Source: a virus
Virus record (IMG/VR): IMGVR_UViG_3300030060_002740
Coordinates: 28,414 to 92,413 of that record
DNA length: 64,000 nucleotides
Reading direction: 5' to 3' (one strand)
Shown one piece after another: positions 1 through 64,000 of this stretch. How positions within the stretch are numbered: position 1 is the stretch's first letter; the number at the start of each line of letters is the position of its first letter. A model generated the notes under the pieces. It made no database searches. It had not been told where the DNA came from and was given only the letters and a program-made list of their open reading frames with translations. A program made the translations under genes and the position numbers.

Positions 1-78
1 TATCTGCCAAGTGTTCGGGAACAGGCTCATCCTCTTTACCACAAAGAGTCTTTCCTAGTATTGAGAAGTGAATGTACT

Positions 79-234
79 TCACTCCTCCTCCTCCATCTTA
101 ATCTTTACATCTTTTATCTCTCTAACTAACCACTTCACAGTAGCAGAGTCAACATCTCTTCTATTGACTATGTTCAGAGCCTTTTCCAATCCTCTTAGTT
201 TACCCATGAGATAGAACTTGTAGTCAGGAGTCAA
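79..234 (-). CDS. small hypothetical protein (51 aa, TTG start)
   Basis: Read manually as MTPDYKFYLMGKLRGLEKAL...; start overlaps the stop of 231..413. Confidence 0.45.
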   Translation of the reverse strand: MTPDYKFYLMGKLRGLEKALNIVNRRDVDSATVKWLVREIKDVKIKMEEEE

Positions 235-413
235 GACATAGCCCTCCTCAATCTCTCCGGTAGAACGACTTCATTCTGACACTTATCACAACATCTACCA
301 ACTACAATCGGTTCTGCATTGTGTCCATCTGCCCAATAGGGAGTTCCATCTTCCTTGTAGTGGATATCAATGGGTTTTCCACAGATATCACATGTCTTCA
401 TCTCAATCTTCAT
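231..413 (-). CDS. small Zn-finger protein
   Basis: CDICG...HNAEP...CCDKC; overlaps neighbouring genes. Confidence 0.6.
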   Translation of the reverse strand: MKIEMKTCDICGKPIDIHYKEDGTPYWADGHNAEPIVVGRCCDKCQNEVVLPERLRRAMS

Positions 414-655
414 TCTTCTTTCCCCCTATATGCCGGATGTTTCTTTGGTAAACGGTGTAGTCTACTTGTGATTAGTTTCTGCATTTGACGAGCAATCTCA
501 CCACTTCCATCTTCCCAACGCTTTACCAATCTAGGGTACTTATCATCTTCTTTGTATTGATGTACCATCTTCTCCTCTAACTCAGACAAGTCAATCTTAT
601 CCATTAGATGTTTAAGCACTTCATACTCAACGTGAATCTTTGAACCTGCTCTCAT
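410..655 (-). CDS. hypothetical protein
   Basis: 81-aa ORF with 4-bp overlaps on both sides. Confidence 0.6.
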   Translation of the reverse strand: MRAGSKIHVEYEVLKHLMDKIDLSELEEKMVHQYKEDDKYPRLVKRWEDGSGEIARQMQKLITSRLHRLPKKHPAYRGKEE

Positions 656-1242
656 ACGTTCAACACCATCTTATCTGCAACATTCTCATTATCAATGAAC
701 CATCTTTGAATCCACTGAGAAGCAACACCTGCAATTGCAATCTGCATACAGTTCACTTGTTCAGCACTACCATCCCAATCTCCACCTTGACAGGAGAAAG
801 AACCTTCTGAACCTGCTAACAAATCATCAACTAGATTCTCGTTGACCTTGTAAGAGATTAGTGCGGCGTTTCTGCCTTGCGCTCTCAAATCTAACCACTT
901 GAGTTTAGCGTCATCACCGTATCCTTGACGGTACAACATTCTTCTTACGGCTAAGTTATCTGCACAACAGATTACCAAATCATATCCTTTCAGTTGCTTT
1001 TCGACTAAAACCAAAAAGGGCTGTTCATCTACTAATTTCAACCCATTGACCTTCAATCTTTCATTGACGGCACTTACTTTGGTTTGACCCACTGTATCGG
1101 GGATGTAGTTCTGATATGTCAGATTCTTCTCTTCTAACTTATCATCGTCAAATACTGTTATGTCGTATATTCCTATGCGGGAAAGGGAGTCAATCAAATA
1201 ACTACCAATTCCACCTGCTCCTATTATCATTATCTTTCTCAT
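652..1242 (-). CDS. ThiF/MoeB/E1-like adenylyltransferase (ubiquitin-like activating enzyme family)
   Basis: IIGAGGIGS nucleotide-binding loop, DDDKLEEKNLTYQ, GQTKV, CCADNLAVR; candidate catalytic Cys in SFSCQ. Confidence 0.85.
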   Translation of the reverse strand: MRKIMIIGAGGIGSYLIDSLSRIGIYDITVFDDDKLEEKNLTYQNYIPDTVGQTKVSAVNERLKVNGLKLVDEQPFLVLVEKQLKGYDLVICCADNLAVRRMLYRQGYGDDAKLKWLDLRAQGRNAALISYKVNENLVDDLLAGSEGSFSCQGGDWDGSAEQVNCMQIAIAGVASQWIQRWFIDNENVADKMVLNV

Positions 1243-1251
1243 TTTTATTCC

Positions 1252-2163
1252 TCAAATTACTATTGCATTTTGCATTATATCATTCAATCCATATAGATGA
1301 ATGTTCTTTCTTTCTATTCCCAACATCTCACAAATAATATCAGTGTGATTACGTAGTGTTACCTCTGATACACTGAAATGTTGCTTTACGTCTATTTGCC
1401 TTATCGGTGTGTTAGTCAGTTTACCTACCATCCACAGTGTTGTTGCTAATTGGCTATCGGCAAACCTCAAATCTCTTTCATTGTATTTGTTCTGAATAAA
1501 CTCAACGAAATTGAAGTAGTCTCTTCTATCTTTAACCGACTGATAGTTTGATTCAAACCAATCCAAGAACCCCGTCACCATGTTGTGTATATCTCTTTCA
1601 GCAAAGATATGTGACTTCCTGTAAAACTTGGCAACCTTCTTTGCTATTCTTGAAACCCTTCTCATCTCTATACCGCTTGTCTTAACAAAGTCCTTCAATG
1701 AAACATTGCCATTATCCATCAACATGAAATATGCTAAACCTGCTGCCCTGTCATCTATCGAATGCCCCCGAAATATCTGATGTTGCATTAGCCGTTGGTA
1801 TAGGTATATTACATGGTCAACGTCTATTGCATCACCACTCTTGTAAGGAGACATGAACATAACACACAAACGATGTGCTTGAGCATCGGTTTTACTATGG
1901 TACTGTTTATCTGAAACAACTCTTCTTTGAAGTTTAGATAGCATATGCTTTCTTGTCAGTATGTTCTGCTCGTTGAAATTACCGACAAATGACCCCAAGG
2001 TTCTGTTATTATCAATAGAGTGTGTAAATTCACTGTTATGTGTTGCACGAACAGTCTCCTCAAACATATCGCAATTCAAGACTAAACCACAATCAGAACA
2101 TATTGTATATCCTAATCGCTCATCGAACTCAGACGAGTTTGAACCGCACTCCGAACACTTCAT
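1252..2163 (-). CDS. tfb: transcription initiation factor IIB (TFB)-like protein
   Basis: N-terminal Zn ribbon CSECG...ICSDCGLV, then two cyclin-like repeats (IFRGHSIDDRAAGLAY; VSEVTLRN). Confidence 0.8.
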   Translation of the reverse strand: MKCSECGSNSSEFDERLGYTICSDCGLVLNCDMFEETVRATHNSEFTHSIDNNRTLGSFVGNFNEQNILTRKHMLSKLQRRVVSDKQYHSKTDAQAHRLCVMFMSPYKSGDAIDVDHVIYLYQRLMQHQIFRGHSIDDRAAGLAYFMLMDNGNVSLKDFVKTSGIEMRRVSRIAKKVAKFYRKSHIFAERDIHNMVTGFLDWFESNYQSVKDRRDYFNFVEFIQNKYNERDLRFADSQLATTLWMVGKLTNTPIRQIDVKQHFSVSEVTLRNHTDIICEMLGIERKNIHLYGLNDIMQNAIVI

Positions 2164-3476
2164 TTTGAAGCCTCCCTTTTGCGAGCGATGTATAGGTTTT
2201 CCTTCTCTCTAGTCCAAGACTTGAGTTTTGACATATCTAAACGATATTCAGGGTCTTCTCCACGTTTAACTGCTGAATCCACGTGAGTTCTTATAGTGTA
2301 TATTTGTTTAGCAGATGAAACATCATTCATCAAAGCCAATGCTCTTGCAGTTAGTTGGTCGCCAATGCTTGAGTTCCTATGGATGTTATCAATACAGATA
2401 GAACCACTAAGAGCATGTCCTTTCCAAGAACCTGATTTGTTGGCTTGACCTTCAACCATTTTACCAATCATGTATGTGTTAACATTCTGATGTCCTTGCT
2501 TCATTCCCCTTTTCTCGTCAACAACAACCCAATCTGCAACCTTGCCTCTAACAAAGAGAGCCTTGTTCAATGGATTCCTAAACTGAACTAGGCGAATCTG
2601 AGGGTATTCCGCATCCATCTCATGTAGTAACTGTGTTGCTCTATCCTCAACCATGTCCTGTTTCCTGTTTTGCATTAACCATGCTACACAGAGTTTGTTC
2701 TGAACATCAGTTGGTGGTTGACCCATAAGCAGTCTCCATAACTTAGCGGGTGTTGCTCTATACCAAACCTTAGATTTAGATTGATTGTGTCTGAAAGTGT
2801 TCAAAAACACATTCAAATCCTTTAGTGTGATAGCACCCCACACACCTTCTGAAATCTCCAAAGCACATTCATCATTGCTAATCAATTTTGTATTGATTAA
2901 CACTTCTTGTCTTGTTCCTTCACTGTAAAAGTGATAGGGTGAACGGTTCTCAATAGCATGAAGAACATTAGGTGGGAAATGTATAACCTTCTCGATGTAG
3001 TCATCCATTGTGTCTACATTACGAACAAATGCTCCCCTCATGATTATCTTAGCAAGAGTAACTGCCAAATCCTTCTTTGGTATTCTCTTACCATCTATGT
3101 GATGTTGTGTTCCCTTTCTACCGTATACAATGAAACACTCTCCATCTCTGTACTTGAATCCCATAGTACACATGTAATTGTCATTGTTGGTTTTAGGAAT
3201 GAGGTTCATTGCAACACTATCCGCAAGTATCTTCTGAACAGGATTATCGTATTTACCATGTTCTAGGGATGGTCTTGACGATTGAAGTGAAAACTCACCA
3301 AATTGATTCAGGTTACTTGGTTTGTATCTTACTCTGCTTTGACCATCAACTGTACGACTCACACCCGCTCTATACAAGGATGTAAAGTGTTTCTTCTGTC
3401 CTGTTCTGAACAAGAAACTACTTGTCACCCAACCCTTTTCGTCGCCTATTGATGGGATTCTGTATTTTATTTTCAT
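2160..3476 (-). CDS. hypothetical protein (~438 aa) with a C-terminal GSICID motif (possible E2/UBC-like domain)
   Basis: Start re-assigned to MKIKY at 3476, after a GGAGG RBS; function uncertain. Confidence 0.6.
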   Translation of the reverse strand: MKIKYRIPSIGDEKGWVTSSFLFRTGQKKHFTSLYRAGVSRTVDGQSRVRYKPSNLNQFGEFSLQSSRPSLEHGKYDNPVQKILADSVAMNLIPKTNNDNYMCTMGFKYRDGECFIVYGRKGTQHHIDGKRIPKKDLAVTLAKIIMRGAFVRNVDTMDDYIEKVIHFPPNVLHAIENRSPYHFYSEGTRQEVLINTKLISNDECALEISEGVWGAITLKDLNVFLNTFRHNQSKSKVWYRATPAKLWRLLMGQPPTDVQNKLCVAWLMQNRKQDMVEDRATQLLHEMDAEYPQIRLVQFRNPLNKALFVRGKVADWVVVDEKRGMKQGHQNVNTYMIGKMVEGQANKSGSWKGHALSGSICIDNIHRNSSIGDQLTARALALMNDVSSAKQIYTIRTHVDSAVKRGEDPEYRLDMSKLKSWTREKENLYIARKREASK

Positions 3477-3765
3477 TATTATTTTCCTCCTTTTTCCAAA
3501 ATTCTGTATCGCCATAATTGTGATGATACCAACAATCTCTTTCGATTGCTTCTGCAAGTTCTTCCATTGATTTGAAGGTTGAATGACCTCCAATAATGAT
3601 ACGTTTCATACCTCTGTAAAGATATCTGTAAGTACATTGACCCGTCTTATACAGGGTAAATTTACGATGTAGTTGCGATACTTGCGGAACGCCAATACAA
3701 CTTTCTTTCATTCTATTTTCATAGAAGACAAAATCTCTTGGTTTGATTAGTATTTCAGATTTCAC
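3418..3765 (-). CDS. hypothetical protein
   Basis: ORF between RNR and 2160..3476; probable GTG start at 3765 with GGTGGAG upstream. Confidence 0.5.
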   Translation of the reverse strand: MKSEILIKPRDFVFYENRMKESCIGVPQVSQLHRKFTLYKTGQCTYRYLYRGMKRIIIGGHSTFKSMEELAEAIERDCWYHHNYGDTEFWKKEENNNENKIQNPINRRRKGLGDK

Positions 3766-5647
3766 AAACTCCACCGGCACAGGCTAGTTCGCCTTGTAGA
3801 TTGGTGGAGTCTTCGTATTCTTTAACCTCACTCAAGTCAATTGAGTGGAGTTTACTAACGAGACTGTCGTATTCCAATAGGGTTATTTCTTCCATAGGTG
3901 CTTGTTCGTATGTACCCCCATCATAAGGTAGGAAGGCCATACCATTGTAGTATTCTCTGTTATCCCAAAGCCACTCGGTAACTCTCTTCCATTCAACATC
4001 ACGAACATACACTGTTGCTGATACGTTATGTGTATTATTTCCACGAACATGTCCAGTCTTTACCCATCCCTTTGATACTGCCTTAATCCTGTTAAGCATA
4101 CCAATAGCATCTTCATCACTACGAATTATCGCGGAAGTGTCGGGTATCTTTTGTGGGATAGTCAGCACTGCATCTCCATATGACATCCTATCGTCCTCAA
4201 TAAGTTCGGGCAGTTTCTCAACAAGATAAGGATATATTGCTTCTCCCTTGCCTATACGGATTCTTCTTGCATAGTAATATCCATACCATGCGTGAATACC
4301 ACTTGATGTACCTAACACACAACTGGTTGTTCCGGCAGGTTTGACACAAGTAGTTCTTGCTGCCGTATTAATACCAAACATTCTTGCAAATCGTTGATTG
4401 ATTATCTTAACCATATTCGCCCCATCTGATAACCACTCATCCTTTACCTTCTGACTAGCAATGCCAGTCATAGAAACACCAATCAGAGCATCCTTCTCTG
4501 TTGTTCTTTGCCATATGCCTCTAAGGTAGTGGAAGTCGGTGTATGTTGCTTGTAATGTACCCAAGAAAGATGCTGCCTCTACTCTTTGGAGGAAGTCTTC
4601 TTTTGACATTACACTCGATACGTTCACTTCACACAAATTACAAAATTGATAGGGTCTAAGTGCTATCTCACAACAGGGGTTAGTTCCCCAATCCTTGTCG
4701 TTGGATAGGTAAATACCGGGTTCACCGCTACCACTCTTTTCTATCTTCTTCATCAAAGACTTGAATGTGTCTTTGTCTAACTTATGGCGTAGTAGAACTG
4801 CTGAATTGTTTGCTCTACCTCTTTGTGGGTTTAGTTCCCACCAACTTCCTGATTTGCATAGAGCCATCTCTTCATCATCAGCACTGAATAGGCTGATTAA
4901 CGCTGCTCTGCGAATACCACCTGCTAAAACTGAATCAGCAATATGACAAACCATATCGTGAACTTGTATGGATGTCATCTTGTGACCATTAGGCATATCT
5001 CTCAACATACCTTCAATGATAGTAAGGCATATTCTAAGTGGTTCAGGACCGGGTGCTTTTCCTCCACTTGTCTTCAGTCTTGCACCCTTTGCTCTTATGT
5101 CTGAATAATCGAATCTTGGGCTTGCAGTTCTCTTGCCAGTATAACTGTTGAAAAGAACCTTAATTGCGTCAGCCCAACCTTCTATTGAATCTTGAATCTT
5201 ATATCTGTAAGTTCTATCAGATAGTGGTTGTTGAATATGTGGTAGTTTAGCCACATGATGTCTCTGAACAGAATAACCTACACCTGTTCCACCTAATAGT
5301 AAGAACATTGCTTCACTGAAAGATGTAATGTTATCAATTGGCATGTACGCACAATTGTATATTCTGTTCGGAGACAATTCAACTGGTTTACCTGCGAATT
5401 GCATTGACCTCATTGAAGGCAATACTTTCTTAGTCATCACAAAGTTATCATATACATAGTGTATCTGTTTTTCAACAACAGTTCTGTTTGTCTGACTAAT
5501 TGGAAGTGCCTTAATATGCTTAAGGTGCATATCTCGGTTCCTGTTACATATCTCTTCCCAAGTTTCCTTCCTTTCTTCTGCTTCGTTCCATTTTGCGTAT
5601 TTGGTATTAACCACTATTTCTGATAATACTTCATTTCCTAATTTCAT
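3755..5647 (-). CDS. nrdJ: class II (adenosylcobalamin-dependent) ribonucleotide reductase
   Basis: PSMRSM, YNCAY, LLGGTGVG, GGIRRAALI, TNPCCEI active site, CVKPAGT, C-terminal CAGGVC redox pair. Confidence 0.93.
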   Translation of the reverse strand: MKLGNEVLSEIVVNTKYAKWNEAEERKETWEEICNRNRDMHLKHIKALPISQTNRTVVEKQIHYVYDNFVMTKKVLPSMRSMQFAGKPVELSPNRIYNCAYMPIDNITSFSEAMFLLLGGTGVGYSVQRHHVAKLPHIQQPLSDRTYRYKIQDSIEGWADAIKVLFNSYTGKRTASPRFDYSDIRAKGARLKTSGGKAPGPEPLRICLTIIEGMLRDMPNGHKMTSIQVHDMVCHIADSVLAGGIRRAALISLFSADDEEMALCKSGSWWELNPQRGRANNSAVLLRHKLDKDTFKSLMKKIEKSGSGEPGIYLSNDKDWGTNPCCEIALRPYQFCNLCEVNVSSVMSKEDFLQRVEAASFLGTLQATYTDFHYLRGIWQRTTEKDALIGVSMTGIASQKVKDEWLSDGANMVKIINQRFARMFGINTAARTTCVKPAGTTSCVLGTSSGIHAWYGYYYARRIRIGKGEAIYPYLVEKLPELIEDDRMSYGDAVLTIPQKIPDTSAIIRSDEDAIGMLNRIKAVSKGWVKTGHVRGNNTHNVSATVYVRDVEWKRVTEWLWDNREYYNGMAFLPYDGGTYEQAPMEEITLLEYDSLVSKLHSIDLSEVKEYEDSTNLQGELACAGGVCEI

Positions 5648-5810
5648 TTCTCTCCCTCTCTTGAGTGTGTTGATAAGGGCTTCTCACCCTCTTGGCATCT
5701 TACCCGATACTAGGATTATGTAGGCTTAACCTAAGCCTAATAATAGTTACCACTTGTGCATATAAATACCCACAAATGGGTTACGTGTTTCGACATTGTT
5801 ACTTGCTTAT

Positions 5811-6014
5811 TTAGCAAGAGCCGCCGACGATGGCAGGTACAAGGTTAACGGAATCAACGGCTGACCAATCAATGCTTGTCACATTTTCTCGGCTTACCAT
5901 ATCTCCATCAACATACACCCAATGAGTTGGGTGGTCTGCTATCTGCTCAATCATCTCAGCACTGGTTACTTCCAGTTCTGTGTGGCCTGTTTCATTCAAT
6001 ATTCTCAGTTTCAT
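5811..6014 (-). CDS. ubiquitin-like (beta-grasp, SAMP/ThiS-like) protein with GG plus a 2-aa extension
   Basis: 67 aa; WVYVDG and C-terminal VNLVPAIVGG-SC, typical of ThiS/MoaD/SAMP ends. Confidence 0.7.
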   Translation of the reverse strand: MKLRILNETGHTELEVTSAEMIEQIADHPTHWVYVDGDMVSRENVTSIDWSAVDSVNLVPAIVGGSC

Positions 6015-6041
6015 TCTTATTACCTCTGTTATGTTTTTTTT

Positions 6042-6284
6042 CTACTGTTGTAGTTGTTGTTGTTGTACCGCAATCGTCTTGTTGAGTTCTTGGACTCTGC
6101 CCGAAAGGACATTGATTGTTTGCTCATAGTGAGCGCACAACGCCATGTACTGCTGCAACTGGCTTATCGCCTGTTGTGCAGTCTGTTGGAGTTGAGCGTT
6201 GTTTGCTTGCATTGCCGCAAGAACCTCACTCGCATCCGACTCTTCTTCTGTTTGCTTTACTTCTGTTTCTTTTTTCTTACTCAT
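6042..6284 (-). CDS. Gln-rich coiled-coil protein
   Basis: Heptad-like LQQTAQQAISQLQQ...; 80 aa. Confidence 0.6.
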   Translation of the reverse strand: MSKKKETEVKQTEEESDASEVLAAMQANNAQLQQTAQQAISQLQQYMALCAHYEQTINVLSGRVQELNKTIAVQQQQLQQ

Positions 6285-6288
6285 GTTT

Positions 6289-7455
6289 TCATCTCCTCTC
6301 GTTTAACAGTGCGTCAATAAACTTAGATGCACTCTCTTTTGTTAGCGAGTCTGTTTCTCCTTCATAGCCCAATCTTCGTAAGTACCTAACTTGCTTCTCA
6401 GTAGCAGGTGTCTCCTCCGCAGTATTGGCAGTATTGTCTGTAAAGAGTATACGCTTTAGGGTTTCGGATTGTTTCTCTGTTGGTTCTGCACCACGAATGA
6501 ATCTCCTTTTCATATCTCTGAGGAAGTTCCTTTCCCATCTGTTAGAGCCATCTTCATGAGAATCAAACACTGGTAGTCCAAAGTAAAGACAGGCTTCAAG
6601 GAACTTACGCTCCCTCCAATCTTCTTCCATAAGACCACGCATCTTATCCTTAATCTCCAAGTCAAGAGTCTCCAAGAACACCTTTCTATCCTCAATATAC
6701 TTGTCTTCAACTTCAATCTGTTTTAGATAGTCGTCAATCAGTATAGAGAACAAATCCATATCTTTCAGAAGTTTATCATTAGGATACCCTCTTGTGTTAA
6801 TCTGAGCCTTCTTGTTGTCGGGATGATTCCATCTCCAAACAATAGAAGCCATCTTGTAATCTTCTCGACCAAACTTACCCGAACCAGTTTTCCTGATGTA
6901 TGTTACAGGGCGATACTCTTTCAATTCGTCATCATAGTATTGTTTACCTGTCTGCCTTACATTCAACCTCAAGTCCAAGTCTTTGATTTCATCGAATAAC
7001 TCAGTGAAACCATCACCATTCTCAATCCACCACGCTTCTTTGATTAGAGTTTCAACTGCTTGCTTTTTCCATTGCTCAATCTTTTCCTCTGTAATAGCGG
7101 ATAGTGGCATGTTCAAGGTTTCAGCCATGTGTCTGAGAACCATCCAGTTGTTGATACAGGTTGAACCTACAATCTCCAATGTTCCATTCTCAGTGTTCTC
7201 AATCTCAAAGTTGTAAACAATGTCCTTACCACAAAGACAGTGATGTGGATGATTGCTTGGGTGATTCTCGATAATGTGTCTATGAGTTCCATAGATGGTC
7301 TTACGCCAAACTCTACCTGTTATCCTCCATTCCTTCTTTGCCTCTTCGTAGTTGTCTGATACAGACAAATCAAGAAGCCTTCTTGTTAGTGCCGGATAGT
7401 GGTGACTTGTTTCAGCAGTGTTATCTACCATTTGTATATCACTAATACCATTCAT
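6289..7455 (-). CDS. hypothetical protein with a Cys/His Zn-binding motif and a C-terminal PATEKQ...LTKESAS helical motif
   Basis: HCLCGKDI...VGSTCI; 388 aa. Confidence 0.65.
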   Translation of the reverse strand: MNGISDIQMVDNTAETSHHYPALTRRLLDLSVSDNYEEAKKEWRITGRVWRKTIYGTHRHIIENHPSNHPHHCLCGKDIVYNFEIENTENGTLEIVGSTCINNWMVLRHMAETLNMPLSAITEEKIEQWKKQAVETLIKEAWWIENGDGFTELFDEIKDLDLRLNVRQTGKQYYDDELKEYRPVTYIRKTGSGKFGREDYKMASIVWRWNHPDNKKAQINTRGYPNDKLLKDMDLFSILIDDYLKQIEVEDKYIEDRKVFLETLDLEIKDKMRGLMEEDWRERKFLEACLYFGLPVFDSHEDGSNRWERNFLRDMKRRFIRGAEPTEKQSETLKRILFTDNTANTAEETPATEKQVRYLRRLGYEGETDSLTKESASKFIDALLNERR

Positions 7456-7697
7456 TGTAAATCCAACCGCTCGTTGTTCCTCTGTTCTTTCAAGAATCCA
7501 TCAAGGAGATGGTCTATCTTACCATAAAGTGCTTCAGGTAGACCACCTATTGTTTTTCTGTTCAGCGATAGCCAAATCAAAAAACGTGTGTTAAGTATTA
7601 CCTTAACTTCATCATTCTCATTCATCGTTATTACCATAGGTGGCATTTCTTCATCAGTTACCATCCTAAATTCTACATTACTTTCTTGTTTTATCAT
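7452..7697 (-). CDS. hypothetical protein
   Basis: 81-aa ORF with a 4-bp overlap. Confidence 0.55.
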   Translation of the reverse strand: MIKQESNVEFRMVTDEEMPPMVITMNENDEVKVILNTRFLIWLSLNRKTIGGLPEALYGKIDHLLDGFLKEQRNNERLDLQ

Positions 7698-7792
7698 TTT
7701 TATTCCTCTTTATTCATCGTGTTCAAATCTGTCGCCAGTTGTCCATTTTAGTGGGTTGGCTATTCTATACAGTGTTCCTAATATTCCTAACA

Positions 7793-8014
7793 TTATATTC
7801 TTCCTCCTTCATCTATCAGTTCTTTTATTATGCCATCCATTGTTACCATGATGACGTGCATCGCGTCTTCCAAAATCTGCTTCCTTACAGGTTTCAGTTC
7901 GGGAAGACCCTCGTATCCTTCTACCATATCATTGAAGCCATTCTTCATCTTCTCGATGTTAATTGCAATCTCTTCGTAGATATCCAACTTTCTAGGTTCA
8001 GGCATAATGCTCAA
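7793..8014 (-). CDS. hypothetical protein
   Basis: 73-aa ORF in the operon. Confidence 0.55.
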   Translation of the reverse strand: MSIMPEPRKLDIYEEIAINIEKMKNGFNDMVEGYEGLPELKPVRKQILEDAMHVIMVTMDGIIKELIDEGGRI

Positions 8015-8486
8015 CCTCAGTGTGTAGTTGTTTGAATCTGTGTCTCATTTTCTCCATGTTGTTCTTCGTGCAAGCGGTAACAAAGTTCTGACCACCACGA
8101 AGGAAAATAACCAACTTGAAGTATTTCTTCTCCTCTTTACCATTCATTTGATTCTTGAATAAGTTAGAAAGAGACTCTGTTTCCTTCAAGGTTGACCACG
8201 TAAAAGCCTGAATATCATTTAGGTTAACAATCCCGTTTATGAATCTGATATACTGCTTCTTCGGGTGTTCCATAACCTCTTGCTGAGAGGCTACGGTAGT
8301 AATATTTTGTTCTTCATCAATCCCATGCAAACGAAAGAAGTCATCTTCTGCGAGGCACAAACAAGGTTCTTGTTCATGTTCTCCCCATTTGTTTTGGAAT
8401 ACTTTTATCCCCGTTCCTGAGCAAATACGACAAGTGGAAACTTTTGCTGCGTTTTTATTTTCATTAACTTGTTTATTTCTAATCAT
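7998..8486 (-). CDS. hypothetical protein with CxxCxGxG...CxC Zn motif
   Basis: CRICSGTG...EPCLC. Confidence 0.55.
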   Translation of the reverse strand: MIRNKQVNENKNAAKVSTCRICSGTGIKVFQNKWGEHEQEPCLCLAEDDFFRLHGIDEEQNITTVASQQEVMEHPKKQYIRFINGIVNLNDIQAFTWSTLKETESLSNLFKNQMNGKEEKKYFKLVIFLRGGQNFVTACTKNNMEKMRHRFKQLHTEVEHYA

Positions 8487-8710
8487 TTTATTACTTCCAT
8501 TTATTTCTATTATGAATATAATTCAAATAAACTACTTTGTGTAAATTCTTTACGCTGCTTAAATAATCTGGACAGAAAATAGGGCATTGTCAGAGTTTTT
8601 TACATCAAGTTGTTTATTTTGGTCGGGGAGTGATATGCGGGAGAGAGCAACGTCTACTTTGGGAGAATCTCACTCATTACCGTAGCAAACCGACACGAAT
8701 ATACATTCAA

Positions 8711-9241
8711 TCAGTAATTAACCGCCATTTGTGTGTACCACTCAGGCGGATAATGAGGCCACTTCCAAGAAGCGAACCATTTCTTATCATGTATGTAGTA
8801 GGCACGATACTTTTCGACAACTGAAAGGTCATCGAAATTCTCAACCTTTTGCCTACATAGTTGGTTGTGGGATATTGCAACTGCAAAGGGCGTTAGCCCA
8901 ATATCAGGAAGCATTTCCTCAACCTTATCGAAAACATCGGAATACTCTTCCAATGTCATTGCGACTTTGTGTGTGTTACCAGTGTACCAGTAACGTTTTG
9001 CGTATGTGTCAAGCAATCCTTCAAGATGGCTTCTCAACCACTGGAAGTTCTGTCTTGTTTCTCTTGCCCAAATAGTGCAAGGATGGTTTAACATTATGGG
9101 GTCATAAGGACTATCCAAACCTAAGTGGTCTGCAATAGTGGACATCATCTGCATTGATTCAAGTGGCATCTTCACGGAATGTTTGTCTATTACCAAACTT
9201 GCCGCTACTTTAGGGTCTTCGTCAAGGATGAATATGTTCAC
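8711..9241 (-). CDS. pyrimidine-dimer DNA glycosylase / endonuclease V-like protein
   Basis: MNIFILD, DKHSVKMPLESMQM, NHPCTIW and YRAYY motifs of the phage DenV-like family. Confidence 0.75.
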   Translation of the reverse strand: MNIFILDEDPKVAASLVIDKHSVKMPLESMQMMSTIADHLGLDSPYDPIMLNHPCTIWARETRQNFQWLRSHLEGLLDTYAKRYWYTGNTHKVAMTLEEYSDVFDKVEEMLPDIGLTPFAVAISHNQLCRQKVENFDDLSVVEKYRAYYIHDKKWFASWKWPHYPPEWYTQMAVNY

Positions 9242-9567
9242 TCTTCCTCACCTGCCATTGCATCAATATAATTCATACGAAGTGCCTCCTCAAGACTCTT
9301 TATTCTCTTGTCCATTGCAATTAAGACAGAACGAACAGAGTCGAATTTAGCATCGTATTCATCTATCTTATTATCATAAGACTTCATCATCTTATCAACG
9401 AACTTTGCCTTCTTCTCAATCTTAGCATCAACCGCTCTCCTGTTTCTGGAAACACCAGAATCGCAGTCGTGACAAAACTTGAGATGACTTGTGTTAGTTC
9501 TAACATAGAATTGCTTGTTGCATCTATGTCCATCTTTCATTACTTTCTGACAATATTTGTAAGGCAT
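9238..9567 (-). CDS. Zn-finger plus coiled-coil protein
   Basis: YCQK...RC...FCHDC followed by a helical region. Confidence 0.6.
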   Translation of the reverse strand: MPYKYCQKVMKDGHRCNKQFYVRTNTSHLKFCHDCDSGVSRNRRAVDAKIEKKAKFVDKMMKSYDNKIDEYDAKFDSVRSVLIAMDKRIKSLEEALRMNYIDAMAGEEE

Positions 9568-9589
9568 TATTATTTCTCTCCATTCTCAT

Positions 9590-10270
9590 TTGTTGGTTTA
9601 GGCAAGAAAGCGTAGGGCAAAATAAGTCCCTTTAACCAAAGGTAAATGACTTGTGCTTTTTTACTTGGTAAACTTGCCTCATAATCCCCGCCCAACAGTA
9701 GGGGTTTGAGTGTAATAGTAAGGTGAAGACATTGCACCGCAACTGGTTTCGTCTTCATTAAGTTCGTATTGCCTCGTCAGGACTTACGCAATTGAACGCC
9801 TTACTCTTGTGTGATAACATGAGTGTGTTGGGAGTGCAGTTTTACCTGCACCCCCGTTATCAGGGTTTGAGTCCTGATTGTTTTGTGTGATATTTGTGAG
9901 TGTGTGTTGTGGGGATGAATAACGTACTGTGCCGTCTATCTCGGAGAGCATACAAAAAGTAAAGGTAACTCTTCCAATTTATTTACCGCAATGCCGACTA
10001 CTCTTTTTTATAGCGCAAAGTAACCCAATGGTATGTTCAAAGGGTTAGGCAACTCATTAACATCTTTCTAAATCTCACCCGCCTAAACGGGGCTTGACTT
10101 GTCCAGTGCCAAAGGCGAACTCCTGTATCTTAAATTCAATTACTGATAGATACCCACAATCCCAACTGTGCCGTTACTAGGTCACTCCGTCATTCCTCCT
10201 AAGAGTCACTACTTCGCTTGTCAGATGACAAACCGCTAAGTTTGCCAAACGCTTTTCACGTCCTTCCACA
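9590..10270 (-). ncRNA. putative structured non-coding RNA or long 5' leader
   Basis: No credible ORF; nested inverted repeats (9600-9606/9673-9679, 9717-9723/9799-9805, 9724-9730/9751-9757, hairpins at 9834-9851 and 9859-9878) separated by CA-rich linkers. Confidence 0.4.
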
Positions 10271-10279
10271 AATGTTGAG

Positions 10280-10700
10280 TATGTTCATTTATCATCCATT
10301 TCTCACGCCGATGATAAATATTAATCTGCGTAAACAATACCGTTTCGCAGGTTTTTGGCGTTCATTTCTCGTTTCTCACGTTTATCATCACCCCTAGTAA
10401 TAATAATAGGGGGTATAATATATTAGAGAGAGTGTGTGTGTAGTAGTAATAATATAATGATAATAATGATAAATGATAATTGAATATCAAAAAATATTGA
10501 TTCTATCCAAGAATCCCAACTTTCTACCCCTCGACCTTTCTCATTTCTATGATAATCGGTGAGAAATGAAAGGAGAAATCAGAACTCATATCAGATAGAA
10601 TATAACTATACTAAATCTCATACTAATATTAGTATAATATATTATATTATATTATGACCCTGTTTGATACCCGATAAATTATAGTGATATTTAGGGAGCA
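10280..10700. other. AT-rich, low-complexity strand-switch region (candidate replication origin or divergent promoter region)
   Basis: TAA/ATT runs, (GA)n(GT)n, perfect 10-bp IR at 10287-10296/10310-10319; lies near where gene orientation flips. Confidence 0.35.
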
Positions 10701-10864
10701 AACCTTTCGTGATGAACAACTAGTGTTCGTTAAGTAGCACATTAGGTAATGACTACGCTGAAGGGGTCGGATTCTACAATATGAAATCCACCTCCGAGGG
10801 TATATGTACCCTGCCCGACCACGCTGACCCCTCTGCCGACTTTATTTCCAATGCGTGTCTAACA

Positions 10865-10900
10865 ACCATATGGTAGGCTACTTTGTCAGACACCCCATAT
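10865..10900. repeat. palindromic cassette-boundary site 1 (core plus right arm only)
   Basis: ACCATATGGT-aggct-ACTTTGT-cagac-ACCCCATAT. Confidence 0.85.
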
Positions 10901-11210
10901 GAACCTTAGATTGGTCAGGGCTTACATCCCAAGTAGCCTTGTGAATGCCTGTTGTGAGAATATATGGGGCATCGGAACATTGACGCCAGTGCTATATGAG
11001 TTTTCAAGGTCATCTAAGATTCACTGTCCAGTCAGTGTCATGAGTAACTGAACCATTTGCCCGAAGAACTTTCCGTTCTCGCATTCCACTTGTGTTTTAC
11101 TCCTCTCATTAACTCTATTGTTTGTTCGTCAGCCCCATATGGGAATAGGTCGAGGATGAGAATGCGAACTATTCTCATAAATCATCTTCGCTGATGAAAC
11201 CTCGTTATGT

Positions 11211-11393
11211 TTATTGTCTAAGGATGGTATTGAATACCTTCAATGCTGAATCTAATTGTTCTAATGCACTGGGTAGGTCATCACTACGAACCTTAAGGCT
11301 CTTGATGATTAGAACGTGGTCTTGACCCGACTTGGAGTGAGCCACTTCTAACTCGTATGGGTATAACTTGCCCTCAACTATCTGTGCTGTCAT
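11211..11393 (-). CDS. hypothetical protein (cassette 1)
   Basis: 60-aa ORF; TATA-like CATATAT about 25 bp upstream, within the left arm of site 2. Confidence 0.55.
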   Translation of the reverse strand: MTAQIVEGKLYPYELEVAHSKSGQDHVLIIKSLKVRSDDLPSALEQLDSALKVFNTILRQ

Positions 11394-11416
11394 ACCTTGT
11401 ACCTACGAAGTGAGAT

Positions 11417-11484
11417 ATATGGGGTCTTTCCTACAAAGTGTCACTACCATATGGTTGGTATACTTTGTCAGATAAACCCCATAT
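11417..11484. repeat. palindromic cassette-boundary site 2
   Basis: ATATGGGG...ACAAAGT-N6-ACCATATGGT-N6-ACTTTGT...CCCCATAT. Confidence 0.9.
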
Positions 11485-11558
11485 AGTTAATATCCGACTA
11501 ATACAGTGCTTAGAAGGGTTTGAGAAAATCCGATTGTTTTGAATAAAGGTGATAAAAG

Positions 11559-12029
11559 ATGGAATGGAAAGAATTTTCAGGTACAACATTAGCATGGCTA
11601 AAGAATGACAAGACTGTTGATGAAGCAGACGCTTCAACTATCAGCAGAATGATTGAGAAGGGTAACGCAAACCCTACACGACAGGTTCGTATTTCGACCA
11701 CAATCCGAGAGATTGCGAGAGATTACGCAACTGCCCCATATGGACAGAGAGGATACGCTCTACCCACAAACGCACAAAGCATTGTAAACGATGTGACTGC
11801 AATAGTGAATGAGATGGCTTCTCTCTTTGATAACGGTGGAGATGCTATTAGAGCATTGCTTCTACCTAACCAAAGGAGCAAGGTCAAGCATTACCCTAAC
11901 GGGTCTGCTTGGGCCTCTTCAGTTCTAAAGAACGTGAACGGCGTAGCAGTCAAACTATCCAAAGACGGAACTTGGGATGGTTCGGCTGAGAGTCTATCCG
12001 CTACAATTTCGGAGGTAACTTCGGAATAA
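11559..12029 (+). CDS. hypothetical protein (cassette 2), paralog of 13210..13740
   Basis: 156 aa; shares the WxEF...W...KG...RxxRIxxTxR...D...P pattern. Confidence 0.75.
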   Translation: MEWKEFSGTTLAWLKNDKTVDEADASTISRMIEKGNANPTRQVRISTTIREIARDYATAPYGQRGYALPTNAQSIVNDVTAIVNEMASLFDNGGDAIRALLLPNQRSKVKHYPNGSAWASSVLKNVNGVAVKLSKDGTWDGSAESLSATISEVTSE

Positions 12030-12067
12030 GCGGGTAACTCTCATTGCCCTTCTAAGCACCCGTTCTT

Positions 12068-12130
12068 TGGGGTTTGAGATTACAAAGTATCTCTTACCAT
12101 ATGGTTTTGCACTTTGTCGTTAGAACCCCA
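12068..12130. repeat. palindromic cassette-boundary site 3
   Basis: TGGGGTT...ACAAAGT-N7-ACCATATGGT-N5-ACTTTGT...AACCCCA. Confidence 0.9.
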
Positions 12131-12158
12131 CTTATACCTCAGTTAGAACCTAATTAAC

Positions 12159-12347
12159 ATGAGTAGCAATCTATTTACAAAGAGACATTACGAATGGCTT
12201 GTTGATATGGCTTTATCCTTACAACTAACCCAAGAACAATGCAGAGAATTGGCTGATATGTTAGAGAAAACGAATCCTAAGTACAATAAGGCTAAATTCA
12301 TTACCACCATTGTCCATACAAGAAATACGAGGAGTGGAGGAATATGA
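12159..12347 (+). CDS. small hypothetical protein (cassette 3)
   Basis: 62 aa, FTKRHYE...NPKYNKAKF; TATA-like CTTATAC about 25 bp upstream. Confidence 0.65.
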   Translation: MSSNLFTKRHYEWLVDMALSLQLTQEQCRELADMLEKTNPKYNKAKFITTIVHTRNTRSGGI

Positions 12348-12463
12348 TAAGGGACAACATAATGAAAGTTTGCAGAGGATGCCTATACGTAATGGAACAT
12401 AAGTGGACAAGGAAAGGGTATGCCTGTAAAAGATGCCTACATATAACAACGGAGAGATATTAA
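12344..12463 (+). CDS. Zn-ribbon microprotein (39 aa)
   Basis: Manual translation with CRGC...CKRC; ATGA overlap and GGAGG RBS. Confidence 0.55.
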   Translation: MIRDNIMKVCRGCLYVMEHKWTRKGYACKRCLHITTERY

Positions 12464-12603
12464 TGTATAAAATAATAAGATTTAGGTTTGATGGAAATCA
12501 TAGAACAATGAAGAGAGGACTTACTCTTGAAGAAGCAAAAGCACATTGTCGCGACCCTGCAACTAGTGGCGACGGTTGGTTTGATGGATATACGGAGGAG
12601 TAA
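12463..12603 (+). CDS. viral microprotein (46 aa)
   Basis: MYKIIRFRF...GLTLEEAKAHCRDP...WFDGY; TAATG overlap. Confidence 0.6.
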   Translation: MYKIIRFRFDGNHRTMKRGLTLEEAKAHCRDPATSGDGWFDGYTEE

Positions 12604-12606
12604 GAT

Positions 12607-12735
12607 ATGATAGAGTGCATACGGTGCAAAGAATGCGGAAATATAACAATCAAGCCGGAGGATGAAGAGTTCTTCAGTGAATGGGATGAATGTATGTGTA
12701 GAGTAAATGAAATATTGGAGGAATACGAATTATGA
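12607..12735 (+). CDS. Cys-rich acidic microprotein (42 aa)
   Basis: MIECIRCKECG...CMC; GGAGG RBS. Confidence 0.5.
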   Translation: MIECIRCKECGNITIKPEDEEFFSEWDECMCRVNEILEEYEL

Positions 12736-12860
12736 GTATAATAACAAGTTGGAGAATTGAAGTAACGTTAGAGAATGGAGAAACAGTGTATGTATCAGAC
12801 ATGCCTAATGACGTTTCTAGTGTGGTTGATGAATACCTCACTGAGTTGGAGGCTGATTAA
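12732..12860 (+). CDS. acidic microprotein (42 aa)
   Basis: MSIITSWRIEVTLENG...; ATGA overlap and GGAGG RBS. Confidence 0.55.
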   Translation: MSIITSWRIEVTLENGETVYVSDMPNDVSSVVDEYLTELEAD

Positions 12861-12918
12861 ATGATGAAATTAGTTTTGAGAGTAGAAACAGAAGAATACA
12901 TCTTTGAAAGGTGGGTCT

Positions 12919-13080
12919 ATGCGTGAGAGAAGTAACGCATTACCGGAGGATAGTTTGCCCTCTTGGGTTTTCTATATGGAGGAATGCCCTAAATGCGATT
13001 GTGTAATCAATGAAGGCCATGACTACGCTGAATATGATATTGAAGTGTGTGACCCCGATGAATGCGGAGAAGAGGAATAA
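12919..13080 (+). CDS. Cys-rich acidic microprotein (53 aa)
   Basis: MRERSNALPED...CPKC...CDPDEC. Confidence 0.5.
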   Translation: MRERSNALPEDSLPSWVFYMEECPKCDCVINEGHDYAEYDIEVCDPDECGEEE

Positions 13081-13096
13081 ATCTCTTACTCCCATC

Positions 13097-13158
13097 AGGG
13101 TATTATGACAAAGTATCCTACCATATGGTATGAACTACTTTGTGAATTTGAATACCCT
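13097..13158. repeat. palindromic cassette-boundary site 4
   Basis: AGGGTATT...ACAAAGT-N5-ACCATATGGT-N7-ACTTTGT...AATACCCT. Confidence 0.9.
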
Positions 13159-13209
13159 AATACCCTAAATAGAGACATAATACCGTCTAAAACGACAGGA
13201 GAAACAAAT

Positions 13210-13740
13210 ATGACCGAAAACAAATGGACTGAGTTCACTGAGAAGATAACACAATGGAAAAGAGCGAATAAGGGATGGAACGACCCCGAACATAAGTCGT
13301 ATCAAGAGGATTTAGATTCTCTTGACCGAATCATGAAGAAGGGTAGGAAGGATGAAGGCCGAAGGGCTAGAATCATGTCTACTGTTCGCACTCTCTTTAT
13401 GGATATACCAACATCACCATTCAGAACAGGCAAAGCCTCTTCGATTGATGCGGGTATGCTTGCAAAATACAACAAAAGCCGAATTGATGCCCGAACTGCC
13501 TTGATTACTGCATGGAATGCGTCAAAGTTCCTTCAGATGTATGAAGTAAAGAGCAAAAGAGGCGGAGGCGGAGTTTTCGCCACTGCTGAAGAGTATGCTG
13601 ACTATCAATTGAGTTCATCGGACTCAAGAGTTCACTCAGCAATGCGTGGAACATCAAAAGACTATCAGTTCGCTGATGGTAAGCCTCTAATCAACCTTAT
13701 ACCTCAAAAGGTAGTACCTCTATCAGAGTTATTTGATTAG
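13210..13740 (+). CDS. hypothetical protein (cassette 4), paralog of 11559..12029
   Basis: Start re-assigned to MTENKW after an AGGAG RBS; 176 aa. Confidence 0.75.
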   Translation: MTENKWTEFTEKITQWKRANKGWNDPEHKSYQEDLDSLDRIMKKGRKDEGRRARIMSTVRTLFMDIPTSPFRTGKASSIDAGMLAKYNKSRIDARTALITAWNASKFLQMYEVKSKRGGGGVFATAEEYADYQLSSSDSRVHSAMRGTSKDYQFADGKPLINLIPQKVVPLSELFD

Positions 13741-13751
13741 ACGGACCAAAA

Positions 13752-13805
13752 GTAGGGGGGGACACCCTAAAACTCGCCTCAGTCCCCCTCTACACCCTTC
13801 GGGGT
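13752..13805 (+). terminator. hairpins after the cassette 4 ORF
   Basis: GTAGGGGGGGAC...GTCCCCCTCTAC, then ACCC-TTCG-GGGT (cUUCGg loop). Confidence 0.5.
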
Positions 13806-13865
13806 CTTATGTTCGCAAAGCAATTACAACCATATGGTTGCTACGAACTTTGTGACGTTAAACCC
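13801..13865. repeat. palindromic cassette-boundary site 5
   Basis: GGGGT...GCAAAGC-N7-ACCATATGGT-N8-ACTTTGT...AACCC. Confidence 0.85.
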
Positions 13866-13870
13866 TGAGA

Positions 13871-13889
13871 GGATGCCCGAAGGCAATCC
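13871..13889 (-). terminator. UUCG hairpin after the cassette 5 ORF
   Basis: Minus strand GGATTGCC-TTCG-GGCATCC immediately after the stop codon. Confidence 0.5.
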
Positions 13890-13891
13890 AA

Positions 13892-14155
13892 TCAGTATCC
13901 GTCCTGAACCCTAATTGTCTCAACGAAATACTTTGGGTTTTTGAGCATCTCACGGATTTGGTGCATCCTTTCAACGCCCTTACCACGAATAGCACCATTG
14001 AGGGTTGCAATTTCAGCAGTCAATCTGTCTATCTGTATTGCATTCATTCTTTTTACTTCCCGAATTGCACTTCTCTCATATTGGTGGTATTCTGTGATTC
14101 TAACTGTGTCATCTGCGTAGTTTCTGCTCTTTATTGCATACATTGTTCTTGTCAT
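13892..14155 (-). CDS. hypothetical protein (cassette 5, inverted)
   Basis: Start re-assigned to MTRTMYAIK (87 aa); TATA-like AATTATAC about 25 bp upstream. Confidence 0.6.
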   Translation of the reverse strand: MTRTMYAIKSRNYADDTVRITEYHQYERSAIREVKRMNAIQIDRLTAEIATLNGAIRGKGVERMHQIREMLKNPKYFVETIRVQDGY

Positions 14156-14176
14156 GTAGTATATATCCACCTTTTC

Positions 14177-14255
14177 GGGTATAATTAGGGTTCTTTCTGC
14201 AAAGCATAGAACCATATGGTAGTATATACTTTGTAGAAATGCTACCCTAATACCC
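14177..14255. repeat. palindromic cassette-boundary site 6
   Basis: GGGTATAATTAGGG...GCAAAGC-N5-ACCATATGGT-N7-ACTTTGT...CCCTAATACCC. Confidence 0.9.
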
Positions 14256-14274
14256 ACAATATCTTGATAATACC

Positions 14275-15039
14275 ATGAGCGTAACATACGAACAAACAGC
14301 GAAATACACATACAGCGAAGAGAAGTTTAGCGACAAAGCATTCTGCAAGGTTGCTAAGAAACTAATGGACAGAGGGTTGACTTTAGTTGGTTGGCACTAT
14401 TCAGCATCGCCACCAGAGATAGTTTATGGCGAAGTCGAAAAGGAAACAGTCGCAACCGACTATGAGATTACTATTGGTGGTAAATCTGCATTCACTACTC
14501 AGTACCGTTCAACTGCTAACGATATTGTAGCGGAGTTGGAAGGCAATGGTTTTGATGGTGGTATTTCAGAGGTCACTAGGAAGACCACTAAGATGGTGTG
14601 GCAACAGCCAAAAGGCTCTAAGATGTATATGCAAGTCTCAAACTTTGAGGGTGAATTGTCATACTACAAGCAGTATCTCACATACAGTATAGTCCATCCA
14701 AGGAATGACGGCATGGAAGATGACTTGGCTGAAGTGGAACTAGTACCTAAACTCACTAACTCAAACGATGGAGTCATACTGACTATGAAAACGATTCTAA
14801 AGTTAGATAGGGTTCTGAGGGCTGACAGAGTAAAACCGAGTATGGTTGATATTACTCTACATGACTTTGGCCTAATCAAGAGTAAGGTCGAAGACGCACT
14901 CGGTATTCGTAATGCTATATTGAAGGACTGTACTTTCAATGTGAATACCCTCAGTGAAACTGAGTGTTCACCCGATATCATTTACCAAAGGGAAGTAGCG
15001 ACCCAATCAGCGAGGGATGGCCCACAAGAAGAAGAATGA
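14275..15039 (+). CDS. hypothetical protein (cassette 6)
   Basis: 254-aa ORF followed by a GAAA-loop hairpin at 15053-15066. Confidence 0.7.
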   Translation: MSVTYEQTAKYTYSEEKFSDKAFCKVAKKLMDRGLTLVGWHYSASPPEIVYGEVEKETVATDYEITIGGKSAFTTQYRSTANDIVAELEGNGFDGGISEVTRKTTKMVWQQPKGSKMYMQVSNFEGELSYYKQYLTYSIVHPRNDGMEDDLAEVELVPKLTNSNDGVILTMKTILKLDRVLRADRVKPSMVDITLHDFGLIKSKVEDALGIRNAILKDCTFNVNTLSETECSPDIIYQREVATQSARDGPQEEE

Positions 15040-15061
15040 ACGTAAACCCATTGTCCCGAAA

Positions 15062-15102
15062 GGGGCTTTGTGGTCGTTTATACAAAGTTATCCAACCATA
15101 TG
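15062..15102. repeat. palindromic cassette-boundary site 7 (left arm plus core only)
   Basis: GGGG...ACAAAGT-tatcca-ACCATATG. Confidence 0.8.
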
Positions 15103-15179
15103 CTTTGCATTGCAAAATTTTTTTGTTTCATTGTTTCTATTACCCAAAGTTAATTTGTATAACCTCTTAGCGAACACCA

Positions 15180-15407
15180 ATGACCGATGAGGCTGTTATT
15201 TTAGAACTGGTAAAAAACGCCAATAAGATACTGTCCTCAATACGAGAAGAAATTGACAACATAAAGGTTCAAGGCAAGTTAGACCCTTCTTTGGATAAGA
15301 AATTAGTTGCAATAAAAACCGCTACAAAACAACTCGGTAGTGAGATATTAAACAAGGTATTCAGACAAACACGCTTAACAGATTATGAGGGCTTTGGCAC
15401 TAAATGA
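15180..15407 (+). CDS. hypothetical protein
   Basis: 75 aa; TATA-like TGTATAA about 20-25 bp upstream. Confidence 0.6.
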   Translation: MTDEAVILELVKNANKILSSIREEIDNIKVQGKLDPSLDKKLVAIKTATKQLGSEILNKVFRQTRLTDYEGFGTK

Positions 15408-15425
15408 TTTTTATTCTGGTTATAG

Positions 15426-16016
15426 GTGAAAAAGATGGAAAAAATTTTTGCTAGTCCCGAAAAAATTCCAGCCCATTTTTTGAAAAAAGACGGGGTAGAA
15501 TCTTTTGACCTATGGTTTGATACACTTCACAAGGACTTTCAGATGGCTAAGACCGAAGGTGGTGTTGATGATGCTATTGATGAGTTAGAGGAAGTAGTGG
15601 AAGAGTTCGACTTGACCGAGAATGAATGGGCTTCGGTTGATGATGCGTCTGATTACCTCTTTGAGCATAAGTACAAAGATAAGATGAAGAAGAGTTGGGC
15701 CGATATCATAAAAGCCACTATGAAAGCACCCCGTATTCCAAGAAAGAAAGGACAGAAAAGAAACTCAAAGGAGCATTCTGATTTGTATACAGATGAAAAC
15801 CCAAAAGGAACTATTCATGGTTTGGGATTCAAGGATGAGGAGAAGTCTAGGAAGTCTGTTTCTAAGATAAAGAACAGTAACAGAAGTCATGCACATAAAA
15901 CACAAGCCGCAATAGCAATGGAGCAAAGAGCAAGGGAAATGGGTAAGACCAAAGAAGCAGCGATATACAGGAAGTTCATAGAACAGCAGAAAAAGAAAAC
16001 CGAGGCTAGAAAATGA
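15426..16016 (+). CDS. hypothetical protein with acidic N-half and basic C-half, joined by an SWADIIK motif
   Basis: C-half HSDLYTDENPKGTIHGLGFKD resembles, from recall, widespread marine phage proteins. Confidence 0.65.
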   Translation: MKKMEKIFASPEKIPAHFLKKDGVESFDLWFDTLHKDFQMAKTEGGVDDAIDELEEVVEEFDLTENEWASVDDASDYLFEHKYKDKMKKSWADIIKATMKAPRIPRKKGQKRNSKEHSDLYTDENPKGTIHGLGFKDEEKSRKSVSKIKNSNRSHAHKTQAAIAMEQRAREMGKTKEAAIYRKFIEQQKKKTEARK

Positions 16017-16288
16017 AACAGTGGTTGATTAGAAAGTTGATTGCCTTAATGGGTAACACCTATGTTTGGTTGGACAAGAAGTTAGTTCATCCTGATGGGC
16101 CAGTTCTAGGTTTGGAGATTGATGATGACTTTGCTAAGATGAGCAGATATGAGTTATGTTGTCACATTGAGGATAAGTTCGGATTAGAGAGAGATTCTTT
16201 TTGGAAGTTGGAATCTACACAGAAGATAAGGTTCTGTTCTCAAACTGCAAGGAACATACTTACGCCAAAAAAGAGGAAGAAGAAATGA
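16013..16288 (+). CDS. hypothetical protein
   Basis: 91 aa with 4-bp overlaps. Confidence 0.6.
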   Translation: MKQWLIRKLIALMGNTYVWLDKKLVHPDGPVLGLEIDDDFAKMSRYELCCHIEDKFGLERDSFWKLESTQKIRFCSQTARNILTPKKRKKK

Positions 16289-16542
16289 GTAACTTAAGCA
16301 AGTTTGATAGTCTTCATCATAGTGCGACTATGCAGGGTTCACTAAGCACCGATGATGATTCTTGGTTTAACATACTAAGAATGGGAGGGGCGGTAACGTC
16401 AACCTCAAGTGGTACATCGGCATTATTCAACAATAAAACGGGAGGGGGAAAAAGACGTGGTAAAAAGAAAAAGAGTCTCAAAAGACAAAGGTATCAAGAC
16501 GAAACTACCAGACGGGACAGACGCTACAATCAACGTAAGTAA
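16285..16542 (+). CDS. basic hypothetical protein (SWFNILR motif)
   Basis: ATG overlaps the previous stop codon. Confidence 0.5.
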   Translation: MSNLSKFDSLHHSATMQGSLSTDDDSWFNILRMGGAVTSTSSGTSALFNNKTGGGKRRGKKKKSLKRQRYQDETTRRDRRYNQRK

Positions 16543-17569
16543 AAGGTCTTTTGGACAGAATTTCCAAGAGTGGGAAAGAAAAGCCGGAGGACTTTCAGGT
16601 GATTCAATTGGGATGATTAGTCCTGAAGCCAGTAACATGACTTTACTCGATGTAGTGAAAGAACAAGGAGTAATTGGAAGAATCAAGGGAAAGAAGGGAA
16701 GTAAGATAAAGGGCAAAGGTGGAGTTGCTATCTTCAAGGCGTTGAAAACTATCTTCAATAAACCTGATATGTCCAAAGGACAGTTACCTGCCTTGAAAGC
16801 ATTGGATACACTAATGAATGCGATTGAGGGAAGTTCTGCTGACCCTCGTAATATTGTATTCTCTAATCCGGTGGATTGGTCAGAAGACACTGGAAGAGTC
16901 TTGGATACTGAACCTGTTTATGGACATTATAGAACTGATGAGTATGAAACTGTTAGAGATTTGAAAGACGAGGATGTTCCCGCAGTTTCATCAGAATGGT
17001 ATAATGATTCCAAGAATGCTGCCACACCACCATTTTGGCAAGCACTTTATGGTAAGGGAACTAATGCTCCTTTCAATTCTCCAAGCCTACATATGATAAT
17101 TAAACAGGCTATCAAAGATATTGGGGATGCCCCAATAATTATCAACAAGGACAACCCTGTTCCCATCGAGGGTAAGAAGGCTGCAACTACTGCCCTCACA
17201 ATTTCTGTATTGAGAGGCATAGTGGAAACAGAGTTGAATAATGGAAAAGAGGGTAAGTCATTTCCTGATAGTAAAGTTAGAAGATTGATTATGGGGCAAC
17301 CGTTTGATATTAGAACGGAAAAGGAATCCGAAGCAGTCAAGTCCCTCAAGAAACTGAACATTCCAAATGACATCGAGGAGTGTTGGTTCAAGTTATCAAG
17401 AAGACAAGTTAAGTTGATGGCTTTTGAACTTGCTAAGAGAAAAGGCGTGAAGATGCACTTCAGACAAGCAAGTGGAGATATTGCAAGAAGCCCATTGGTC
17501 TTCGGAGAAAGACCTGACCCTGATACTGAGAAGAAATCTCTTGATTGGAAAGGGATGTTAGCGAGGTGA
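16457..17569 (+). CDS. hypothetical protein, putative virion-internal
   Basis: GTG start after GGAGGGG; ends KKSLDWKGMLAR. Confidence 0.7.
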   Translation: MVKRKRVSKDKGIKTKLPDGTDATINVSKRSFGQNFQEWERKAGGLSGDSIGMISPEASNMTLLDVVKEQGVIGRIKGKKGSKIKGKGGVAIFKALKTIFNKPDMSKGQLPALKALDTLMNAIEGSSADPRNIVFSNPVDWSEDTGRVLDTEPVYGHYRTDEYETVRDLKDEDVPAVSSEWYNDSKNAATPPFWQALYGKGTNAPFNSPSLHMIIKQAIKDIGDAPIIINKDNPVPIEGKKAATTALTISVLRGIVETELNNGKEGKSFPDSKVRRLIMGQPFDIRTEKESEAVKSLKKLNIPNDIEECWFKLSRRQVKLMAFELAKRKGVKMHFRQASGDIARSPLVFGERPDPDTEKKSLDWKGMLAR

Positions 17570-17663
17570 TTAGTGTTGAAGTGTTGTAAAATAATAGGTT
17601 CATTTGATAATTGGTCTAATACAATGTGTCCTTATTGTGGGAATTACATAGAGAGGTGAGAGT

Positions 17664-17774
17664 TTGTTTTGGGGAGTCTGTTGTTTTTGTTTAGCAGTAA
17701 CTCCCTTTGAGTCATCAACTTCTTCCGGTGATTTTTGTGTTACATGTGGAACATACGAGGGGGCGTTATTTTGA
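17664..17774 (+). CDS. Zn-ribbon microprotein (36 aa)
   Basis: Manual translation MFWGVCCFC...CVTCG; GAGGTGA RBS. Confidence 0.4.
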   Translation: MFWGVCCFCLAVTPFESSTSSGDFCVTCGTYEGALF

Positions 17775-18430
17775 CTGTAACAAGAAAAAGATGTCGTCTT
17801 TGTATGCACGAAGACAGGGAAATCTTTGAGAGAGATTTGGAGAGTATGCACCTTCACCCTGATGACTTGGACAGTAGGATGAACTGGCCTAGTGGGACAT
17901 CTGCCAAACATCAGAGAAATCACATGGGAGGTTATGCTGATGCCTCTAACCCCAAGTGTGCATTGTGTGTTTATGAGAATCGTTCAGAAATTGAACAGGA
18001 ATTGTATTCGGGAGATATGACTCCTGAACTTGCCGCCAAGATAGTGGGTTGTTCAAAGGAGCAAGTTGTTAGACACATCAAGAAACATACACAACCATTG
18101 GTGCAAAAAGCAGCAGCACAAATATTGGCGACAAAGGAAGTCAATGAGATTGATACCCTAAGTGGTAACATCACTAACCTTGAGAGAAAGTTGGAAGCCT
18201 TGTTTGAGATAGAAGACTTAGACCACAAATCAATTGATTCACTGACAAAGTTAGCGAAGGAAGTAAGAGAGTCGCTAAAGTATCTAATGGAGTTCAAGGG
18301 TAAACTCGTTCACAGAAGACAAGACACAATCATTGTTCATCAAATGCAGATTATCAAAGAAGTGTTAGCACAAAACCATCCCGAAGTTTGGTTGGATGTC
18401 AGAAAACAAATGGAGGATAAGTTACAATGA
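17771..18430 (+). CDS. putative terminase small subunit (duplicated Zn/HTH module plus coiled coil)
   Basis: CRLC...HQRNH and CALC...HIKKH repeats, helical C-terminus; upstream of TerL. Confidence 0.5.
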   Translation: MTVTRKRCRLCMHEDREIFERDLESMHLHPDDLDSRMNWPSGTSAKHQRNHMGGYADASNPKCALCVYENRSEIEQELYSGDMTPELAAKIVGCSKEQVVRHIKKHTQPLVQKAAAQILATKEVNEIDTLSGNITNLERKLEALFEIEDLDHKSIDSLTKLAKEVRESLKYLMEFKGKLVHRRQDTIIVHQMQIIKEVLAQNHPEVWLDVRKQMEDKLQ

Positions 18431-20226
18431 GTTGGTCAAGGGTTCTGAAGAGAAAGACTCTACGGGATAAGGTAGTTCAAGCATCCAAGGATGGTAACTT
18501 CGATGAACTTCTTCAGAACCATAAACCCGCACAATTGCGTAGAGCAGTAAACGAATTATTAGACATTGATATGCCACAAGAGAGGTTTCAGCCTTTGTTG
18601 GATAAACTTGGAACTGCTAAGAGGGTTGATGGTAAAAGAAACCCTGAATATGAAGACCCTAATACTAAGGAAATAGAAATGTATGAATCCTTCATGAAAG
18701 GTAATCACGAAGAATTACTTACATTCCTAACAGAAGGAGGAAGAAGCACAGTAACAAATAGAATTTCACGCTTGATGAAATGGAACTCTGAGAACGGAGA
18801 TGCACTTCTGAAATACGTCAAGGATAAACCCGAACTCTATGGCTACATCACTAAGGACATAACACTCACACTACCCAATAACTTTGATAGGGATATTTTG
18901 GATGATTACCAATTTGTAATGGAGAGAGGTATCAAAGTAACTTTACCTGAGTTCCTAACAATAGAACAAGGAAAGGCACTTGCAGGTGGTCAGCCATCAC
19001 AACCAATTGAGAGAACTGCTTTTGCTAGAATCTTCAAAGCCCCTGAATACAAGGATAAGATTGTAGCAACTTCTGTCAAATTAGAGGAAAGCACAATTGA
19101 TGGTGGATTTGCAGCAGATTATCTGAACATGGTTGTAACAAATCTACGTGGTAATACAAGAGAACCATTCATGCCTACATTCTCAGTATCAGAAGCCCCT
19201 TCTTCGGGACAAATTAGAGAAGCACAAAAGTTGTTCTTCGGTGCTAAGACTGGTGGAGGCACAAGTAGGATGTATCCCGCAATGGAGTATATTCTAAGAA
19301 ATGAGAAGTTGGACTTGGATGTTGGTTTTGTTAGAACTCAAACTAAGGAAACACTACAAGAAGTGGAGTTGGCTAATAAGTTCCAAAGGGCAGAGATAGA
19401 TGATGAGGAATTGAATAAGTTATACAATAAGTTTGTAAAAACCAAGACTGATGAGGATGGTAATGTAACAAGCGTTACAGGTTATGCTAACTTCAAACGA
19501 GCAGTTGTTGATGCAGGGCTTGAAGACAGGTATAACAAGTTCTTGAAAGAAACCCAAGTCAGACGCTATACTCTACCTGTTGAAGTTAGAGATGCTTTAG
19601 TTGCTATGATTGACAATGAAGCAGATGATAAACAAGTTAAATTGGTAAAGGCCAAATTAGGGCATCTATTCTCAAAGGTTGGTTTCAAGCGTTCAGTCAG
19701 AGAGATGCGTAAGAAGAAGGTAAACTACGGCGACCCTGATAAGATAAAAGAGGCTCTACTTTCTATGGAAGAAAAAGCAGAGGGAACTGTTTCTATAACA
19801 GACAAACTATTCCTTGAGAGAGTTAACTTCCTATTCGATGATGTAGACCAAGACCCATTGGGTAATTTCCTTTCGGGAATGGATAGTGGTGGTAAGTTTA
19901 GATTAAGGGATATGCAACTTTCTTCTAAGCAGGTTCTACAATTTTCAGATTTATTGGTTATGGTTCTACAATTATCGAGAAAGATGTTGAGGGATTCTAA
20001 GTTGCAAATGTCCTTGAAGAGATTACTTAGAGAAACAGATGCTAAGAAAAAGAAAGAAACGGAAGACGAGTTTAAGACAAAACTATCAGAATCATATTCT
20101 AAAATACATAAAGGTGTATTAGACGCAATAAGAAGAAAGATGGTGCAAGTGATGGAAGAACCATTGCTACACAATAAATCAGGAGCGATTCAACCATACG
20201 ATTGGATTAACGAGAACAGGAGTTGA
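18427..20226 (+). CDS. hypothetical protein, putative virion-internal (MSWSRVLK N-terminus)
   Basis: 599-aa charged helical ORF. Confidence 0.75.
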   Translation: MSWSRVLKRKTLRDKVVQASKDGNFDELLQNHKPAQLRRAVNELLDIDMPQERFQPLLDKLGTAKRVDGKRNPEYEDPNTKEIEMYESFMKGNHEELLTFLTEGGRSTVTNRISRLMKWNSENGDALLKYVKDKPELYGYITKDITLTLPNNFDRDILDDYQFVMERGIKVTLPEFLTIEQGKALAGGQPSQPIERTAFARIFKAPEYKDKIVATSVKLEESTIDGGFAADYLNMVVTNLRGNTREPFMPTFSVSEAPSSGQIREAQKLFFGAKTGGGTSRMYPAMEYILRNEKLDLDVGFVRTQTKETLQEVELANKFQRAEIDDEELNKLYNKFVKTKTDEDGNVTSVTGYANFKRAVVDAGLEDRYNKFLKETQVRRYTLPVEVRDALVAMIDNEADDKQVKLVKAKLGHLFSKVGFKRSVREMRKKKVNYGDPDKIKEALLSMEEKAEGTVSITDKLFLERVNFLFDDVDQDPLGNFLSGMDSGGKFRLRDMQLSSKQVLQFSDLLVMVLQLSRKMLRDSKLQMSLKRLLRETDAKKKKETEDEFKTKLSESYSKIHKGVLDAIRRKMVQVMEEPLLHNKSGAIQPYDWINENRS

Positions 20227-20230
20227 GCAA

Positions 20231-23017
20231 ATGATATCAGATGAAGAATTATACAACGCATTTAGGATTTTAATGCTTGAGCCTGATGAGTTCGATGAGT
20301 TTACTGAGAGGATGGTTGCTGAACAGTATAAGGATGAAGACCCTAAAGCAATAGCAGATAAGGTTGAATTAGAAGCCGATGATAGAGCAGAAGACTATCT
20401 TAGGTCTTTCAAGCCTGAGTTCCTATACAACTTGATTAAAGATGATGCAGACTTCATGGAGAATGGGAAGTTATCTTCTAAGTATCAGAAGTCAGGCAAA
20501 CAATTGGGAGAACTAACTCAATTACTGATAGAGGACATTTCTTCCAAACACGAAGAGTTTGAAGAAATACCCGATGCTATCAGAAATAGCATGATTAAGA
20601 AATTATTAGAGTTAGGCGGTGTATCAGGTAGAGTTCTGACTACTGACTTAGAAGAAGCAACAACTGACCCTAGTAGGTCTATTGCAGTTGATGTTAAGAA
20701 ATTGGATAAGGTTTTGAGGGCTTTTTTAGATGAAACTGGTAAACAGTTAACGTACAAGAATACAATAGAGAGTGGTGTAAAGAAAAGAAGTGATTTTGCC
20801 TCAACAGAAGCATATGAGGAATACTTAGAATCAATAAAAGGTAAACCACGTCAAGAAAGAGATTTAAGCAGAGTTTCGTTGAAGAATAGAAACATAAGGA
20901 AGAAAGAAGTAGAACAGATGAAGTTTATTCTTGAGAATCAAAAGCCTTCTGTCAGAGACAGGCTTTCACCGTTAATGGTTGTATTGAGACAATTCGATAA
21001 GGTAGAAGAGAGAATAATTCAATTAGACGCTGACCAAATAATTGGTGAGTTGGATTTGAAGATGCTGAATAGAAGAAACAGAATCTATTCCTTTTGGAAA
21101 GACCATCAAGGTAAGTATGGTGATTTCAAAGAAGCGTATAACAATTGTAGGACTGCATTCGCTAAAATACTAGCACCCTTGATTGAAGAGAATAAGGAAA
21201 ACAAAGAAATCCAAGAGTTCAAAAAAATATTAGATAATTTCTTGGGATTTGCATCAGCAATAAACAATGACGAAATGAACTATGTTGTTAAGTTCAAACC
21301 AAAGGACATGGAAGTTTACTTTAGGAATCACAAGGGACTTGCTCTATATGAGAAGTTCATGGAAGATAGTGGTTTAGTTCGTGGTGAAACAAGGGAAGAC
21401 GAAGATAGGAAAGCGAGAAGCGAGGGGTACTATGATGAGACAACTGGTGAATTCAAGGAAACCGTTTCCGTAGAAGGTGTCGAAACTCTTGATTCTGAGG
21501 AAGAAGTAATGGAAGCAGAGAGGAAAAAGGAAATGGAAGAACTCTCATTGTTTGGAGCAAAACTCAAGAGGCTTGAAAGCAAGAAAGTAGACCCACTATA
21601 CTATCACGCATTCACTAAAGAAACAGGAGCGTTCAAGGATACTGTTGCCTTTGCCCAAGATATTCAAGCAATTCGTGAAGCCATGTTAGGTGCGGGAGCA
21701 GTTAGAGAAATGGCTACTGGTATTGATATGGATGACGAGATAAATGATTACGTCAACCAATTAGAAAGAACATTAGCAAGAGGAGGAAATGGCCCGTATT
21801 ATCTACCATTATCTGAATCTGTTAGTAAGTTTGCAATCGAAGAGAACTGGAATGCTGACCCTATAAGTCTGAATACTGCAAGGGGAATCAACAATCGTCT
21901 TAGACAGATTGGAGACTTCTTGGATAATCTCAGCCAAATCTTAGATGCAGGGGATGATTTGGATAGAGCGTCAGCACCCAGTTCCGCAATTGCAGATAAA
22001 CAGGGAGAAGGTGTACCAAGTCAGAAGATGCCGCACCTTGGAACAAAGAACAGAAAAGACCATCTCGATAAAATCGAAGAGGCAAGAGAAGAGTTTGATG
22101 ATTTGATAGAAGCAGTGTTAGATTACTTCGTAGTTCCTATGAGCGGTTCAAACAAACCATTCGATGACCCTCTACCTTTCGACACAAAGACAAACAAGAC
22201 CCGTAGGATTTTCAGAGCATTAGCAACAGGAAAAACCGACACTGCATTGTTCAAGGTATTAGCACTGGAAGGCAGAGCAGGTTATACAATGGTGAAAGCC
22301 TCAGAGTTAGAAAGCCTAACGAGAATGTTGGAGTTCTTACAAGATATAGAAGGTAGGAAAGACTTGCCTACTTTGGTTAATGAATTGGAAAAGGGAATCA
22401 AAACTGTCAATTTCATAATGCTAAACAAAAAAGGTTCTGCACTAGCAGAGGAAACTATGGTAGAGTTTGGTCATTATCTACATGAAGTCTTAGAGGCTAA
22501 CGATATATCTTGGCCTTCCGACATGAAGTTCCCGAATAACAGTAGAGGCAAGACTCCCGAAGAGTGGAGTCAGATGTATGATACTGGTAAGGTGTATCCG
22601 TTTGAAGCAATAGAAACTCACATCAAGAGGAACATTGGAGGATACTCAGACAGTATGAGAACAATGGTTAGGGGTAGTGATAGAAGAGGAAAAGGCTCTA
22701 ACACTATTGTTCAAAGATTCATCAATGCGATAAATGGAATGAAGATTCTAAGAAGTGAAAAGGAAAACACAATCCTATCGGTTCATGACGAGATTCGTAA
22801 GATGATGGGTAAACCCGTATACTACAACAATGCTAAGTTGGACAACTATGACCATGTAAATAGTGCAATTGGTCTGATGAAATCAAGATTCAAGGTTGAT
22901 GTAACTGCACATGAAGTGGAGTCCATTGTAGGTGAATTGAACTCAATGGAAGAACTGAGCAAAAAGCATGGTGTTCCAAAGGAAGGTGTATATTTCTTGA
23001 AGGCTAATTTCAGGTGA
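20231..23017 (+). CDS. large acidic hypothetical protein
   Basis: 928 aa. Confidence 0.75.
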   Translation: MISDEELYNAFRILMLEPDEFDEFTERMVAEQYKDEDPKAIADKVELEADDRAEDYLRSFKPEFLYNLIKDDADFMENGKLSSKYQKSGKQLGELTQLLIEDISSKHEEFEEIPDAIRNSMIKKLLELGGVSGRVLTTDLEEATTDPSRSIAVDVKKLDKVLRAFLDETGKQLTYKNTIESGVKKRSDFASTEAYEEYLESIKGKPRQERDLSRVSLKNRNIRKKEVEQMKFILENQKPSVRDRLSPLMVVLRQFDKVEERIIQLDADQIIGELDLKMLNRRNRIYSFWKDHQGKYGDFKEAYNNCRTAFAKILAPLIEENKENKEIQEFKKILDNFLGFASAINNDEMNYVVKFKPKDMEVYFRNHKGLALYEKFMEDSGLVRGETREDEDRKARSEGYYDETTGEFKETVSVEGVETLDSEEEVMEAERKKEMEELSLFGAKLKRLESKKVDPLYYHAFTKETGAFKDTVAFAQDIQAIREAMLGAGAVREMATGIDMDDEINDYVNQLERTLARGGNGPYYLPLSESVSKFAIEENWNADPISLNTARGINNRLRQIGDFLDNLSQILDAGDDLDRASAPSSAIADKQGEGVPSQKMPHLGTKNRKDHLDKIEEAREEFDDLIEAVLDYFVVPMSGSNKPFDDPLPFDTKTNKTRRIFRALATGKTDTALFKVLALEGRAGYTMVKASELESLTRMLEFLQDIEGRKDLPTLVNELEKGIKTVNFIMLNKKGSALAEETMVEFGHYLHEVLEANDISWPSDMKFPNNSRGKTPEEWSQMYDTGKVYPFEAIETHIKRNIGGYSDSMRTMVRGSDRRGKGSNTIVQRFINAINGMKILRSEKENTILSVHDEIRKMMGKPVYYNNAKLDNYDHVNSAIGLMKSRFKVDVTAHEVESIVGELNSMEELSKKHGVPKEGVYFLKANFR

Positions 23018-23021
23018 TAAG

Positions 23022-23522
23022 ATGTTAGAGTTTCAAGAGATGTCTGAGGATGATGCCGTTAGAGTATTCTTAGATGATGGGTATTATGAATACCAAAAAA
23101 GAAGAGAGCGTTACCAAAAAATATCTCCTAATTCATCTTGGGCTACTGCACCCGCAAGAATGTTTGTTGGTTTTTTAGAAGATAAACCAGTAGGAGTTAT
23201 TGGTTTTTCTAAATACAAAGGAGTTTTGTTAGGAGCAGGTATTCACGTTAGAAGAGGATTTAGAGGTAGAGGACTATCACAATTATTAGTTCAAAAACTC
23301 ATAGAGGAAAAAGGAGGTCAAACTCTTTTTGTTAATATCGGCAACCCAAGAATTGCTAACACATATAGAAGATACGGATTCAAAGATATGAATGAAGAAG
23401 AGTTACCCGATGAATCAAGAAATGCTATTCAAGGATTAGAATTTGCCGACCAAGTTCAGAAGTGGGTTTGGGGAGTTCATCGAGATGTTTGGTTTGATGT
23501 GGTGAAAAATGGAATTAGATGA
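23022..23522 (+). CDS. GNAT-family acetyltransferase
   Basis: GIHVRRGFRGRGLSQLL acetyl-CoA motif A and N..IANTYRRYGF motif B. Confidence 0.8.
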   Translation: MLEFQEMSEDDAVRVFLDDGYYEYQKRRERYQKISPNSSWATAPARMFVGFLEDKPVGVIGFSKYKGVLLGAGIHVRRGFRGRGLSQLLVQKLIEEKGGQTLFVNIGNPRIANTYRRYGFKDMNEEELPDESRNAIQGLEFADQVQKWVWGVHRDVWFDVVKNGIR

Positions 23523-24942
23523 TTTAGATTTTGTTTCAGCAATGGATATGGAACTATCTAAAACTTCATTTCCATACTTTTTTCAGAATGTTCTTGGAAT
23601 GATGTTTCCCCCATACATGCAAGAATGGCTAGAGACAATGGAAAAAACAGATAGAACTGTTATTGTTTGTAGTCGTGACCACGGAAAATCTGTTTTTATG
23701 CACAGTTGGGTAGTATGGAATCTTGTCTTTCAAGAACCACCATATCAAATGCTTTACATTTCCTCTAACCAAAAGCAGACTCTTGTTCACATGAGAGAGA
23801 TTGACAGATACTTCAATCACCCTGCTCTTAAGAAATACAAACCCAGTAGAGGTTGGGCTATTGGAAATATACAATTAACAAACGGTAACGCTATCTTGGA
23901 GCGTTCCGTTGGTTCTCAAATCAGAGGACTTCACCCACAGGAGATTATCATTGACGACCCTTTGAAGGAGTTCAGTCTTGCAGGTATTCAACGAGTTACT
24001 GATTGGTTCTTCGGAGATATGATACCAACACTTCATCATACATCTAAGTTGAGGATGATTGGAACTCCATTTACCTATACAGATATCTTTGCTCAGTTAG
24101 AGGAAAATGAAGCATATTCTGTTCAGAAGTATCCATGTCTAAACTCTTTGAATGAACCACTATGGCCTGAGCGTTGGGACTATGACGCACTAATGAAGAG
24201 AAAAGCAGAAATAGGCTCTCTCAAGTTTACAAGAGAATATCTTTGTGTTCCTATATCTACGGGAACTGCTCTATTCAATCCTGAGTTTATCGAGAAGTGC
24301 AAGAACAAGGACTATGTTTTGAAACTTGGACATCGTAAGGAGAAGGGATACAAGTATTATGTGGGCGTTGACCCTGCCATCTCAACAGATGGAGACTACA
24401 ATGTAATCACGGTTTTGGAAGTTGATGATGAGAAAAATAAAACCATAGTCCATGTAGATAGGGCCAAGAATGTAGAGTTCAGAGAGAACATAGAGAAGAT
24501 TAGATTAATTGGTAAAATCTTTGAACCAGAAGAAATACTCTATGAAACCAACACGTTTGCAAAAGCATTCACACAGGAACTAAGAAACATATCCGATTTG
24601 AATGTTAGAGATTTTACCACTACAAGAAAAAAGAAGCAAGAGATAATTCTGAGTCTTCAAATGAACATAGAAAATGGAAAAATAAACTTTCCATATGGCG
24701 ATAATGCAAGCAGAAGATTGACGAATGCTTTGATAGAGGAACTGTCTATGTTCTCTATTACCACTGCCGGAAAGTTTGAGGGTGTAGGAGCGCATGACGA
24801 CTTAGTTATGAGTTTAGCATTGGCAGTGGCTTGTGCTACAAAGACATCAGATGTGTTCCTGTTGTTAGATGATATGGGAATATTTGATGAGCCTAAACCA
24901 ATGAACAGGTCTTTAGGCGGAATGATGGGGCTGAACTTCTAG
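23509..24942 (+). CDS. terL: terminase large subunit
   Basis: SRDHGKS Walker A, IIIDD Walker B, IGTP coupling motif, GVDPA and HDDLVMSLALA nuclease motifs. Confidence 0.93.
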   Translation: MELDDLDFVSAMDMELSKTSFPYFFQNVLGMMFPPYMQEWLETMEKTDRTVIVCSRDHGKSVFMHSWVVWNLVFQEPPYQMLYISSNQKQTLVHMREIDRYFNHPALKKYKPSRGWAIGNIQLTNGNAILERSVGSQIRGLHPQEIIIDDPLKEFSLAGIQRVTDWFFGDMIPTLHHTSKLRMIGTPFTYTDIFAQLEENEAYSVQKYPCLNSLNEPLWPERWDYDALMKRKAEIGSLKFTREYLCVPISTGTALFNPEFIEKCKNKDYVLKLGHRKEKGYKYYVGVDPAISTDGDYNVITVLEVDDEKNKTIVHVDRAKNVEFRENIEKIRLIGKIFEPEEILYETNTFAKAFTQELRNISDLNVRDFTTTRKKKQEIILSLQMNIENGKINFPYGDNASRRLTNALIEELSMFSITTAGKFEGVGAHDDLVMSLALAVACATKTSDVFLLLDDMGIFDEPKPMNRSLGGMMGLNF

Positions 24943-24953
24943 GGGGGTAGTGC

Positions 24954-26282
24954 GTGACGGAGGAAGATAGCGAAATCTTGGAAGATATTCTTGAGCGAAC
25001 AAAGCGAAGAGAGACTTTAGACCAAGAAATCGAAGAACGCACTAAGGATTTGAAACGCGCTTGGCTATCCAGTGTTCCAATAGAAGACCACAGTATTTTG
25101 GAAAAGAAATACGCAGAAGATTTCAGAATGAGCCTATCTGATGCAAGAAAGGAATTGAAGTATACTCTGACTAAGTATGAGATTGAGGGTTCTGATATTC
25201 CAAAGACAATAAAGGAATTGAAAAAATACCGAAGGACTCTCAAAGGAGAGGACAAGGTGAAGATTACCAATTCGATTGAGAATTTAATCAAGGCATATTC
25301 TGACCACTTGGATAAGAGTATGGATGACATTTACTGGATTAGTAAGTATAAACCAGTTCTCAAAGACATGACTTGCTCGGAAGATAATCTAATCAAACTA
25401 TCATATGTTGATGATGCAAGTACAAGGCGAGAACTAGTTGATACTCTCTGTAAATATTGGGAAGCAAAAATAGAGAAGGAGGGTATGCCCTTCAATTCTG
25501 ACTACTCAAGATTAACAAAGGAAATGACTAACACAAAAAGACAATTCAAAAGATTGCTGAAGAAGCATATGAAAACCACTTCTCCAAAGGATAAAATCAA
25601 ACATCACATTCTAAAATCAATATGTGAAGAACCCGGAATATCAGCAAGGCAGATACATGAGAGACTACCGAAGAGTCTCTTTACTAGAACAACACCAAAC
25701 GTTATTGCTAAAATGGCTAAACAGGAAAACATCACCACTGTTAATGGTGCTTTCTACAAGTTTAGTGATGAGATAAAGAAAGACATCTATGCCTATACTG
25801 CTGCGTTTATTGATTCTGATGGCTACATTACAATGGATAAGAATTACAATCCAAGAGTCGGTTTGGTTGCAACAGGAGAAAGAGGCAAGGCTTTCATGAT
25901 GGAGATGCACAAGTCATTGGGATGTGGCAGATTGCATCTTGACCAAAAATCTCCACAGGACACAAGACCAGTAAACAGGTTGAACTTTTATTCGGGTGCT
26001 GATGTTACAGAACTACTCACAAAATGTAGGCCACATTTCAGAATGAAAGGTAAGAATGCTGACATTCTATTAGAGTTAATCAGAATGAAGAAATCGCATA
26101 AGAAGGCTGATTGGTACAAAGAAAGAAGGGAAGAACTATTCAAGTTGATGAAATATGAGAATCATAAAGACCACGTAGGTTATGATTTCACACGATATGA
26201 TATTGATATTGATAGTGTTGCCAAGTTACATGATAATTGTAAGATGGGTGCAATGGATGTTATTGAGGGGGTGATTGCATGA
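24954..26282 (+). CDS. LAGLIDADG endonuclease-domain protein with helical N-terminus and winged HTH
   Basis: YTAAFIDSDGYI motif, MHKSLGCGRL, LLTKCRPHFRMK; HTH-like PGISARQIHERL. Confidence 0.75.
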   Translation: MTEEDSEILEDILERTKRRETLDQEIEERTKDLKRAWLSSVPIEDHSILEKKYAEDFRMSLSDARKELKYTLTKYEIEGSDIPKTIKELKKYRRTLKGEDKVKITNSIENLIKAYSDHLDKSMDDIYWISKYKPVLKDMTCSEDNLIKLSYVDDASTRRELVDTLCKYWEAKIEKEGMPFNSDYSRLTKEMTNTKRQFKRLLKKHMKTTSPKDKIKHHILKSICEEPGISARQIHERLPKSLFTRTTPNVIAKMAKQENITTVNGAFYKFSDEIKKDIYAYTAAFIDSDGYITMDKNYNPRVGLVATGERGKAFMMEMHKSLGCGRLHLDQKSPQDTRPVNRLNFYSGADVTELLTKCRPHFRMKGKNADILLELIRMKKSHKKADWYKERREELFKLMKYENHKDHVGYDFTRYDIDIDSVAKLHDNCKMGAMDVIEGVIA

Positions 26283-26524
26283 CTTGGTTTGACGTTCTAA
26301 AAAGAAAGTCTGGTAGGCGAGGAAAAAAGGCTCGCAAGAAGAGAAAGAAAGGTAAGTCAAAGGTGAATCAGGCTGGTAATTACACAAAGCCCACTATGAG
26401 GAAGAAACAGTTTGCAAGAATCAAAGCAGGTAGCAAAGGTGGCCCTGCGGGTAAGTGGTCAGCGAGAAAGGCACAGTTGCTTGCTCGGAGATACGAGAAA
26501 GCAGGTGGTGGCTATCGTGACTGA
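26279..26524 (+). CDS. highly basic small protein (MTWFDVLK)
   Basis: K/R-rich; NYTKP...WSARKAQ...YEKAGGGY. Confidence 0.75.
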   Translation: MTWFDVLKRKSGRRGKKARKKRKKGKSKVNQAGNYTKPTMRKKQFARIKAGSKGGPAGKWSARKAQLLARRYEKAGGGYRD

Positions 26525-26864
26525 TTGGTTTGATATCATTAGGAAAAAAAGTAAACCCCGAAGAAGAAAGGGTGCTAAGTCTAGTAAGAAAAAACTTAGG
26601 CGTAGAAAACAAAAGAAAAATCTGAAGCAGGGTCAACAGGCTCTTGTAGAATGGACTGATGAAGAGTGGGGAAGTGCAGAACAACACAGTGCCAAAGAAA
26701 AAGGAAAAAAAGCACCCTCCAAGACAAAGGGCAGATATATGCCAAAGGCTACTTACAAAAGAACTCCTAAATCTAGGTTGAAGTATCAAGATAAAAAGAA
26801 AAAAGAGGGACGTAAGAAAGGAAAGCAAAACGTCCCAACAGGAAAGAAATTCTCTCAGAAGTGA
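26517..26864 (+). CDS. highly basic small protein (MTDWFDIIR)
   Basis: GTG start after AGGTGGTG; K/R-rich; EWTDEEW...RYMPK. Confidence 0.7.
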   Translation: MTDWFDIIRKKSKPRRRKGAKSSKKKLRRRKQKKNLKQGQQALVEWTDEEWGSAEQHSAKEKGKKAPSKTKGRYMPKATYKRTPKSRLKYQDKKKKEGRKKGKQNVPTGKKFSQK

Positions 26865-26868
26865 TATT

Positions 26869-27174
26869 ATGGATTGGTTTGAAGTTCTAAAGAAAAAGGG
26901 CAAGCACCCTGCTTTGAAGAGAGCGGGTGTTAGTGGTTTCAGTAAACCAAAAAGAACTCCTAAGCATCCTAAGAAATCTCATGTGGTTGTCGTCAAAGAT
27001 GGCAAAAAGGTAAAGACTATTCGCTTTGGGCAACAAGGTGCTGATACAGTAACCGAGAAAGACCCAAAGGGAAAAAGAAAAAAGAAACAAGCATCATTCA
27101 AGGCTCGCCATGCTAAGAATATTAAGCGGGGGAAAATGTCTGCGGCGTATTGGGCTAACAAGGTAAAGTGGTAA
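26869..27174 (+). CDS. highly basic small protein (MDWFEVLK)
   Basis: KPKRTP...IRFGQQG...SFKARH...SAAYWA..VKW. Confidence 0.75.
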   Translation: MDWFEVLKKKGKHPALKRAGVSGFSKPKRTPKHPKKSHVVVVKDGKKVKTIRFGQQGADTVTEKDPKGKRKKKQASFKARHAKNIKRGKMSAAYWANKVKW

Positions 27175-27176
27175 GT

Positions 27177-28835
27177 ATGGTAGAAGAAAGAAGAAGATTT
27201 AGTTTAACAAATTTGTTTAGGCAAACTACGCCTAAGCCCGCAGATAGAACAGTATACAATCCGGGTATACAAGAGAGAGATAATTCATATCTTTTGACTA
27301 GTCCAATCATCTATCACATAGTATCTCAATCAACTATTGTTAGAACCTGTATCACTCAGTTGAAACAGGAGATATTCAGAAGAGGATATCATTGGGATTC
27401 TAAGTTTGCTCTAAAATGTAGAAATTGTGGTAAGGAACACGAAAACACAGTAAAGCAATGTGTTGAATGTGAAAGCACTGATTTGGCAAAGCCTAATGTT
27501 GAACAACTAAAATATGCTAAAGAGTTCTTAGATGGGTATGTGAATTGCTCAGAGCAGATGTTTATTGATGTCCTAAAGGAACTTGAAGATGACTTGAATA
27601 TAATGGATGACGCATACTTGGTAATGGTAAAGGAATACTATGCCGATAACAACTCCAAGGTCAGGATGCACAGAATAAAGGAAGTATACAGAGGCGACCC
27701 AGTTACTATGCACATCTATTCAAACGATTTGGGAGAAAGAGGCAAAGCCGGATATACTTGTTTAAGACATAGAGATAGAGTATATTCAAGTCCAACTGAA
27801 CTTTGCGAAACTTGTAATTCAGAACTCTATCCTATTCATTATGTTAACAGGGTAAATGGTGAAGAACAGTATTTCGTAAAGGGAGAAGTTCTACACTTCA
27901 GCAAATACTCTCCAAGTAGATTATATGGACTTTCACCTATAATCACTCTATGGAATAATGTTACAACATTGATTGCTATGGAGAATTATGTTAACTCATC
28001 ATATACCAAAGCAAGAATGCCGAAGGGACTTCTTGCTGTTCAAACAAGAAACATGGATTCGATGAAGTCATTTTGGCGTGGTGTCAAAGAAAAGATGGAG
28101 CAAGACCCACACTTCATACCTGTAATGGGAATAGAGGGAGAAGGCGGTAAGGGTTCTGTTGAATGGGTCAAGTTCATGGACAGTCTAAAAGAAATGGATT
28201 ACATACAAGTTAAGGATGATTTGAGAGATAGGATTTCAGCATTCTATGGTGTGAGTAAAATCTTCATGGCAGATAACTCTGCAAGTGGTGGATTGAACAA
28301 TGAGGGTATGCAAGTATTAGTTACTAATAGAGCAGTTGAAATGGCTCAAACAATTTGGAATAACTATGTGTTCCCATTTATGACGGAAGAATTTGGTATA
28401 ACTGATTGGCGTTTGAAACTACCACCATCCGAAGAAGAGGATGAAATTGCAGTTCTACGTAAAAGAGAGATAGAAGTGAATGTCGCTGCTGCAATTAAAA
28501 ACTTAGGATTTGAAGTAGACATGGATGATGAAGGTGGATTCATTTACACAAAACCTGAACCTAAAGAACCAACAGAAGGAGAAGGTGAAGAAGGTAGCGA
28601 AGAAGTTGAATTAGACCCATACGCCGGAACTGATATTGATGCCTCTCAACTAGGACAATTACAAGAACAAATGATGGGTGGTGGAAATAAGTCTGAGAGC
28701 AAACCTCAAGAGAACCCCCCCGCTACGAGAAACAAACCATCTATGGCAACTGGGCCGGATAAAAGATTTACAGGATTACCAAGAGAAGCCGGAAATGAAA
28801 ATGTTGACGAAAGAACAGAGAGGAGAGTAGGATGA
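27177..28835 (+). CDS. portal protein with Cys-rich insertions
   Basis: Downstream of TerL; EVLHF...YGLSPI, ISAFYGVS, LNNEG portal-type motifs; acidic C-terminal tail. Confidence 0.85.
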   Translation: MVEERRRFSLTNLFRQTTPKPADRTVYNPGIQERDNSYLLTSPIIYHIVSQSTIVRTCITQLKQEIFRRGYHWDSKFALKCRNCGKEHENTVKQCVECESTDLAKPNVEQLKYAKEFLDGYVNCSEQMFIDVLKELEDDLNIMDDAYLVMVKEYYADNNSKVRMHRIKEVYRGDPVTMHIYSNDLGERGKAGYTCLRHRDRVYSSPTELCETCNSELYPIHYVNRVNGEEQYFVKGEVLHFSKYSPSRLYGLSPIITLWNNVTTLIAMENYVNSSYTKARMPKGLLAVQTRNMDSMKSFWRGVKEKMEQDPHFIPVMGIEGEGGKGSVEWVKFMDSLKEMDYIQVKDDLRDRISAFYGVSKIFMADNSASGGLNNEGMQVLVTNRAVEMAQTIWNNYVFPFMTEEFGITDWRLKLPPSEEEDEIAVLRKREIEVNVAAAIKNLGFEVDMDDEGGFIYTKPEPKEPTEGEGEEGSEEVELDPYAGTDIDASQLGQLQEQMMGGGNKSESKPQENPPATRNKPSMATGPDKRFTGLPREAGNENVDERTERRVG

Positions 28836-29161
28836 GTTGGGAAGATACGATAAGAAAGAATGTGTTTGATAAAAACCCTAATGATATGACTGACTTTATG
28901 AATGTCAGTCCTAGAATGGAAAGGGAAGCAGAAAAGAGAACACAGGGGGAAAATAGATACAAGATAGAGAGAATGTTACTGGATGCTTCTGTTGCTTTAG
29001 GTAATGCAGAAAAGTTGTTAACTGAGTTAAATAGAGAACATAAAGATGAATTAAACTCTACTGAATATATGAAAGGAGATAGATTAAAGAATAGTATGTC
29101 TAAACTCATAAGAAGAAGTGTAAAGAACATCTCAGTTGTTGAAAAAGAATTGTTTAGGTGA
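28832..29161 (+). CDS. hypothetical protein (MSWEDTIRK)
   Basis: 109 aa. Confidence 0.65.
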   Translation: MSWEDTIRKNVFDKNPNDMTDFMNVSPRMEREAEKRTQGENRYKIERMLLDASVALGNAEKLLTELNREHKDELNSTEYMKGDRLKNSMSKLIRRSVKNISVVEKELFR

Positions 29162-29167
29162 TTTAGA

Positions 29168-29569
29168 ATGAGTTGGCGGGTTATTCTGAAAGAGGTTTCT
29201 TGTCCTTTAGCCACTCAAGATTTAATGTTGAATACAAAAAATAGAGATGCTTCAGTAAAAAATCCTAACATCAGATATGGCCCACTTAATCTTGAAGATG
29301 AAGATTATTGGGTAGAATATGGAAAGAGATGGAATACTACTGCTGATGTAGCAAAAGAATCTAATTGTAGCAATTGTGTTGCTTTTGATATATCACCGAG
29401 AATGGATGACTGTATGCCGTTGACTACTGATGAAGATGGATATTTAGGTTACTGTTGGATGCACCATTTCAAATGTCATTCAGCAAGAACATGTTATACT
29501 TGGGCTAAAGGTGGCCCAATAGATGATGATGCAACATCAAAAGAAAATCAAATGAGGGGTAAACAATGA
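29168..29569 (+). CDS. Cys-rich phage protein (MSWRVILK)
   Basis: CPLATQD...YGPLN...CSNCVAF...GYCWMHHFKCHSARTC. Confidence 0.7.
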   Translation: MSWRVILKEVSCPLATQDLMLNTKNRDASVKNPNIRYGPLNLEDEDYWVEYGKRWNTTADVAKESNCSNCVAFDISPRMDDCMPLTTDEDGYLGYCWMHHFKCHSARTCYTWAKGGPIDDDATSKENQMRGKQ

Positions 29570-29682
29570 ATTGGTTCGATGTATTAAAGAAATTAAAAGG
29601 TAAACAAAAACTACTTGACAAAGATGATGATGGAGATATTGATGAAGAAGACTTCAAAGCACTAAGGGAGGAGAAGGAATGA
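29566..29682 (+). CDS. microprotein with EF-hand-like DxDxDG loop (MNWFDVLK, 38 aa)
   Basis: Manual translation ...LDKDDDGDIDEEDFKALR; ATGA overlaps at both ends. Confidence 0.7.
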   Translation: MNWFDVLKKLKGKQKLLDKDDDGDIDEEDFKALREEKE

Positions 29683-29933
29683 GTTGGCAAGATATACTAA
29701 AAAACGAGATGGACATAAAGACATTAGAAGAAATAGCAGGTGAATTGGAGAAAGCAGTTGAAGCACATGGTTCTCAAGCAAAGAGAATCAGAGAGATAAT
29801 TTCTCAATACAAGAAAGAACCACCCACAAAAATGCCCTCACCACAATACATAACCAATAGGCCAAAAACCGCAGGGCAACAGTCTATGATAGATAGAGCA
29901 ACTAGGAACTTGAGAGAACAAGAGAGAAGGTGA
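29679..29933 (+). CDS. hypothetical protein (MSWQDILK)
   Basis: 84 aa. Confidence 0.7.
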   Translation: MSWQDILKNEMDIKTLEEIAGELEKAVEAHGSQAKRIREIISQYKKEPPTKMPSPQYITNRPKTAGQQSMIDRATRNLREQERR

Positions 29934-29937
29934 TTAC

Positions 29938-30165
29938 ATGAGTGAAGAAAAAACAGTAAGAGAGTTAGAAAGAGAATTGAAGGCAGCAAGGGTTAGAGAA
30001 AGAAAGGAACACACCGATAAGGTGACTGTTAGTAGAGACTATTCTATTGGTGGTATTGATAGAGATACCACAGTAGAAAAGAAAAGTCCTGATTCTGCTG
30101 ATATACCTGATGCTATTCTGCTACCTAAGAGTAAGAGAAACCGAAGAGAGAACATACCTTTCTGA
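29938..30165 (+). CDS. hypothetical protein
   Basis: 75 aa; AGGTGA RBS. Confidence 0.65.
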   Translation: MSEEKTVRELERELKAARVRERKEHTDKVTVSRDYSIGGIDRDTTVEKKSPDSADIPDAILLPKSKRNRRENIPF

Positions 30166-30174
30166 GTTGGTTAC

Positions 30175-32004
30175 ATGACATGGACTAGTATTCTCAAGAG
30201 AAGCGAAATCCATGCTGATGTTATGTGGGCTTACAATCAAGCCCAACAACAAGAATCAACCAAGTTTCCTATTGCAGATTTGCGTGAGGCGCATCGTGCA
30301 TTAGACGATGCAGCCGAAAAAGACGCAGAAGAAAGAGATGAATCGGAGGCTAAGGTTACAAATATTTTGAGTAGAGGTTTTTTCTCTAACTCAAGGGATA
30401 GGTTAACTCCTGTTGAGTTTGAGAAGGATAAAAGAAAGTTCGTCAACAGAATAAATAATTTAGAAAGATTACTAAACAAAAGAAGTACAGAATCTATGAA
30501 ACTTCCCGAAGGACAGACATTGAACATAAGAGATTTAGATGCTATAAGAGAAGAAAACTCTTTGCTAGAATTATTGTTTGAGGGAGAGAAAAAAGTTCTC
30601 GTTAAACTAAGAGAAGGATTAGGAGAAAGAAAAGATGCTGCCATTGACTTTGCAGAAAAACTTACTGATGCAATGGAATCATGGGATAGGTACGGAGATA
30701 ATACCCGTAGTAGAAATCTTGCTGATAACCTAAGACCACGACTATCATCAGGAGCAAAGAACCTACAAGCATATTTGTTAGAGGGAAAGGGTCGAATTAG
30801 AACTGAGGTTTCTTCTGTATTTCACGAAAAGAATGCAGAGTTCGATGATGAAAGTAAAACTTGGAGTCCTCTTAAGGTATATCCAAAGGGAAACACTTCC
30901 TTGGAATTACTTGAGCAAATATACTCTTATCTTAGAATACCAATAAAAATATCAGGAGAAGATGAAGCCGGAGAGAAGGCAATACGAAGTTATTTCTCAT
31001 TGGATGTGGATGGTTTTGTAGAAGAGATTCATGATATGATAGGCAGTGATGACCCAAAGATTCACGCTAAATTATTCTTTAACAAGGATGATGTTTTGAG
31101 AAAGATATACAGAATAGTTCCTGAAATCATACAGATTGCAGAGGAAAAGATGGATGAGAAGGAAAAGAGGGATTTGCTTACTAAGCATTTTGACGTGTTG
31201 GAGTATCTGATTAGGATTAATTCTTTGACTGGTGATTATAGTAGACTCAAAGAAAGCAGGTTGGACAAGGTGAAAAGATTTGCTCATATGCGAAAGGGAA
31301 AAAGAAATCTCAGTATGAATAGAAACTTCCCGATGTTAGAAGATGCGTATGAGGAGTATGAGGCAAACCCAAGTGAATATCATGAAAGTGGTAGAAAACA
31401 AAGAAGGGCAGGGAAAGACGCTTCTTCTCTACAAACCCTTGGATTGAAACCAATACCTGACGGAGCAGTTAGGGGAACTTACCCTAAGAAAAAGAAGGTA
31501 GAAGACTTACAAAGAGAAATTGTTTCTTTCGGGGAAAAAGCAAGGGAAGCAATCAAAGAAGAACAAAAGAAACTTGCTGTTAACAAGCCTAAGACAGAAA
31601 AAGAAAAAATTCAAGCAGAGAGAACTTTCTTACTTCCTCTCAAGAGGCAGATAGAGAGATACACGAAAGAAGTAGAAGAACTAGGGTTACTGTTTGAGGA
31701 TACTCCTGAGTCTGCTGCCGAGTTCCATGACTATGGAGATTTAAGTTCTGATAACTTAGATGAAAAAATAGAAGAAGCAAAGGAGCAATTGAAACTCGCA
31801 GAGGAGGCAAAATTGGAAGAAGAGGAATTAGAAACATACAAGGATTATGTTGTTACTCTGCAAACTATCAAGAAACTCCCCCAAATTAGAGAAACAGTTG
31901 GTAGGATTCAAAGCATAATAGATTCTGCTAAATATCCTATAATGTCTGAGCAACAATCATTAGATGAACCCTCATCTGAAGATGCAAAGGAGGAGTCTGC
32001 ATGA
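30175..32004 (+). CDS. large charged helical protein (MTWTSILK)
   Basis: 609 aa. Confidence 0.75.
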   Translation: MTWTSILKRSEIHADVMWAYNQAQQQESTKFPIADLREAHRALDDAAEKDAEERDESEAKVTNILSRGFFSNSRDRLTPVEFEKDKRKFVNRINNLERLLNKRSTESMKLPEGQTLNIRDLDAIREENSLLELLFEGEKKVLVKLREGLGERKDAAIDFAEKLTDAMESWDRYGDNTRSRNLADNLRPRLSSGAKNLQAYLLEGKGRIRTEVSSVFHEKNAEFDDESKTWSPLKVYPKGNTSLELLEQIYSYLRIPIKISGEDEAGEKAIRSYFSLDVDGFVEEIHDMIGSDDPKIHAKLFFNKDDVLRKIYRIVPEIIQIAEEKMDEKEKRDLLTKHFDVLEYLIRINSLTGDYSRLKESRLDKVKRFAHMRKGKRNLSMNRNFPMLEDAYEEYEANPSEYHESGRKQRRAGKDASSLQTLGLKPIPDGAVRGTYPKKKKVEDLQREIVSFGEKAREAIKEEQKKLAVNKPKTEKEKIQAERTFLLPLKRQIERYTKEVEELGLLFEDTPESAAEFHDYGDLSSDNLDEKIEEAKEQLKLAEEAKLEEEELETYKDYVVTLQTIKKLPQIRETVGRIQSIIDSAKYPIMSEQQSLDEPSSEDAKEESA

Positions 32005-32345
32005 GTTGGCAAGATGTTCTAAAGGAAGAGGGATTCTACTTCGCTCCTGTTTTCATTGAGAAACTCGACGGTAAGCAGAAAAAGAAGTTGAAGAAACTCA
32101 TACAGAAGGCCCAACCAACAAACATGATGGGTCAAGACATGACTCAACTCTCAGATATAATCGAAGAACTGAAAGATATGGATTTAGTAAAATCCGACAA
32201 GAAACTAAGTAAAACCGTAGAAGGGTTTGATGAGAAGAACTTGGATATCCTCGCTTCTGCCTCTGAGTTGAGGAAAGACTACGAAACATTATTCACACAA
32301 CTAAGGAAAATGGTTTATCCACCATCAAAGAAAGGTAAGCAGTGA
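32001..32345 (+). CDS. hypothetical protein (MSWQDVLK)
   Basis: 114 aa; GGAGG RBS. Confidence 0.7.
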   Translation: MSWQDVLKEEGFYFAPVFIEKLDGKQKKKLKKLIQKAQPTNMMGQDMTQLSDIIEELKDMDLVKSDKKLSKTVEGFDEKNLDILASASELRKDYETLFTQLRKMVYPPSKKGKQ

Positions 32346-32349
32346 TACA

Positions 32350-32430
32350 ATGAATTGGAAAGAAGAACTAAGAATACGGATTAAAGAAAGTTTATCTAAA
32401 ATGTATGAGGAGGAAGCATACAATGAGTGA
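32350..32430 (+). CDS. microprotein (MNWKEELR, 26 aa)
   Basis: Manual translation; fills the gap and carries a variant of the W motif. Confidence 0.4.
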   Translation: MNWKEELRIRIKESLSKMYEEEAYNE

Positions 32431-32644
32431 CGAGATGTTGATGCTGATGAAAGAATTGGTAGACAAAGTGAAAGCCTTAGAGCAAGCAGTTTACCACAAA
32501 GACAACCTATTGATGAAATCAGGATTTGTTGTTTACGATTCACCTACACCCACAATGAATAGTAAAGATGTTGTAGGTAGTAGTACGATAAAAAAGAGTA
32601 TGGATTGGGAAGACATACATGAATTAGTAAAACAGATGGAGTGA
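32423..32644 (+). CDS. hypothetical protein ending KKSMDWEDIHELVKQME
   Basis: ATG after GAGGAGG; C-terminus resembles the scaffold C-terminus. Confidence 0.7.
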   Translation: MSDEMLMLMKELVDKVKALEQAVYHKDNLLMKSGFVVYDSPTPTMNSKDVVGSSTIKKSMDWEDIHELVKQME

Positions 32645-32868
32645 GCGATATGCCGGAGAGAGTAACAAAAGAAGAGAAAGTAGTCGAATTGGCTATTGCA
32701 AAAGCAAAAGAAGTATTGCAAGAGGCTAAACACCTTGGGCAGTTAGAGTTAGATGAGCCTCTTACTGGTGAAGAAGTAAAAGTAAAAAGACCAAAGAAGA
32801 ATCCTTCGGAAGAACCTTTGCCAAAAACAAGTAATGTCGAAGGAAAAGAAGATAAGTTAAATGACTGA
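32641..32868 (+). CDS. hypothetical protein
   Basis: 75 aa, charged. Confidence 0.6.
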   Translation: MSDMPERVTKEEKVVELAIAKAKEVLQEAKHLGQLELDEPLTGEEVKVKRPKKNPSEEPLPKTSNVEGKEDKLND

Positions 32869-32895
32869 ATCCCTACGAAAGACTTGAGGGGTCAG

Positions 32896-35487
32896 ATGCC
32901 GCAAACAGGAATAGAGTTTGAAAAAGAAACTAGTGGCCTCACAAAACAGGTCTTAGATTTCTTTGAGAAGGTTCGTTATTCCTATCTTTCAGCAAGAGAA
33001 AATCCCGATGACTACGGGGATGCTTGGAAAAAAACAGTAAAGGATATCAGAGAACAATTAGATTCTCTTGATGATTTCAGCAATGAGTTGAAAACTTATG
33101 TCAAGGAAGACTTGGCTCAATCTGATGAAGCATACAATCCAAAGTCAAGACAAGCAAAAGAATTGTACGAAGCGGTAAAAGAACTTAGGTTCAAATCCGA
33201 AAAAGTCAGTGACCCGTTTTCAAAACAACTTGGTGATGATGTAATACCTAAGTTGTTGAAGAATGAAGCATTATTCGCTTATTTTATTCATTATGCACTA
33301 CGCTCTCATGCAAATGCTTTACCTGAAAAAGCGTGGAAGGCAGTGGAACTCAAACCTGACAAGATAACTCAAAACGTGATGGGTTTGGATTTAGAGCCAA
33401 AGGACATACCGCTATACATCATAGAACATTATGGCGGGGAAGAGGAAGACACAAGAAGAGTAGAGAGTAAGTTCAAGGGGGCTTACAAATTATTGGAGAA
33501 GGTGTATGCCTCTCAATATGATGAGGGTAAATGGGAGAATCTTGTTGAGTTAGATATTGCTAAGAGTGAGCAAAAGCAAGAAATTGATTTTATCGTTCCC
33601 AACAAACCAATGTATAGAATCTTTGAGATAGATGACATGAAGGAAATCAAGGGTCTTACTGGTGAGTACATTGTCCAAGAGAAGTATGACGGGATGAGAA
33701 TACAACTTCACAAGTTCAATGGTAAAGTCAGAATATACTCTTTCAATGAAAAAGACATTACAGATAAGTGTTCAAAACAAGTTAAGCAATTAGAAAAGAA
33801 AGCATTTGGGGATTGTATCTTAGATGGAGAACTCATGTTGTTTGACGGTGATGAACCACTACATAGAGCAGATACAATAGCCCATGTTTTCAAGAACAAA
33901 AAGGGTGGTGAACTAAAAGCACACGTCTTTGATATTATGGTTCATGAAGGAAAGAACATCGCTGATGAAACCCTAAGAGAAAGAAATAACATTCTTCTGT
34001 ACCAATACGCTCAACATTCATCAGAAGACTTAGCATTCCCATCTAAGAAAGATACAAGGATTGCTGACTCCATAAAAGAAGTAGAAACCTATGCTAAAGA
34101 AATAATGCAGTTACCTGCATCAGAAGGTGTGGTAATCAAGGATATAGAATCAACATACTACATTGGGGTTAAGAAAAATCCTAAGTGGATTAAGTGGAAG
34201 AAGTTCGTTGACTTGGATGTTATAGTTTTAGATGATAAGAAAACAAAGAGCAACTTACATTCCTACACAATGGGAGTTGGGCCAGTAAATGCTGAAACTG
34301 CTAGGAACTACAAGACTGTTGAGTTTGAGGATAAAGACTACTTAGAAGTAGGTAAGGCTCTCAATACAAAACAATCAGTAAAGATTGGTAGCATAGTCAG
34401 AGTGAAAGTTGACGAGGTTAAAAAAGGAAAGGACGGTTTCAAATTGTTCTCTGCTAAAGTTATAGAGATACCTGAAGTAACACAATCGGATACTGTTGAA
34501 ACATTAGAGCAATTAGCAAGTAAGACAAAGAAATCTCTCAATGCAATCGGATACACCTTTGGAGAAACAGTAGGCGGTGCATTTGAAGTTACATCAGGAA
34601 TGAAGAACCCAAGAGGTCAGACTAAGAAAGATGTAAAGAAAGGATATTACATTACAGACCACATACATGGAACTGCTGAGATTATTCTAAAGGAGGACAT
34701 GGATGGTTTCACAATCTATGGGTTTGAGGGAGATTCTCTTATGCAGAAGAATGCTCTATACAACATAGATATGTGGAAAGAACAAGTGGTTAGTATAATG
34801 AAAAGTAAACGTTCTACCTTTAGATTGGCTATCCGCAATGAGATATTAGACAGTGGTAGAGATAATCTAAGGTTTGAGCAGATATTAGATTATGTCAAAG
34901 ACAAACATCAAGGAACCTTTGAGGATTTATTCGACTCAGATGAAGGAAGATTAATGTCTTGGATGAAACAACAAGAAGATTTGGTTTATCTTCATCCCAA
35001 CAAGTTTACTGCAAGAGAAGACGTATTGGAAAAGGATGTTGAAGAATTACAAAAAGAAGAAATGGGAAAGTATACAATTAATCTTAGAGAAGATAATAAT
35101 GTTGATTTAATCATAGAATACAAAGACGAGCGTATGGGTTGGACTATTGATATTGAAGAGTCAGAAGACATATACGAGTTGTTTGGTAAATCAGGTAAGT
35201 ATCCGGCTATTGTTATGAAGAATGCAGGTGAGCCTAAGAAAGTCTTAGATAAAGGAAATATAGAATTAGGAATTCAAAAAGATGGATACCATGAATATAG
35301 ATTAGATGGAGATAAGTTCCAAACAAGAATGCACTTTAGAGTAATTCCTTTAGATGAACAAAAGAGTTGGATAGCATGGACAGGAAAGAAACAGGAAATG
35401 TTAGACGATGAAGAGAACCCAAATAAATGGAATCTGAATGAAGACTCTTATGCTCAATTACCTTTCCCTTCGGATAAAAAAGAGTAA
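32896..35487 (+). CDS. lig: ATP-dependent DNA ligase with N- and C-terminal extensions
   Basis: Motif I EKYDG, III ILDGEL, IIIa HVFDI, IV EGVVIK, V WIKWK, followed by an OB-fold-like region. Confidence 0.9.
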   Translation: MPQTGIEFEKETSGLTKQVLDFFEKVRYSYLSARENPDDYGDAWKKTVKDIREQLDSLDDFSNELKTYVKEDLAQSDEAYNPKSRQAKELYEAVKELRFKSEKVSDPFSKQLGDDVIPKLLKNEALFAYFIHYALRSHANALPEKAWKAVELKPDKITQNVMGLDLEPKDIPLYIIEHYGGEEEDTRRVESKFKGAYKLLEKVYASQYDEGKWENLVELDIAKSEQKQEIDFIVPNKPMYRIFEIDDMKEIKGLTGEYIVQEKYDGMRIQLHKFNGKVRIYSFNEKDITDKCSKQVKQLEKKAFGDCILDGELMLFDGDEPLHRADTIAHVFKNKKGGELKAHVFDIMVHEGKNIADETLRERNNILLYQYAQHSSEDLAFPSKKDTRIADSIKEVETYAKEIMQLPASEGVVIKDIESTYYIGVKKNPKWIKWKKFVDLDVIVLDDKKTKSNLHSYTMGVGPVNAETARNYKTVEFEDKDYLEVGKALNTKQSVKIGSIVRVKVDEVKKGKDGFKLFSAKVIEIPEVTQSDTVETLEQLASKTKKSLNAIGYTFGETVGGAFEVTSGMKNPRGQTKKDVKKGYYITDHIHGTAEIILKEDMDGFTIYGFEGDSLMQKNALYNIDMWKEQVVSIMKSKRSTFRLAIRNEILDSGRDNLRFEQILDYVKDKHQGTFEDLFDSDEGRLMSWMKQQEDLVYLHPNKFTAREDVLEKDVEELQKEEMGKYTINLREDNNVDLIIEYKDERMGWTIDIEESEDIYELFGKSGKYPAIVMKNAGEPKKVLDKGNIELGIQKDGYHEYRLDGDKFQTRMHFRVIPLDEQKSWIAWTGKKQEMLDDEENPNKWNLNEDSYAQLPFPSDKKE

Positions 35488-35532
35488 ATATTACTATTAC
35501 TTCATATAGTAAGAGTGTAAAACTTACCGACA

Positions 35533-36774
35533 ATGCTGATGATGGGTACTCCTTTACTAAAGGCTGAGAGTAACCATGAGTTTAGTATTTTGAAGTCTGA
35601 CAACCTAATTATTGGTGGTTATGCTTCAATCGAAATAGTGGACAAGCAGAATGATTTAATCACACTTGAAGCACTACAAGATGCAGTAAACAAATACATG
35701 GTTGATGAGAAATACAGAAATGTAATGTCTAACCATTCTAATGTGCAAGTTGGAGAAGTTGTAGAACAGTATAGAGATGCTAACGGAGTTTTGCACAAGA
35801 CTGCGGTAGATGACGTAGGATTCTATGTTGTAATAAAACTACGAGATGATATTGAGAAAGCAAAAGAAATTTCAAGAGGAATTAGAAAGGGAACTCTACG
35901 TTCCTTTAGTATTGGAGGACAAGCCATTTCAAAGAGACAGAGAACTTCTGATGAGTATGGGGAGTACAATGAGATAGACAGGTTGGAACTGCATGAAGTT
36001 ACAATCTGCGAGAAGGGGATAAACCCCGAAGCGAAATTCGACATTTTAAAAATGGAGGAAAAAAACATGAGTGAAAAGTTAGAAAAAGCACTTGAAGAAC
36101 TGAACGACCTGATGAAACAGGTTAGTGATGTTACTTCAACAGAAAATGAAGACGTAACGAAGAACGAAATGGCCTATATGGACACCAAAGACGACGAGAT
36201 GGCTATGGCTGATGATGAATCAGGCAGCATGGACAAGGGTATGTACGGCGGCAAGGATATGGACAAGGCAGATGATGAGGAGATGGACGACGACACGAAG
36301 AAGGAACTTGATGAAGATTCAACAAGAGACTACGATGCCGGAGAGTTGGTTGTAGATAACGGCAACCCCACTGATACTCCAACCGAACTAAAGTCATTTG
36401 GTCTTGATGGAGCAGACTTTGCTACACTAGACCTATCTGCTGAGAACGTAGAAAAGGCATATGCAAAGTATAAGGCGGAGAAAATGGAAGCAATGGCTTA
36501 CGATTCTCTATCAAAGCAATTTGAAGCCCGTCTTACAGAAGAGTTGTCTGTAAAGAAAGCGGAAGCAGAAAAAGCATCTTACGATGCTCGCACAGATGTA
36601 GCGGCACTAAAAGAAGAGTTTGCTGAACTACGCAAGTCATTGTCCGAGAAGGACACAGAAATAAGGAAGGCACAGGAAGTAGCATTTGCTCTACCTGATG
36701 GAATGCCAACAAGCATTGAGGCGGCGGCTGATATGTCTTGGGAAGATATTCACGCATTAACAAGAGGTGATTAA
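35533..36774 (+). CDS. prohead protease (HK97-type) fused to a scaffold domain
   Basis: GYAS..IVDKQND, MSNH, SFSIGG, LHEVTIC..GINPEA; acidic coiled-coil C-half; directly upstream of MCP. Confidence 0.88.
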   Translation: MLMMGTPLLKAESNHEFSILKSDNLIIGGYASIEIVDKQNDLITLEALQDAVNKYMVDEKYRNVMSNHSNVQVGEVVEQYRDANGVLHKTAVDDVGFYVVIKLRDDIEKAKEISRGIRKGTLRSFSIGGQAISKRQRTSDEYGEYNEIDRLELHEVTICEKGINPEAKFDILKMEEKNMSEKLEKALEELNDLMKQVSDVTSTENEDVTKNEMAYMDTKDDEMAMADDESGSMDKGMYGGKDMDKADDEEMDDDTKKELDEDSTRDYDAGELVVDNGNPTDTPTELKSFGLDGADFATLDLSAENVEKAYAKYKAEKMEAMAYDSLSKQFEARLTEELSVKKAEAEKASYDARTDVAALKEEFAELRKSLSEKDTEIRKAQEVAFALPDGMPTSIEAAADMSWEDIHALTRGD

Positions 36775-36776
36775 AC

Positions 36777-38171
36777 ATGTCAGGATACATTAAAACATTG
36801 AAAGACCTAGAAGCAGCAACATACGGATACGGTGGAAACACTGGTAATGCTCTACTCAAAGCGGGTGGAGTTGTTGGAGGATTCGGAACTCCTCACGATA
36901 CAGCAAGTAACCCATTTACTGCTGCCGCAGGTCTTGGCGACCTTTACAACGTTCTGTATGGACAGAAAGTTTGGTCTATGCTAAACCAAGAAGTTAACCC
37001 TCTTGCTATGTTGGCTAAGAGGCCATACACATCTTCAGGTTGGAGAGTTCTAAAGAGCCGACCTATCGGTGGTAGTGGTTCTTCCTTCGCAACAGGTTCT
37101 AACGCTGTAACTGCAAACATTTCGTCTGCAAACGCAGCAACACCAAGAGCAGATACAATTGGTGGAGTTGGAGAAAATGCAGTTCTTGGAACTGACTTTG
37201 TTGCACTTGCACCTGAGTACACCAAACTGTATGTCAGCCCTAAGACTATTGCACACCTGTTTGAGTTCTCAGAACTCGGTATGGAACTTGCTGCAATTGA
37301 TGATGGTGTCGGTGACATCAGGGCAATTGTTCGTGAGGACATGGGTAAACTACACGCAGAAGTTCAGAGCAAGATGCTAGTTATGCCTCTTGAGAAATAC
37401 TCAGAGAACGGAACAACTGGAATTGAGAAGAACTATACTTCTCTACTAAAGATTGTTTCATCTGCTGCGGAATTGGCTCAAATGGCTGATGACGATGTAT
37501 TCTACCACAACCAGACAAACAACGGAACTGCTGCACAACTTGCTGATGCAACCAGTATCTTTGGAACTGAGAGAACTGTAACTGTCAATACATCCGGTGG
37601 TAGTGGAAACTACACATACACTGGTGTTGCATCTTTCCTTGATGCAGAGGTTGACTTCGGAGCAAACTACACATCAGGCGGTTGCCGTGTACTAACTCTA
37701 AGTCTACTAAATGACATGATTCGCAGAATCAGACAGAATGGTGGAAACCCGAAAGTTATCATTACCGGATACGATACCATCCAAAAGATTGCTGACTTGC
37801 TACAAAGCCAAGAGCGATTCATGGACAGGAAAGAGGTTGTTCCAACCCACAACGGAGTTCGTGGTGTAAAGGGACAGGAAGTTGGATTCAGAGTTGCAAC
37901 ATACTATGACATCCCAATTATCCCTGCAAAGGATATGCCTTCTACTGGTAAGTCAACAAGCAACAGGCTTAGTGACATACTGGTTCTTGACACTGACCAC
38001 CTGTGGCTATCTGTGATGAAGCCTACTCAATACTTTGAGGATGGTATCACTAGTGGAAACCCATTCGGTGTTGGCAAACTTGGGAACCAAGGAATGTACC
38101 GCACTATGGGTGAGACTTGCTGTTCCTTCTTCAAGGGACAAGGTAAGATTACCAACCTAAAGAGTGCTTGA
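36777..38171 (+). CDS. major capsid protein (HK97 fold)
   Basis: Follows the protease/scaffold; 464 aa; haloarchaeal/magrovirus-type features by recall (YGQKVWSMLN, GGNPKVIITG, YYDIPII). Confidence 0.85.
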   Translation: MSGYIKTLKDLEAATYGYGGNTGNALLKAGGVVGGFGTPHDTASNPFTAAAGLGDLYNVLYGQKVWSMLNQEVNPLAMLAKRPYTSSGWRVLKSRPIGGSGSSFATGSNAVTANISSANAATPRADTIGGVGENAVLGTDFVALAPEYTKLYVSPKTIAHLFEFSELGMELAAIDDGVGDIRAIVREDMGKLHAEVQSKMLVMPLEKYSENGTTGIEKNYTSLLKIVSSAAELAQMADDDVFYHNQTNNGTAAQLADATSIFGTERTVTVNTSGGSGNYTYTGVASFLDAEVDFGANYTSGGCRVLTLSLLNDMIRRIRQNGGNPKVIITGYDTIQKIADLLQSQERFMDRKEVVPTHNGVRGVKGQEVGFRVATYYDIPIIPAKDMPSTGKSTSNRLSDILVLDTDHLWLSVMKPTQYFEDGITSGNPFGVGKLGNQGMYRTMGETCCSFFKGQGKITNLKSA

Positions 38172-38214
38172 TTTCAACACTGAATAAGTAAGTAAATCTG
38201 AAAAACGTAAAGTA

Positions 38215-38250
38215 GTAGCCTCTGCCCCGACAGTATGGGGCAGGGGTTAC
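38215..38250 (+). terminator. GC-rich hairpin after MCP
   Basis: CTGCCCC-gacagtat-GGGGCAG with extended flanks. Confidence 0.55.
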
Positions 38251-38277
38251 TGCCGAAACAAAAAAAGAGGTAATAAT

Positions 38278-38712
38278 ATGGCTTATATTAGATTGAAAGA
38301 ACACAGAACAAGAGGCGATATAGAGATACAAGGCGCAGGTGAAACGGTATATTCTGTCAACGAAATACCTGTTGAGATACCTGCAAGAATTGCTGCACTT
38401 TACTTGGGTGACGAGCAAATGATTGTAGAGTTTATTGATAGCGATAAGAAAGATATCAAGAGTATGCCTGAAAATAGATTGGTTTCTATTAGAAACCATT
38501 TGGGTTTAGATGAGGGTGCAGATGTTTTGAACGTCCTATATCCTAAGAAAGCAAGAACTACTGTTAAGAAGAAAGTTGAGGAGGTTGTTGAAACTGTTAC
38601 TGAAACCGTTGTTGAAACAGTTATACCAGAAAAGAAAACACCTGCTCCTAAGAAAGCAACAACCAAAAAAGAACCTGCTAAGAAAACAACCACTAAGAAG
38701 GAAGTGGAATGA
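38278..38712 (+). CDS. hypothetical head-associated protein with K/T/P-rich tail
   Basis: 144 aa, directly after MCP. Confidence 0.65.
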   Translation: MAYIRLKEHRTRGDIEIQGAGETVYSVNEIPVEIPARIAALYLGDEQMIVEFIDSDKKDIKSMPENRLVSIRNHLGLDEGADVLNVLYPKKARTTVKKKVEEVVETVTETVVETVIPEKKTPAPKKATTKKEPAKKTTTKKEVE

Positions 38713-38993
38713 TGGTAGGAGGAGTAGCGGGTAGTCCAGTTAGAACCGCTAGTGCAGTGTTAAATGTAGGTAACTGTAAATTGAACAGTGTTCATTTTAC
38801 TTCTACTGGAACTGCAACTCTAAAAATATACGACCACAATAGCACAACTGTTGGTTCTGCTGATGAGGTCGCACGTCTAATTTTAACCGCTAATACAACA
38901 ACTGAGTTCGATTTGCATGGGAGAGCAATGGGAACAGGTATTACGGCAATATTAAGTGGTACAGGGGGAGCGTACTCTTGCACATGGAGTTGA
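38709..38993 (+). CDS. putative small beta-rich virion (decoration) protein
   Basis: ATLKIYD...GITAILSG; G/T/A-rich. Confidence 0.55.
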   Translation: MMVGGVAGSPVRTASAVLNVGNCKLNSVHFTSTGTATLKIYDHNSTTVGSADEVARLILTANTTTEFDLHGRAMGTGITAILSGTGGAYSCTWS

Positions 38994-38997
38994 TTGC

Positions 38998-39408
38998 TTG
39001 CCGGTTATAGACACAGATACACGCTTAATAATGACTATGCTCTTTGTTGGAGCAGTAAGTGGATTGAACATTTACGTATACGCCTTAGTGGGAGTTTCCT
39101 TCCCATATGGCGGAGTGGCCCATGCAGTGTTATTCGGAGTTAGCACTGTCGGTGGGATAATGATATTGAAAGTAGTATTAGATTTAATTGCCAATGACTT
39201 CATAGAGGAGTTCTTACTAAAGAGAAGAATAGATTCTTATTGGAATAGAAAGGCAAACGATGAAGAAAACAGAAAGAGGGTCAGAGAGTCCTTACTTCAA
39301 TTCCAACAGGCATATTATCAGAACCAACAGATGCAACAGAATGTTGTGGTTCAGCCAGTGAACGACAATACTCTAAGCCCTACTTTCTTGACACAGTTCC
39401 AAGAGTGA
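38998..39408 (+). CDS. membrane protein (2-3 TM segments)
   Basis: Hydrophobic N-half, Gln-rich soluble tail; TTG start. Confidence 0.65.
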   Translation: MPVIDTDTRLIMTMLFVGAVSGLNIYVYALVGVSFPYGGVAHAVLFGVSTVGGIMILKVVLDLIANDFIEEFLLKRRIDSYWNRKANDEENRKRVRESLLQFQQAYYQNQQMQQNVVVQPVNDNTLSPTFLTQFQE

Positions 39409-39417
39409 GGTTAGTGC

Positions 39418-39645
39418 ATGGTCGGAGAAATCCTAATGGGGTTCGATGAATCCACATTAGCATATGACTTACAAAGAGCGCATTCTGCTGATATTTGGTT
39501 TCTAAGAGCAAGGTTCTACATTTGGGGAGCATTGGCTTCTGTCGGAACTTTTCTAATAGGCCATGCTTTGCCGATGTTCGGTGTTAATCTATACTCTATC
39601 TTTTGGGATGGGTTTGTCTCTCTTTGGAATCACTTATGGGGGTGA
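39418..39645 (+). CDS. small membrane protein
   Basis: FYIWGALASVGTFLIGHAL hydrophobic segment. Confidence 0.65.
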   Translation: MVGEILMGFDESTLAYDLQRAHSADIWFLRARFYIWGALASVGTFLIGHALPMFGVNLYSIFWDGFVSLWNHLWG

Positions 39646-39651
39646 AGCCTA

Positions 39652-40350
39652 ATGTCCGTGATGACGGGCTTTGCCATACTCATAGTTGAGGCTATGAACA
39701 AAATGTATCAACGGCTTCACTCTATACCGTTTGGGGTGTATGGTGCAAGCAAAGTAGGTAAAACAACATTACACCACCAATTGAGAACAAGAGGGGAAGT
39801 CCCTGCTATTACTGATAGAACAGTTGGTTTGCATCGAGCCACAAGAAAGTATGTCAAACTTGACGGTGATGCTCACACAATAAAATCAGCAGATGTTGGA
39901 GGAGAAACGGTTTATTGGAACGAATGGTTAGAAGACATGCGTGGTCGTCATGTAAAATACATTATTTTTATGATAGATGATAGACATATGGATAAGCACT
40001 ATGATATAGAACAACAACTATGTTGGACATTTTTAGTTGATACTATTTGTTCATCCTATTGGAATGTGAACGGAGTTAGCACTATTGGTGGATTGATGGG
40101 GAAGAAAAGAAAAAAGAAACCTCATGATTACCCAATAGCAGTATCTATTTGGGCCAACAAATATGACTTGTGGAAAGACAAATATGATTACAATGGAGAT
40201 ATGGATAAACACCCTATATTTGAATCATTTAAACCGGGTATGCAAAAGTTGAATGATAAGGGAATACCATGCCATAAGTATATTGTAAGTGCTAAATCTG
40301 ATTCGGAGATGGTATATAGGGGAATCCTAACAATCATAAAGGACTACTGA
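39652..40350 (+). CDS. Ras-superfamily (Arf/Rab-like) small GTPase
   Basis: G1 GASKVGKT, G2 RTVG, G3 DVGG, G4 NKYD, G5 SAK; hydrophobic N-terminal helix. Confidence 0.85.
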   Translation: MSVMTGFAILIVEAMNKMYQRLHSIPFGVYGASKVGKTTLHHQLRTRGEVPAITDRTVGLHRATRKYVKLDGDAHTIKSADVGGETVYWNEWLEDMRGRHVKYIIFMIDDRHMDKHYDIEQQLCWTFLVDTICSSYWNVNGVSTIGGLMGKKRKKKPHDYPIAVSIWANKYDLWKDKYDYNGDMDKHPIFESFKPGMQKLNDKGIPCHKYIVSAKSDSEMVYRGILTIIKDY

Positions 40351-40362
40351 GGGAGGGATACC

Positions 40363-41037
40363 ATGTCTATGCAATTTCAGCCACCTAGTTTAATTGGCGC
40401 ACAGTCAGCAAATACAGGAATGAACCCATTCCTTGACAGACTCTCTGCTGCAAGAGCGGCAGGTTCAGTCATGCTTTATGAGTACAAAAGTGTTAAGCCA
40501 AAAAAACAATTGAAAGAAATAACTAAGGTTTTGATGCCCGAAAAGAAAAAATTGTTAGGAATAAAATACGGGTTCAAATACAACATAAAAGATAGATGTG
40601 TAGTATGTGGAACACAGAAGAATTGGGAAGCAGGGGACACAATGAGGCCACCCCTTCCTTTACATAAAGTGCGTAAAGGATACCCGATGAGAGGAACATA
40701 TTGTGAGAAACACGCTCAGATACATAGGCAGTATGAAATGTTAGAGCAACAAATGTTAGCAGAGGAACATGGTCTTTCTTTTAGTGCTTATATTCCATCG
40801 GCAAGAAGTTTGAATCCTCTAGCAAGTGGCCCTATGACTAGTCTAAAACAGGGAGATATTACTTCTTTAACATCATTAGGTTGGACTATCAAACCTCCTA
40901 TTGCTTTAGTAGAAACTAAAGAAGAAGAATTGTTCAGATTAATCATAGAAACTAATGGAATCAATAGTAGGATGAAAACTCTATTAGCCGAAGGCACTAG
41001 GGTATCATCAACACAAGACGAGGAGGATGTAGAGTAA
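40363..41037 (+). CDS. Zn-finger protein
   Basis: CVVCG...YCEKH. Confidence 0.65.
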   Translation: MSMQFQPPSLIGAQSANTGMNPFLDRLSAARAAGSVMLYEYKSVKPKKQLKEITKVLMPEKKKLLGIKYGFKYNIKDRCVVCGTQKNWEAGDTMRPPLPLHKVRKGYPMRGTYCEKHAQIHRQYEMLEQQMLAEEHGLSFSAYIPSARSLNPLASGPMTSLKQGDITSLTSLGWTIKPPIALVETKEEELFRLIIETNGINSRMKTLLAEGTRVSSTQDEEDVE

Positions 41038-41735
41038 TGGGATTATTTGGAACAAGTAACAGTTCGTTGTCTACTCAAATACAAGGACAACAACAAACTA
41101 ACTTCAAAGCCATGAATAATCTATTGACACTACAAGAAAATCACGTAGAGGATTTCTTTCAGTATCATGGAGAAGCATTTTTGGGTGCTTTGGAGAAGTT
41201 AATTGAGGATGTGGTAACACGTTCAGTAAGTCAAATGTTAACTAAGTTAGAGTTTAATCAGAGTTCAAGTGGTAATCTAACAATCGCTCCTGAAGCACTT
41301 ACTGAGTTTACGTCAATAACCCAAGAAAATATTGATTTGGATTTGGCTAATCTTTTGGCTACCGCAATAAATAGTGAAGTTGTTATGCAAAGGAGAATGG
41401 CTAAACAACAGTATCTTGAAGCACAAGGGTTCTCCTCTCCTTCTCAACCACAACCTACAACAACTCCAATGGGTATGAATCCAAATGGATTAGACCCATC
41501 ACAGATACAAGGTGCTAATATGGCAGTTGGAATGAATAACACCATGATGCAACAACAAATGGCTTTCAATAACCAATCAGGATATCCTGTTCCTCCTTCT
41601 GGATATGACAGTATGAACAATCCATATTGGATTGACCCCGCAACAGGCCAACCAACATACAGTCCACCGCAGAGTGGATTAGGTATAGCATCAGGACTCG
41701 GAAAAGCAGTTGCATGGGCTAAGTGGTTAGCATAG
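41037..41735 (+). CDS. Q/P/N-rich protein with C-terminal amphipathic helix
   Basis: Low-complexity region; ends GLGKAVAWAKWLA. Confidence 0.65.
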   Translation: MGLFGTSNSSLSTQIQGQQQTNFKAMNNLLTLQENHVEDFFQYHGEAFLGALEKLIEDVVTRSVSQMLTKLEFNQSSSGNLTIAPEALTEFTSITQENIDLDLANLLATAINSEVVMQRRMAKQQYLEAQGFSSPSQPQPTTTPMGMNPNGLDPSQIQGANMAVGMNNTMMQQQMAFNNQSGYPVPPSGYDSMNNPYWIDPATGQPTYSPPQSGLGIASGLGKAVAWAKWLA

Positions 41736-41750
41736 GATGGGGTCTGATGG

Positions 41751-43874
41751 ATGGCGGAGATAAAAGTAACAAGTAGGGTTGTTGACGGGTTAAAAGTAGG
41801 ATTTATTCTCAAACCCGAAAAGAAAAAACAATCTGTTGATGACTTGTTTAGTGATGATGAGTTATTCAGAACTCTTACTGCTTTTATCTTCAATGGTATT
41901 TCTAACACATCACCCATGAAAGGAGTTCGTAGATTAACTAGAAAATTAATCTCACTAGATGATTCTGATTATAGAGGTACAGACTTAGAGTTCAATGAAA
42001 TAGAGTATGAAAAATATCTTGATAACTACTTTACTAAAATAGAGAAAGCACAATTAGATGAATTAGTTGATATGCTTGAGAATATGAATTTCGTTACTAA
42101 CTCAGGTAAAAATCGTGCTTTTTCACAAGGACTTCGTAAAGAGATGGCAAAAGAAAATATTAGACTTTTAGATTTGAGGAACGACTTGAAAGTTAGTAAA
42201 TTACTAGGTAAGAGATACGGTAAAGGATTAGATGAAACTGATGTTGATGATAGTGTAAAAGGTAAGAAGGCTGCTGAGAAAAGAAGAGAGGAAAAATATG
42301 AGCAAAGAAGCAGTAGATTGTTAGGGGCTTTTGATAGAAGTGAACCCGCACTCTATCCATCAATATTAATGAAGCACATTACTATTTCAGGTGGAGTAAT
42401 AACTATTGATACAGAAGAATATTTCAAAGAGATTTTCAAGAAAGAAGGGTATGGAACAATAGGAACAGGCTCATTTCAATTTAATGTAGGCGGAGCATCA
42501 AAATCAACATTTGAAGGTAAGGATGAAGAATCTAAGAAGGAAAAGGATAAGAGATTAGATAGAGAAGGAGAGGAACAAGCATTAGAAGACTTTGGTTCAG
42601 ATATGGAAACTGATGAAGGCATAACTCAAGAAGAAGTAAAAATGCTGACTAAAGCAAATCCTGATGCTATCATTTCTGAAAACTATGGACAACCAGTTGA
42701 CCAATTAGTATCTCTTGTGATTTTAGATGGTGGTAAATATGAATTGTTTGTGTTTGGAGAAAGACAGTCTTTCAGTTCTAATAGTAGAGATGAGAATATG
42801 GAAGATGTTTGGAATGCTATTCAAGACGTAAAGATGCCTGATAAGAAGTCATTACTTGATATTCTTCGCTCACAGAGAAAATCAGTATTGAAAGACACTA
42901 TCCTTTCTTTCATTACTCCAAGAGAAAATAAGATATCCATAGGAACTGCTACTATGACGTTAAAGAGAAAAGAATGGAAAGATGAAGAAGATTTTATTCT
43001 TTGGTTGACCAAAGGAGCAGGTAGTGAGCAAGATAAGAAAGTCGTCACAAAGGCGAGAAAACTTTCTGAACATCTTATGAAGATTGATAATCAGATAGAT
43101 GCTATTGAAAGTAGTTGGAATGAGTATAATACCAATGTTTCTTTTGATAGATTTTTCTCATACTTAATGTCTAAACAAAGAAAGGAAATGGTAGGTTGGC
43201 TTCAAGATTTAATCACAAGCATAAAGGATGACAAGTATAATGTTGATAATCCAATACAACAAGAAACAAAACCTGTCGTAGATGCAGAAGGAAACCCTGT
43301 TTTAGATGAAAGAGGATTTGCAGAGCGAGAGGTTGTAAGAGAGGGGAGGATACAGGTTGAGCAACAGGGTAAGAAAGTTAAATACGAACCAGTATATGAT
43401 AACCATGAAAAACTCATGGGGTTATTATCCACATTAAGAAAACAATTGCGTAATAGTAAGATAACAGAGGGACTTAACGTTGGTCAGTTCTTTTTACAAG
43501 AAGGAAAGAGAGAGGACTTAATCTTGGAAGAACTACAAAAAGATGTATTAGACGCTCTAAAAGGACAAGGAGACTTTCAGACTTACAAGGATGAGGAAAC
43601 AGGAGAGTCTACTGAATTTAGAATGACTACAAACAAATACGTTCCAATAATCAAATACACATCAAATGCTCCTAAGAAAATGGTGATTGATACTAAGTTA
43701 GACGGAATATCAAGTAGAGAGTTCAAGCGCGGAAGATTCAGTGAATCAAGAGTCAGAGCAACTGATAAACAGAAGGAAGAAAGAGCAGGTAAAGGGGATA
43801 AGAATGACCCTGAAGAATTACAACTTGTTTATAATGAATATATGGCTTTGAAGGAATTAATAGGAAGTGTATGA
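41751..43874 (+). CDS. large charged hypothetical protein
   Basis: 707 aa. Confidence 0.7.
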   Translation: MAEIKVTSRVVDGLKVGFILKPEKKKQSVDDLFSDDELFRTLTAFIFNGISNTSPMKGVRRLTRKLISLDDSDYRGTDLEFNEIEYEKYLDNYFTKIEKAQLDELVDMLENMNFVTNSGKNRAFSQGLRKEMAKENIRLLDLRNDLKVSKLLGKRYGKGLDETDVDDSVKGKKAAEKRREEKYEQRSSRLLGAFDRSEPALYPSILMKHITISGGVITIDTEEYFKEIFKKEGYGTIGTGSFQFNVGGASKSTFEGKDEESKKEKDKRLDREGEEQALEDFGSDMETDEGITQEEVKMLTKANPDAIISENYGQPVDQLVSLVILDGGKYELFVFGERQSFSSNSRDENMEDVWNAIQDVKMPDKKSLLDILRSQRKSVLKDTILSFITPRENKISIGTATMTLKRKEWKDEEDFILWLTKGAGSEQDKKVVTKARKLSEHLMKIDNQIDAIESSWNEYNTNVSFDRFFSYLMSKQRKEMVGWLQDLITSIKDDKYNVDNPIQQETKPVVDAEGNPVLDERGFAEREVVREGRIQVEQQGKKVKYEPVYDNHEKLMGLLSTLRKQLRNSKITEGLNVGQFFLQEGKREDLILEELQKDVLDALKGQGDFQTYKDEETGESTEFRMTTNKYVPIIKYTSNAPKKMVIDTKLDGISSREFKRGRFSESRVRATDKQKEERAGKGDKNDPEELQLVYNEYMALKELIGSV

Positions 43875-43875
43875 A

Positions 43876-44949
43876 ATGAGTAAGGTTCGTTCTCCAAGTG
43901 ATTTTACAGATATTAACGTGAACTACGCAATAGGAAATGGACATTATACCACACATACAGATGTTTCTAATCTCTTGCAAATAAGTGCCTTCAGTGATAC
44001 TACTACTCCTACTAGAGCGGAAGTAGGTAAGATAATCAAGAGAGTAGAGGAAAAGATTGATGATAGCATAAAACAATCTTACAGGCCAATAATACATCAT
44101 GAGGAGTTCTATTCTTTTGATGGATGGAATAAGGGTTCATACCCTGTTCAGCCTTATCGTGATTATGTAGGTTTTATTCAACTATCACAACCCAAGATTC
44201 AGAAGTTAGTTCGGCTAGAAGTATGGCAAGGTGATAGGTATATTGACTTGGCATCTGCAACTGCTAGGCTAACCCTACCAACTTCTGTTACTAATAGTGC
44301 ATGGACAATATCTCTCACTGCCGGAACTTACACTTTCAATCTCGTAGAGGGAACTCACTTCTATGATAACTTTGGTTCAAGCACAACCGCAAGTCAACTG
44401 TCTGATGCAATCAATGAGAGATTCCCCGCAAAGACTGCTAGGTTTACGGGAGAAACTGCTCGTAAGACTTTGAAGGACACCACTAATACGGTGAGCATAT
44501 CTGATTTCTTCTATGCAACAGTTGATTCTGAGAATGGAGATACCGTTGTAATATCCTCATTACTATTGGGTAATGATGGTTCAAGTTGTAATATAACATC
44601 CACATTCGGGACTATTGAATCATTTACTGGTAATCAGGACTCAGGAAGAACAAGAGACTTTTGGCAGATGAAAAAAGAGGGTAAGATATTCTTCTATCAA
44701 GAGTACCCTCATGTTACTAATCATTCAATCAGAGTTGCATATGTTGCGGGTGATGGTAGAGTACCTGCACCAATACATGAGGCAGCGACTAAGTTTGTGG
44801 CGGCAGAAGTAATACGACATGATGATAACTCAATCATGATTGCTGAAACAGAATCAAATATAGATTTGAAAACTAAGCATGATATTCTTCTTGAGGAAGC
44901 AAATAAGATAATTGACGGCAAGAAAAACATAATCCATTTCATAACGTGA
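43876..44949 (+). CDS. putative head-tail adaptor with an inserted beta domain
   Basis: YTTHTDV...EEKID N-terminus and IRVAYVAG..VPAPIHEAATKFVA C-terminus, typical of gp6/gp15-like adaptors. Confidence 0.6.
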   Translation: MSKVRSPSDFTDINVNYAIGNGHYTTHTDVSNLLQISAFSDTTTPTRAEVGKIIKRVEEKIDDSIKQSYRPIIHHEEFYSFDGWNKGSYPVQPYRDYVGFIQLSQPKIQKLVRLEVWQGDRYIDLASATARLTLPTSVTNSAWTISLTAGTYTFNLVEGTHFYDNFGSSTTASQLSDAINERFPAKTARFTGETARKTLKDTTNTVSISDFFYATVDSENGDTVVISSLLLGNDGSSCNITSTFGTIESFTGNQDSGRTRDFWQMKKEGKIFFYQEYPHVTNHSIRVAYVAGDGRVPAPIHEAATKFVAAEVIRHDDNSIMIAETESNIDLKTKHDILLEEANKIIDGKKNIIHFIT

Positions 44950-44953
44950 TACT

Positions 44954-45142
44954 ATGGCGAACCTAATTTCTACCTTTAATGAGATTCTAAAAAGGGAACA
45001 GGAAAGGAATGAGATACTAAACGAAGTAGGTTTAGCAGGGTTTTCTCTAAGCGATGATGAAGTATTCAAACACGCAGTAGAAGCCTTTGTGGACAAAGTA
45101 AGAGAGCAAGCAGTGGAGGCGGCGTATGGCAGAACTCCTTGA
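44954..45142 (+). CDS. hypothetical protein
   Basis: 62 aa in the neck module. Confidence 0.55.
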   Translation: MANLISTFNEILKREQERNEILNEVGLAGFSLSDDEVFKHAVEAFVDKVREQAVEAAYGRTP

Positions 45143-45659
45143 TGAAGTTACATTCGTGAAAAGACTTCTTTCTGATAATTGGAGTGCCTCTGCTTTATCA
45201 CTATACAACAGTGGCAAGATAGCAACTAACCTCCCTGTTCCTAAAATCATAGATGTTCGCTCGATTGAGCCACAAGAAGGGAGAAGGGTAGATGTAGACT
45301 CAAACAATGTGATTGTCATCTTTGAAGATAGTTCCTCCACCACATATCCTACTATTGATTATGCTGTTAGAAACGAGACATTTACCTTTACGGTACACAT
45401 ACGAGTATTGCATAGAAGGGACTTTCCCGACAATACAACTTCAAGAGATAGGCTCAGAATACTATATCGAATCGTGCGACACATTCTTGAGACAAACTCT
45501 CTTAGCCCGACCATAACGACTACAACGGGAGGCTCAACTTACACTGATAGTGCAGAGGTAATCAAACTAACAAGTAGAAGTGAAGCCAATGATAGAAAGA
45601 AAAGGTTATTGGGCTACAAACTAAGCGTAGAGATGAAGAGAATGGGGAGAAGCATATGA
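45126..45659 (+). CDS. putative tail terminator/completion protein
   Basis: Position before the tail tube and size (177 aa). Confidence 0.5.
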   Translation: MAELLDEVTFVKRLLSDNWSASALSLYNSGKIATNLPVPKIIDVRSIEPQEGRRVDVDSNNVIVIFEDSSSTTYPTIDYAVRNETFTFTVHIRVLHRRDFPDNTTSRDRLRILYRIVRHILETNSLSPTITTTTGGSTYTDSAEVIKLTSRSEANDRKKRLLGYKLSVEMKRMGRSI

Positions 45660-47227
45660 CGACAACCGCAATATTGACTGATGAGGTGTTTACCGGAGCA
45701 GGTTCATCTGCTACGATGATACCTGAATGCGACATACACTTGCCCTCTTGCGACCTTTCCTCTGTTTTCTCAGTTGTTGATATTGAGAGTGCATCTACCG
45801 AATCAGTAGCGATGCACTTAGTTCCCAATCTATATGTTGGTTGTATGGCTAAAGTGGTTAATGCAACAAGTGCCTCTTTTAACGGAACATACATGATAAA
45901 GAGCAACACGATAAACTCAATCACATTTGGAGAGGATGTTGGAGATGCTGCCAATGACGATATTACAATTACAATACAGGCATTTGGTGCGCCATCACCT
46001 GCACCCAATGTGATATCAGGAAAGCCTACGTTGTTGGCTGATAACTGGTTAGGCTTAGTCAATACAATTACTCCTCCATCAGTTGAGGTTGAAGTGGGAC
46101 AACTAAATCTCGCATTGGGAGGAAGCAGAAACTTCGGATACCAATTCAAGAAGGGAGAAACCGTCAGTGGTGGTTCTCTTGATATCTCAATGAATAATGG
46201 TTCATGGCTTTACTATGTCTTAGGAGATTACACTGTATCTAATGGTTCAGGTGGAGGTGGAACTTTACACTCATTAGGTGGAAGTGGAAGCCTATCAGGA
46301 AATGGAGTAGCATTAGATACTACTGCTGACAGACTGGTTAGAGTTATTGGTGGTAAAGAGTATCCACCATCATCAAGCATAGGAAACTTACAAATGGTCA
46401 CAGAGAATACTGGTGGGTACTTTGTCTACAACTTCACTGAAAATAATGGAGATTCATTGCCTTCATTCGCATTGGAACTGGCTTATGAGAAAACAGGATT
46501 AGCAGATGCAAATTACTACGTTGGTTCGGAGGGAACATCAACTGATGCTACTACAAAGCCAATCAAGGATATCTATGCAAAGGTATTCACTGGATGTCAA
46601 GTAAACAGTATGACCATGAACTTTGAAGAAGGTCAAGAGTTGAAGACAAGTTTAGACTTGGTTACAAGAAGGGCATTTGATGCACCAATAGATTACACTC
46701 CAAGAAGAAGAGTTCGCACAAACACTTCTCTATTCAACTACCATTCTGATGATACTAACAACAGACCATACCTTTTCTCAGGTGGTCTGATACAGTTGTA
46801 TGGTCAGACTATTGCAAGAGTAAAGTCAGGAAGTTTGACTATTGCTAATAACATAGCCCCTCAGAGATTCATAGGACAGTCCTCAAGGCAAGTCATGTCT
46901 GCCCATATTCCGGCACAAAGAACATATGATATCTCTCTAACACTATTAATTACAGACTCAACAGTTTGGGATGAACTCAGAAAGGAAGGAGAGTCATTAG
47001 GAACAGGTCAAAGGCTCACCCTAAAGTTTGCAAAAGATTTGGACAATGCCACTGTTGATGATTTCATTGAGTTGAAGTTCAATGACTATCTAACCCAAAG
47101 CGTAAACATACCGTTCCCCGAAGACAAAGGGCCAGTAGAGGTAGAAGTTACCTTATCGGCAAGGACTTTGGAAAGTGCAACATATCAAGGAGATTGGAAG
47201 ATACTACAATCTGCGTCAGGAGTATAG
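45656..47227 (+). CDS. major tail tube protein
   Basis: SLPSFALE, FTGCQVNSMTMNFEEGQEL, SGSLTIANN; followed by chaperone and tape measure. Confidence 0.75.
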   Translation: MTTTAILTDEVFTGAGSSATMIPECDIHLPSCDLSSVFSVVDIESASTESVAMHLVPNLYVGCMAKVVNATSASFNGTYMIKSNTINSITFGEDVGDAANDDITITIQAFGAPSPAPNVISGKPTLLADNWLGLVNTITPPSVEVEVGQLNLALGGSRNFGYQFKKGETVSGGSLDISMNNGSWLYYVLGDYTVSNGSGGGGTLHSLGGSGSLSGNGVALDTTADRLVRVIGGKEYPPSSSIGNLQMVTENTGGYFVYNFTENNGDSLPSFALELAYEKTGLADANYYVGSEGTSTDATTKPIKDIYAKVFTGCQVNSMTMNFEEGQELKTSLDLVTRRAFDAPIDYTPRRRVRTNTSLFNYHSDDTNNRPYLFSGGLIQLYGQTIARVKSGSLTIANNIAPQRFIGQSSRQVMSAHIPAQRTYDISLTLLITDSTVWDELRKEGESLGTGQRLTLKFAKDLDNATVDDFIELKFNDYLTQSVNIPFPEDKGPVEVEVTLSARTLESATYQGDWKILQSASGV

Positions 47228-47319
47228 GGGGATTTCTAAAGTAAATAGAATCCCTATACAGTTCATACATTCCACCAACATTGTTTGTTTGTTGGTTTTT
47301 AGTTAGGTGGAAAGACATT

Positions 47320-47685
47320 ATGAGTGATGAAAAAATAGTAAGTGATAAGAACAGTTTGTTTGCGACAGTAAACACCGATTGCCATACGTTGAAGGTTAGC
47401 CCTGATTCGGATGAAGTGCTGAAAGTTTGGGTAAAAGAACCCACTTGGCTACAAGTAGAACAAGCACTATCATCTGTTATGAATATGAGCGATAGTGGTG
47501 AAATGAGTCTTGATTTAAATAAAATGTATAAGTTTATGTGTCAAGAGTTTGTTGAAAAGACAGAACCACATCTTACTAGTTTAGAATTGCTCAGACTAAG
47601 CCCTTATGTTGGGTCACAGTTGAAAGAAGTCCTCCCAAATCCATTCTTTGAATTACAGGAGGAGGATACAAAAAAAGCAATATAA
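47320..47685 (+). CDS. tail assembly chaperone (G-like)
   Basis: Between tail tube and TMP; ends in the slippery sequence A AAA AAA. Confidence 0.7.
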   Translation: MSDEKIVSDKNSLFATVNTDCHTLKVSPDSDEVLKVWVKEPTWLQVEQALSSVMNMSDSGEMSLDLNKMYKFMCQEFVEKTEPHLTSLELLRLSPYVGSQLKEVLPNPFFELQEEDTKKAI

Positions 47686-47903
47686 TTCGGCAAGCATTAA
47701 GTGGTAGAGAAGTAGACCCGTCTATTGCTTTTAGGATTATATTGTATTCATACTGCAAGACTTTCTCAATAAGTCCCGCAGAAGCACAACACACCCCAAT
47801 GAAATTAATGAGTGAAATGCTACAAATACACGCAGAAGTAGAAACATTGAAGGGTAAAGAAATAGAAAAGGAGTTAAAGAAACATGACAGAATCAACAGA
47901 TGA
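47670..47903 (+). CDS. tail assembly chaperone -1 frameshift extension (GT-like)
   Basis: -1 frame open from 47670 (KKSNIIRQALSG...ISPAEAQHTP...HDRINR*), overlapping the TMP start. Confidence 0.65.
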   Translation, partial: KKSNIIRQALSGREVDPSIAFRIILYSYCKTFSISPAEAQHTPMKLMSEMLQIHAEVETLKGKEIEKELKKHDRINR

Positions 47904-49329
47904 TTTGTCTAAATTGGCCTTAGCATTTGATAGGGCTAACAATTCTATAACAAGAACAGGTCAAGCATTCGGTGAATTAGCAGAAAGCAGTAAAGAGTGG
48001 ACAGTTGTTAGTCGTATTCTTTCTGGTACAGGAGCATGGAGATTACAGAATCAGATTCGTGCTATTGGTCAAACAATTAACATATTTCATAAAAGACAAG
48101 AAGAAGCGACTAAGAGTACAATTGAAGCAATTGATGCAAATGTGAAATTAGCAGAATCGTTCAAGGATATACAGGACGCTAGAAATAAATTAGCAAAGGG
48201 TGGGGAAGCACTAGAGAATGACCCGATATTCAGTATGTTTAGTGGAACGGCAGGTGTTGATGCTGTAAAAGAGTATGGTAAATACTTAGACTTAGCCGAA
48301 AGCAGATTAAATAAAGCAAAAAAAGGAGTTGGCGTAGCAATAAGAAAAGCAGCACTACCTGACGCTGCTACTGATTTTATGAGAGGAGGTTTCTTTGCAG
48401 ATGAAAAGGGAGAAGGCGGTGTTGTAAATTTTATGAAACAGAGTCGTCAACAATTTATGAGTCAAGGACTTGGAAGACATTTTGTTAGAGGAGGAGGAGG
48501 ACTTAGAGATATAGGTATGGCTAGAGATACATCAGGTGAAGTTTTGAATAAAACTGCATTTGGTGATAGAAAAATGTATAGACAAAGGATGAACAATATC
48601 GCTAAGAAACTGTCACCAATAGCAGGGAAGATAGGTCAATACTTTGTCATTGGTACTTTTGCACTGTCTAAATTTTTAATATATTTCTTGGCTATCATTA
48701 CTGGCTTTGCATTATTAGTCTTCATAGTAAGGAAGATGAAAATAGGAACTAAACTAAAGGCATTTGAGAAACGGTTTGGTATTTTCGGAGATATATTTGC
48801 AAACATAAAGGAAATATTAACATCAGTATTTAATTTGTTCAAAGCCGCTTTTGGTGGCGATGGTCAAGGCTTCAAAAAGGCTCTTAAAGAATTTGCAATA
48901 GCAGTAGGAACACTGCTTAAAAATATTCTAAAACTATTACTAGTGTCATTTTTACAAGTGGTTAAATTCTTAGTTTCAGGTTTAGTTACTGTTATTGGAA
49001 AGATAATAGGTAAAATACCACTTATGGGAGGAGTAGGTAAATCAATAGTAAATGTCGGAAAGGACATTAGAGGGATGGCTACTGGTGGTGTTAGTAGTGG
49101 TGGTCTAACGTTAGTTGGTGAACGTGGCCCTGAACTAGTTAGACTACCTTCAGGAGCAAGAGTTCATTCTAACGCTGAAAGTAGAAGAATGGGTGGAGGA
49201 ACAATCAACGTTCATGTTAACGGAAGAGTTGGTGCTTCCGATGCAGAGATAAGAGATATAGCCAGTAAGGTAGCAAGAGAGATTAACACACAAATGAACA
49301 GACAAGCACATACGGTAGGTAGGTTCTGA
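47884..49329 (+). CDS. tail tape measure protein
   Basis: Helical A/G-rich, TM segment, C-terminal MATGG...LVGERGPELV motif. Confidence 0.8.
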   Translation: MTESTDDLSKLALAFDRANNSITRTGQAFGELAESSKEWTVVSRILSGTGAWRLQNQIRAIGQTINIFHKRQEEATKSTIEAIDANVKLAESFKDIQDARNKLAKGGEALENDPIFSMFSGTAGVDAVKEYGKYLDLAESRLNKAKKGVGVAIRKAALPDAATDFMRGGFFADEKGEGGVVNFMKQSRQQFMSQGLGRHFVRGGGGLRDIGMARDTSGEVLNKTAFGDRKMYRQRMNNIAKKLSPIAGKIGQYFVIGTFALSKFLIYFLAIITGFALLVFIVRKMKIGTKLKAFEKRFGIFGDIFANIKEILTSVFNLFKAAFGGDGQGFKKALKEFAIAVGTLLKNILKLLLVSFLQVVKFLVSGLVTVIGKIIGKIPLMGGVGKSIVNVGKDIRGMATGGVSSGGLTLVGERGPELVRLPSGARVHSNAESRRMGGGTINVHVNGRVGASDAEIRDIASKVAREINTQMNRQAHTVGRF

Positions 49330-50018
49330 TGACAGAGCCAAATTACAGAGTCTTCTTGGAACTGCAAAGAAGAAGTGAGTTTGGTTCAGGACAAGAAAAC
49401 AGGATATCACTTCTTGCAACAGATTTGACAGTAGCCACAAACAAAACAGTATTGAACTTAGGAGTTCCCTTTTCAGGTGCGGTTCGTGGAGAATCACTGA
49501 ACTTAGCGATGGACGTAGGCATGGCTCAGAAGACGGTTAGTGTCAGTGGTTTTTTGGTTGAGCAAACTATCACTAAGAAGAAGGATGAAGATGGTTCACC
49601 TACAAGTGTAAAACTAACTTCCTTTGAATTGGCTCAGTTGATACATTCCTATGCAGATGCCAGTTCTTTTCAAAATGACCAAAACATAAACAGGTTAGTT
49701 GTACTCATACCAAGTAGGGTGAATCACAACTTTGAGTATCACACTTCTGATACTGAAACTGATGATATAGCAGACTTACCCTTGATATCTTGGTCATGGA
49801 AGAATAGGGAGTATGATAACTCATTTACTTCGGGTGTTAGTGGGGGAACAAAATATTTCCAACCATACGAATCTACTAACACAGATGCTTCAGGTCTTGG
49901 TATAACTGGATTTATTCGCTCATTTTCAACTACTGTAAGTGGCCAAGAATTTCCGGCGGTTCAATTTCAATTGGAGTTTGAAGAAGCAATGGTGGTAGCG
50001 GATAACTTCTTGGATTGA
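49329..50018 (+). CDS. putative distal tail protein
   Basis: Immediately after TMP; 229 aa, beta-rich. Confidence 0.55.
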   Translation: MTEPNYRVFLELQRRSEFGSGQENRISLLATDLTVATNKTVLNLGVPFSGAVRGESLNLAMDVGMAQKTVSVSGFLVEQTITKKKDEDGSPTSVKLTSFELAQLIHSYADASSFQNDQNINRLVVLIPSRVNHNFEYHTSDTETDDIADLPLISWSWKNREYDNSFTSGVSGGTKYFQPYESTNTDASGLGITGFIRSFSTTVSGQEFPAVQFQLEFEEAMVVADNFLD

Positions 50019-50027
50019 GGGATAGGG

Positions 50028-51119
50028 ATGGTTACAGTAAATGCTTATGTCGGCAATCCATACAAATTGGTTTTCCCTCTTCTATCATCAGGTTATTTAG
50101 AAATAGACTATGATGCAACAGTTACTCCCGCAGGGTCATCTGCTACTGTTGTGTCGGATACAAGGGAGAGGAAAGTATGGGGACATACTGGTGCATTTAC
50201 ATTGGAGTGTTTGATAACTCCCTATGACGTAAACGGCTCTGCTAAGACGGGTGGTTCTGAGTTTGGTGTTTTGGATTCCACTAAGACTCCTCCTTACCCA
50301 AGCGATACTCTAAGCAGTAGAAGTAGCACATATCAAAGCACAAGCATATTAGGGACATCAAGTGGAACTAAGTATACTGATTCTCCTTTGAAGATGATGT
50401 TGTTTCACAATACGAATGTAAAACTGTATTTAGAGAACACAACGGATAACAGTTACAACCAACCTGCTGAATACAAAGTTGTTGCTGAGTTTAAGAAAAC
50501 TGGTGGAGACACAATCAAACTTGAGACTGATACAGTTATCAAAGCAGAGAATAGATTAACAGGATACTATGACCCATATGGGTACTATGAAGGGAGTAGA
50601 ACTTCTCTAACTAAATTGGATGATGCGAGTAGGGATATCTCCAACACTTCAATGATAGAACTGGATACTGCTTCAAATGTTAACAAAGTAGGTAAGGGAA
50701 CAGAACTGTTTGACCAAACAGGGACTTCAATTGGGAAGGTTGTTTCTATTGATACTAGTGCCGGAACACTAACAATGAGTCAAGTTCAATCTGCATCTAT
50801 TTCGTCAGCATATATCTCTCAACTAAAAGAAGCCCTTTACTTAGAACAGATGTATAAGATATCATTCGTCTATCTAAAACACGCCGCAGAGATTCACTTA
50901 GATAACCAGTTAATTGCTTCAATGAGTCATGCAGAACCAGATGTAGTAATTCATCCAAGTGACATTAGACTATGTGGTAGTGGAACAACAAGTGAACAGT
51001 TCTATGGTGAACTGTATGAAATAGCCATGTCAACTAATAACACGGTTAATGTGTCAACGACCAAATCCCTTTCTCCAAGTTTCAGTAACATATTGTTTTA
51101 TTTTAGGTTTGGTGAGTAG
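50028..51119 (+). CDS. tail-associated protein (possible split LamG/ConA-like domain)
   Basis: FTLECLI...AEIHLDNQ...FYGELYEIAM...LFYFRF. Confidence 0.55.
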   Translation: MVTVNAYVGNPYKLVFPLLSSGYLEIDYDATVTPAGSSATVVSDTRERKVWGHTGAFTLECLITPYDVNGSAKTGGSEFGVLDSTKTPPYPSDTLSSRSSTYQSTSILGTSSGTKYTDSPLKMMLFHNTNVKLYLENTTDNSYNQPAEYKVVAEFKKTGGDTIKLETDTVIKAENRLTGYYDPYGYYEGSRTSLTKLDDASRDISNTSMIELDTASNVNKVGKGTELFDQTGTSIGKVVSIDTSAGTLTMSQVQSASISSAYISQLKEALYLEQMYKISFVYLKHAAEIHLDNQLIASMSHAEPDVVIHPSDIRLCGSGTTSEQFYGELYEIAMSTNNTVNVSTTKSLSPSFSNILFYFRFGE

Positions 51120-54100
51120 ATGGGAGCGAACGATAACACCACTGGTAGGATGTTCTATCCAATCAACTCAGGCAAGAAGAGTGGTGATATCACAAACAGT
51201 TACGCAAATAGAAACTCTGAGTTTACTGGAAATGACGCATTCAAGAACGTGAGCGTAAACCCACAATTCAAAACAATAGGCATTCAACAGGAGAACTCAA
51301 CAACAGGAAGTTCCTTCGTTAATTCTGCTAATTTTATAGAGATAAGAGATGCACCAAGAGCGACAGGGATATCAAATGATTCAGGAGATAAAATCGTAAA
51401 CAGGATATTACCAAAAAATACTAACTTGAGTTCTTATGGTGTAAATAATGATGAAACGAGTCCAAGTAAAATAAAGGTGTATGATTTCAATGATTCTTTC
51501 AGTGAAACTAACAGGAAGTTTATTTATAGCACAACTCTCTATCCTAATAGCAATACAGTAGGATTAGACATTGATAACTATGATTACTTTATTCTGATAA
51601 ACCCCGAAATGACTTCTGCCGGTACGAATAGAATAAGGCCACACTTTGCTAAAGTAACTAGAATACTAGCCTTTGATGAGTTTGGTGATGGTTTAGAGTT
51701 TGAACCTGCATACCATACAAGCGTTGCATCACAAAGCAAGTTTGAAATTTTCAAAGGGCCATCCAAAACAGATACATCAGTTGTAGCAGTGAGTTATGGT
51801 CTTAGAGGGGACACTGATGCTAACACTTCAAAGTTTGATATTCTTCAAAGAGCAGTAAGACCAACGTTCTACTTCTACAATGATAGATTAGATGAGAAAG
51901 ACCAATTGGACTATGCAGAGAAGTATACTGCTACTTCTGAAAGATATTGGGAATATGGAACAGAGATATCTATTGTAGGTAGAGATGCTCACACACAATA
52001 TGCGAATACTACTACGCAGAAGTTTACACTTGCAACTAATGCAGATTTAGACAAGTTTATTCATGGTCAATCCATATTCGATGCGAATAACAATTTTATC
52101 GGAAATGTAAAAGAAAAGACATATTCAGGGGCTTTGTATTCATTCAAAATAGACTATGCGAGAACTGCACTGTCTTCGTTTAGTTCAACTAACTCAAGAA
52201 TTGCAACCATTGGGACACATAGCGTTACAGGAACACCATCATCAGGTAACGTTGGAACTAACACATACTCGGCAACTGGTGGTAGTGGTAGTGGTGCTAC
52301 ATTTACTATTGTAGTAGTTGAAGCAGACGGAGTTAGAAGTGTTCAATCTGTTTCTCTCGCTTTTGGAGGCACTGGTTATGCTGCGAGTGATAGTCTTAGT
52401 GTAAGTGTTGGAGGGGCTACCGTGACAATACCCGTTGCTTCTGTTACAGGTGACGATATCAAAATAAAAATAGGAAAGACAATACAGAATGTAGCATTCA
52501 AAACTAAAGGTAAATACTCCAATACAGTACAGAGTTTAGGTAGAAACCCAATCTCTGCTACATTGGTTGACTCAAACAGAACTTCTGATGAAGCAGATAA
52601 CTCATTCGATGCAACTAGATGGCAAACTGCTTTTCCTAAAATGAAAAGACACTCTGCTGATTTAATTACCGCTACTGCTAATTCACTAGATGGTGGTTTG
52701 ACTGGCCCTAACAGATACATCACATTTGAGAAAGCAGAATACAAGAATAGCAAAGTTGAGCCTAGTATCAGTGCTTCTCTCAATAGTCCTAAGAATAAAC
52801 TTACAAAACTTGTTAGATTTCAACTTAGTGATAATAGTGGTCTGCAACATTTGAAGATAAAGGAAAATTCAGACTTAAAAATAAGAAGAAACCTACATAG
52901 TGGTACTTTTACTAAAAAAGAATTTATTGGTTTTGCTAAATCAATAGCCTCACCTAATAACAAAATACAATTAAGCGAGTTAAATAGTGAAATTGATTTG
53001 AAACACATTCTAAGTGTTAATGATATTATTGAATTAAATGGATATCATTTCGTTGTTAATTCAATAGACAATAAATCAAGTGATACTGAACAGGCCATTG
53101 TCATCAAAGATAGAAAGTTGAAAACGGCTAAAGTTTGGGAGTCAAGTTCTGTCGTTCCTACATTTGATAGAGAAAAATTATTCTTAATGCCTTTTACTGG
53201 TGTTTTGAATTTGAACTTTGAAAGCGATACAGAAGTGTTGTTAGATTCAAGTGGTAATTTCCAAACTCTAACCATGAATGGAGTTGCAGTAAGTAAAACA
53301 GATAGTAAACTACACAAGTCATTTCTATCACCACTGTTTTACAATAGTCACTTAGTTGAAGTAGACTATGCAGATAAGAACAACAAGTATGCTAAAATTA
53401 TAGATAGCGATAAGACATTTTACCAAAAGTCAGATGTTTCTGCAAGTAGATTGTATTATTACAATGGAGCATTTAGTATATCAGAACAAGTGCTTAGTGG
53501 TAGTGTTGATGACTTAGAGTTTATCACAGAACAAGGAAATACAACTGTTAAGGTAACAGGTAGAGATGACACAAGTAAATTACTTGGTAAAACTATAACC
53601 AAATCTCTAACACATCATAGTGATATTGTAAAAACAACATTACCACCTACTATTACTACATTTACAAATCTAACAGGGCTAACTGTCACTGCGATTGGGT
53701 CTACAACCATAAGTGTTTCAGGAACACCAAGCACAACATTTAGTAAATATATGCTCTTATTTGATGGAGACAGTAATTTTATTGGAGAAGTAAACAGTTA
53801 TGTTCAAGTTTTGGGTTCAGTGTATTCTATCACATTTACTCATGAACATTATTGCACTAAGACTGTTAGTGAATTGAATACTAGTGGGTTCAAATTCTAT
53901 AATCCCTATTCTGCTACTCAATATAATCAAATTGCAGGGACTAAATCTTTGCAAAGCAATGTCCTACACAGTGGAGGAATAGGTGATTTCACTTCAATTA
54001 GTGAAAGAGGTCTATCTTTTAGAAAGGGACTACATATTAATTATGATGGTTCTTTCAGTTATACTCCTTTGAGTTTGAGTTCTAATCAGAGTAATTCTTC

Positions 54101-57100
54101 TGCCGATACATTGGGATATGACATTTCATCACCCATTTCAATATCAACTGATGATGCAGTATTTGCTTTTAACATTGGAAACGAAAATGGAGTAACAGTA
54201 GATAAACAGGATATAATGACAGTCAATTCTGAGTTATTTGATGTTGTTAAAGTAAGCGAGCAAGATACTGCTTCTACTGTTTTAGAGATAGCCCCTACAT
54301 TTCCTATGGTGTTAGGCAGAATAGATAGTAACACTTCTGATAGTAGAGGAAACGCAAAATTGTATCTTGTGAATAATAACATAGAAACTGGTGGATTTAT
54401 TCATAGATTAAAGGATAAGTTTGTTGGAGGAGATGGGATTGTTCAATTTGCTCCAACAGACACAATAAGATACTGGGATTTACAGATAATAAGACCAAAT
54501 GCCTTAGTCAGAACAGTAGATAGTATATACAGTACAGGTACAAGACCTCAAGCAATACAAGGATATGCAGTTGGATATGGCATTAATGCAACAGGAAGTA
54601 CAACGTCTGTTACAGAAACTCCTGATAACAAACCAATAAACGGGAGTAATACCTTAAGCGGTTGGACTCATTTAACTAATTTCTATGGTAACTATCCACT
54701 GATAACGACATACCCCTCTCATTCTAATGGTGTAAGTGGGGAAACTGATATTATGTATTCTGAGTTTGAGCAAATTGACCCAAGAACTCTATCATATGAG
54801 TTGCTTGCGACAGGAGATATATTTCCCTCGTCTAAACAACGACACAATAATCTGTTTAACACAAGCCATGCAAGAGGATTCAATAATTATGGGATTATGT
54901 TAGAAACACTATCAGACCAAACGAATAGCACATCTCACCAAAAATACACAGGAACTACTTCTCAGACTTTGAAGAGGGATATACATTTTGAGTCTGCATC
55001 CATAACAGATAGTAGTCCTGTAAACACTGACCAAATCAGAAGGTGGGGAGTAATACGTTTAGTAGAAGCAACCTTTGACTGGCATTTTAATCCTTTAGAC
55101 TTCGATTCATTAGCGGATACTTTTGATGCACTAAAGTATTTTGATTATGTTATGATAAGAAAACCAACTGAAATTAGTGGTTACACTCTAACTGTTTCCA
55201 GTGGTAATGCCGGAGGAACTCTAATAGGACAAATGACTGCGGGTGATGTAGCCTACAAGAAAGATGCAATAGGAACTAACAGCAGTGAAACTAGAGCAGA
55301 TTTGAGAATACCCGGAGATACTCATAGTGGGTTTGTTGCGTATCGTGCTAGTAGCACAACCGCAGTAAATGGTAACTTTACAGACAACTTAGGGACTATA
55401 ATCAATACAACCCCTGCTGATAATATACTAAGGTTCGATGGAGTAACAGTTAATGGAACTACTTTCAAGGGGGTGGAGAGTTTCAGGTTGTTCACCGATG
55501 ACCAAATCTCTCTCAATGCTTTGGAAACTGCTAATGATGTAGGAATTTTTATTGATAGAGTAAATGGGCATAAGGACATACACTTCCATAGAAGTTGGAT
55601 TACACACCCACCTGTTGACTATACAGACGGTACTAATGGATTTATGCACCAGTTGTTGAAGAACGCTGACGATGATAAATACGACCCAATGAATGTTATT
55701 CTCCCCATAATCGCAGAGAACAAGTCAGGTAATAGCGATAAGAACGACAAACTGTTCTCGCCTTTCCATAGGCAAGACCATTGGGATGATACCGCTACCA
55801 CAAGTCTAACCTCTGCAAATAGTATAGATATGCTACATATGTCAAGAGTCATAAGTGGGTTAATCAAACCTTCATATGGACAAGGGCCAAGTTTAGACAA
55901 GGGAGATATAGAATTATTAGGATTAGGCCAAGGAGATGTGTATGCTAACTGTATTGGTCTATTTAGAAACCTTGAGGCAATAGGCGAGTCATCAAACCTA
56001 TACCTAAACTGGGACGACTCGATTTCCCTGATAAGTAGTCCGTTGGGTAGGACTGACACAACAAATTATGCTACTAGGGAAGGATATAGTATGAGTTCAA
56101 CTAAATTTAACAGTTATTCTCACAGTGTACTACTCGGTACAAATACATACGGAGCGAACACGGATAGTGACCAACATTCAGAATCAGCAAGATTGTATGA
56201 ATGGACTAATCCCGATGTTACTTCTTACAACACAGGAAGCCCTGTTTTAACATCTCAAAATTACAAAGCGTCTATGTTGGGTATACATACTACTGCCTAT
56301 CCATTTGATAAAAAAGGAACAATGTCGGCAGCACGTAGAGGCTCTGATTATCGAGGTCTTGACCACACCACTCATACTACCTTATCAGGTAATTCCATTG
56401 ATAACTGGGGTCAGATGTGGTCTTCTCAATTTATTGTTAAACCTACATTTAATCTAACTGCCGCATCTAATTTAGTGTATTCAAATTCAGATAAAACAAT
56501 CACATTTACTCTTGATGATGCTTCTACTCATAATTGGTTAAGTTTCATGCCTAACTTGAAGGGGTATTATTTGGTTTCTGAGTCATTAGTAGATGGTGAT
56601 ACTTTAAGAAACGCAAAGCATCATGGTGTCCCGAAGTTCATTGCTAAGATAGTTAACCACACTATCTCTACTGCCCCTAACCATGTTCCGGGTAATACAT
56701 CTGCAAGTACCTTTGAGGCTCAACAGATTGAGTTTGACACTGCGATTGATGTTTCCTCCAATGGAGCAAATTACAGATTAATGAGAATATCAGAAACCAC
56801 CTTTGACGATACTCCTGAAAAGATAGAGTTCAATGTAATGAAAGACACTGGATTAGATTACAATTTAACTTCTGTTAACTTTAGAACTGGTAAAGGAAGC
56901 AATGAAGACAAAACTGATGATAAGAGATTTCACGAAACGGTTTATTCAATGTATTTGAGATTAGATATTGATAATCCTATATTGAGTTCAGAAAGCAACC
57001 CGTTCATAGAAGCAAGAAACACAACAAGGGCAAAGGTTGGTTTTACAGAAGGGGAGATAATTACTGCTTTCGTTTCTGATGGCAATACAAAAAGAAAGGT

Positions 57101-58412
57101 AGACTTGACTGTGAGTTTAACAAGACAAAAGAAAACAAGTTCTTCTACTGAAGATTGTTTAGTATTTACTTATGGAGGTAAACTGAATGGAAGTGGTGTT
57201 GTTTCTTTTGGCGAAGTCATAGATATTACGTTGGGAAGAAAGCCAAGACTAAAGAGATTAAACCGATGTTATATTGGAACTTCATTTGACATTGGTTCTA
57301 ATGTAGATACAGAATTGAACAATGTAGTAACAGAAGCAGGTTTAGAGTATGATTTCACTAAAAGTAATGCGATATTTACAACAAACATAGTAAACACAAA
57401 TGGAACAAACACAATTGTTTGTTTAGAGAATGTTACTGAATTAAGTGCAGGTGATGTAATATATACCCAAGAAGGACATCTAATAGGGGAGATACTTTCT
57501 ATTAACAACCAAACAATAACCTTTGCAAGTGGGAAAAAGTATTACACCCCTCCCCAATACTCAAACATCATCAAATTAAATGAAAGAACATTTGTTAGTA
57601 ATCTAAAACTGAATAGTTCTGATGTTTATAGTACAATTAATTCTCTAACAAGTATGAAAGGCATGGATTATAAAATACAAGACAACAAGGTAATTTTTAG
57701 AAACTTTGAAGATACTTCAAGTCTTTTGAGAAAGGAAGTAACTTTCTCAGATTTAACGGGTACAAGTCCAATTAGCAATAACGTTTCTTTGTTAGATAAA
57801 GTAAACAGAGTGGAAATTAAGGGAGATGGGGTCGAACACATTGTTGAAATATTCACCAATGTAGATAACAAGACAATGGTAGTAAATGACCCAACTATAA
57901 CAACAGTACAAGAAGCAGAGATAAGAGGAATAAAATTATTGCAAATACACAATTCCGATGCAAGAAAAATAACATTGGAAATAAATGCGAAAGGATTTGA
58001 GTTATTAGAAGCAGGGGATTTGCTACACTTGGACTTCCCTACATATAACGTACCAAAAGGAGATTACATAATATTTGAGATTGAAAATATCTTAGGGCCA
58101 ACTATGAGAATGACAGTTGGAACTTATAACAAAGGAATTGCAGAGAGACTAAGTGAAATATCACAAGAAAGCAGTGGGAACATTAGCCATATCCTAACTG
58201 CAAATGCAGAAGGAAGCACTGGACACAAAACAATATTTGAACCATTAAATCTCAAAGTAACTGAATTAGAATACACAGTGCGTGGTGGATTAACCGATTC
58301 AAATATAGGCTTTGACGATATAGCAGGTTTCACTGAAACAGTAGGGTTTGATATTGTCGCAACAGGTGAAATAGGAATAAAGAAAGAATACAAGGATAGA
58401 TTCTATGATTAG
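51120..58412 (+). CDS. giant tail tip/baseplate hub protein (2430 aa)
   Basis: S/T/N/G-rich; hub-like VTGRD and C-terminal NRVEIKG...DPTI...LEAGDLL...MTVG. Confidence 0.7.
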   Translation: MGANDNTTGRMFYPINSGKKSGDITNSYANRNSEFTGNDAFKNVSVNPQFKTIGIQQENSTTGSSFVNSANFIEIRDAPRATGISNDSGDKIVNRILPKNTNLSSYGVNNDETSPSKIKVYDFNDSFSETNRKFIYSTTLYPNSNTVGLDIDNYDYFILINPEMTSAGTNRIRPHFAKVTRILAFDEFGDGLEFEPAYHTSVASQSKFEIFKGPSKTDTSVVAVSYGLRGDTDANTSKFDILQRAVRPTFYFYNDRLDEKDQLDYAEKYTATSERYWEYGTEISIVGRDAHTQYANTTTQKFTLATNADLDKFIHGQSIFDANNNFIGNVKEKTYSGALYSFKIDYARTALSSFSSTNSRIATIGTHSVTGTPSSGNVGTNTYSATGGSGSGATFTIVVVEADGVRSVQSVSLAFGGTGYAASDSLSVSVGGATVTIPVASVTGDDIKIKIGKTIQNVAFKTKGKYSNTVQSLGRNPISATLVDSNRTSDEADNSFDATRWQTAFPKMKRHSADLITATANSLDGGLTGPNRYITFEKAEYKNSKVEPSISASLNSPKNKLTKLVRFQLSDNSGLQHLKIKENSDLKIRRNLHSGTFTKKEFIGFAKSIASPNNKIQLSELNSEIDLKHILSVNDIIELNGYHFVVNSIDNKSSDTEQAIVIKDRKLKTAKVWESSSVVPTFDREKLFLMPFTGVLNLNFESDTEVLLDSSGNFQTLTMNGVAVSKTDSKLHKSFLSPLFYNSHLVEVDYADKNNKYAKIIDSDKTFYQKSDVSASRLYYYNGAFSISEQVLSGSVDDLEFITEQGNTTVKVTGRDDTSKLLGKTITKSLTHHSDIVKTTLPPTITTFTNLTGLTVTAIGSTTISVSGTPSTTFSKYMLLFDGDSNFIGEVNSYVQVLGSVYSITFTHEHYCTKTVSELNTSGFKFYNPYSATQYNQIAGTKSLQSNVLHSGGIGDFTSISERGLSFRKGLHINYDGSFSYTPLSLSSNQSNSSADTLGYDISSPISISTDDAVFAFNIGNENGVTVDKQDIMTVNSELFDVVKVSEQDTASTVLEIAPTFPMVLGRIDSNTSDSRGNAKLYLVNNNIETGGFIHRLKDKFVGGDGIVQFAPTDTIRYWDLQIIRPNALVRTVDSIYSTGTRPQAIQGYAVGYGINATGSTTSVTETPDNKPINGSNTLSGWTHLTNFYGNYPLITTYPSHSNGVSGETDIMYSEFEQIDPRTLSYELLATGDIFPSSKQRHNNLFNTSHARGFNNYGIMLETLSDQTNSTSHQKYTGTTSQTLKRDIHFESASITDSSPVNTDQIRRWGVIRLVEATFDWHFNPLDFDSLADTFDALKYFDYVMIRKPTEISGYTLTVSSGNAGGTLIGQMTAGDVAYKKDAIGTNSSETRADLRIPGDTHSGFVAYRASSTTAVNGNFTDNLGTIINTTPADNILRFDGVTVNGTTFKGVESFRLFTDDQISLNALETANDVGIFIDRVNGHKDIHFHRSWITHPPVDYTDGTNGFMHQLLKNADDDKYDPMNVILPIIAENKSGNSDKNDKLFSPFHRQDHWDDTATTSLTSANSIDMLHMSRVISGLIKPSYGQGPSLDKGDIELLGLGQGDVYANCIGLFRNLEAIGESSNLYLNWDDSISLISSPLGRTDTTNYATREGYSMSSTKFNSYSHSVLLGTNTYGANTDSDQHSESARLYEWTNPDVTSYNTGSPVLTSQNYKASMLGIHTTAYPFDKKGTMSAARRGSDYRGLDHTTHTTLSGNSIDNWGQMWSSQFIVKPTFNLTAASNLVYSNSDKTITFTLDDASTHNWLSFMPNLKGYYLVSESLVDGDTLRNAKHHGVPKFIAKIVNHTISTAPNHVPGNTSASTFEAQQIEFDTAIDVSSNGANYRLMRISETTFDDTPEKIEFNVMKDTGLDYNLTSVNFRTGKGSNEDKTDDKRFHETVYSMYLRLDIDNPILSSESNPFIEARNTTRAKVGFTEGEIITAFVSDGNTKRKVDLTVSLTRQKKTSSSTEDCLVFTYGGKLNGSGVVSFGEVIDITLGRKPRLKRLNRCYIGTSFDIGSNVDTELNNVVTEAGLEYDFTKSNAIFTTNIVNTNGTNTIVCLENVTELSAGDVIYTQEGHLIGEILSINNQTITFASGKKYYTPPQYSNIIKLNERTFVSNLKLNSSDVYSTINSLTSMKGMDYKIQDNKVIFRNFEDTSSLLRKEVTFSDLTGTSPISNNVSLLDKVNRVEIKGDGVEHIVEIFTNVDNKTMVVNDPTITTVQEAEIRGIKLLQIHNSDARKITLEINAKGFELLEAGDLLHLDFPTYNVPKGDYIIFEIENILGPTMRMTVGTYNKGIAERLSEISQESSGNISHILTANAEGSTGHKTIFEPLNLKVTELEYTVRGGLTDSNIGFDDIAGFTETVGFDIVATGEIGIKKEYKDRFYD

Positions 58413-58423
58413 GAGGAAGGAAA

Positions 58424-58762
58424 ATGATAGCAGATGAAGGAGTATCGGATATAATAGCGAATTACATTCAAAGTAATTACACGAAAATAAAAGTCGGAAG
58501 TGGAGGTGATGCTCCATCAGAGGCAGATACAGAATTAGATTCCTTTGTTGCAGAAAAGACTGTTACGCCTTCTTTAATAGGAACTGTAATGACTTGGACA
58601 GTTGAGTTTACTGGTGCAGAGATTGGTCTTGAAGGTATATCAGAACTAGGAATTTTCAAGTCATCAGGAGATAAAATGTTAAGTCGGGTCACATTCAGCA
58701 ATACAGGAGTGTTGGCATCAGCAGACACATTGACTATAACAATTAGAGTGGAGGTAGGTTAA
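58424..58762 (+). CDS. small tail/baseplate protein (tail-collar-like)
   Basis: IKVGSG...DTEL...ISELGIF...MLSRVTF pattern. Confidence 0.65.
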   Translation: MIADEGVSDIIANYIQSNYTKIKVGSGGDAPSEADTELDSFVAEKTVTPSLIGTVMTWTVEFTGAEIGLEGISELGIFKSSGDKMLSRVTFSNTGVLASADTLTITIRVEVG

Positions 58763-61700
58763 TGTCACTAAGAACTAATCCAAATTTTATCAGCACATTG
58801 TCTGCTTCTCCCACACTCAGAATAACTGATGGAACAGACAGTTTGCATAGTGGTCTGATTAATTCATTGAATATCGCTACTGGTGGTAATAGAATAGTAA
58901 ACGGGTTTAACATTACATTATCTCAGGGAACAACTTACACAGTTTATACGATTTCTTCGGCAACCAATACATATCTTAGAGATGGTATTTTCTCTACTAT
59001 CGCACAAAACACCGCAGTAACTCAATCAATTACAATGGCTTCATCGAGTAGTCCAACATATCTAATGTTGGTAATTGCATCAGGAAGTCCTGATACCCTT
59101 GCTTTGAGAGAACACACTGTTGCTAACAAGGTAGCCCCTCTATCAGCAGATGATATTCCAATAGCAATAATAGAAGTTGCAGCAAACAGTTCTGCAAAGG
59201 CCACGGATAGAAGAGTCCAGTTCTTAGGGTATGAACAAACAAATCAAGGTCTTAGTATAATAGATAACAATGCTGAAACACTGAAAATAAATAAAGAGGG
59301 AACTATAACTAAGGGAGGACAAACAATTACCTTCCCTTCATCAGCAGGTACTCTTGCTCTTACATCGGATATACAATACACTTCTGCAATACCAAATGCA
59401 ACTGCATCTCAAACAGGTTTGGCTACATCTACTCAGATAACTAAGTTAGATGGAATCGCCGCCAATGCAAACAACTACTCTCTTCCTACTGCGGCTGCGG
59501 GAACATTAGGTGGAATAAAAGTAGGAACTAATCTCAGCATAAATGGTAGTGGTGTCCTTTCTGCTACTGATACTAATACTCAACTAAGTAATGAGGAAGT
59601 TCAAGATATTGTAGGTCAAATGTTTGATGGAAACACCGAAACAGGAATCAGTGCAACATATCAAGATGGTGACGGAACTATTGACCTAAGCGTTACTGCA
59701 TTGAATGATGATGTTAGTGTAAGCAATTTGGAAAGTAGACTACCACAAATAGACACTCCTGTAACAATAGGAAATGGTGTAGGAGTTACAATGGGAGGTA
59801 ATCTAACTGTTAGCGGTAATCTTACAGTAGCCGGAGAAACAACTACACTTGATGTAACTAACCTAGCAATAGAAGACCATACTATAATACTGAATAAGAA
59901 CCAAACAGGAAACTCAAACACTGATGCAGGGGTAGAGGTAGAAAGAGGGGACTACACAAATGTTCAGATTAAGTGGAATGAAACAACTGATAGGTGGACT
60001 TTCACCAATGATGGTAATAATTTCTTTAACATACCAATACCCTCAGAACTAGCAAACCCATACACTCATCCAACATACTCTACAACTAACATTGATACGA
60101 CTGGCGCAGAAATAGTAGATAGCATAACCACTAACTCTACTGGACATATTACTGCAATGGCTAAGAGAACACTAACTCTTGCTGACTTAGGGTATACAGG
60201 AAGTACAGATGCAAACACATATGTTCACCCTAATCACTCAGGAGATGTAACTTCCAGTGCAGATGGTGCAACTACAATATCCGCTAATGCAGTTACCACC
60301 GCTAAGATATTGAATAGTGCGGTAACTGCTGATAAACTAGCAAGCAACTCAATTACAAATGTCAAGGTAGATTCTAACGCTGCAATTGCACAAAGCAAGA
60401 TTAGTGGTTTAGTTGCATCTCTTGCTGGAAAAGAACCTGCTCTCACTATCAGTGATGGTCTTGATAGAACAGGTACTACATTGAAGTTAGACATAACAGG
60501 GCTAACTAATGAAAATGCGATAGACAGAACTGCCGACTTTATTGCTTACCACGACAATTCTGTTGGTTTGAGAAAGGTAAATCTTGCAAATGTATTCTCA
60601 AAACTAACTGCAAGTGACATTCCTGATTTGAGTGGTTCATATCGAGCAGTTGGAACGCAGATAGTAAATGCTGATGTTAGTAATACTGCGGCAATAAGTG
60701 CAGATAAGATTGCGGCGGGAACAACCAACAAACTATTCACAAGCACATTAGAGGCAAAATTAGCAGGTATTGCAACAGGTGCAGAAGTCAACGTTCAAGC
60801 AAATTGGAGTGAATCGAGCAATAGTTCTGATGCGTATATTCAGAACAAACCAACAATACCAAGCGGTAATCAGATTATTGATTGGACTGCAAGTGGAGCG
60901 GGAACGATTCATGCTTCAAACTACACCAATACAACATACTCTGTTGGTGATGGTGGGTTATCACAAAAGAACTTCACCACTGCTTTGCATGATAAGTTAG
61001 TTGGAATCGCAGCAAACGCCAACAACTTCTCTCTCACAAATGGTTCTGTAACTAATGCTCACCTTGCAGGTAGTATTGCTAATTCCAAACTGGATGATAT
61101 AGCACAAAGCAAAGTAACTGGATTAGTGACTGCTCTAAACTCTAAGGTTGAGAATCTTGGTGATTTGAGTGTAACTGCATCTGCTTCTGAACTTAACATA
61201 TTGGACGGTGTAACAAACGTAAGTGCTACTGAGATAGGCTACTTGGATGGAGTTACCTCATCAATACAAACTCAATTGAACTCTAAACTCTCTTCACTAG
61301 CAGTTACAGGATTAAGTGATATTTCTACTTTTGATACTAGTATAGGCAGTGGAGCGTCAAACAGTGGATTAGCAAGCACTCTAGCGATTAAGACCTATGT
61401 AGATGGCAAAGCAACAGTTGACACTACTTACTCACTAACAACCGCAGATGGAACAGATACTAATGGGGATGACGACCCTACATTCAAGACAATCAATCTT
61501 GCTGATAACACAAGTGGTTCAGGTAGTGTAGTTCACTTAGCGGTAGGAGCAGGTCTTGGTATCTCAAGAAATGCCGCCAACAACACACTAACATTGACCA
61601 ATACTGGTAGTTCTCTAACAAAGGCAACACTAACACCCATTCTTGCCTCTTACAATGGAACAGATACATTGAACATAGGAGATACAGATAATGATACTAC

Positions 61701-64000
61701 TGTAAATATTAGGGGTAATCTAAATGTCTTGGGGACTACTACAACTGTAAACCAAACCCAAGTTAATGTTCAGAATGCTTTTGTCTTTGAGGGTGCTAAT
61801 GCTAATGACTATGAAACCACTTTGACAATTACAGAACCTACTGCTGATAGAACAATCACTCTACCGAACATAACTGGAACGGTAATTACTTCGGGGGATA
61901 CATCAACTATCACTAATAGCATGATAGCAAGCACTGCAATCACTAGTGCTAAACTTGCAAGTAACGCTGTATTGACAAGTAAAATAGCATCAAACGCAAT
62001 AAGCACTGCAAAGATTGCTAATAGTGCAGTAACCTCTGATAAGTTAGCAGCGTCTTCTGTAACCACTGCTAAACTCAACGATGACTCAGTTACCGTAGAT
62101 AAGATAGACGGTGTAACTTCTTTTGGTAGTGGAAGCATTATCAGTTCTGCTGAGAGAACGAAACTAACTGGAATAGAAACTTCTGCTGATGTTACTGATG
62201 CAACAAACGTAGCCTCCGCCGGAGCAGTAATGGATTCAGATTTCAGTTCTAATGGGTTCATGAAAAGAACAGGAGCAGGTAGTTATACTGTTGATAACAA
62301 CACATATCTCACTTCTTTAGCAGTTACAGGACTCTCAGACATCAATGCCTTTGATACCGATTTGAGTAGTGTCAGTGCATCTCACGATACTTTGGCTTCT
62401 GCTAAAGCAATAAAGGCATACGTGGATGCTAATGGAGGAGGAGGAGGGGGAGGCTCTTTCAACTCATTCTACCTATTAGATGGAACAGGAACAAGCGTAA
62501 ACGTCACTGATGGAAAGTACGTTCAATTTACACAAGGAACAGGAATAACCGCTACATGGACTGATACTAACAGTGGAGCATCAACTGACCCATTTGACAT
62601 CACACTTACAAACACAGGTGTAACATCTAATGTTGCGGGAACGGGAATAGGGGTAAGTGGTGCTACTGGTGCAGTAACAATAACAAATACAGATTTGGGT
62701 TCTTCACAGAACATATTCAAGACAGTAGCAGTTAGTGGACAAACTAATATCGTTGCAGATTCCAATAGTGATACTCTCAACTTCGTTGGTGGAACAAACG
62801 TAACAATAGCAACTGATGCTTCTACGGATACAATTACAATCAATGCTGCTGATACAAACACTCAGATTAGCCAAGAACAAGTTGAGGATTATGTTGCGGG
62901 ACTGCTTACAGCAGGTAGTAACATTACTTTGAACTATTCCGATAATAATGCTTCAGCAGGTACTCTTACAATAGCGGGAACTGCTAACGATGACGTATCT
63001 GTTACGAATCTAAAGTCTGCTCTTAACTCAGATTTTGGTGGAGATTTCACCATTGGTAATCAGTCAGACGATACTGTAACTGTCAGTGGTTCACTTACTG
63101 TTGGGGCTGATTTGATTGTCAGTGGGGATACTGTAACTGTAAATACTTCAACTCTAACAGTAGAAGACCCGTTGATTTCTCTTGGGAAGAACAATTCTGC
63201 TGATTCTGTTGACTTAGGATTCTATGGAAGGTACAATGATGGAAGTAATATTCGATACAGTGGTTTGTTCAGAGATGCTTCAGATAACGACAAGTGGAAG
63301 TTATTCTCATCAACAGGTAACTCAAATGCAGAACCTACAAGCACAGTAAACACAACGAGCGGTTTCGCATTAGGAACACTAGTCGCTTCTACCTTTGAAG
63401 GTGGGTTAGTTGGTAATGCTACTACTGCAACAACATTGGCTACTGCGCGAACAATAGCAGGTGTATCTTTTGATGGTTCAGCAGACATAGCATTGCCTTT
63501 GAACAACCTCACAGGAACACTTGCAGTTTCAAGAGGAGGAACAGGATTAACTTCTATTGCTTCACTATTGAACAGTAACGTATCACTAGCGGTTGCAGAC
63601 TTATCTGATATTGCTTCCCTTGATACTGATATAAGTTCAGTTAGCGGTAGTGATGACACTCTTGCTTCTGCTAAGGCCATCAAAACGTATGTAGATGCTC
63701 AGTTTGCAGGTGCAGGTTCAGGAGATATGACTGGTGTTGATATCACCGCAGGTAACGGTATCAGCGTAACTCAAAACAATGTATCGAGCGGGAACTATAC
63801 TGCAACTATTTCCGCATCAGGAATAACCACTGCACAGTTAGCGGGTACGGCTCTACAAACAAGTTCAGAATCTTTCAACAACAACGATACGAGTTTGATG
63901 ACTTCTGCTGCTATTGAAGATAAGATTCTATCATACGGATATGGAACAGGTAGTGGTGATGGGGACATAACCAGTGTAGTTGCCGGAACAGGTTTGAGCG
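58762..64000 (+). CDS. long tail fibre protein (>1745 aa, truncated by the window end)
   Basis: Missing from the ORF track, presumably because there is no in-window stop; ATG overlaps the previous TAA; spot checks of the frame show no stops; T/S/G/A-rich with AVTTAKI pentapeptides, KTKLTGI and AIKTYVD fibre motifs. Confidence 0.8.
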   Translation, partial: MSLRTNPNFISTLSASPTLRITDGTDSLHSGLINSLNIATGGNRIVNGFNITLSQGTTYTVYTISSATNTYLRDGIFSTIAQNTAVTQSITMASSSSPTYLMLVIASGSPDTLALREHTVANKVAPLSADDIPIAIIEVAANSSAKATDRRVQFLGYEQTNQGLSIIDNNAETLKINKEGTITKGGQTITFPSSAGTLALTSDIQYTSAIPNATASQTGLATSTQITKLDGIAANANNYSLPTAAAGTLGGIKVGTNLSINGSGVLSATDTNTQLSNEEVQDIVGQMFDGNTETGISATYQDGDGTIDLSVTALNDDVSVSNLESRLPQIDTPVTIGNGVGVTMGGNLTVSGNLTVAGETTTLDVTNLAIEDHTIILNKNQTGNSNTDAGVEVERGDYTNVQIKWNETTDRWTFTNDGNNFFNIPIPSELANPYTHPTYSTTNIDTTGAEIVDSITTNSTGHITAMAKRTLTLADLGYTGSTDANTYVHPNHSGDVTSSADGATTISANAVTTAKILNSAVTADKLASNSITNVKVDSNAAIAQSKISGLVASLAGKEPALTISDGLDRTGTTLKLDITGLTNENAIDRTADFIAYHDNSVGLRKVNLANVFSKLTASDIPDLSGSYRAVGTQIVNADVSNTAAISADKIAAGTTNKLFTSTLEAKLAGIATGAEVNVQANWSESSNSSDAYIQNKPTIPSGNQIIDWTASGAGTIHASNYTNTTYSVGDGGLSQKNFTTALHDKLVGIAANANNFSLTNGSVTNAHLAGSIANSKLDDIAQSKVTGLVTALNSKVENLGDLSVTASASELNILDGVTNVSATEIGYLDGVTSSIQTQLNSKLSSLAVTGLSDISTFDTSIGSGASNSGLASTLAIKTYVDGKATVDTTYSLTTADGTDTNGDDDPTFKTINLADNTSGSGSVVHLAVGAGLGISRNAANNTLTLTNTGSSLTKATLTPILASYNGTDTLNIGDTDNDTTVNIRGNLNVLGTTTTVNQTQVNVQNAFVFEGANANDYETTLTITEPTADRTITLPNITGTVITSGDTSTITNSMIASTAITSAKLASNAVLTSKIASNAISTAKIANSAVTSDKLAASSVTTAKLNDDSVTVDKIDGVTSFGSGSIISSAERTKLTGIETSADVTDATNVASAGAVMDSDFSSNGFMKRTGAGSYTVDNNTYLTSLAVTGLSDINAFDTDLSSVSASHDTLASAKAIKAYVDANGGGGGGGSFNSFYLLDGTGTSVNVTDGKYVQFTQGTGITATWTDTNSGASTDPFDITLTNTGVTSNVAGTGIGVSGATGAVTITNTDLGSSQNIFKTVAVSGQTNIVADSNSDTLNFVGGTNVTIATDASTDTITINAADTNTQISQEQVEDYVAGLLTAGSNITLNYSDNNASAGTLTIAGTANDDVSVTNLKSALNSDFGGDFTIGNQSDDTVTVSGSLTVGADLIVSGDTVTVNTSTLTVEDPLISLGKNNSADSVDLGFYGRYNDGSNIRYSGLFRDASDNDKWKLFSSTGNSNAEPTSTVNTTSGFALGTLVASTFEGGLVGNATTATTLATARTIAGVSFDGSADIALPLNNLTGTLAVSRGGTGLTSIASLLNSNVSLAVADLSDIASLDTDISSVSGSDDTLASAKAIKTYVDAQFAGAGSGDMTGVDITAGNGISVTQNNVSSGNYTATISASGITTAQLAGTALQTSSESFNNNDTSLMTSAAIEDKILSYGYGTGSGDGDITSVVAGTGLS

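Follow-up and report, generated by a model that had tools for sequence, protein, structure and literature searches.

A predicted ubiquitin-like protein-conjugation cascade in a magrovirus, with a homologous counterpart in the Poseidoniales

Introduction

Why a virus of marine archaea should encode a minimal E1-like enzyme together with a small protein carrying a Gly-Gly close to its C-terminus is the question raised by the locus described here. It lies in a stretch of 64,000 nucleotides (the window; positions 28,414 to 92,413 of the IMG/VR record IMGVR_UViG_3300030060_002740) from a magrovirus, a virus abundant in the ocean and infecting marine archaea, whose 92.4-kb genome is 96% complete according to CheckV. 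A first-pass annotation of the sequence had read the two proteins as a sampylation-like system serving protein conjugation rather than sulfur relay. We propose, with a probability of about 0.6, that the magrovirus encodes a four-part cascade conjugating a ubiquitin-like protein (Ubl), homologous to a chromosomal system of the Poseidoniales. The features concerned are the following:

652..1242, minus strand: minimal E1/ThiF adenylating enzyme, 196 aa (Pfam ThiF, E=1.7e-18)
1252..2163, minus strand: TFIIB-like protein, 303 aa (N-terminal Zn ribbon; Pfam Zn_Ribbon_TF, E=1.2e-7)
2160..3476, minus strand: candidate E2, 438 aa (UBC-like C-terminal domain in the model; gene context)
3755..5647, minus strand: class II (B12-dependent) ribonucleotide reductase, 630 aa (PHROG 367, E=3e-127)
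5811..6014, minus strand: ubiquitin-like protein precursor, 67 aa (beta-grasp model; Gly-Gly conservation)
6289..7455, minus strand: conserved 388-aa protein (synteny; directly upstream of the Ubl in viruses)
Contig 27364-27864, outside the window: JAB/JAMM protease, about 166 aa from the ATG (complete JAMM site)

Results

The Pfam match of the 196-aa protein (67.1 bits for a cut-off of 28.1) places it in the ThiF family. It contains the GAGGIGS nucleotide loop (residues 8-14), D32xD34, N40..Q44, K55 and D95-N96..R100, the invariant residues being derived from 20-37 viral sequences. Since its only cysteines are residues 92, 93, 151 and 165, the enzyme is devoid of a CxxC pair, in agreement with the first-pass annotation. 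The loop Cys151, located within GSFSCQ (codon 790-792), is invariant, and this CQ cysteine is likewise invariant in the host E1s. The solved structures best matched by the family profile are Cap2 (4e-10), UBA5, MoeB, MccB and Uba4, with BubCD among the weaker matches, and the PADLOC Cap2 'E1-E2' models are matched as well (2e-14).

The 67-aa protein is encoded on the same strand, 4.57 kb from the E1, and terminates, as had been described, in VPAIVGGSC. Neither frame is a chance one, since E1 homologues at 50-97% identity are found in 36 related IMG/VR contigs and the small Ubl ORF in 26, its relative position unchanged. The suspected beta-grasp fold is borne out by prediction, in which the protein appears nearest to ubiquitin: the AF2 model, of moderate confidence (pLDDT 73), follows the order beta-beta-alpha-beta-beta-(short helix)-beta, and ubiquitin or NEDD8 accounts for almost all of the Foldseek top 50 (E 5e-3, probability 0.96-0.99, TM 0.45-0.52). 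The fold-search scores are modest (VIA Z 4-5.1), with rows consisting mostly of beta-grasp proteins. Structural neighbours include ubiquitin, NEDD8, MoaD, ISG15 and bacterial Ubls such as PDB 8tyz, as well as ThiS, TtuB, CysO, SAMP1, Urm1 and BubA. At the sequence level, ubiquitin gives the best PDB match of the family profile (single-domain E about 0.1), and an alignment to Pfam ThiS, under the cut-off (E=0.019), reaches the end of that profile.

Only Ser-Cys separates the Gly64-Gly65 pair (nt 5820-5825) from the stop codon. The pair is present in 26 of 26 viral homologues, ahead of one or two residues variable in identity and number, and is near-invariant across 88 representatives of the family, some of which terminate exactly at the Gly-Gly. 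It is specified by seven different codon pairs, with non-coding DNA downstream, and the constraint therefore acts on the protein. The wider family comprises tandem poly-Ubl precursors with two to three repeats, each ending in LVGG (P0001, P0010 and P0011), a 1251-aa member with nine matched stretches (P0026), Ubl-E1 and Ubl-Ubl-E1 fusions, and members in which the Ubl is joined to an unassigned domain of about 250 aa. The Ubl-E1 and Ubl-Ubl-E1 fusions would have to be cut at the Gly-Gly, and they connect the Ubl with this E1. As the last Arg/Lys read from the viral sequence is R42, trypsin would leave a 23-residue remnant, which makes the di-Gly proteomics formerly suggested unsuitable for this Ubl. 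In a second protein noticed for its "GG-x" ending, this ending is most simply a ribosome-binding-site footprint.

The first-pass annotation had recorded that no JAB protease was seen and had advised a search to the left. Its statement is literally correct for the window, but the contig carries a JAB gene a short way beyond the edge, about 549-1049 bases to the left of base 1. The product is assigned to the JAB family by its intact active site (E...HxHx7SxxD, in which E, HTHP, S and D are invariant) and by profile matches to the deubiquitinases AMSH-LP, AMSH and Sst2 and to an archaeal Rpn11-like protein (5e-5). The suggested look at related viruses found it together with the E1 in 34 of 36 loci. 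The module, situated in the leftward early/replication block, is thus larger than the pair initially noticed, with the JAB and E2-like genes added. The Ubl, E1, E2-like and JAB genes are syntenic across about 30 related magrovirus contigs, with the order p388-Ubl-(RNR)-E2-like-TFB-E1-...-JAB; in the most divergent of the related contigs (L038, 15.3 kb), the E1, JAB and E2-like genes are present and the Ubl was not detected.

The TFIIB-like gene, whose TFIIB repeat match is weak (Pfam, 0.031), lies between the E2-like gene and the E1 in nearly all related viruses. The ribonucleotide reductase, matched by the Pfam RNR barrel and RNR-II insertion domain, stands between the Ubl and the E2-like gene; it is not a member of the module, since eight related viruses (L018, L020-22, L026, L027, L029, L030) lack it at that place. 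The 388-aa protein, separated from the Ubl in some viruses by a small 80-aa ORF, gave no match in Pfam or PHROG and viral clusters only in the protein atlas; it is at most a putative associate of the module.

The 438-aa protein starts with MKIKY at position 3476, a TTG at 3593 having been rejected. We consider it a probable E2, on the basis of a moderate structural match and the gene context. In the AF2 model (pLDDT 82.9), a UBC-like domain occupies residues 271-414 (nt 2235-2666), and the alignments of residues 271-418 with E2s span the complete chains from one end to the other, for example UbcH7 1-154 (119 aligned, Z 4.6). Of 50 structural rows for this region, about 30 are E2, UEV or RWD proteins, with Z scores (3.4-4.9) lower than the level regarded as safe by the search tool. 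Cys361 (codon 2394-2396, motif CIDN..S.GDQ..RA..L.ND), the only invariant cysteine of the protein (21 viral and 3 host sequences), lies about 10 residues ahead of the first long helix to follow the beta-meander, the place of the cysteine in E2s. The protein matched nothing in Pfam (including UQ_con and Prok-E2), PADLOC or, by sequence, the PDB, and the canonical HPN motif was not found in it. The 'HQN' of the window's protein is not conserved and precedes the last core strand.

The Poseidoniales (Marine Group II), the order of the hosts, also possess homologues of all four module genes, arranged as poly-Ubl tandems, Ubl-Ubl-E1 fusions and compact rows. One host-type contig (L042) carries E2-like/Ubl/E1/JAB, and another (L043) TFB-like/E2-like/Ubl-Ubl-E1/JAB, where the TFIIB-Zn-ribbon gene ahead of the E2-like gene is 35% identical over 75 aa to the viral TFIIB-like protein (E=4e-7). 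The JAB adjoins the E1 in five of the five host MAGs examined, and of 81 Poseidoniales genomes sampled, about 50 have the minimal E1 (E<=1e-42), several of them on large contigs. Virus and host share 26-32% identity for the E1, 28-40% for the Ubl and 32-34% for the JAB. The viral cascade is, as judged from sequence, homologous part by part to the chromosomal system.

Discussion

It can be hypothesised that the 67-aa beta-grasp protein is synthesised as a precursor, behind whose Gly65 the JAMM/JAB metalloprotease would cleave to expose the Gly-Gly; the same protease probably reverses conjugates too. The minimal E1 would then adenylate Gly65 with ATP and may hold the Ubl on Cys151 as a thioester, before it would be handed to Cys361 in the UBC-like domain of the 438-aa protein. 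The N-terminal part of the latter, about 270 aa of unassigned fold, may select the targets, by analogy with the E3-less E2s of bacterial Bil systems, and the Ubl would finally be attached to lysines of host or viral proteins.

The masked Gly-Gly and the JAB are also found in true sulfur carriers, CysO/Mec and QbsE/QbsD, and one may ask whether, during infection, the matured, adenylated Ubl would instead become a thiocarboxylate that feeds a thiolation pathway of the host (tRNA thiolation, molybdopterin or a thio-metabolite). The alignment to the end of the ThiS profile, the MoaD, ThiS, TtuB and CysO neighbours and the MoeB and Uba4 matches of the E1 are consistent with this proposition, and a viral carrier might in principle serve the sulfur enzymes of the host. 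We nonetheless regard it as improbable: ubiquitin, not ThiS or MoaD, heads the sequence-profile and Foldseek lists, and no rhodanese domain was found in the E1. Conjugation is favoured because the genome yielded no MoaE, ThiG, ATP_bind_3 (TtuA/NcsA-type ATPase), rhodanese or cysteine desulfurase, which extends to the 96%-complete genome the earlier remark that sulfur-pathway genes are not adjacent, and because the linked E2-like protein with its invariant cysteine, the poly-Ubl genes and the Ubl-enzyme fusions suit conjugation systems.

Conjugation might also proceed without an E2, as in the SAMP/UbaA and Urm1/Uba4 systems. The viral E1 alone would then activate the JAB-matured Ubl and pass it to targets, and the 438-aa protein would have another function, such as that of target, adaptor or unrelated cysteine enzyme. 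The lack of a sequence-level E2 signature and of HPN, together with the low Z scores, speaks for this alternative, which we hold to be unlikely given that in three different genomic settings, one of them a compact four-gene row, the cysteine-bearing domain is found together with Ubl, E1 and JAB, that its sole invariant cysteine is placed as in E2s, and that E2-type folds prevail among its matches. Moreover, the classical His is commonly missing from prokaryotic E2-like proteins (PMC1779556). Another alternative is that the host Ubl system is antiviral, as Bil is in bacteria, and that the viral copies subvert it: the viral JAB would free viral proteins of host Ubl, while the viral Ubl, E1 and E2-like protein would act as decoys or re-aim the host machinery. 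The homologous system is widespread in the host order, in bacteria, Ubl systems defend the cell by tagging structural proteins of phages (PMC11601596), and the many JAMM 'deSAMPylases' of archaeal Borg elements have been read as counter-defence (PMC12660748). This seems somewhat less likely still: the virus retains the full conserved set (E1 active site, E2-like cysteine, Ubl Gly-Gly) and not the protease alone, which counts against a decoy because a decoy would not need conserved active sites, and there is no sign that the host system is a defence, one copy (L039) being set among housekeeping genes.

The conjugating cascade that we prefer is best read as a virus-encoded variant of the type represented by Bil/Bub in bacteria and SAMP in archaea. 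With SAMP/UbaA/HvJAMM1 and Urm1 it shares a small modifier ending in Gly-Gly, with SAMP1 and Urm1 among the structural neighbours, a single-domain E1, a JAMM protease and the archaeal setting. Sampylation, however, proceeds without an E2 and also serves sulfur transfer, and Zn CxxC motifs are present in UbaA, whereas the viral E1 has none, an E2-like gene is linked, and the set is virus-encoded with a Poseidoniales-specific host counterpart. The earlier reading as conjugation is supported, with the refinement that the label 'sampylation-like' implies the absence of an E2, whereas the candidate E2, being conserved, brings the module nearer to the Bil/Bub or a eukaryote-like layout. In type II CBASS, E1, E2 and JAB (Cap3) cooperate as well, and its Cap2 (E2-E1) is the best solved-structure and PADLOC match to the viral E1 profile; the alignment is nevertheless confined to about 95 residues at the N-terminus, what Cap2 activates is not a beta-grasp Ubl but the C-terminus of a cGAS-like enzyme, and no CD-NTase is present in the magrovirus.

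The antiphage Bil system (BilABCD, 'ISG15-like'), which joins its Ubl to lysines, has the same four roles of Ubl, E2, JAB/JAMM peptidase and E1, assigned here by sequence or model, and likewise no E3, its E2 being thought to choose the targets itself (PMC11601596). The bacterial Ubl 8tyz among the structural neighbours is a further point in common. Bil is, however, cellular and antiviral, BilD is a large IAD-AAD-CYS E1 where the virus has a single adenylation domain, the viral E2-like protein has a large N-terminal extension, and no PADLOC model matched beyond the Cap2 E1 part. Bub systems (6E/DUF6527) possess Ubls of one to three beta-grasp domains, a JAB that frees the Ubl from Ubl-E2 fusions and an E1 reduced to a small adenylation domain (PMC11601596); the tandem and fused Ubls of the wider family, the BubCD match and the BubA neighbour recall them. 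In contrast to Bub, which uses serine oxyesters and the DUF6527 serine protease, the viral E1 and E2-like protein each have an invariant cysteine, the genes are separate and no DUF6527 was seen. Among mobile elements, the lambda/T1 tail assembly proteins I and K pair a C-terminal-Gly Ubl with an adjoining JAB peptidase (PMC1779556), and Borg JAMM proteases are proposed to undo host tagging (PMC12660748). Having neither E1 nor E2, these cannot conjugate by themselves, and in lambda the pair belongs to the tail module, unlike the magrovirus set, which is located in the early/replication block.

The viral cascade could serve to redirect host proteins, for example to the proteasome, to control transcription via the linked TFB-like protein, or to counter the host's own Ubl system. 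A viral tag set beside a related host set points to an undescribed virus-host contest, or a hijack, waged by protein tags.

Genomic setting of the module

The genes for the ubiquitin-like protein (Ubl), the E1/ThiF enzyme, an E2-like protein and a JAB protease are linked on the minus strand of a single viral contig of 92,413 bp, which is 96% complete according to CheckV and whose bases 28414-92413 are covered by the window. Replication genes of archaeal type lie within the module and to its left: a split family-B polymerase, RFC, an ATP-dependent ligase, a class II ribonucleotide reductase (RNR) and genes for PC4-like and TFIIB-like proteins. The related contigs are IMG/VR viruses of 80-100 kb, the homologues on the host side bear Poseidoniales names, and an RNR is reported for magrovirus group B (PMC5434244). 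We read the contig as a magrovirus. The viral gene order is p388, (p80), Ubl, (RNR), E2-like, TFB-like, E1, variable small ORFs, 77-aa Zn finger and JAB.

Features of the module and its surroundings (window positions unless stated; L002 is a sequence slice of the viral contig)
652-1242, minus: E1/ThiF enzyme, 196 aa
1252-2163, minus: TFIIB-like (TFB-like) Zn-ribbon protein, flanked in the viruses by the E2-like gene and E1
2160-3476, minus: E2-like protein, 438 aa, start MKIKY (3476)
3755-5647, minus: class II RNR, between Ubl and the E2-like gene in only part of the related viruses
5811-6014, minus: Ubl, 67 aa
6289-7455, minus: conserved 388-aa protein, virus-only, adjoining Ubl; family search empty
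contig 28020-28253 (L002:10020-10253), minus: virus-only 77-aa Zn finger, about 160-393 bases before window base 1
L002:9873-10019, left of the window, minus: 49-aa ORF (MGKMGRRFQEM...), from the Zn-finger stop (TGAATG) to the JAB start
contig 27364-27864 (L002:9364-9864), minus: JAB, about 0.5-1 kb left of the window, from its JAMM motif and profile
L002:7507-7731, left of the window, minus: PC4/p15-like 74-aa protein, E=1.4e-5, slightly short of the cut-off
58762-63999, plus, cut by the contig end, and contig 3-4757, cut by the contig start: Gly/Thr/Ser/Asn-rich ORFs, both very long

The RNR is not found at the Ubl block in eight related loci and is therefore an insertion into it. In the 388-aa protein, a His/Cys cluster (HPHHCLCG...GSTC) is accompanied by a pair of 'TEKQ..L..L' repeats at the C-terminus. 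The 74-aa protein, whose gene adjoins that of the ATP-dependent DNA ligase, matches the ssDNA-binding domain of the eukaryotic and archaeal transcriptional coactivator PC4/p15. If the genome is circularly permuted, the two ORFs at the contig ends could belong to a single fibre-like gene whose product exceeds 3,300 aa.

A minimal E1 and a beta-grasp protein with a conserved GG

The first-pass annotation had proposed an E1/ThiF enzyme together with a Ubl whose C-terminal GG is masked. The 196-aa ORF lies where it was placed and belongs to the ThiF family (Pfam PF00899, E=1.7e-18; 67.1 bits, cut-off 28.1). Its Rossmann GxGxxG loop, GAGGIGS at residues 8-14, is invariant in 20 sequences, as are D32, D34, N40, Q44, K55, D95, N96 and R100 in the viral enzymes, D95 and R100 being shared by the host E1s; by analogy with MoeB and ThiF, we take these residues to bind ATP and Mg. 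The CxxC pairs of a Zn-binding site are missing, as had been noted, and the only cysteines are at positions 92, 93, 151 and 165. A Zn site of two CxxC pairs occurs in MoeB, ThiF, UbaA and Uba4, not in every E1-like protein, and does not define the superfamily. Cys151, the candidate for a thioester-forming Cys of the crossover loop, does not vary among the E1s of viruses and hosts and lies 56 residues after D95, a spacing that presumably resembles the Asp-to-Cys distance in ThiF and MoeB. The enzyme is present in 36 related viral loci at 50-97% identity, and its family forms 779 clusters at 90% identity in marine metagenomes.

The 67-aa ORF ends in VPAIVGGSC, as described before, and a small ORF occupies the same place in 26 related loci, that is, in every locus whose flank reaches the Ubl position except the most divergent one, the 15.3-kb viral contig L038, on which no Ubl was found even with a profile HMM. 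In each of the 26 viral homologues the C-terminus reads ...[AIVM]VGG and then Y, C, SC, IR, NQ, SL, L or IN. An HMMER scan of 1.84 billion representatives returned 88 Ubl relatives in which the GG is near-invariant, some stopping exactly at the GG and others continuing for 1-8 residues. Over 41 sequences, G64 is invariant and G65 is at least 90% conserved, with variable tails of 0-8 residues beyond. Since the GG is written in seven different codon pairs and is followed downstream by non-coding DNA, the constraint acts on the protein and not on a nucleotide signal. The relatives include tandem tri-Ubl proteins, Ubl-Ubl-E1 fusions and Ubl-E1 fusions, in which the GG is internal and the E1 portion passes the Pfam ThiF threshold (about 1e-17); no close relatives of two of these family members, P0006 and P0013, were found among viral contigs.

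The earlier proposal hung on a beta-grasp fold of the 67-aa protein as well as on conservation of its GG, and neither failed. The AlphaFold2 model, built on the 41-sequence alignment, has the order beta-beta-alpha-beta-beta-(short helix)-beta (pLDDT 73). The best 50 Foldseek matches in the PDB are ubiquitin or NEDD8 nearly throughout (E from 5e-3, probability 0.96-0.99, TM 0.45-0.52). An independent all-against-representatives alignment (VIA) gave Z values of 4-5.1 and mostly beta-grasp proteins among its 50 rows, including MoaD, ISG15, bacterial BilA and BubA, TtuB, ThiS, SAMP1 and Urm1. Ubiquitin is also the top solved sequence match of the family profile; with a single domain this match is weak (E about 0.1), and for polyubiquitin chains it is inflated. 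We assign a beta-grasp fold to the predicted structure with moderate confidence.

A JAB protease and its small neighbours

A masked GG calls for a protease, and the flank to the left of the window, where the first-pass annotation had advised looking, encodes a JAB enzyme with a JAMM motif. This motif, HTHPFGEAYFSGTD, has the form HxHx7SxxD; H102, H104, S112 and D115 are invariant in the viral family and the upstream E39 (numbering from the ATG start) is near-invariant. The single sequence stays under the Pfam Prok-JAB cut-off (18.7 vs 25 bits); the family profile gave matches at 5e-5 to 8e-4, to three JAMM deubiquitinases (AMSH-LP, AMSH and Sst2) and to an Rpn11-like protein of archaea. Co-occurrence in related viruses, the other check advised, is borne out: JAB is present in 34 of the 36 loci, the remaining two being cut by contig ends. 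The equivalent of the 49-aa ORF forms the N-terminus of JAB in other magroviruses, so that the present arrangement is a split or translationally coupled form.

The 77-aa Zn finger (CPxC...H...H, 'GTKRHAGGFIAGH.AYHEF'), which E1 and JAB always flank, is the most conserved among the small ORFs of the block, and its profile returned nothing useful from PDB sequences. In 35/35 homologues a conserved [M/L]GG stands one residue short of the C-terminus, and the protein was considered as a second GG modifier; this was rejected as the main reading, the GG coinciding with a Shine-Dalgarno site. The pair is encoded GG[A/G]GGA in 20 of 24 distinct loci; a single codon and the stop come next, and no more than 0-2 nt separate them from the ATG that opens the following cistron. 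The GGAGGA lies 7-9 nt ahead of that start codon, the ideal spacing for a Shine-Dalgarno site, and SD-like motifs precede 30% of the long ORFs here, compared with 5.6% of random windows. The GG-x end is better explained as the Shine-Dalgarno site for the next cistron.

A candidate E2

The 438-aa protein is conserved in all related loci. Its model (pLDDT 82.9) contains, at residues 271-418 and in this order, a helix, a beta-meander, a loop and three helices. This region can be aligned over the whole length of E2 chains, as with UbcH7 1-154 (119 residues, Z 4.6). E2, UEV and RWD proteins fill about 30 of the 50 rows for this region in two VIA runs, with Z values of 3.4-4.9 that are under the safe level of VIA; the 438-aa model is also larger than the size at which single domains score well. 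In Foldseek, these three groups were the only rows with notable probability (0.30-0.44 for E2s). Cys361 is the sole invariant cysteine of the putative UBC-like domain, within CIDN..S.GDQ..RA..L.ND, in 21/21 viral and 3/3 host sequences; it stands 10 residues before the first long helix (371-383), as does the catalytic Cys of E2s, an equivalence inferred from the order of secondary structure.

No Pfam family, UQ_con and Prok-E2 included, was matched at E<=0.1 by the viral protein or three host homologues, and the profile found no PDB sequence at E<=10. The family has no HPN motif upstream of Cys361, and because of this absence the protein was not filed as a canonical UBC member. The 'HQN' at 329-331 was rejected as an equivalent: its His is variable, it precedes the last core strand and host homologues have no counterpart. 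Prokaryotic E2-like proteins often dispense with the classical His (PMC1779556). We conclude that the 438-aa protein probably works as an E2. A comparison of its family profile with the domain fused to Ubls in the relatives P0042 and P0013 was not significant (probability <1%).

A related system in Poseidoniales

By cluster look-up, the tandem-Ubl and Ubl-E1 fusion proteins are listed at NCBI under Poseidoniales/Poseidoniaceae MAGs, and contigs of 1.4-1.6 Mb carry some of the relatives. Five MAG loci with a Ubl-E1 gene emerged when species-representative genomes were scanned, and in all five JAB (HTHPxGxAYWSxTD) follows directly; with the viral profile, the E2-like Cys core was recovered from three of these MAGs, and it is recognisable by eye in a fourth. 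At locus L042, E2-like (431 aa), Ubl (92 aa, ...LVGG+8), E1 (220 aa) and JAB (192 aa) form a compact row. At locus L043, which adjoins the host TYW1, genes for a T7-like RNA polymerase and a TFIIB-Zn-ribbon protein accompany E2-like (545 aa), Ubl-Ubl-E1 and JAB, and locus L039 has Ubl-Ubl-E1 and JAB amid housekeeping genes. Viral and host E1, Ubl and JAB share 26-40% identity. Of 81 sampled genomes of the host order, about 50 have a minimal E1 (E<=1e-42), in several cases on a large contig, and separate di-Ubl genes are present in many. Poseidoniales (genomes G001-G085, e.g. G061:C2:538558-539163) widely encode the minimal E1, di-/tri-Ubl genes, JAB and the E2-like protein, and most of the host genomes sampled have a homologous set on the chromosome. 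A literature search found no description of a cellular Ubl system of Poseidoniales.

Two further observations concern the neighbours of the host cassettes. The TFIIB-Zn-ribbon gene immediately precedes the E2-like gene in a host-type cassette (L043:4396-5472). On two Poseidoniales-type MAG contigs, the Ubl cassette is closely preceded by a gene for a single-subunit RNA polymerase of the T7/mitochondrial type (Pfam RNA_pol, E=2e-55), as follows.

L043:1441-4044: T7-type RNA polymerase
L042:2-895: T7-type RNA polymerase

Archaea do not usually have such a polymerase, which may be the sign of an integrated element or of a different family of viruses. A search for T7-like RNA polymerase (PF00940) gave no match in the viral genome of the module, nor in the control genomes.

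Discussion

A protein with a beta-grasp fold and a C-terminal GG that is adenylated by an E1 may serve either to modify proteins or to carry sulfur, and the first-pass annotation had favoured conjugation, a preference that the present results strengthen. Sulfur carriers with a masked GG and a JAB are known, so these two traits also suit a sulfur relay, whose partners might be encoded by the host. The virus itself offers none: the lack of sulfur-transfer genes noted beside the module extends to the entire 92.4-kb viral genome, in which MoaE, ThiG, a TtuA/NcsA-type ATPase, rhodanese and cysteine desulfurase were not found at E<=1, each of these families being detected in 12-14 of 14 control genomes by the same searches. 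Conjugation agrees with the tandem Ubl precursors, with Ubl-enzyme fusions that need cleavage, with the linkage to an E2-like Cys protein and with the place of ubiquitin as nearest neighbour. We consider a role of Ubl as sulfur carrier to be of low probability.

For conjugation, we hypothesise the following route. JAB would cleave the Ubl precursor after Gly65, which E1 would adenylate, possibly with formation of a Ubl thioester on Cys151. The Ubl could then be handed on to Cys361 of the E2-like protein, whose N-terminal 270 aa may choose the target, and be conjugated to lysines, a step that JAB would also reverse. The di-Gly proteomics suggested by the first-pass annotation would have to be adapted: with trypsin, the predicted remnant on lysines is 23 residues long (ENVTSIDWSAVDSVNLVPAIVGG) and not di-Gly.

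The layout is that of the bacterial Bil and Bub operons (PMC11601596) and of operon classes whose first prediction dates from 2006 (PMC1779556). It differs from them in being virus-encoded and archaeal, in its minimal, single-domain E1, in a new E2-like family and in the homologous system of the host lineage. The E1 architecture of Bil (BilABCD; PMC11601596) is not matched by the single 196-aa domain of the virus, and both the phage lambda-type Ubl/JAB pairs (PMC1779556) and the Borg JAMM proteases (PMC12660748) are without E1 and E2. The magrovirus papers examined do not mention ubiquitin, ThiF or JAB, and a literature search, which covered subscription journals incompletely, found no description of the magrovirus module.

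Related gene pairs occur in other phages. In the replication block of the Bacteroides phage crAss001 (gp76/gp77, locus L063), a 'metalloprotease' gene with a sub-threshold Prok-JAB match (E=5e-4) is directly followed by a gene of the ThiF family (E=8e-16) that bears the annotation 'thiamine biosynthesis protein'. E1-like genes resembling that of crAss001 are found in several crAss-like and jumbo phages, including the Xanthomonas jumbo phage PhiXhv-12 (locus L064). The pairing of E1 with JAB may be more widespread among phages than has been noticed.

We propose, with a probability of somewhat under one half (about 0.45), that magroviruses carry the first complete Ubl conjugation machinery of a prokaryotic virus (tag, E1, E2 and protease), a diverged copy of an undescribed and widespread Poseidoniales system, and that virus and host would fight, or the virus reprogram the cell, through rival tagging systems, with the linked TFB-like factor as partner or target. 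The TFIIB-like neighbours on both the viral and the host side may reflect a functional tie of the Ubl system to transcription factors. To our knowledge, prokaryotic Ubl conjugation has so far been cellular, as in archaeal sampylation and in bacterial Bil, Bub and CBASS defence. Among viruses of eukaryotes it is routine to steal components of the ubiquitin system or to encode them, and a full set of tag, E1, E2-like protein and protease on an abundant virus of ocean archaea would carry this virus-host theme into the archaea. The very small, separately encoded enzymes (196-aa E1, 67-aa Ubl) make in vitro work possible despite an uncultivated host and virus. The module also reveals an uncharacterised Ubl system in an archaeal lineage that is among the most abundant of the surface ocean.

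Follow-up and report, generated by a model that had tools for sequence, protein, structure and literature searches.

A palindrome-bounded array of accessory gene units in a probable magrovirus-like virus of marine archaea: putative transcription modules and sites of cassette exchange

The closest analogues of the viral array described here are the promoter-early stem-loops (PeSLs) of T4-type phages and the intergenic-repeat promoters of haloviruses. PeSLs are mobile regulatory cassettes of T4-type hyperplastic regions (Arbiol et al. 2010, PMC2839356; Comeau et al. 2014, PMC4122927). T4-type recombination has been described as using homology patches under 50 bp, and PeSL mini-circles were demonstrated experimentally (PMC2839356, PMC4122927). 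Intergenic repeats of two classes, I (58 bp) and II (29 bp), occur in halovirus HF2 and other haloferacalesviruses (Russ, Pfeiffer and Dyall-Smith 2021, PMC8707807). As summarised in a review (PMC3950731), the haloarchaeal myovirus HGTV-1 has a TATA-box-plus-inverted-repeat motif upstream of most left-part ORFs (Sencilo et al. 2013), which its authors likened to PeSLs and for which they proposed roles in regulation and shuffling.

The window, i.e. the whole stretch of viral DNA that was analysed (64,000 nucleotides), contains six exact copies of ACCATATGGT, at positions 10865, 11446, 12096, 13120, 13829 and 14211. They are the only exact copies in the 92,413-bp genome, for which about 0.1 copies are expected from base composition, and all lie between 10865 and 14220. 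None of 100 shuffles reached the observed one-mismatch count of the core. Together with a seventh, variant copy, ACCATATGC at 15095, exact search recovered every core position claimed in an earlier note on this DNA. The core is flanked by CAAAG/CTTTG arms at a spacing of 9 to 14 nt, and outer flanks reported as GGGGT/ACCCC were found as well, the right box reading ACCC[C/T]. The five inner sites have both arms, site 1 has only the right and site 7 only the left one, as had been described. Sites and cassettes are arranged as follows.

10865..10896, unstranded: site 1, left array end (core 10865-10874; ACTTTGT 10880-10886; ACCCC 10892-10896); inward (right) arm present, outward arm absent
10897..11432, minus strand: cassette 1, with a predicted leaderless 60-aa gene (11211-11393, minus strand; family 1), its ATG 57 nt from the site 2 centre
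About 11150-11205: terminator hairpins of cassette 1 (z = -3.1)
11433..11468, unstranded: site 2, 36-bp palindrome (arm-core-arm); on either side of it, GGGGT/ACCCC-ATATA boxes (11416-11485); putative divergent promoter; repeat I3
11559..12029, plus strand: cassette 2, 156-aa family 0 gene; SD-led start 109 nt from the centre
12040-12078: hairpin downstream of the cassette 2 gene (z = -2.3)
12082..12117, unstranded: site 3, 36-bp palindrome with ACCCCACTTATA on its right side
12159..13080, plus strand: cassette 3, six to seven ORFs (39-62 aa) forming an operon, with CxxC pairs in several of the products; first ATG 59 nt from the centre, predicted leaderless
13108..13143, unstranded: site 4, 36-bp palindrome
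13210..13740, plus strand: cassette 4, 176-aa family 0 paralogue of the cassette 2 gene
About 13794-13805: UUCG hairpin of cassette 4, weak (z = -0.8)
13815..13853, unstranded: site 5, 39-bp palindrome between two convergent genes
13862-13896: UUCG hairpin of cassette 5 (z = -3.1)
13892..14146, minus strand: cassette 5, 84-aa family 20 gene; predicted promoter left of site 6
14199..14234, unstranded: site 6, 36-bp palindrome with ACCCTAAT boxes on both sides; putative divergent promoter; repeats D1 and D3
14275..15039, plus strand: cassette 6, 254-aa family 9 gene, predicted leaderless, ATG 60 nt from the centre
15040-15082: GAAA hairpin of cassette 6 (z = -2.7)
15082..15127, plus strand: site 7, polar array-end element with a normal left arm and core variant ACCATATG; on its right side CTTTG abuts the variant and is followed by an oligo-T run

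The site-to-site intervals are self-contained gene cassettes, in agreement with the proposal that they are self-contained transcription units. Their orientations (-,+,+,+,-,+) and the paralogy of cassettes 2 and 4 (BLASTP E = 8e-8) were likewise borne out. Hairpins near the cassette ends, which the note had also reported, were recovered, with significant stability for cassettes 1, 2, 5 and 6 (z = -2.3 to -3.1), and were weak after cassettes 3 and 4. A constant arm-to-arm span of 36 bp holds for four inner sites of the window (39 bp at site 5) but not family-wide: it is 35-41 bp in close relatives, and the CAAAG-CTTTG span of the whole family is 27 to 41 bp with uncorrelated left and right offsets (r = -0.04). 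Family 1 is present in 39 loci in both orientations. The modelled protein of cassette 2 is all-alpha (pLDDT 88), and no match to this model was obtained in the PDB.

Related viral loci in IMG/VR, 105 in number with 479 distinct sites, carry arrays of the site, in every case between a leftward replication block and a rightward block. The site is specific to viruses; in 185,579 prokaryote genomes (596 Gb) it occurs at chance level, with 22 scattered single matches compared to an estimated 20 or so. Array ends are polar. Across the family, 58 of 77 terminal sites have an inward arm and 10 of 77 an outward arm. The element represented by site 7 has 56 copies in the loci; in 33 of 34 oriented loci it lies on the plus strand and comes last among the sites. 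The copy at 15095 is thus a conserved array-end element and not a decayed half-site.

The distance from the site centre to the ATG of departing ORFs peaks at 51-57 nt (143 of 428 ORFs). When aligned at the ATG, these regions show CTTTG at -42, ACC[C/T] at -31 to -28, an A/T box at -27 to -22 and C/T at -1, a pattern that reads as an archaeal BRE/TATA/Inr promoter for leaderless mRNA and suggests promoter activity. Genes outside the array have Shine-Dalgarno-led starts and form long operons. Genes arriving at sites end in G+C tetraloop hairpins: mean folding energy of arriving sides is -12.6 kcal/mol versus -8.0 for shuffled sequences and -7.1 where genes depart (p about 1e-20), and CCC-N3-9-GGG is found on 37% of arriving but 3% of departing sides. 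Arms are as frequent on arriving (88%) as on departing sides and absent outward at terminal sites; therefore, they are not simply promoter elements. Given the site-to-ATG phasing, the site would be mainly a transcription module, first of all part of a promoter/terminator unit, and a promoter role, listed previously as an alternative only, is favoured. A TFB-like viral gene at 1252-2163 (Pfam TFIIB Zn ribbon), whose product has viral TFIIB-repeat clusters as Atlas neighbours, may encode a virus-specific transcription factor. Neither family search nor structure modelling identified a site-specific DNA-binding protein among the cassette and neighbouring proteins. RNA contigs assembled from public runs fall inside genes.

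A role of the sites in a viral replication origin at the strand switch, as iterons or origin-recognition boxes, was another alternative of the earlier note and is extremely improbable. The array does lie at a transcription strand switch and at the cumulative GC skew minimum, next to about 970 bp of conserved non-coding DNA; however, the skew here tracks the direction of genes and adds no independent evidence. Moreover, the sites are phased to start codons, stand one gene apart (roughly 300-1,500 bp) instead of clustering around an AT-rich unwinding element, and vary freely in number and spacing among relatives.

Comparison of genomes revealed that 140 of 328 homology-block ends inside arrays (43%, versus 5% expected) lie 0-24 nt past a site centre; they come from 89 distinct sites. 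The ends pile up at 0-19 nt, with few on the near side (-60 to -1), the place of the shared unit's hairpin or promoter box. Breakpoint resolution is about +/-20 nt, as alignments extend through the conserved core and arms. Among classifiable block ends at sites, 94 of 146 have no collinear homology beyond the site. In-place cassette inversions have both ends 5-14 nt from site centres (L010 versus L082), and in this pair of loci identity switches at ACCAT|ATGGT, both at the cassette's right end and at the left flank. Identity to the nearest relative, L080, falls at the site 6 core from 91.5% to 76.9%. Site-to-site cassettes are 83-86% identical between otherwise non-collinear contexts, and family 20 occupies three different slots, in both orientations, in the window virus, L076 and L016. 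These alignments indicate that the palindrome is also the place where genomes recombine, with cassettes replaced, moved and inverted in place. The earlier note had held that relatives with identical gene order and orientation, or with breakpoints unrelated to the palindromes, would speak for regulatory sites or iterons; since relatives differ in cassette content, order and orientation and their breakpoints map to the palindrome, the opposite was found.

Breakpoints might merely seem junctional if the site were purely an operator/promoter module, with exchanges occurring anywhere and only recombinants with intact units surviving. Promoter phasing and terminator hairpins are indeed strong, and genes are shuffled inside cassettes as well: adjacency is kept in 0.36 of comparisons across a site versus 0.41 without a site (gene-level linkage, multi-copy family 0 excluded), a difference that is not decisive, and some gene combinations differ within a cassette, e.g. 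9-1-21 versus 13-1-21. The HF2 repeats, too, are proven promoters for which no recombination role is claimed (PMC8707807). Selection for intact units, however, would tolerate breakpoints anywhere from terminator to promoter, whereas block ends cluster no more than about 20 nt from the core, with very few on the near side. In addition, precise core-to-core inversions recur, and an operator bound symmetrically leaves the armless outward sides of terminal sites unexplained. We regard a purely regulatory site as quite unlikely.

A dedicated site-specific recombination system is somewhat less doubtful, yet still unlikely. Here the 10-bp core would be the crossover point, the arms accessory sites, and the enzyme an unrecognised viral or host recombinase; circular promoter-bearing cassettes would be captured at an armless primary site, inverted or excised. 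Such a system would resemble integrons or shufflons but use a novel kind of enzyme. This would accommodate identity switches at the core in several inter-genome junctions, whole cassettes inverted core to core, block ends gathered just past the centre, arms present whatever the gene direction, and absence of the site from cellular genomes. Likewise, the inward-only arms of terminal sites fit arm-core-arm circles entering an armless core, and the conserved polar end element could be the primary site. On the other hand, no match to Phage_integrase, Resolvase, Y1_Tnp, Hjc or HNH was detected in the 96%-complete genome, which extends the earlier failure to see a recombinase in the window, and cassette and neighbouring proteins matched no recombinase or nuclease family. 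An independent assembly contains sites 3-6 in identical order with zero differences, and inversion or circle joints at cores were not seen in assembled contigs, which hide rare forms. Start-codon phasing shows selection for transcription that could alone keep the core invariant, and breakpoints are resolved only to about +/-20 nt, as noted above. Membership among integrons or shufflons, as first suggested, is not supported: neither an integrase nor a resolvase, nor any other tyrosine or serine recombinase, can be recognised in the 96%-complete genome, and every cassette has its own predicted promoter.

In the explanation we consider probable, the array belongs to a magrovirus-like tailed virus infecting marine archaea and is its hyperplastic region of accessory genes, in which promoter-gene-terminator units are joined by an invariant 10-letter palindrome and swapped, moved or flipped at it. 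This builds on the motif and its virus-specific distribution, promoter-like phasing, hairpins, breakpoints and inversions at the palindrome, and polar ends. Each junction would comprise the arriving gene's G+C tetraloop terminator hairpin, arm [A/G]CAAAG, core ACCATATGGT and arm CTTTG[T/C], followed by an ACC[C/T] BRE-like box, an A/T box (TATA) and an initiator. Transcription would start at the ATG or a few bases before it, so that about one unit in three would yield leaderless mRNA and the remaining units mRNA with a short leader. The palindrome is probably bound by a factor that the virus encodes; most likely dimeric, this factor would co-regulate a class of presumably early genes from a position about 55 bp upstream of every start. 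Crossover between any two copies would delete, insert, replace, move or invert a unit and leave it intact; whole units would shuffle unbroken because each junction has the palindrome, whose sequence is identical on the two strands. The exchange might be general, microhomology-driven, or dependent on a helper protein.

Some features sit uneasily with this explanation. The arm-core spacing is loose for a rigid dimer, and 10 bp of contiguous identity is short for ordinary homologous recombination. No gene departs from site 5 because the flanking genes converge, and a site in this position needs no promoter.

Integrons (IntI, attI, attC) and shufflons (Rci, sfx) resemble the viral array in that short imperfect palindromes or inverted repeats delimit gene units that are gained, lost, reordered or inverted; a special terminal site is also present here. 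They differ from it in their recombinases, of which none was found here, and in that the viral cassettes carry their own predicted promoters and terminators. Integrons fold attC bottom strands, whereas the palindromes here are double-stranded and have an invariant core, and shufflons invert alternative C-termini where whole genes are inverted here. HGTV-1 is also an archaeal tailed virus in which many small ORFs are preceded by a TATA-like box and an inverted repeat, but it belongs to another lineage and has another motif, and the review's summary contains no breakpoint analysis. The HF2 repeats are likewise intergenic repeats of an archaeal tailed virus; they carry AT-rich promoter motifs and are conserved among related viruses. 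They are, however, proven promoters whose positions are strongly conserved in the genus, while here promoters are putative, content, order and orientation vary, and the palindrome is the hallmark. PeSLs have no sequence relationship to the viral element. They provide a sigma70 promoter in place of putative archaeal BRE/TATA/Inr elements with leaderless starts, and T4-type homology patches of less than 50 bp contrast with a perfect 10-bp palindrome and short, variably spaced arms. Inversion is a regular outcome in the archaeal virus array because of the palindrome, the array has polar ends and an element reserved for the end position, and it is known from sequences alone whereas PeSL mini-circles were seen experimentally. 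In both systems, a composite of terminator hairpin and promoter with G/C-rich stems recurs between the ORFan genes of a single plastic part of the genome, insertions, deletions and replacements among relatives break in the element, and each unit remains expressible after shuffling, as predicted here from sequence.

The array lies at a strand switch, as gene direction flips from leftward for genes left of approximately 10 kb of the window to rightward for those right of approximately 11.5 kb. The IMG/VR record measures 92,413 bp, of which the window spans bases 28,414-92,413, and is rated 96% complete. The genome encodes a terminase, a portal protein, a ribonucleotide reductase, an ATP-dependent ligase and a TFIIB-type zinc-ribbon protein; upstream of the window are a family B DNA polymerase (PolB) in two ORFs (564 and 306 aa), an RFC-like ATPase, a second ligase and a Cas4-like nuclease. 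Homologues of the polymerase were found on marine contigs of about 90-99 kb. Group B magroviruses are marine tailed viruses with a leftward replicative block and a structural block (PMC5434244), and a PolB split within the catalytic domain is stated to be unique to them (Philosof et al. 2017, PMC5434244). Judged from gene content, the genome has both the marine tailed layout and the split PolB. Because of the reported uniqueness of the latter, the virus is treated as a magrovirus-like virus of marine archaea, the link to an archaeal host coming from the literature. A tblastn search with the terminase against the GenBank phage collection returned only matches below 30% identity, so there was no cultured relative to compare.

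Features of the window, the genome and related viral loci (window coordinates unless indicated otherwise; L numbers denote related IMG/VR loci with the same site)
652-1242, leftward block: ThiF/E1-like protein (Pfam E = 1.7e-18)
1252-2163, minus strand: TFB-like protein of 303 aa with a TFIIB-type zinc ribbon
5811-6014, leftward block: 67-aa protein with a weak ThiS-like match
9896-10865: conserved segment left of site 1
10865, 11446, 12096, 13120, 13829 and 14211: exact core ACCATATGGT, sites 1 to 6
11559-12029 and 13210-13740: genes of cassettes 2 and 4 (family 0), with 132 further copies in 81 loci (134 members)
12159-13080: cassette 3
13892-14146: family 20 cassette
15095: variant core ACCATATGC, site 7
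32884-35487, and 23970-25526 of the genome (9970-11526 of L110): two ATP-dependent DNA ligase genes
L020 478-610, L045 4110-4306, L064 1463-1579, L070 12752-12872: examples of intervals with a micro-ORF
L080 7861-7967, L010 4886-5052, L082 10625-10780, L054 2822-2917: examples of ORF-less intervals

Outside the array, the ThiF/E1-like and ThiS-like proteins hint at a virus-encoded ubiquitin-like system. One of the two ligases is part of an 867-aa protein encoded in the genome's structural half.

The earlier note had described a row of palindromic cores with arms and outer boxes, and this description was accurate. The five inner copies carry the arms [A/G]CAAAG and CTTTGT and the outer boxes GGGGT/ACCC[C/T], while the first copy has the right arm only and the last copy the left arm only. 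The six exact copies of ACCATATGGT are confined to the array and are the only ones in the whole genome, about 0.1 being expected from base composition. A constant span of 36 bp from arm to arm holds for four inner copies, the fifth measuring 39 bp, and was rejected as a rule for the family, in which the arms lie 9-14 nt from the centre of the core with uncorrelated left and right offsets (r = -0.04) and the span ranges from 27 to 41 bp. A hairpin or cruciform formed by the site itself was also ruled out, as the sequences that separate the core from its arms lack complementarity. The region was scanned against Rfam and for tRNAs without a match.

The exact pattern CAAAG, core, CTTTG was used to scan IMG/VR and 596 Gb of prokaryote genomes (185,579 genomes). 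IMG/VR contained 105 stretches with the site, many of them on contigs of 90-100 kb and with arrays of up to ten cores, and 479 distinct sites were collected. In the prokaryote genomes 22 single matches were found, all in unrelated bacteria, against an estimated 20 or so expected by chance. As this count is near chance level, a host operator copied by the virus was ruled out. Literature full text contained the core ACCATATGGT only in unrelated primer-type matches; the magrovirus and Poseidoniales-virus papers PMC5434244, PMC10160649 and PMC11706807 hold no content on promoters or regulatory repeats, and two of them do not mention palindromes.

Of 77 terminal sites, 58 have an arm on the inward side and 10 one on the outward side; among inner sites, 85% of the halves have an arm. 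The seventh copy is a conserved end element consisting of a normal left arm, the core ACCATATG(G), an abutting CTTTG and an oligo-T run. Fifty-six copies of this element are present in the loci, and it is the last site, on the plus strand, in 33 of 34 oriented loci. Its T run would suit an archaeal terminator closing the array, and the element may be a primary insertion site. At the opposite end, approximately 970 bp left of site 1 (9896-10865) are conserved in four related viruses, with 30-88% of the columns identical in all four (40-nt windows) and no long ORF open in all of them. The segment contains a conserved minus-strand box, CTTTG...TATAAAAAA, near 10005-10015, which probably serves the leftward replication operon as its promoter. 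Positions 10000-10168 are covered by a contig from an RNA library at a depth of 207, compared to 8-26 for the cassette genes, and RNAalifold predicted conserved stems with variable loops and only four compensatory pairs for the segment, which may represent a non-coding RNA, the region of the main leftward promoter or the origin.

Gene calls confirmed the cassette orientations -,+,+,+,-,+. Across the family, the distance from the centre to the ATG of departing ORFs, i.e., of genes that start leaving the site, shows a sharp peak at 51-57 nt (143 of 428). When 174 halves were aligned on the ATG, CTTTG was located at -42, ACC[C/T] at -31 to -28 and an A/T box at -27 to -22, and position -1 was C or T in 91% of them. 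Archaeal promoters comprise an A/T-rich box whose centre lies some 24-27 nt before the start, an upstream element at the BRE position and a pyrimidine-purine initiator at the start. The ATG-aligned logo has this BRE/TATA/Inr layout in leaderless form, and the departing side is, as judged from the logo, a probable archaeal BRE/TATA/initiator promoter that would yield leaderless mRNA. Every cassette in the window has an ACC[C/T]/TATA box of its own, and the distance between box and ATG is fixed; cassettes 1, 3 and 6 fit the leaderless layout (57, 59 and 60 nt), and in cassettes 2, 4 and 5 the leader is short and includes a Shine-Dalgarno sequence. Beyond the array, translation starts are Shine-Dalgarno-led and the genes form long operons, which sets the array apart as a separate regulatory class. 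RNA contigs from public runs lie within cassette genes. The TFB-like protein has viral TFIIB-repeat clusters as Atlas neighbours (scores 0.95-0.97), and a phmmer search against PDB returned nothing; this protein is a candidate for a TFB specific to the virus, and the unusual ACC[C/T] box at the BRE position might be what it recognises.

On arriving sides, where a gene ends at the site, the 50 nt before the arm had a mean folding energy of -12.6 kcal/mol, compared to -8.0 for shuffled sequences and -7.1 for departing sides, and a CCC-loop-GGG was present on 37% of arriving versus 3% of departing sides. The hairpins which the earlier note had placed near the arms of most cassettes were recovered after cassettes 1, 2, 5 and 6 (z = -2.3 to -3.1); those of cassettes 3 and 4 were weak. 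Arms were present on 88% of arriving and 90% of departing sides. The family-wide site contexts were 50 convergent, 78 divergent and 220 tandem, site 5 of the window being convergent. Since the arms are direction-independent and sites also lie between convergent genes, the palindrome is more than a promoter part.

In relatives, some neighbouring cores are only 95-132 bp apart. Between them lie a strong Shine-Dalgarno sequence and a micro-ORF, 6-11 codons long and with acidic residues at its end (M-F/Y-D-D-E-D-stop types), and the inner arms seen in other intervals are missing. A second type of short interval (72-166 bp) has no ORF and carries inner arms TGAAAAATGT in place of ACTTTGT, in some cases together with an internal inverted repeat. 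The ORF-less intervals could be small RNA genes or empty junctions.

All core copies are located in one block between conserved modules. The commonest cassette gene belongs to family 0 (approximately 170 aa), of which a virus often has two or three copies; those in cassettes 2 and 4 are indeed paralogues (E = 8e-8). Its structure model is all-alpha and confident (pLDDT 88), and it has no Pfam or PHROG match. When the models of families 0 and 1 (pLDDT 79 for the latter), the two commonest cassette proteins, were compared with PDB, no fold match was found for either. The window cassette proteins had no Pfam or PHROG family match above curated thresholds. Six to seven consecutive ORFs of 39-62 aa make up cassette 3; several contain paired CxxC motifs, and one has a weak TiaS zinc-ribbon match (E = 0.001). 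The cassette genes are likely host-takeover or counter-defence genes, which makes the array a good place to seek such genes.

Comparison of relatives had been proposed as a check on exchange at the palindromes. All oriented loci have the array between the same leftward and rightward conserved blocks, and its contents differ in genes, order and orientation, with breakpoints at the palindrome. Homology blocks between loci were defined by at least 80% identity over at least 250 bp, and their ends within arrays were counted. In total, 140 of 328 block ends, from 89 distinct sites, fell 0-24 nt past a site centre, where a uniform spread predicts 5%, and hardly any fell in the 60 nt before the centre. 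Beyond the site, 94 of 146 classifiable ends were non-collinear (57 without homology, 37 with a homologue elsewhere or inverted) and 52 were collinear. Six site-to-site cassettes are common to loci at 83-86% identity without collinear neighbours. Crossovers can be placed only within about 20 nt because alignments run on through the conserved core and arms. An apparent two-fold loss of gene adjacency across sites vanished once the multi-copy family 0 was excluded.

Individual comparisons gave the same picture. The nearest relative, L080 (approximately 91% identity), is collinear with the window. It has one more interval, of 106 bp, at site 6, a stretch ending at the site 4 core is replaced, and identity falls from 91.5% to 76.9% at the site 6 core. 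The family 20 cassette occupies three slots and both orientations among more distant relatives. L010 4172-4886 and L082 10780-11494 (86% identity) are inverted in place relative to both flanks, and identity changes partner at ACCAT|ATGGT at the right cassette end and the left flank. A second core-to-core inversion distinguishes L018 from L095. What is inverted in these cases is a whole gene together with its promoter and terminator. A DNA contig from an independent study covers 11504-14894 without difference and leaves sites 3-6 unchanged. Logan contigs of public runs contained no inversion, circle or empty-site joints at the cores, rare forms being invisible in contigs; several contigs of another run end at the cores of sites 2 and 5, which was not counted as evidence. 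Variants of cassette 1 with breakpoints off the palindromes circulate, as in contigs from three DNA runs position 11204 is connected back to 10912 (within 10912-11277) through the same insert of approximately 20 nt, and other cassette 1 contigs diverge at 11153 and 11321.

The exchange might be due either to general viral recombination on 10-bp microhomology or to a dedicated enzyme. In favour of an enzyme are the core-precise identity switches, the armless outer sides of the arrays and the polar end element. The earlier note had seen no recombinase in the window, which was borne out, and the rest of the genome was likewise empty: PF00589 had no match at E ≤ 1 in the 96%-complete genome, while the same search matched 14 of 14 control genomes, and PF00239, PF01870, PF01797 and PF01844 had none either. 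By these profile searches no tyrosine or serine recombinase, Y1 transposase, Hjc or HNH domain was detectable in the genome. PF07282 gave sub-threshold zinc-ribbon matches only, and Pfam and PHROGs searches with 40 window proteins revealed neither a DNA-binding nor a recombinase family among the proteins of the array and its neighbours. A dedicated enzyme is considered improbable. It is equally doubtful that the ACCATATGGT core is the crossover site of a magrovirus site-specific machinery, with arm-core-arm cassettes, each bearing a promoter and a terminator, captured at an armless primary site and later inverted, excised or exchanged between co-infecting viruses; if true, this would be an archaeal-virus counterpart of the integron with a new kind of enzyme.

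The best-supported reading is that of a composite regulatory junction which makes each accessory gene an independent unit and is also a preferred exchange point. The junction would consist, in this order, of a terminator hairpin, a putative palindromic factor-binding site and a BRE/TATA/Inr promoter, and each accessory gene would gain its independence through it. Being repeated and palindromic, it would be favoured for exchange, deletion, insertion and inversion; when such repeated promoter-terminator junctions are also the points of recombination, ORFans can stay expressed as they are shuffled. The promoter model is concrete and testable (core at about -55, arm at -42, ACC[C/T]/TATA at about -30, start at the ATG). 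In the surface ocean magroviruses rank among the most abundant viruses and, to our knowledge, neither they nor their hosts have been cultivated. The core provides a sequence tag for finding the accessory-gene region in any related contig, and the site a defined place of gene exchange among these viruses. Family 0, with 134 all-alpha members and no known fold relative, is among the array genes.

The proposed integron- or shufflon-like nature of the array did not stand, as no recombinase is recognisable in the genome, its cassettes have their own promoters and the inversions involve whole genes. Integrons carry an IntI-type tyrosine recombinase beside the array and express promoterless cassettes from a common Pc promoter; here, neither PF00589 nor PF00239 matched the genome, each cassette has its own ACC[C/T]/TATA box and orientations are mixed. 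The primary attI of integrons lies at one array end and is distinct from the cassette-borne attC; a conserved polar end element and terminal sites without outward arms are present here, and may or may not have such a role. Shufflons depend on an Rci-type recombinase and invert segments encoding alternative protein C-termini, whereas no tyrosine recombinase was found here and whole genes with promoter and terminator are inverted.

Promoter-bearing intergenic repeats occur in halovirus HF2 (PMC8707807), and a TATA-plus-inverted-repeat motif is described for HGTV-1 (PMC3950731); the site resembles both and is a homologue of neither. The site works like the promoter-early stem-loop (PeSL) of T4-type phages, a promoter with an adjacent stem-loop terminator found in a hyperplastic region with flanking ORFans, in which rearrangement breakpoints fall and neighbouring elements recombine to excise mini-circles (PMC2839356, PMC4122927). 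The array site shares (i) the composite of promoter and stem-loop terminator, seen in sequence features and in the window hairpins of four of six cassettes; (ii) the concentration of copies in one plastic block with flanking ORFans; and (iii) the indel, replacement and rearrangement breakpoints between relatives within the element. It differs in that the T4-type element has a sigma70-type early promoter, while the promoter here is of the archaeal BRE/TATA/Inr type in an archaeal-type virus. On these features the site is an analogue rather than a homologue of PeSLs and falls outside strict PeSL membership. It would carry the PeSL idea beyond T4-type phages and into a lineage of archaeal viruses, with the twist that at a palindromic junction inversion is as easy as deletion.

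Follow-up and report, generated by a model that had tools for sequence, protein, structure and literature searches.

A short terminal peptide shared by unrelated head-module proteins of a magrovirus: a candidate capsid-targeting label

Why would a virus place one short peptide at the ends of many proteins that otherwise do not resemble each other? The question is raised by a stretch of 64,000 nucleotides (positions 28,414 to 92,413 of IMG/VR record IMGVR_UViG_3300030060_002740; hereafter the window, numbered from its first letter), which comes from a 92,413-bp (92-kb) magrovirus genome, the genome of a tailed virus that infects marine group II archaea. In the surface ocean, magroviruses rank among the most abundant archaeal viruses, and to our knowledge no magrovirus has been cultured. 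The N-terminal consensus M-[STN]-W-x-[DEN]-[IVT]-[LIV]-K opens 11 or 12 genes in window 15684-32345, and a Shine-Dalgarno-like sequence (GGAGG, GAGG or GGTGA) is located 5-12 nt 5' of most tagged starts. The tag was not described in the literature that we searched. Its carriers in the window, together with one gene that has a tag-like internal motif, are as follows.

15684-16016, plus strand: tagged gene, 110 aa, MKKSWADIIK, internal start within ORF 15426-16016
16409-17569, plus strand: 386-aa protein, C-terminal LK-type tag LDWKGMLAR at about 17540-17566
18427-20226, plus strand: conserved 599-aa protein, MSWSRVLK, no known domain
23022-23522, plus strand: GNAT acetyltransferase (PF00583, E 4e-9), C-terminal tag VWFDVVK at 23490-23507
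26279-26524, plus strand: 81-aa protein, MTWFDVLK
26517-26864, plus strand: 115-aa protein, MTDWFDIIR, GTG start (GTG-start gene also in locus L001)
26869-27174, plus strand: 101-aa basic protein, MDWFEVLKKKGK (MDWFEVLK), weak DUF5754 match beyond the tag
28832-29161, plus strand: 109-aa protein, MSWEDTIRK
29168-29569, plus strand: 133-aa protein, MSWRVILK
29566-29682, plus strand: 38-aa protein, MNWFDVLK (cluster 27, 10/10 members tagged)
29679-29933, plus strand: 84-aa protein, MSWQDILK
30175-32004, plus strand: conserved 609-aa protein, MTWTSILK (relatives MTFMDVLK or MSYMDILRK)
32001-32345, plus strand: conserved 114-aa protein, MSWQDVLK
32350-32430, plus strand: micro-ORF of 26 codons, MNWKEELR, weak tag fit
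32884-35487, plus strand: 867-aa protein with an ATP-dependent DNA ligase domain (PF01068, E 1.5e-28)

All N-terminal sites named in the original prediction exist. The micro-ORF at 32350 is a weak case because it has only 26 codons and carries Glu at the Ile/Val position; in the corresponding place relatives have 27-aa tagged micro-ORFs that start with MIDWKIVLRQR. Two motifs had been taken as internal. The first, SWADIIK, stands as a tag and is most likely a true N-terminus: the cluster 30 orthologues begin at the tag, so that the gene most likely starts at 15684, and the upstream part of ORF 15426-16016 resembles the C-terminus of an HNH-like family. The second, SWFNILR (~16360), falls in an overlapping out-of-frame ORF (16201-16542) and its status is uncertain. 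The C-terminal motifs proved real and are kept in orthologues: nine of the 12 orthologues of the 386-aa protein terminate in DW[RK]x[IVM][IM]K, and the GNAT tag is preserved as W[FW]xx[IVLM][KR]. The DNA ligase protein has a tag-like WKKTVK at residues 48-53 (33025-33042), and 42 of 74 orthologues have the internal motif; this protein is a possible capsid cargo. The 609-aa protein is fast-evolving and was found only in magroviruses. Searches with the 54 tagged representatives against Pfam and PHROGs gave nothing usable on function, nor did ESM Atlas searches with the 599- and 609-aa proteins or a Foldseek search with the model of the 114-aa protein return anything usable.

We examined where the tag occurs. 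In 1,486 plus-strand proteins from 81 related loci, the N-terminal tag was found on 335 proteins vs 0.35 in shuffled sequences, and the C-terminal tag on 31 vs 1.1. All 440 N-terminal matches in the related loci were on the head strand; the opposite strand had none. A scan of the whole 92,413-bp genome confined the N-terminal tag to window 15684-32345; the replication and tail blocks of the genome lack it. The enrichment at both termini, the head-strand-only matches and the single genomic zone exclude a chance origin of the tag. Each of 20 related genomes (G001-G005, G010-G020) gave 1-19 pattern matches, or 8-19 when the 21%-complete G020 is left aside, almost all of them on the strand of the head genes, and a reversed-pattern control gave 0-1. 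In the genomes that were mapped, the matches fall into a region of about 20 kb that surrounds the portal gene, and synteny among related genomes indicated that tagged genes occupy variable slots between conserved head genes, ending at the major capsid protein (MCP) gene. One match in G003 lies just past the expected MCP position. The content of tagged genes differs even where portals are 95% identical. By gene position alone, the carriers belong to the head (late) gene set, as do carriers of a capsid-targeting sequence (CTS).

More than 119 stretches in IMG/VR have the tag pattern. In 596 Gb of prokaryote genomes we obtained 36 single, scattered matches vs about 26 expected by our own calculation; none was in Poseidoniales, and the tag was not seen at prokaryote gene starts. 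A host cellular signal was ruled out by these chance-level matches, and the tag is restricted to viruses. The tag was also not seen in the head module of HVTV-1, a halovirus related by its MCP.

Next, we asked what kind of signal the tag is. After removal of the first 12 residues, the tagged proteins fell into about 131 BLAST clusters, i.e., unrelated families, in agreement with the earlier impression that they share nothing else, and only M1 and W3 are invariant in an alignment of the 54 tagged representatives. A short terminal peptide common to otherwise unrelated proteins is a feature of the T4-type CTS as well. Neither the DUF6321 nor the DUF5754 domain match includes the tag, which also stands before an intact soluble PAP2-like phosphatase. 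The tag is predicted to form a short exposed helix followed by a flexible linker; in the AF2 model of the 114-aa protein the tag helix spans residues 3-9, the linker 10-18, and a helical bundle follows. Synonymous usage at codons 5-8 is at the background rate, which indicates that selection acts on the peptide.

The likeness might have no function as a peptide and be due to paralogy, to a DNA/RNA element (translation context or recombination site) or to a secretion or membrane signal, a group of explanations that we regard as barely credible. In their favor, 97% of tags use AGT as codon 2, and the 24 conserved bases could aid cassette exchange as a by-product. Paralogy is ruled out by the 131 clusters with their two invariant positions. 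A DNA/RNA element is ruled out by the background usage at codons 5-8, by the general use of AGT at codon 2 (72% of untagged genes) and by the occurrence of the peptide at C-termini as well. A membrane or secretion signal is ruled out by the C-terminal copies and by the lack of hydrophobic segments: a membrane-like segment was found in 0/131 tagged clusters vs 12/157 untagged ones. The data support a modular signal that acts at the peptide level, is carried by unrelated soluble proteins, is restricted to the head module and is used at either terminus.

A related peptide closes two further proteins, which are encoded next to the MCP gene or a short distance upstream of it.

32405-32644, plus strand: 79-aa scaffold-like core protein, C-terminal scaffold-type motif MDWEDIHELVKQME (MDWEDIHEL)
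35533-36774, plus strand: S78 prohead protease fused to a scaffold-like helical region, MSWEDIHAL at 36733-36759
36777-38171, plus strand: HK97-type MCP, 23-25% identity to the HVTV-1 and HCTV-1 MCPs

The scaffold-type tail consensus of the protease-scaffold and the 79-aa protein is M-S-W-x-D-I-H-x-L. Fifty-eight orthologues of the 79-aa protein preserve the motif, as does a tag-less sister clade. W403 of the protease-scaffold is one of 11 invariant columns among 30 homologues (down to 26% identity), and distant S78 protease-scaffold proteins also carry the tail motif. The AF2 model of the protease tail has a helix at 403-412 after a linker (pLDDT about 65-72). The tail is extreme C-terminal, conserved and predicted to be helical past a flexible linker, features that are expected of a capsid-binding helix. 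A PDB sequence search with the protease-scaffold gave nothing usable.

The N-type tag, W-x-[DE]-[IV]-[LIV]-K, and the tail, W-x-D-I-H-x-L, have in common M(-2), S/D(-1), W, D/E(+2) and I/V(+3). His at W+4 was found in 0/243 distinct N-termini, and a hydrophobic residue followed by Lys was seen there in none of the scaffold tails. The original prediction had called the tag a mimic of the scaffold's binding helix. A modular tag that resembles the conserved protease/scaffold tail is indeed present, but with five common positions and two discrete, never-mixed classes the mimicry is only partial. N-type tag and scaffold-type tail may each have a binding site or partner of their own. In the sister clade (P0130), scaffold-type tails are present and N-type tags absent, so a receptor for the tails alone does not explain the tags. 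Covariation of tag and scaffold tail across clades was uninformative, as the tag consensus is nearly constant and the one tag-less clade keeps the tail; a repeated 'LLK' tag was not found inside the giant ORF of that clade.

From the location of the tag beside the head-building genes and its likeness to the protease/scaffold tail, we consider it most likely, with a probability of about 0.6, that the tag is a capsid-targeting label by which a fast-changing set of proteins is loaded into the head. The tag would be a portable docking label, a short exposed amphipathic helix with a helix-capping first residue. Placed on either end of a soluble protein, it would bind a site inside the assembling procapsid, either the inner face of the MCP, which is presumed to be the docking surface, or the scaffold core; this site could be the same as, or adjoin, that of the C-terminal helix of the protease-scaffold and the 79-aa protein. 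In this way the head would come to enclose, for each genome, 8-19 small proteins plus a few enzymes, the set changing from genome to genome, and these proteins would probably be delivered to the host with the DNA, like the T4 internal proteins. We infer binding inside the procapsid, packaging and ejection, and likewise any removal of the tag by the protease. The preference for Lys over Arg is not predicted by simple helix docking.

The residue in question bears on whether the tag is also a cutting site. At the tag Lys position the Lys:Arg ratio is 13:1 vs a background of 1.9:1. Information content is at background directly past the Lys, and there is no preference at the P1' residue. One possible, still tentative explanation is that the tag combines a loading label with a site at which the S78 protease cuts after Lys (P1 Lys, P2 Leu/Ile/Val) and frees the cargo from the shell wall. 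This explanation refines capsid loading and does not exclude it. The drop in information and the strong choice of Lys over Arg fit such a cut, and in HK97 an S78 protease reportedly cleaves the MCP behind Lys103. In T4, the head protease cleaves off the CTS peptides (PMC9026906). The indifference to the residue past Lys argues against a cut, and the C-terminal tags of the GNAT and 386-aa proteins would remain attached after it. The original prediction had also pointed to LK look-alikes in the MCP and the protease. These sites are no evidence for cleavage, because the MCP site is not conserved (the N-terminal 'TLK' reads TIA in relatives) and the protease site is structural ('FDILK', with 'ILKM', is the last beta-strand of the S78 fold, found family-wide and in many unrelated phages).

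A docking label need not point to the capsid interior. The tag could dock its carriers to the portal, the terminase, a protease exosite, a virus factory or, after delivery, a host hub. W-x-x-phi-phi is a common helical docking pattern, the N-type tag forms a class distinct from the scaffold tails, and the tag-less sister clade retains those tails. Such partners are nonetheless unlikely, given that the tag occurs among head-assembly genes alone and was not seen at prokaryote gene starts, and that it has five positions in common with the protease tail, the protease being a protein that has to enter the prohead itself.

The window also encodes E1, E2-like, Ubl and JAB genes (window 1-6014), and the tag might be the recognition or acceptor site of this ubiquitin-like conjugation system, with the Lys as acceptor. 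We judge this improbable, and no less so its extension in which the E2-like enzyme would read W-x-x-I-L-K and join Ubl to the Lys, so that protein tagging would be linked to capsid loading or to release. The ubiquitin-like E1 was present in 11/11 tag-bearing genomes tested (G001-G005, G010-G015) and in 0/4 tag-less genomes, the large magrovirus clade having both the tag and Ubl genes and its sister clade neither, but this perfect co-occurrence is a single clade contrast and carries almost no weight. The Lys is nearly invariant, and about 29% of tags have [IVL]-K with Asp/Glu two residues on, which loosely recalls the SUMO site psi-K-x-E. Against an acceptor role, Arg replaces Lys in 4-7% of tags, the tag is limited to head-module genes and resembles protease/scaffold tails that have no Lys there, and its strict terminal position would be left unexplained. 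The loose LIR/AIM Atg8-binding consensus [WFY]-x-x-[LIV] is trivially matched by the tag; assignment to that class would also call for a partner of the Atg8 type that has N-terminal helices.

If the tag is a loading label, the sequence pattern alone would list the proteins that each virus carries into its host. The list would hold 8-19 proteins per genome and >100 families, nearly all without known function, and would include a GNAT acetyltransferase, a soluble PAP2-like phosphatase and possibly a DNA ligase. No capsid-cargo system known so far would be larger or more sharply defined, and archaeal viruses would have their first example. The label, being very short, could also be used to load foreign proteins into HK97-type shells.

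Several known systems resemble the one proposed here. In encapsulins, cargo-loading peptides, short and terminal, dock diverse cargo on the inner face of an HK97-fold shell. The magrovirus has the same combination of short terminal peptide and HK97-fold shell, but it is a DNA-packaging virus and its portal, TerL and S78 protease set it apart from the encapsulin class; the tag motif also differs from the encapsulin peptides known to us. A parallel in phages is the terminal CTS peptide of T4 (IPI-III, Alt; Mullaney and Black, 1996; see the reviews PMC9026906 and PMC7411985). Both are terminal peptides (~10 residues in T4) on unrelated, fast-changing proteins, the T4 peptide is thought to bind inside the prohead, and its cargo set varies among related phages. 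The magrovirus has an archaeal host, an HK97-type capsid and an S78 protease, whereas the T4 protease is gp21 (S77), and no cleavage motif like the T4 L/I-x-E was found in the magrovirus tag. The proposed magrovirus system has a far stricter consensus, 8-19 copies per genome on about 131 clusters, and C-terminal copies as well.

In phage P1, an N-terminal signal directs DarB, probably an anti-defence protein, into the head (PMC9024508), as is proposed for the magrovirus tag. The Dar proteins have no common consensus and their signal is longer than nine residues, in contrast to the one 8-residue consensus of the magroviruses. For the scaffold-type tails, the HK97 gp4 protease is said to have a C-terminal encapsidation tail, and the scaffold tails of 80alpha and SaPI1 reportedly compete for coat protein. 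The C-terminus of the SPN3US gp245 protease is an encapsidation signal that is needed for prohead incorporation (PMC7411985). The magrovirus protease-scaffold and small scaffold-like protein likewise end in a conserved, predicted helix with an invariant Trp past a flexible linker. What distinguishes the magroviruses is that a related peptide, differing from the scaffold-type tail at two positions, stands on the N-termini of >100 unrelated families.

The window comes from a virus record of 92,413 bp whose major capsid protein (MCP) has 23-25% identity to the MCPs of the haloarchaeal tailed viruses HVTV-1 and HCTV-1. The genome's size, composition and archaeal-type genes fit its identity as a magrovirus. 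The head module was read from Pfam and PHROGs matches:

23022-23522, plus strand, GNAT acetyltransferase
23509-24942, plus strand, large terminase (TerL)
24954-26282, plus strand, HNH-like protein
27168-28835, plus strand, portal
32884-35487, plus strand, 867-aa protein with an ATP-dependent DNA ligase domain
35533-36774, plus strand, S78 prohead protease with a long C-terminal extension
36777-38171, plus strand, MCP

With greedy ORF calls made in this analysis, the conserved gene order is 386-aa, 599-aa and 928-aa proteins, GNAT, TerL, HNH-like, portal, 75-aa, 609-aa, 114-aa and 79-aa proteins, the cluster-11 protein, ligase, protease and MCP.

The original prediction held that head-region genes share an N-terminal peptide (here, the tag) that is missing from the ends of leftward-block and tail proteins, and both points stood. 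The pattern M-[STDN]-W-x-x-[IVT]-[LI]-[KR] starts 10 ORFs in the window, an eleventh tagged ORF starts at 15684 with MKKSW, and most tagged starts have a Shine-Dalgarno-like sequence upstream. In a scan of the whole genome, N-terminal matches were confined to window positions 15684-32345, and none was found in the 28 kb upstream of the window, the leftward replication block or the tail block. Across 80 related IMG/VR loci (portals 72-95% identical), the head-gene strand had 440 N-terminal matches and the opposite strand 0. The positional enrichment that had been proposed as a check was found at both termini: among 1,486 called plus-strand proteins, the motif occurred 335 times at the N-terminus and 31 times in the last 16 residues, versus 0.35 and 1.1 in composition shuffles. 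Internal matches numbered 120 (20.7 in shuffles), most of them two conserved sites, one in the MCP and one in the ligase protein. At the DNA level, the tag pattern (ATGNNNTGGNNNNNNRYNNTNAAR) gave 8-19 matches per genome in 19 related genomes (G001-G005, G010-G019) and 1 in the 21%-complete G020, almost all on one strand (reversed-pattern control, 0-1); in the genomes mapped they lie within ~20 kb around the portal. The commonest DNA form had 36 single, scattered matches in 596 Gb of prokaryote genomes, where we calculated a chance expectation of ~26, and none of these was in Poseidoniales; in IMG/VR it was present in >119 stretches among the matches listed. We concluded that the tag is a viral feature.

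The carriers are otherwise unrelated, as had been claimed: after trimming of the first 12 residues they form ~131 BLAST clusters, and an alignment of 54 representatives keeps only M1 and W3 invariant. With the N-termini aligned at the Trp, the logo is M-S(54%)/T/N, W, F/Q/E/K, D/E/N, I/V/T, L/I/V, K(92%), and information falls to background level after the Lys. When W+4 and W+5 were left free, 242 of 243 distinct N-termini were hydrophobic at W+4 and 95% had Lys/Arg at W+5. Many "untagged" members of tagged families have Phe/Tyr in place of Trp (e.g., MTFMDVLK). Codons at tag positions 5-8 follow genome usage (GAT, 69% vs 69%; AAA, 61% vs 55%). Where codon 2 encodes Ser, 97% of tags and 72% of untagged genes use AGT; since AGT is that frequent in untagged genes too, we attribute the bias to a strong tendency of the genes in general to have a purine next to ATG. 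In untagged genes of all loci, 88% of Ser codons at position 2 are AGT/AGC, as compared with a 23% share of AGT among Ser codons overall. Pfam matches to DUF6321 and DUF5754 do not include the tag, and membrane-like segments occur in 0 of 131 tagged clusters versus 12 of 157 untagged ones. In relatives (L044:5930-6520 and kin, ~190 aa) it stands ahead of a soluble PAP2-like phosphatase whose catalytic motifs (KxxxxxxRP, PSGH, HxxxD) are intact; at locus L062 this phosphatase has an added basic module at its C-terminus (WSARKAQLLAQRYKKAGGGY), and that module also stands alone with a tag. In the AlphaFold2 model of the conserved 114-aa tagged protein, the tag is predicted, with lower confidence, as a short helix at residues 3-9, which a linker connects to a helical bundle. 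The tag is thus a modular peptide.

The GNAT and the 386-aa protein (16409 ORF) end in the tag motif, and these C-terminal copies, noted in the original prediction, are kept in orthologues; the signal is therefore terminal and not bound to the N-terminus. Other proteins have terminal motifs of their own. The ligase-domain protein, encoded by a conserved gene immediately upstream of the protease gene, carries W-K-x-[TI]-V-K, a conserved sequence resembling the tag, near residues 44-53, as well as a distinct conserved C-terminal motif, W-[DN]-I-x-x-D-[KR]-Y-x-x-L, and it may itself be packaged. A conserved 75-aa protein downstream of the portal (29938-30165) ends in [KR]-x-E-N-I-P-F, E-N-K-W or N-N-P-W-G, and TerL has a conserved G-[LI]-N-F at its end; both C-termini may represent further docking motifs.

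A related motif was confirmed at the scaffold C-terminus: [AS]-[EDK]-M-[SD]-W-x-D-I-H-[NK]-[LM]-[VA] is the final sequence of both the 413-aa protease and the 79-aa core protein. An AlphaFold2 model of the protease (30 homologues) places the protease domain at 23-175, a disordered acidic stretch at 206-300, two long helices at 303-384, a linker and a final helix at 403-412 starting at the Trp, a predicted layout of a protease-scaffold fusion. W403 is among only 11 invariant protease columns, down to 26% identity, and a search of 1.8 billion representatives found the tail motif again on many distant S78 protease-scaffold proteins. Tag and tail agree at five positions, namely W-2 (Met), W-1 (Ser/Asp), the Trp, W+2 (Asp/Glu) and W+3 (Ile/Val). 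In the internal C-terminal motif the W-2 Met has a conservation of 76-93%, and the initiator Met may supply it in N-terminal tags, which would hold their Trp exactly at residue 3. At W+4/W+5, however, tails have His-x and tags hydrophobic-Lys, and the two classes never mix, so the proposed mimicry of the scaffold helix is only partly supported.

We favor, at a probability of roughly 60%, the reading that the tag is a docking label that would attach its carriers to the inside of the procapsid. This reading draws on the restriction to the head module, the position of the tag at protein ends and its modularity, its likeness to the tail of the protease, which must itself enter the prohead, and known precedents. 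The HK97 protease tail, in work of Duda et al. from 2013, is reportedly a precedent for such a docking tail. The ~10-residue capsid-targeting sequence of T4 suffices to direct packaging and is cut off by gp21, and the T4 internal proteins differ between relatives (PMC9026906; PMC7411985). The first 30 residues of P1 DarB carry a reporter into heads (PMC9024508), and the C-terminus of the SPN3US protease is required for its incorporation (PMC7411985). Cleavage after the Lys of the tag, as originally suggested, is possible but less likely than not: the motif ends sharply there and Lys exceeds Arg 13:1 (background, 1.9:1), but the next residue shows no preference and C-terminal tags would stay attached. 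The look-alike sites cited for cleavage are not conserved in the MCP, where TLK is TIA in relatives, and structural in the protease, where AKFDILK corresponds to the final strand of the S78 fold, also seen in unrelated phages. This strand (residues 171-173; window 36043-36051) nearly matches the tag core W-F-D-I-L-K, a likeness that may be due to chance.

Some tagged genes are conserved members (599, 609 and 114 aa) and the others occupy variable slots between conserved genes, and none lies beyond the MCP except one G003 match just past the expected MCP position. Their content differs even between the window and locus L001 (portals 95% identical), which indicates fast turnover. In a single ORF at window 15426-16016, the tagged gene starting at 15684 follows a piece (EWASVDDASDYLFEHK) that resembles HNH-like family C-termini; the ORF looks like a leftover of cassette rearrangement. 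An out-of-frame ORF at 16201-16542, overlapping two called genes, encodes SWFNILR with a strongly basic tail after it; a frameshift or an alternative gene might explain this ORF, as might chance. In G016 (contig of L335, 184,733 bp) tag matches repeat at ~92-95 kb spacing, as if two copies of one genome, or two related genomes, had been fused during assembly.

Among relatives, clades P0127 and P0122 (protease 46-53% identical to that of the window) have 8-18 tags, and no tags were found in the four genomes (95-107 kb) of clade P0130 (protease 42% identical). The P0130 clade keeps scaffold-type tails on the protease and the small scaffold-like protein, and its protease is immediately preceded by a single giant ORF of 1,857-2,143 aa (L098:3514-9945, L153:4392-9965, L135:4173-9971), possibly a polyprotein that takes the place of separate tagged cargo genes. 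A conserved acidic stretch of the giant ORF ends in [VIL]-[LM]-K-P ~100 residues before its end. The tag might also be linked to the ubiquitin-like system of the virus: the ThiF-like E1 (window 652-1242, minus strand) is present in 11 of 11 tag-bearing genomes tested (G001-G015 set) and absent from all four P0130 genomes. This co-occurrence is a single evolutionary contrast and thus gives the idea hardly any support.

Two main magrovirus papers make no mention of such a motif. As a candidate docking label, judged by its sequence and by analogy, the tag would belong to a known kind, capsid targeting by a terminal peptide. It differs from known examples in its occurrence in an archaeal HK97-type virus, its unusually strict consensus, its use of either terminus, and the very large putative cargo repertoire in magroviruses.
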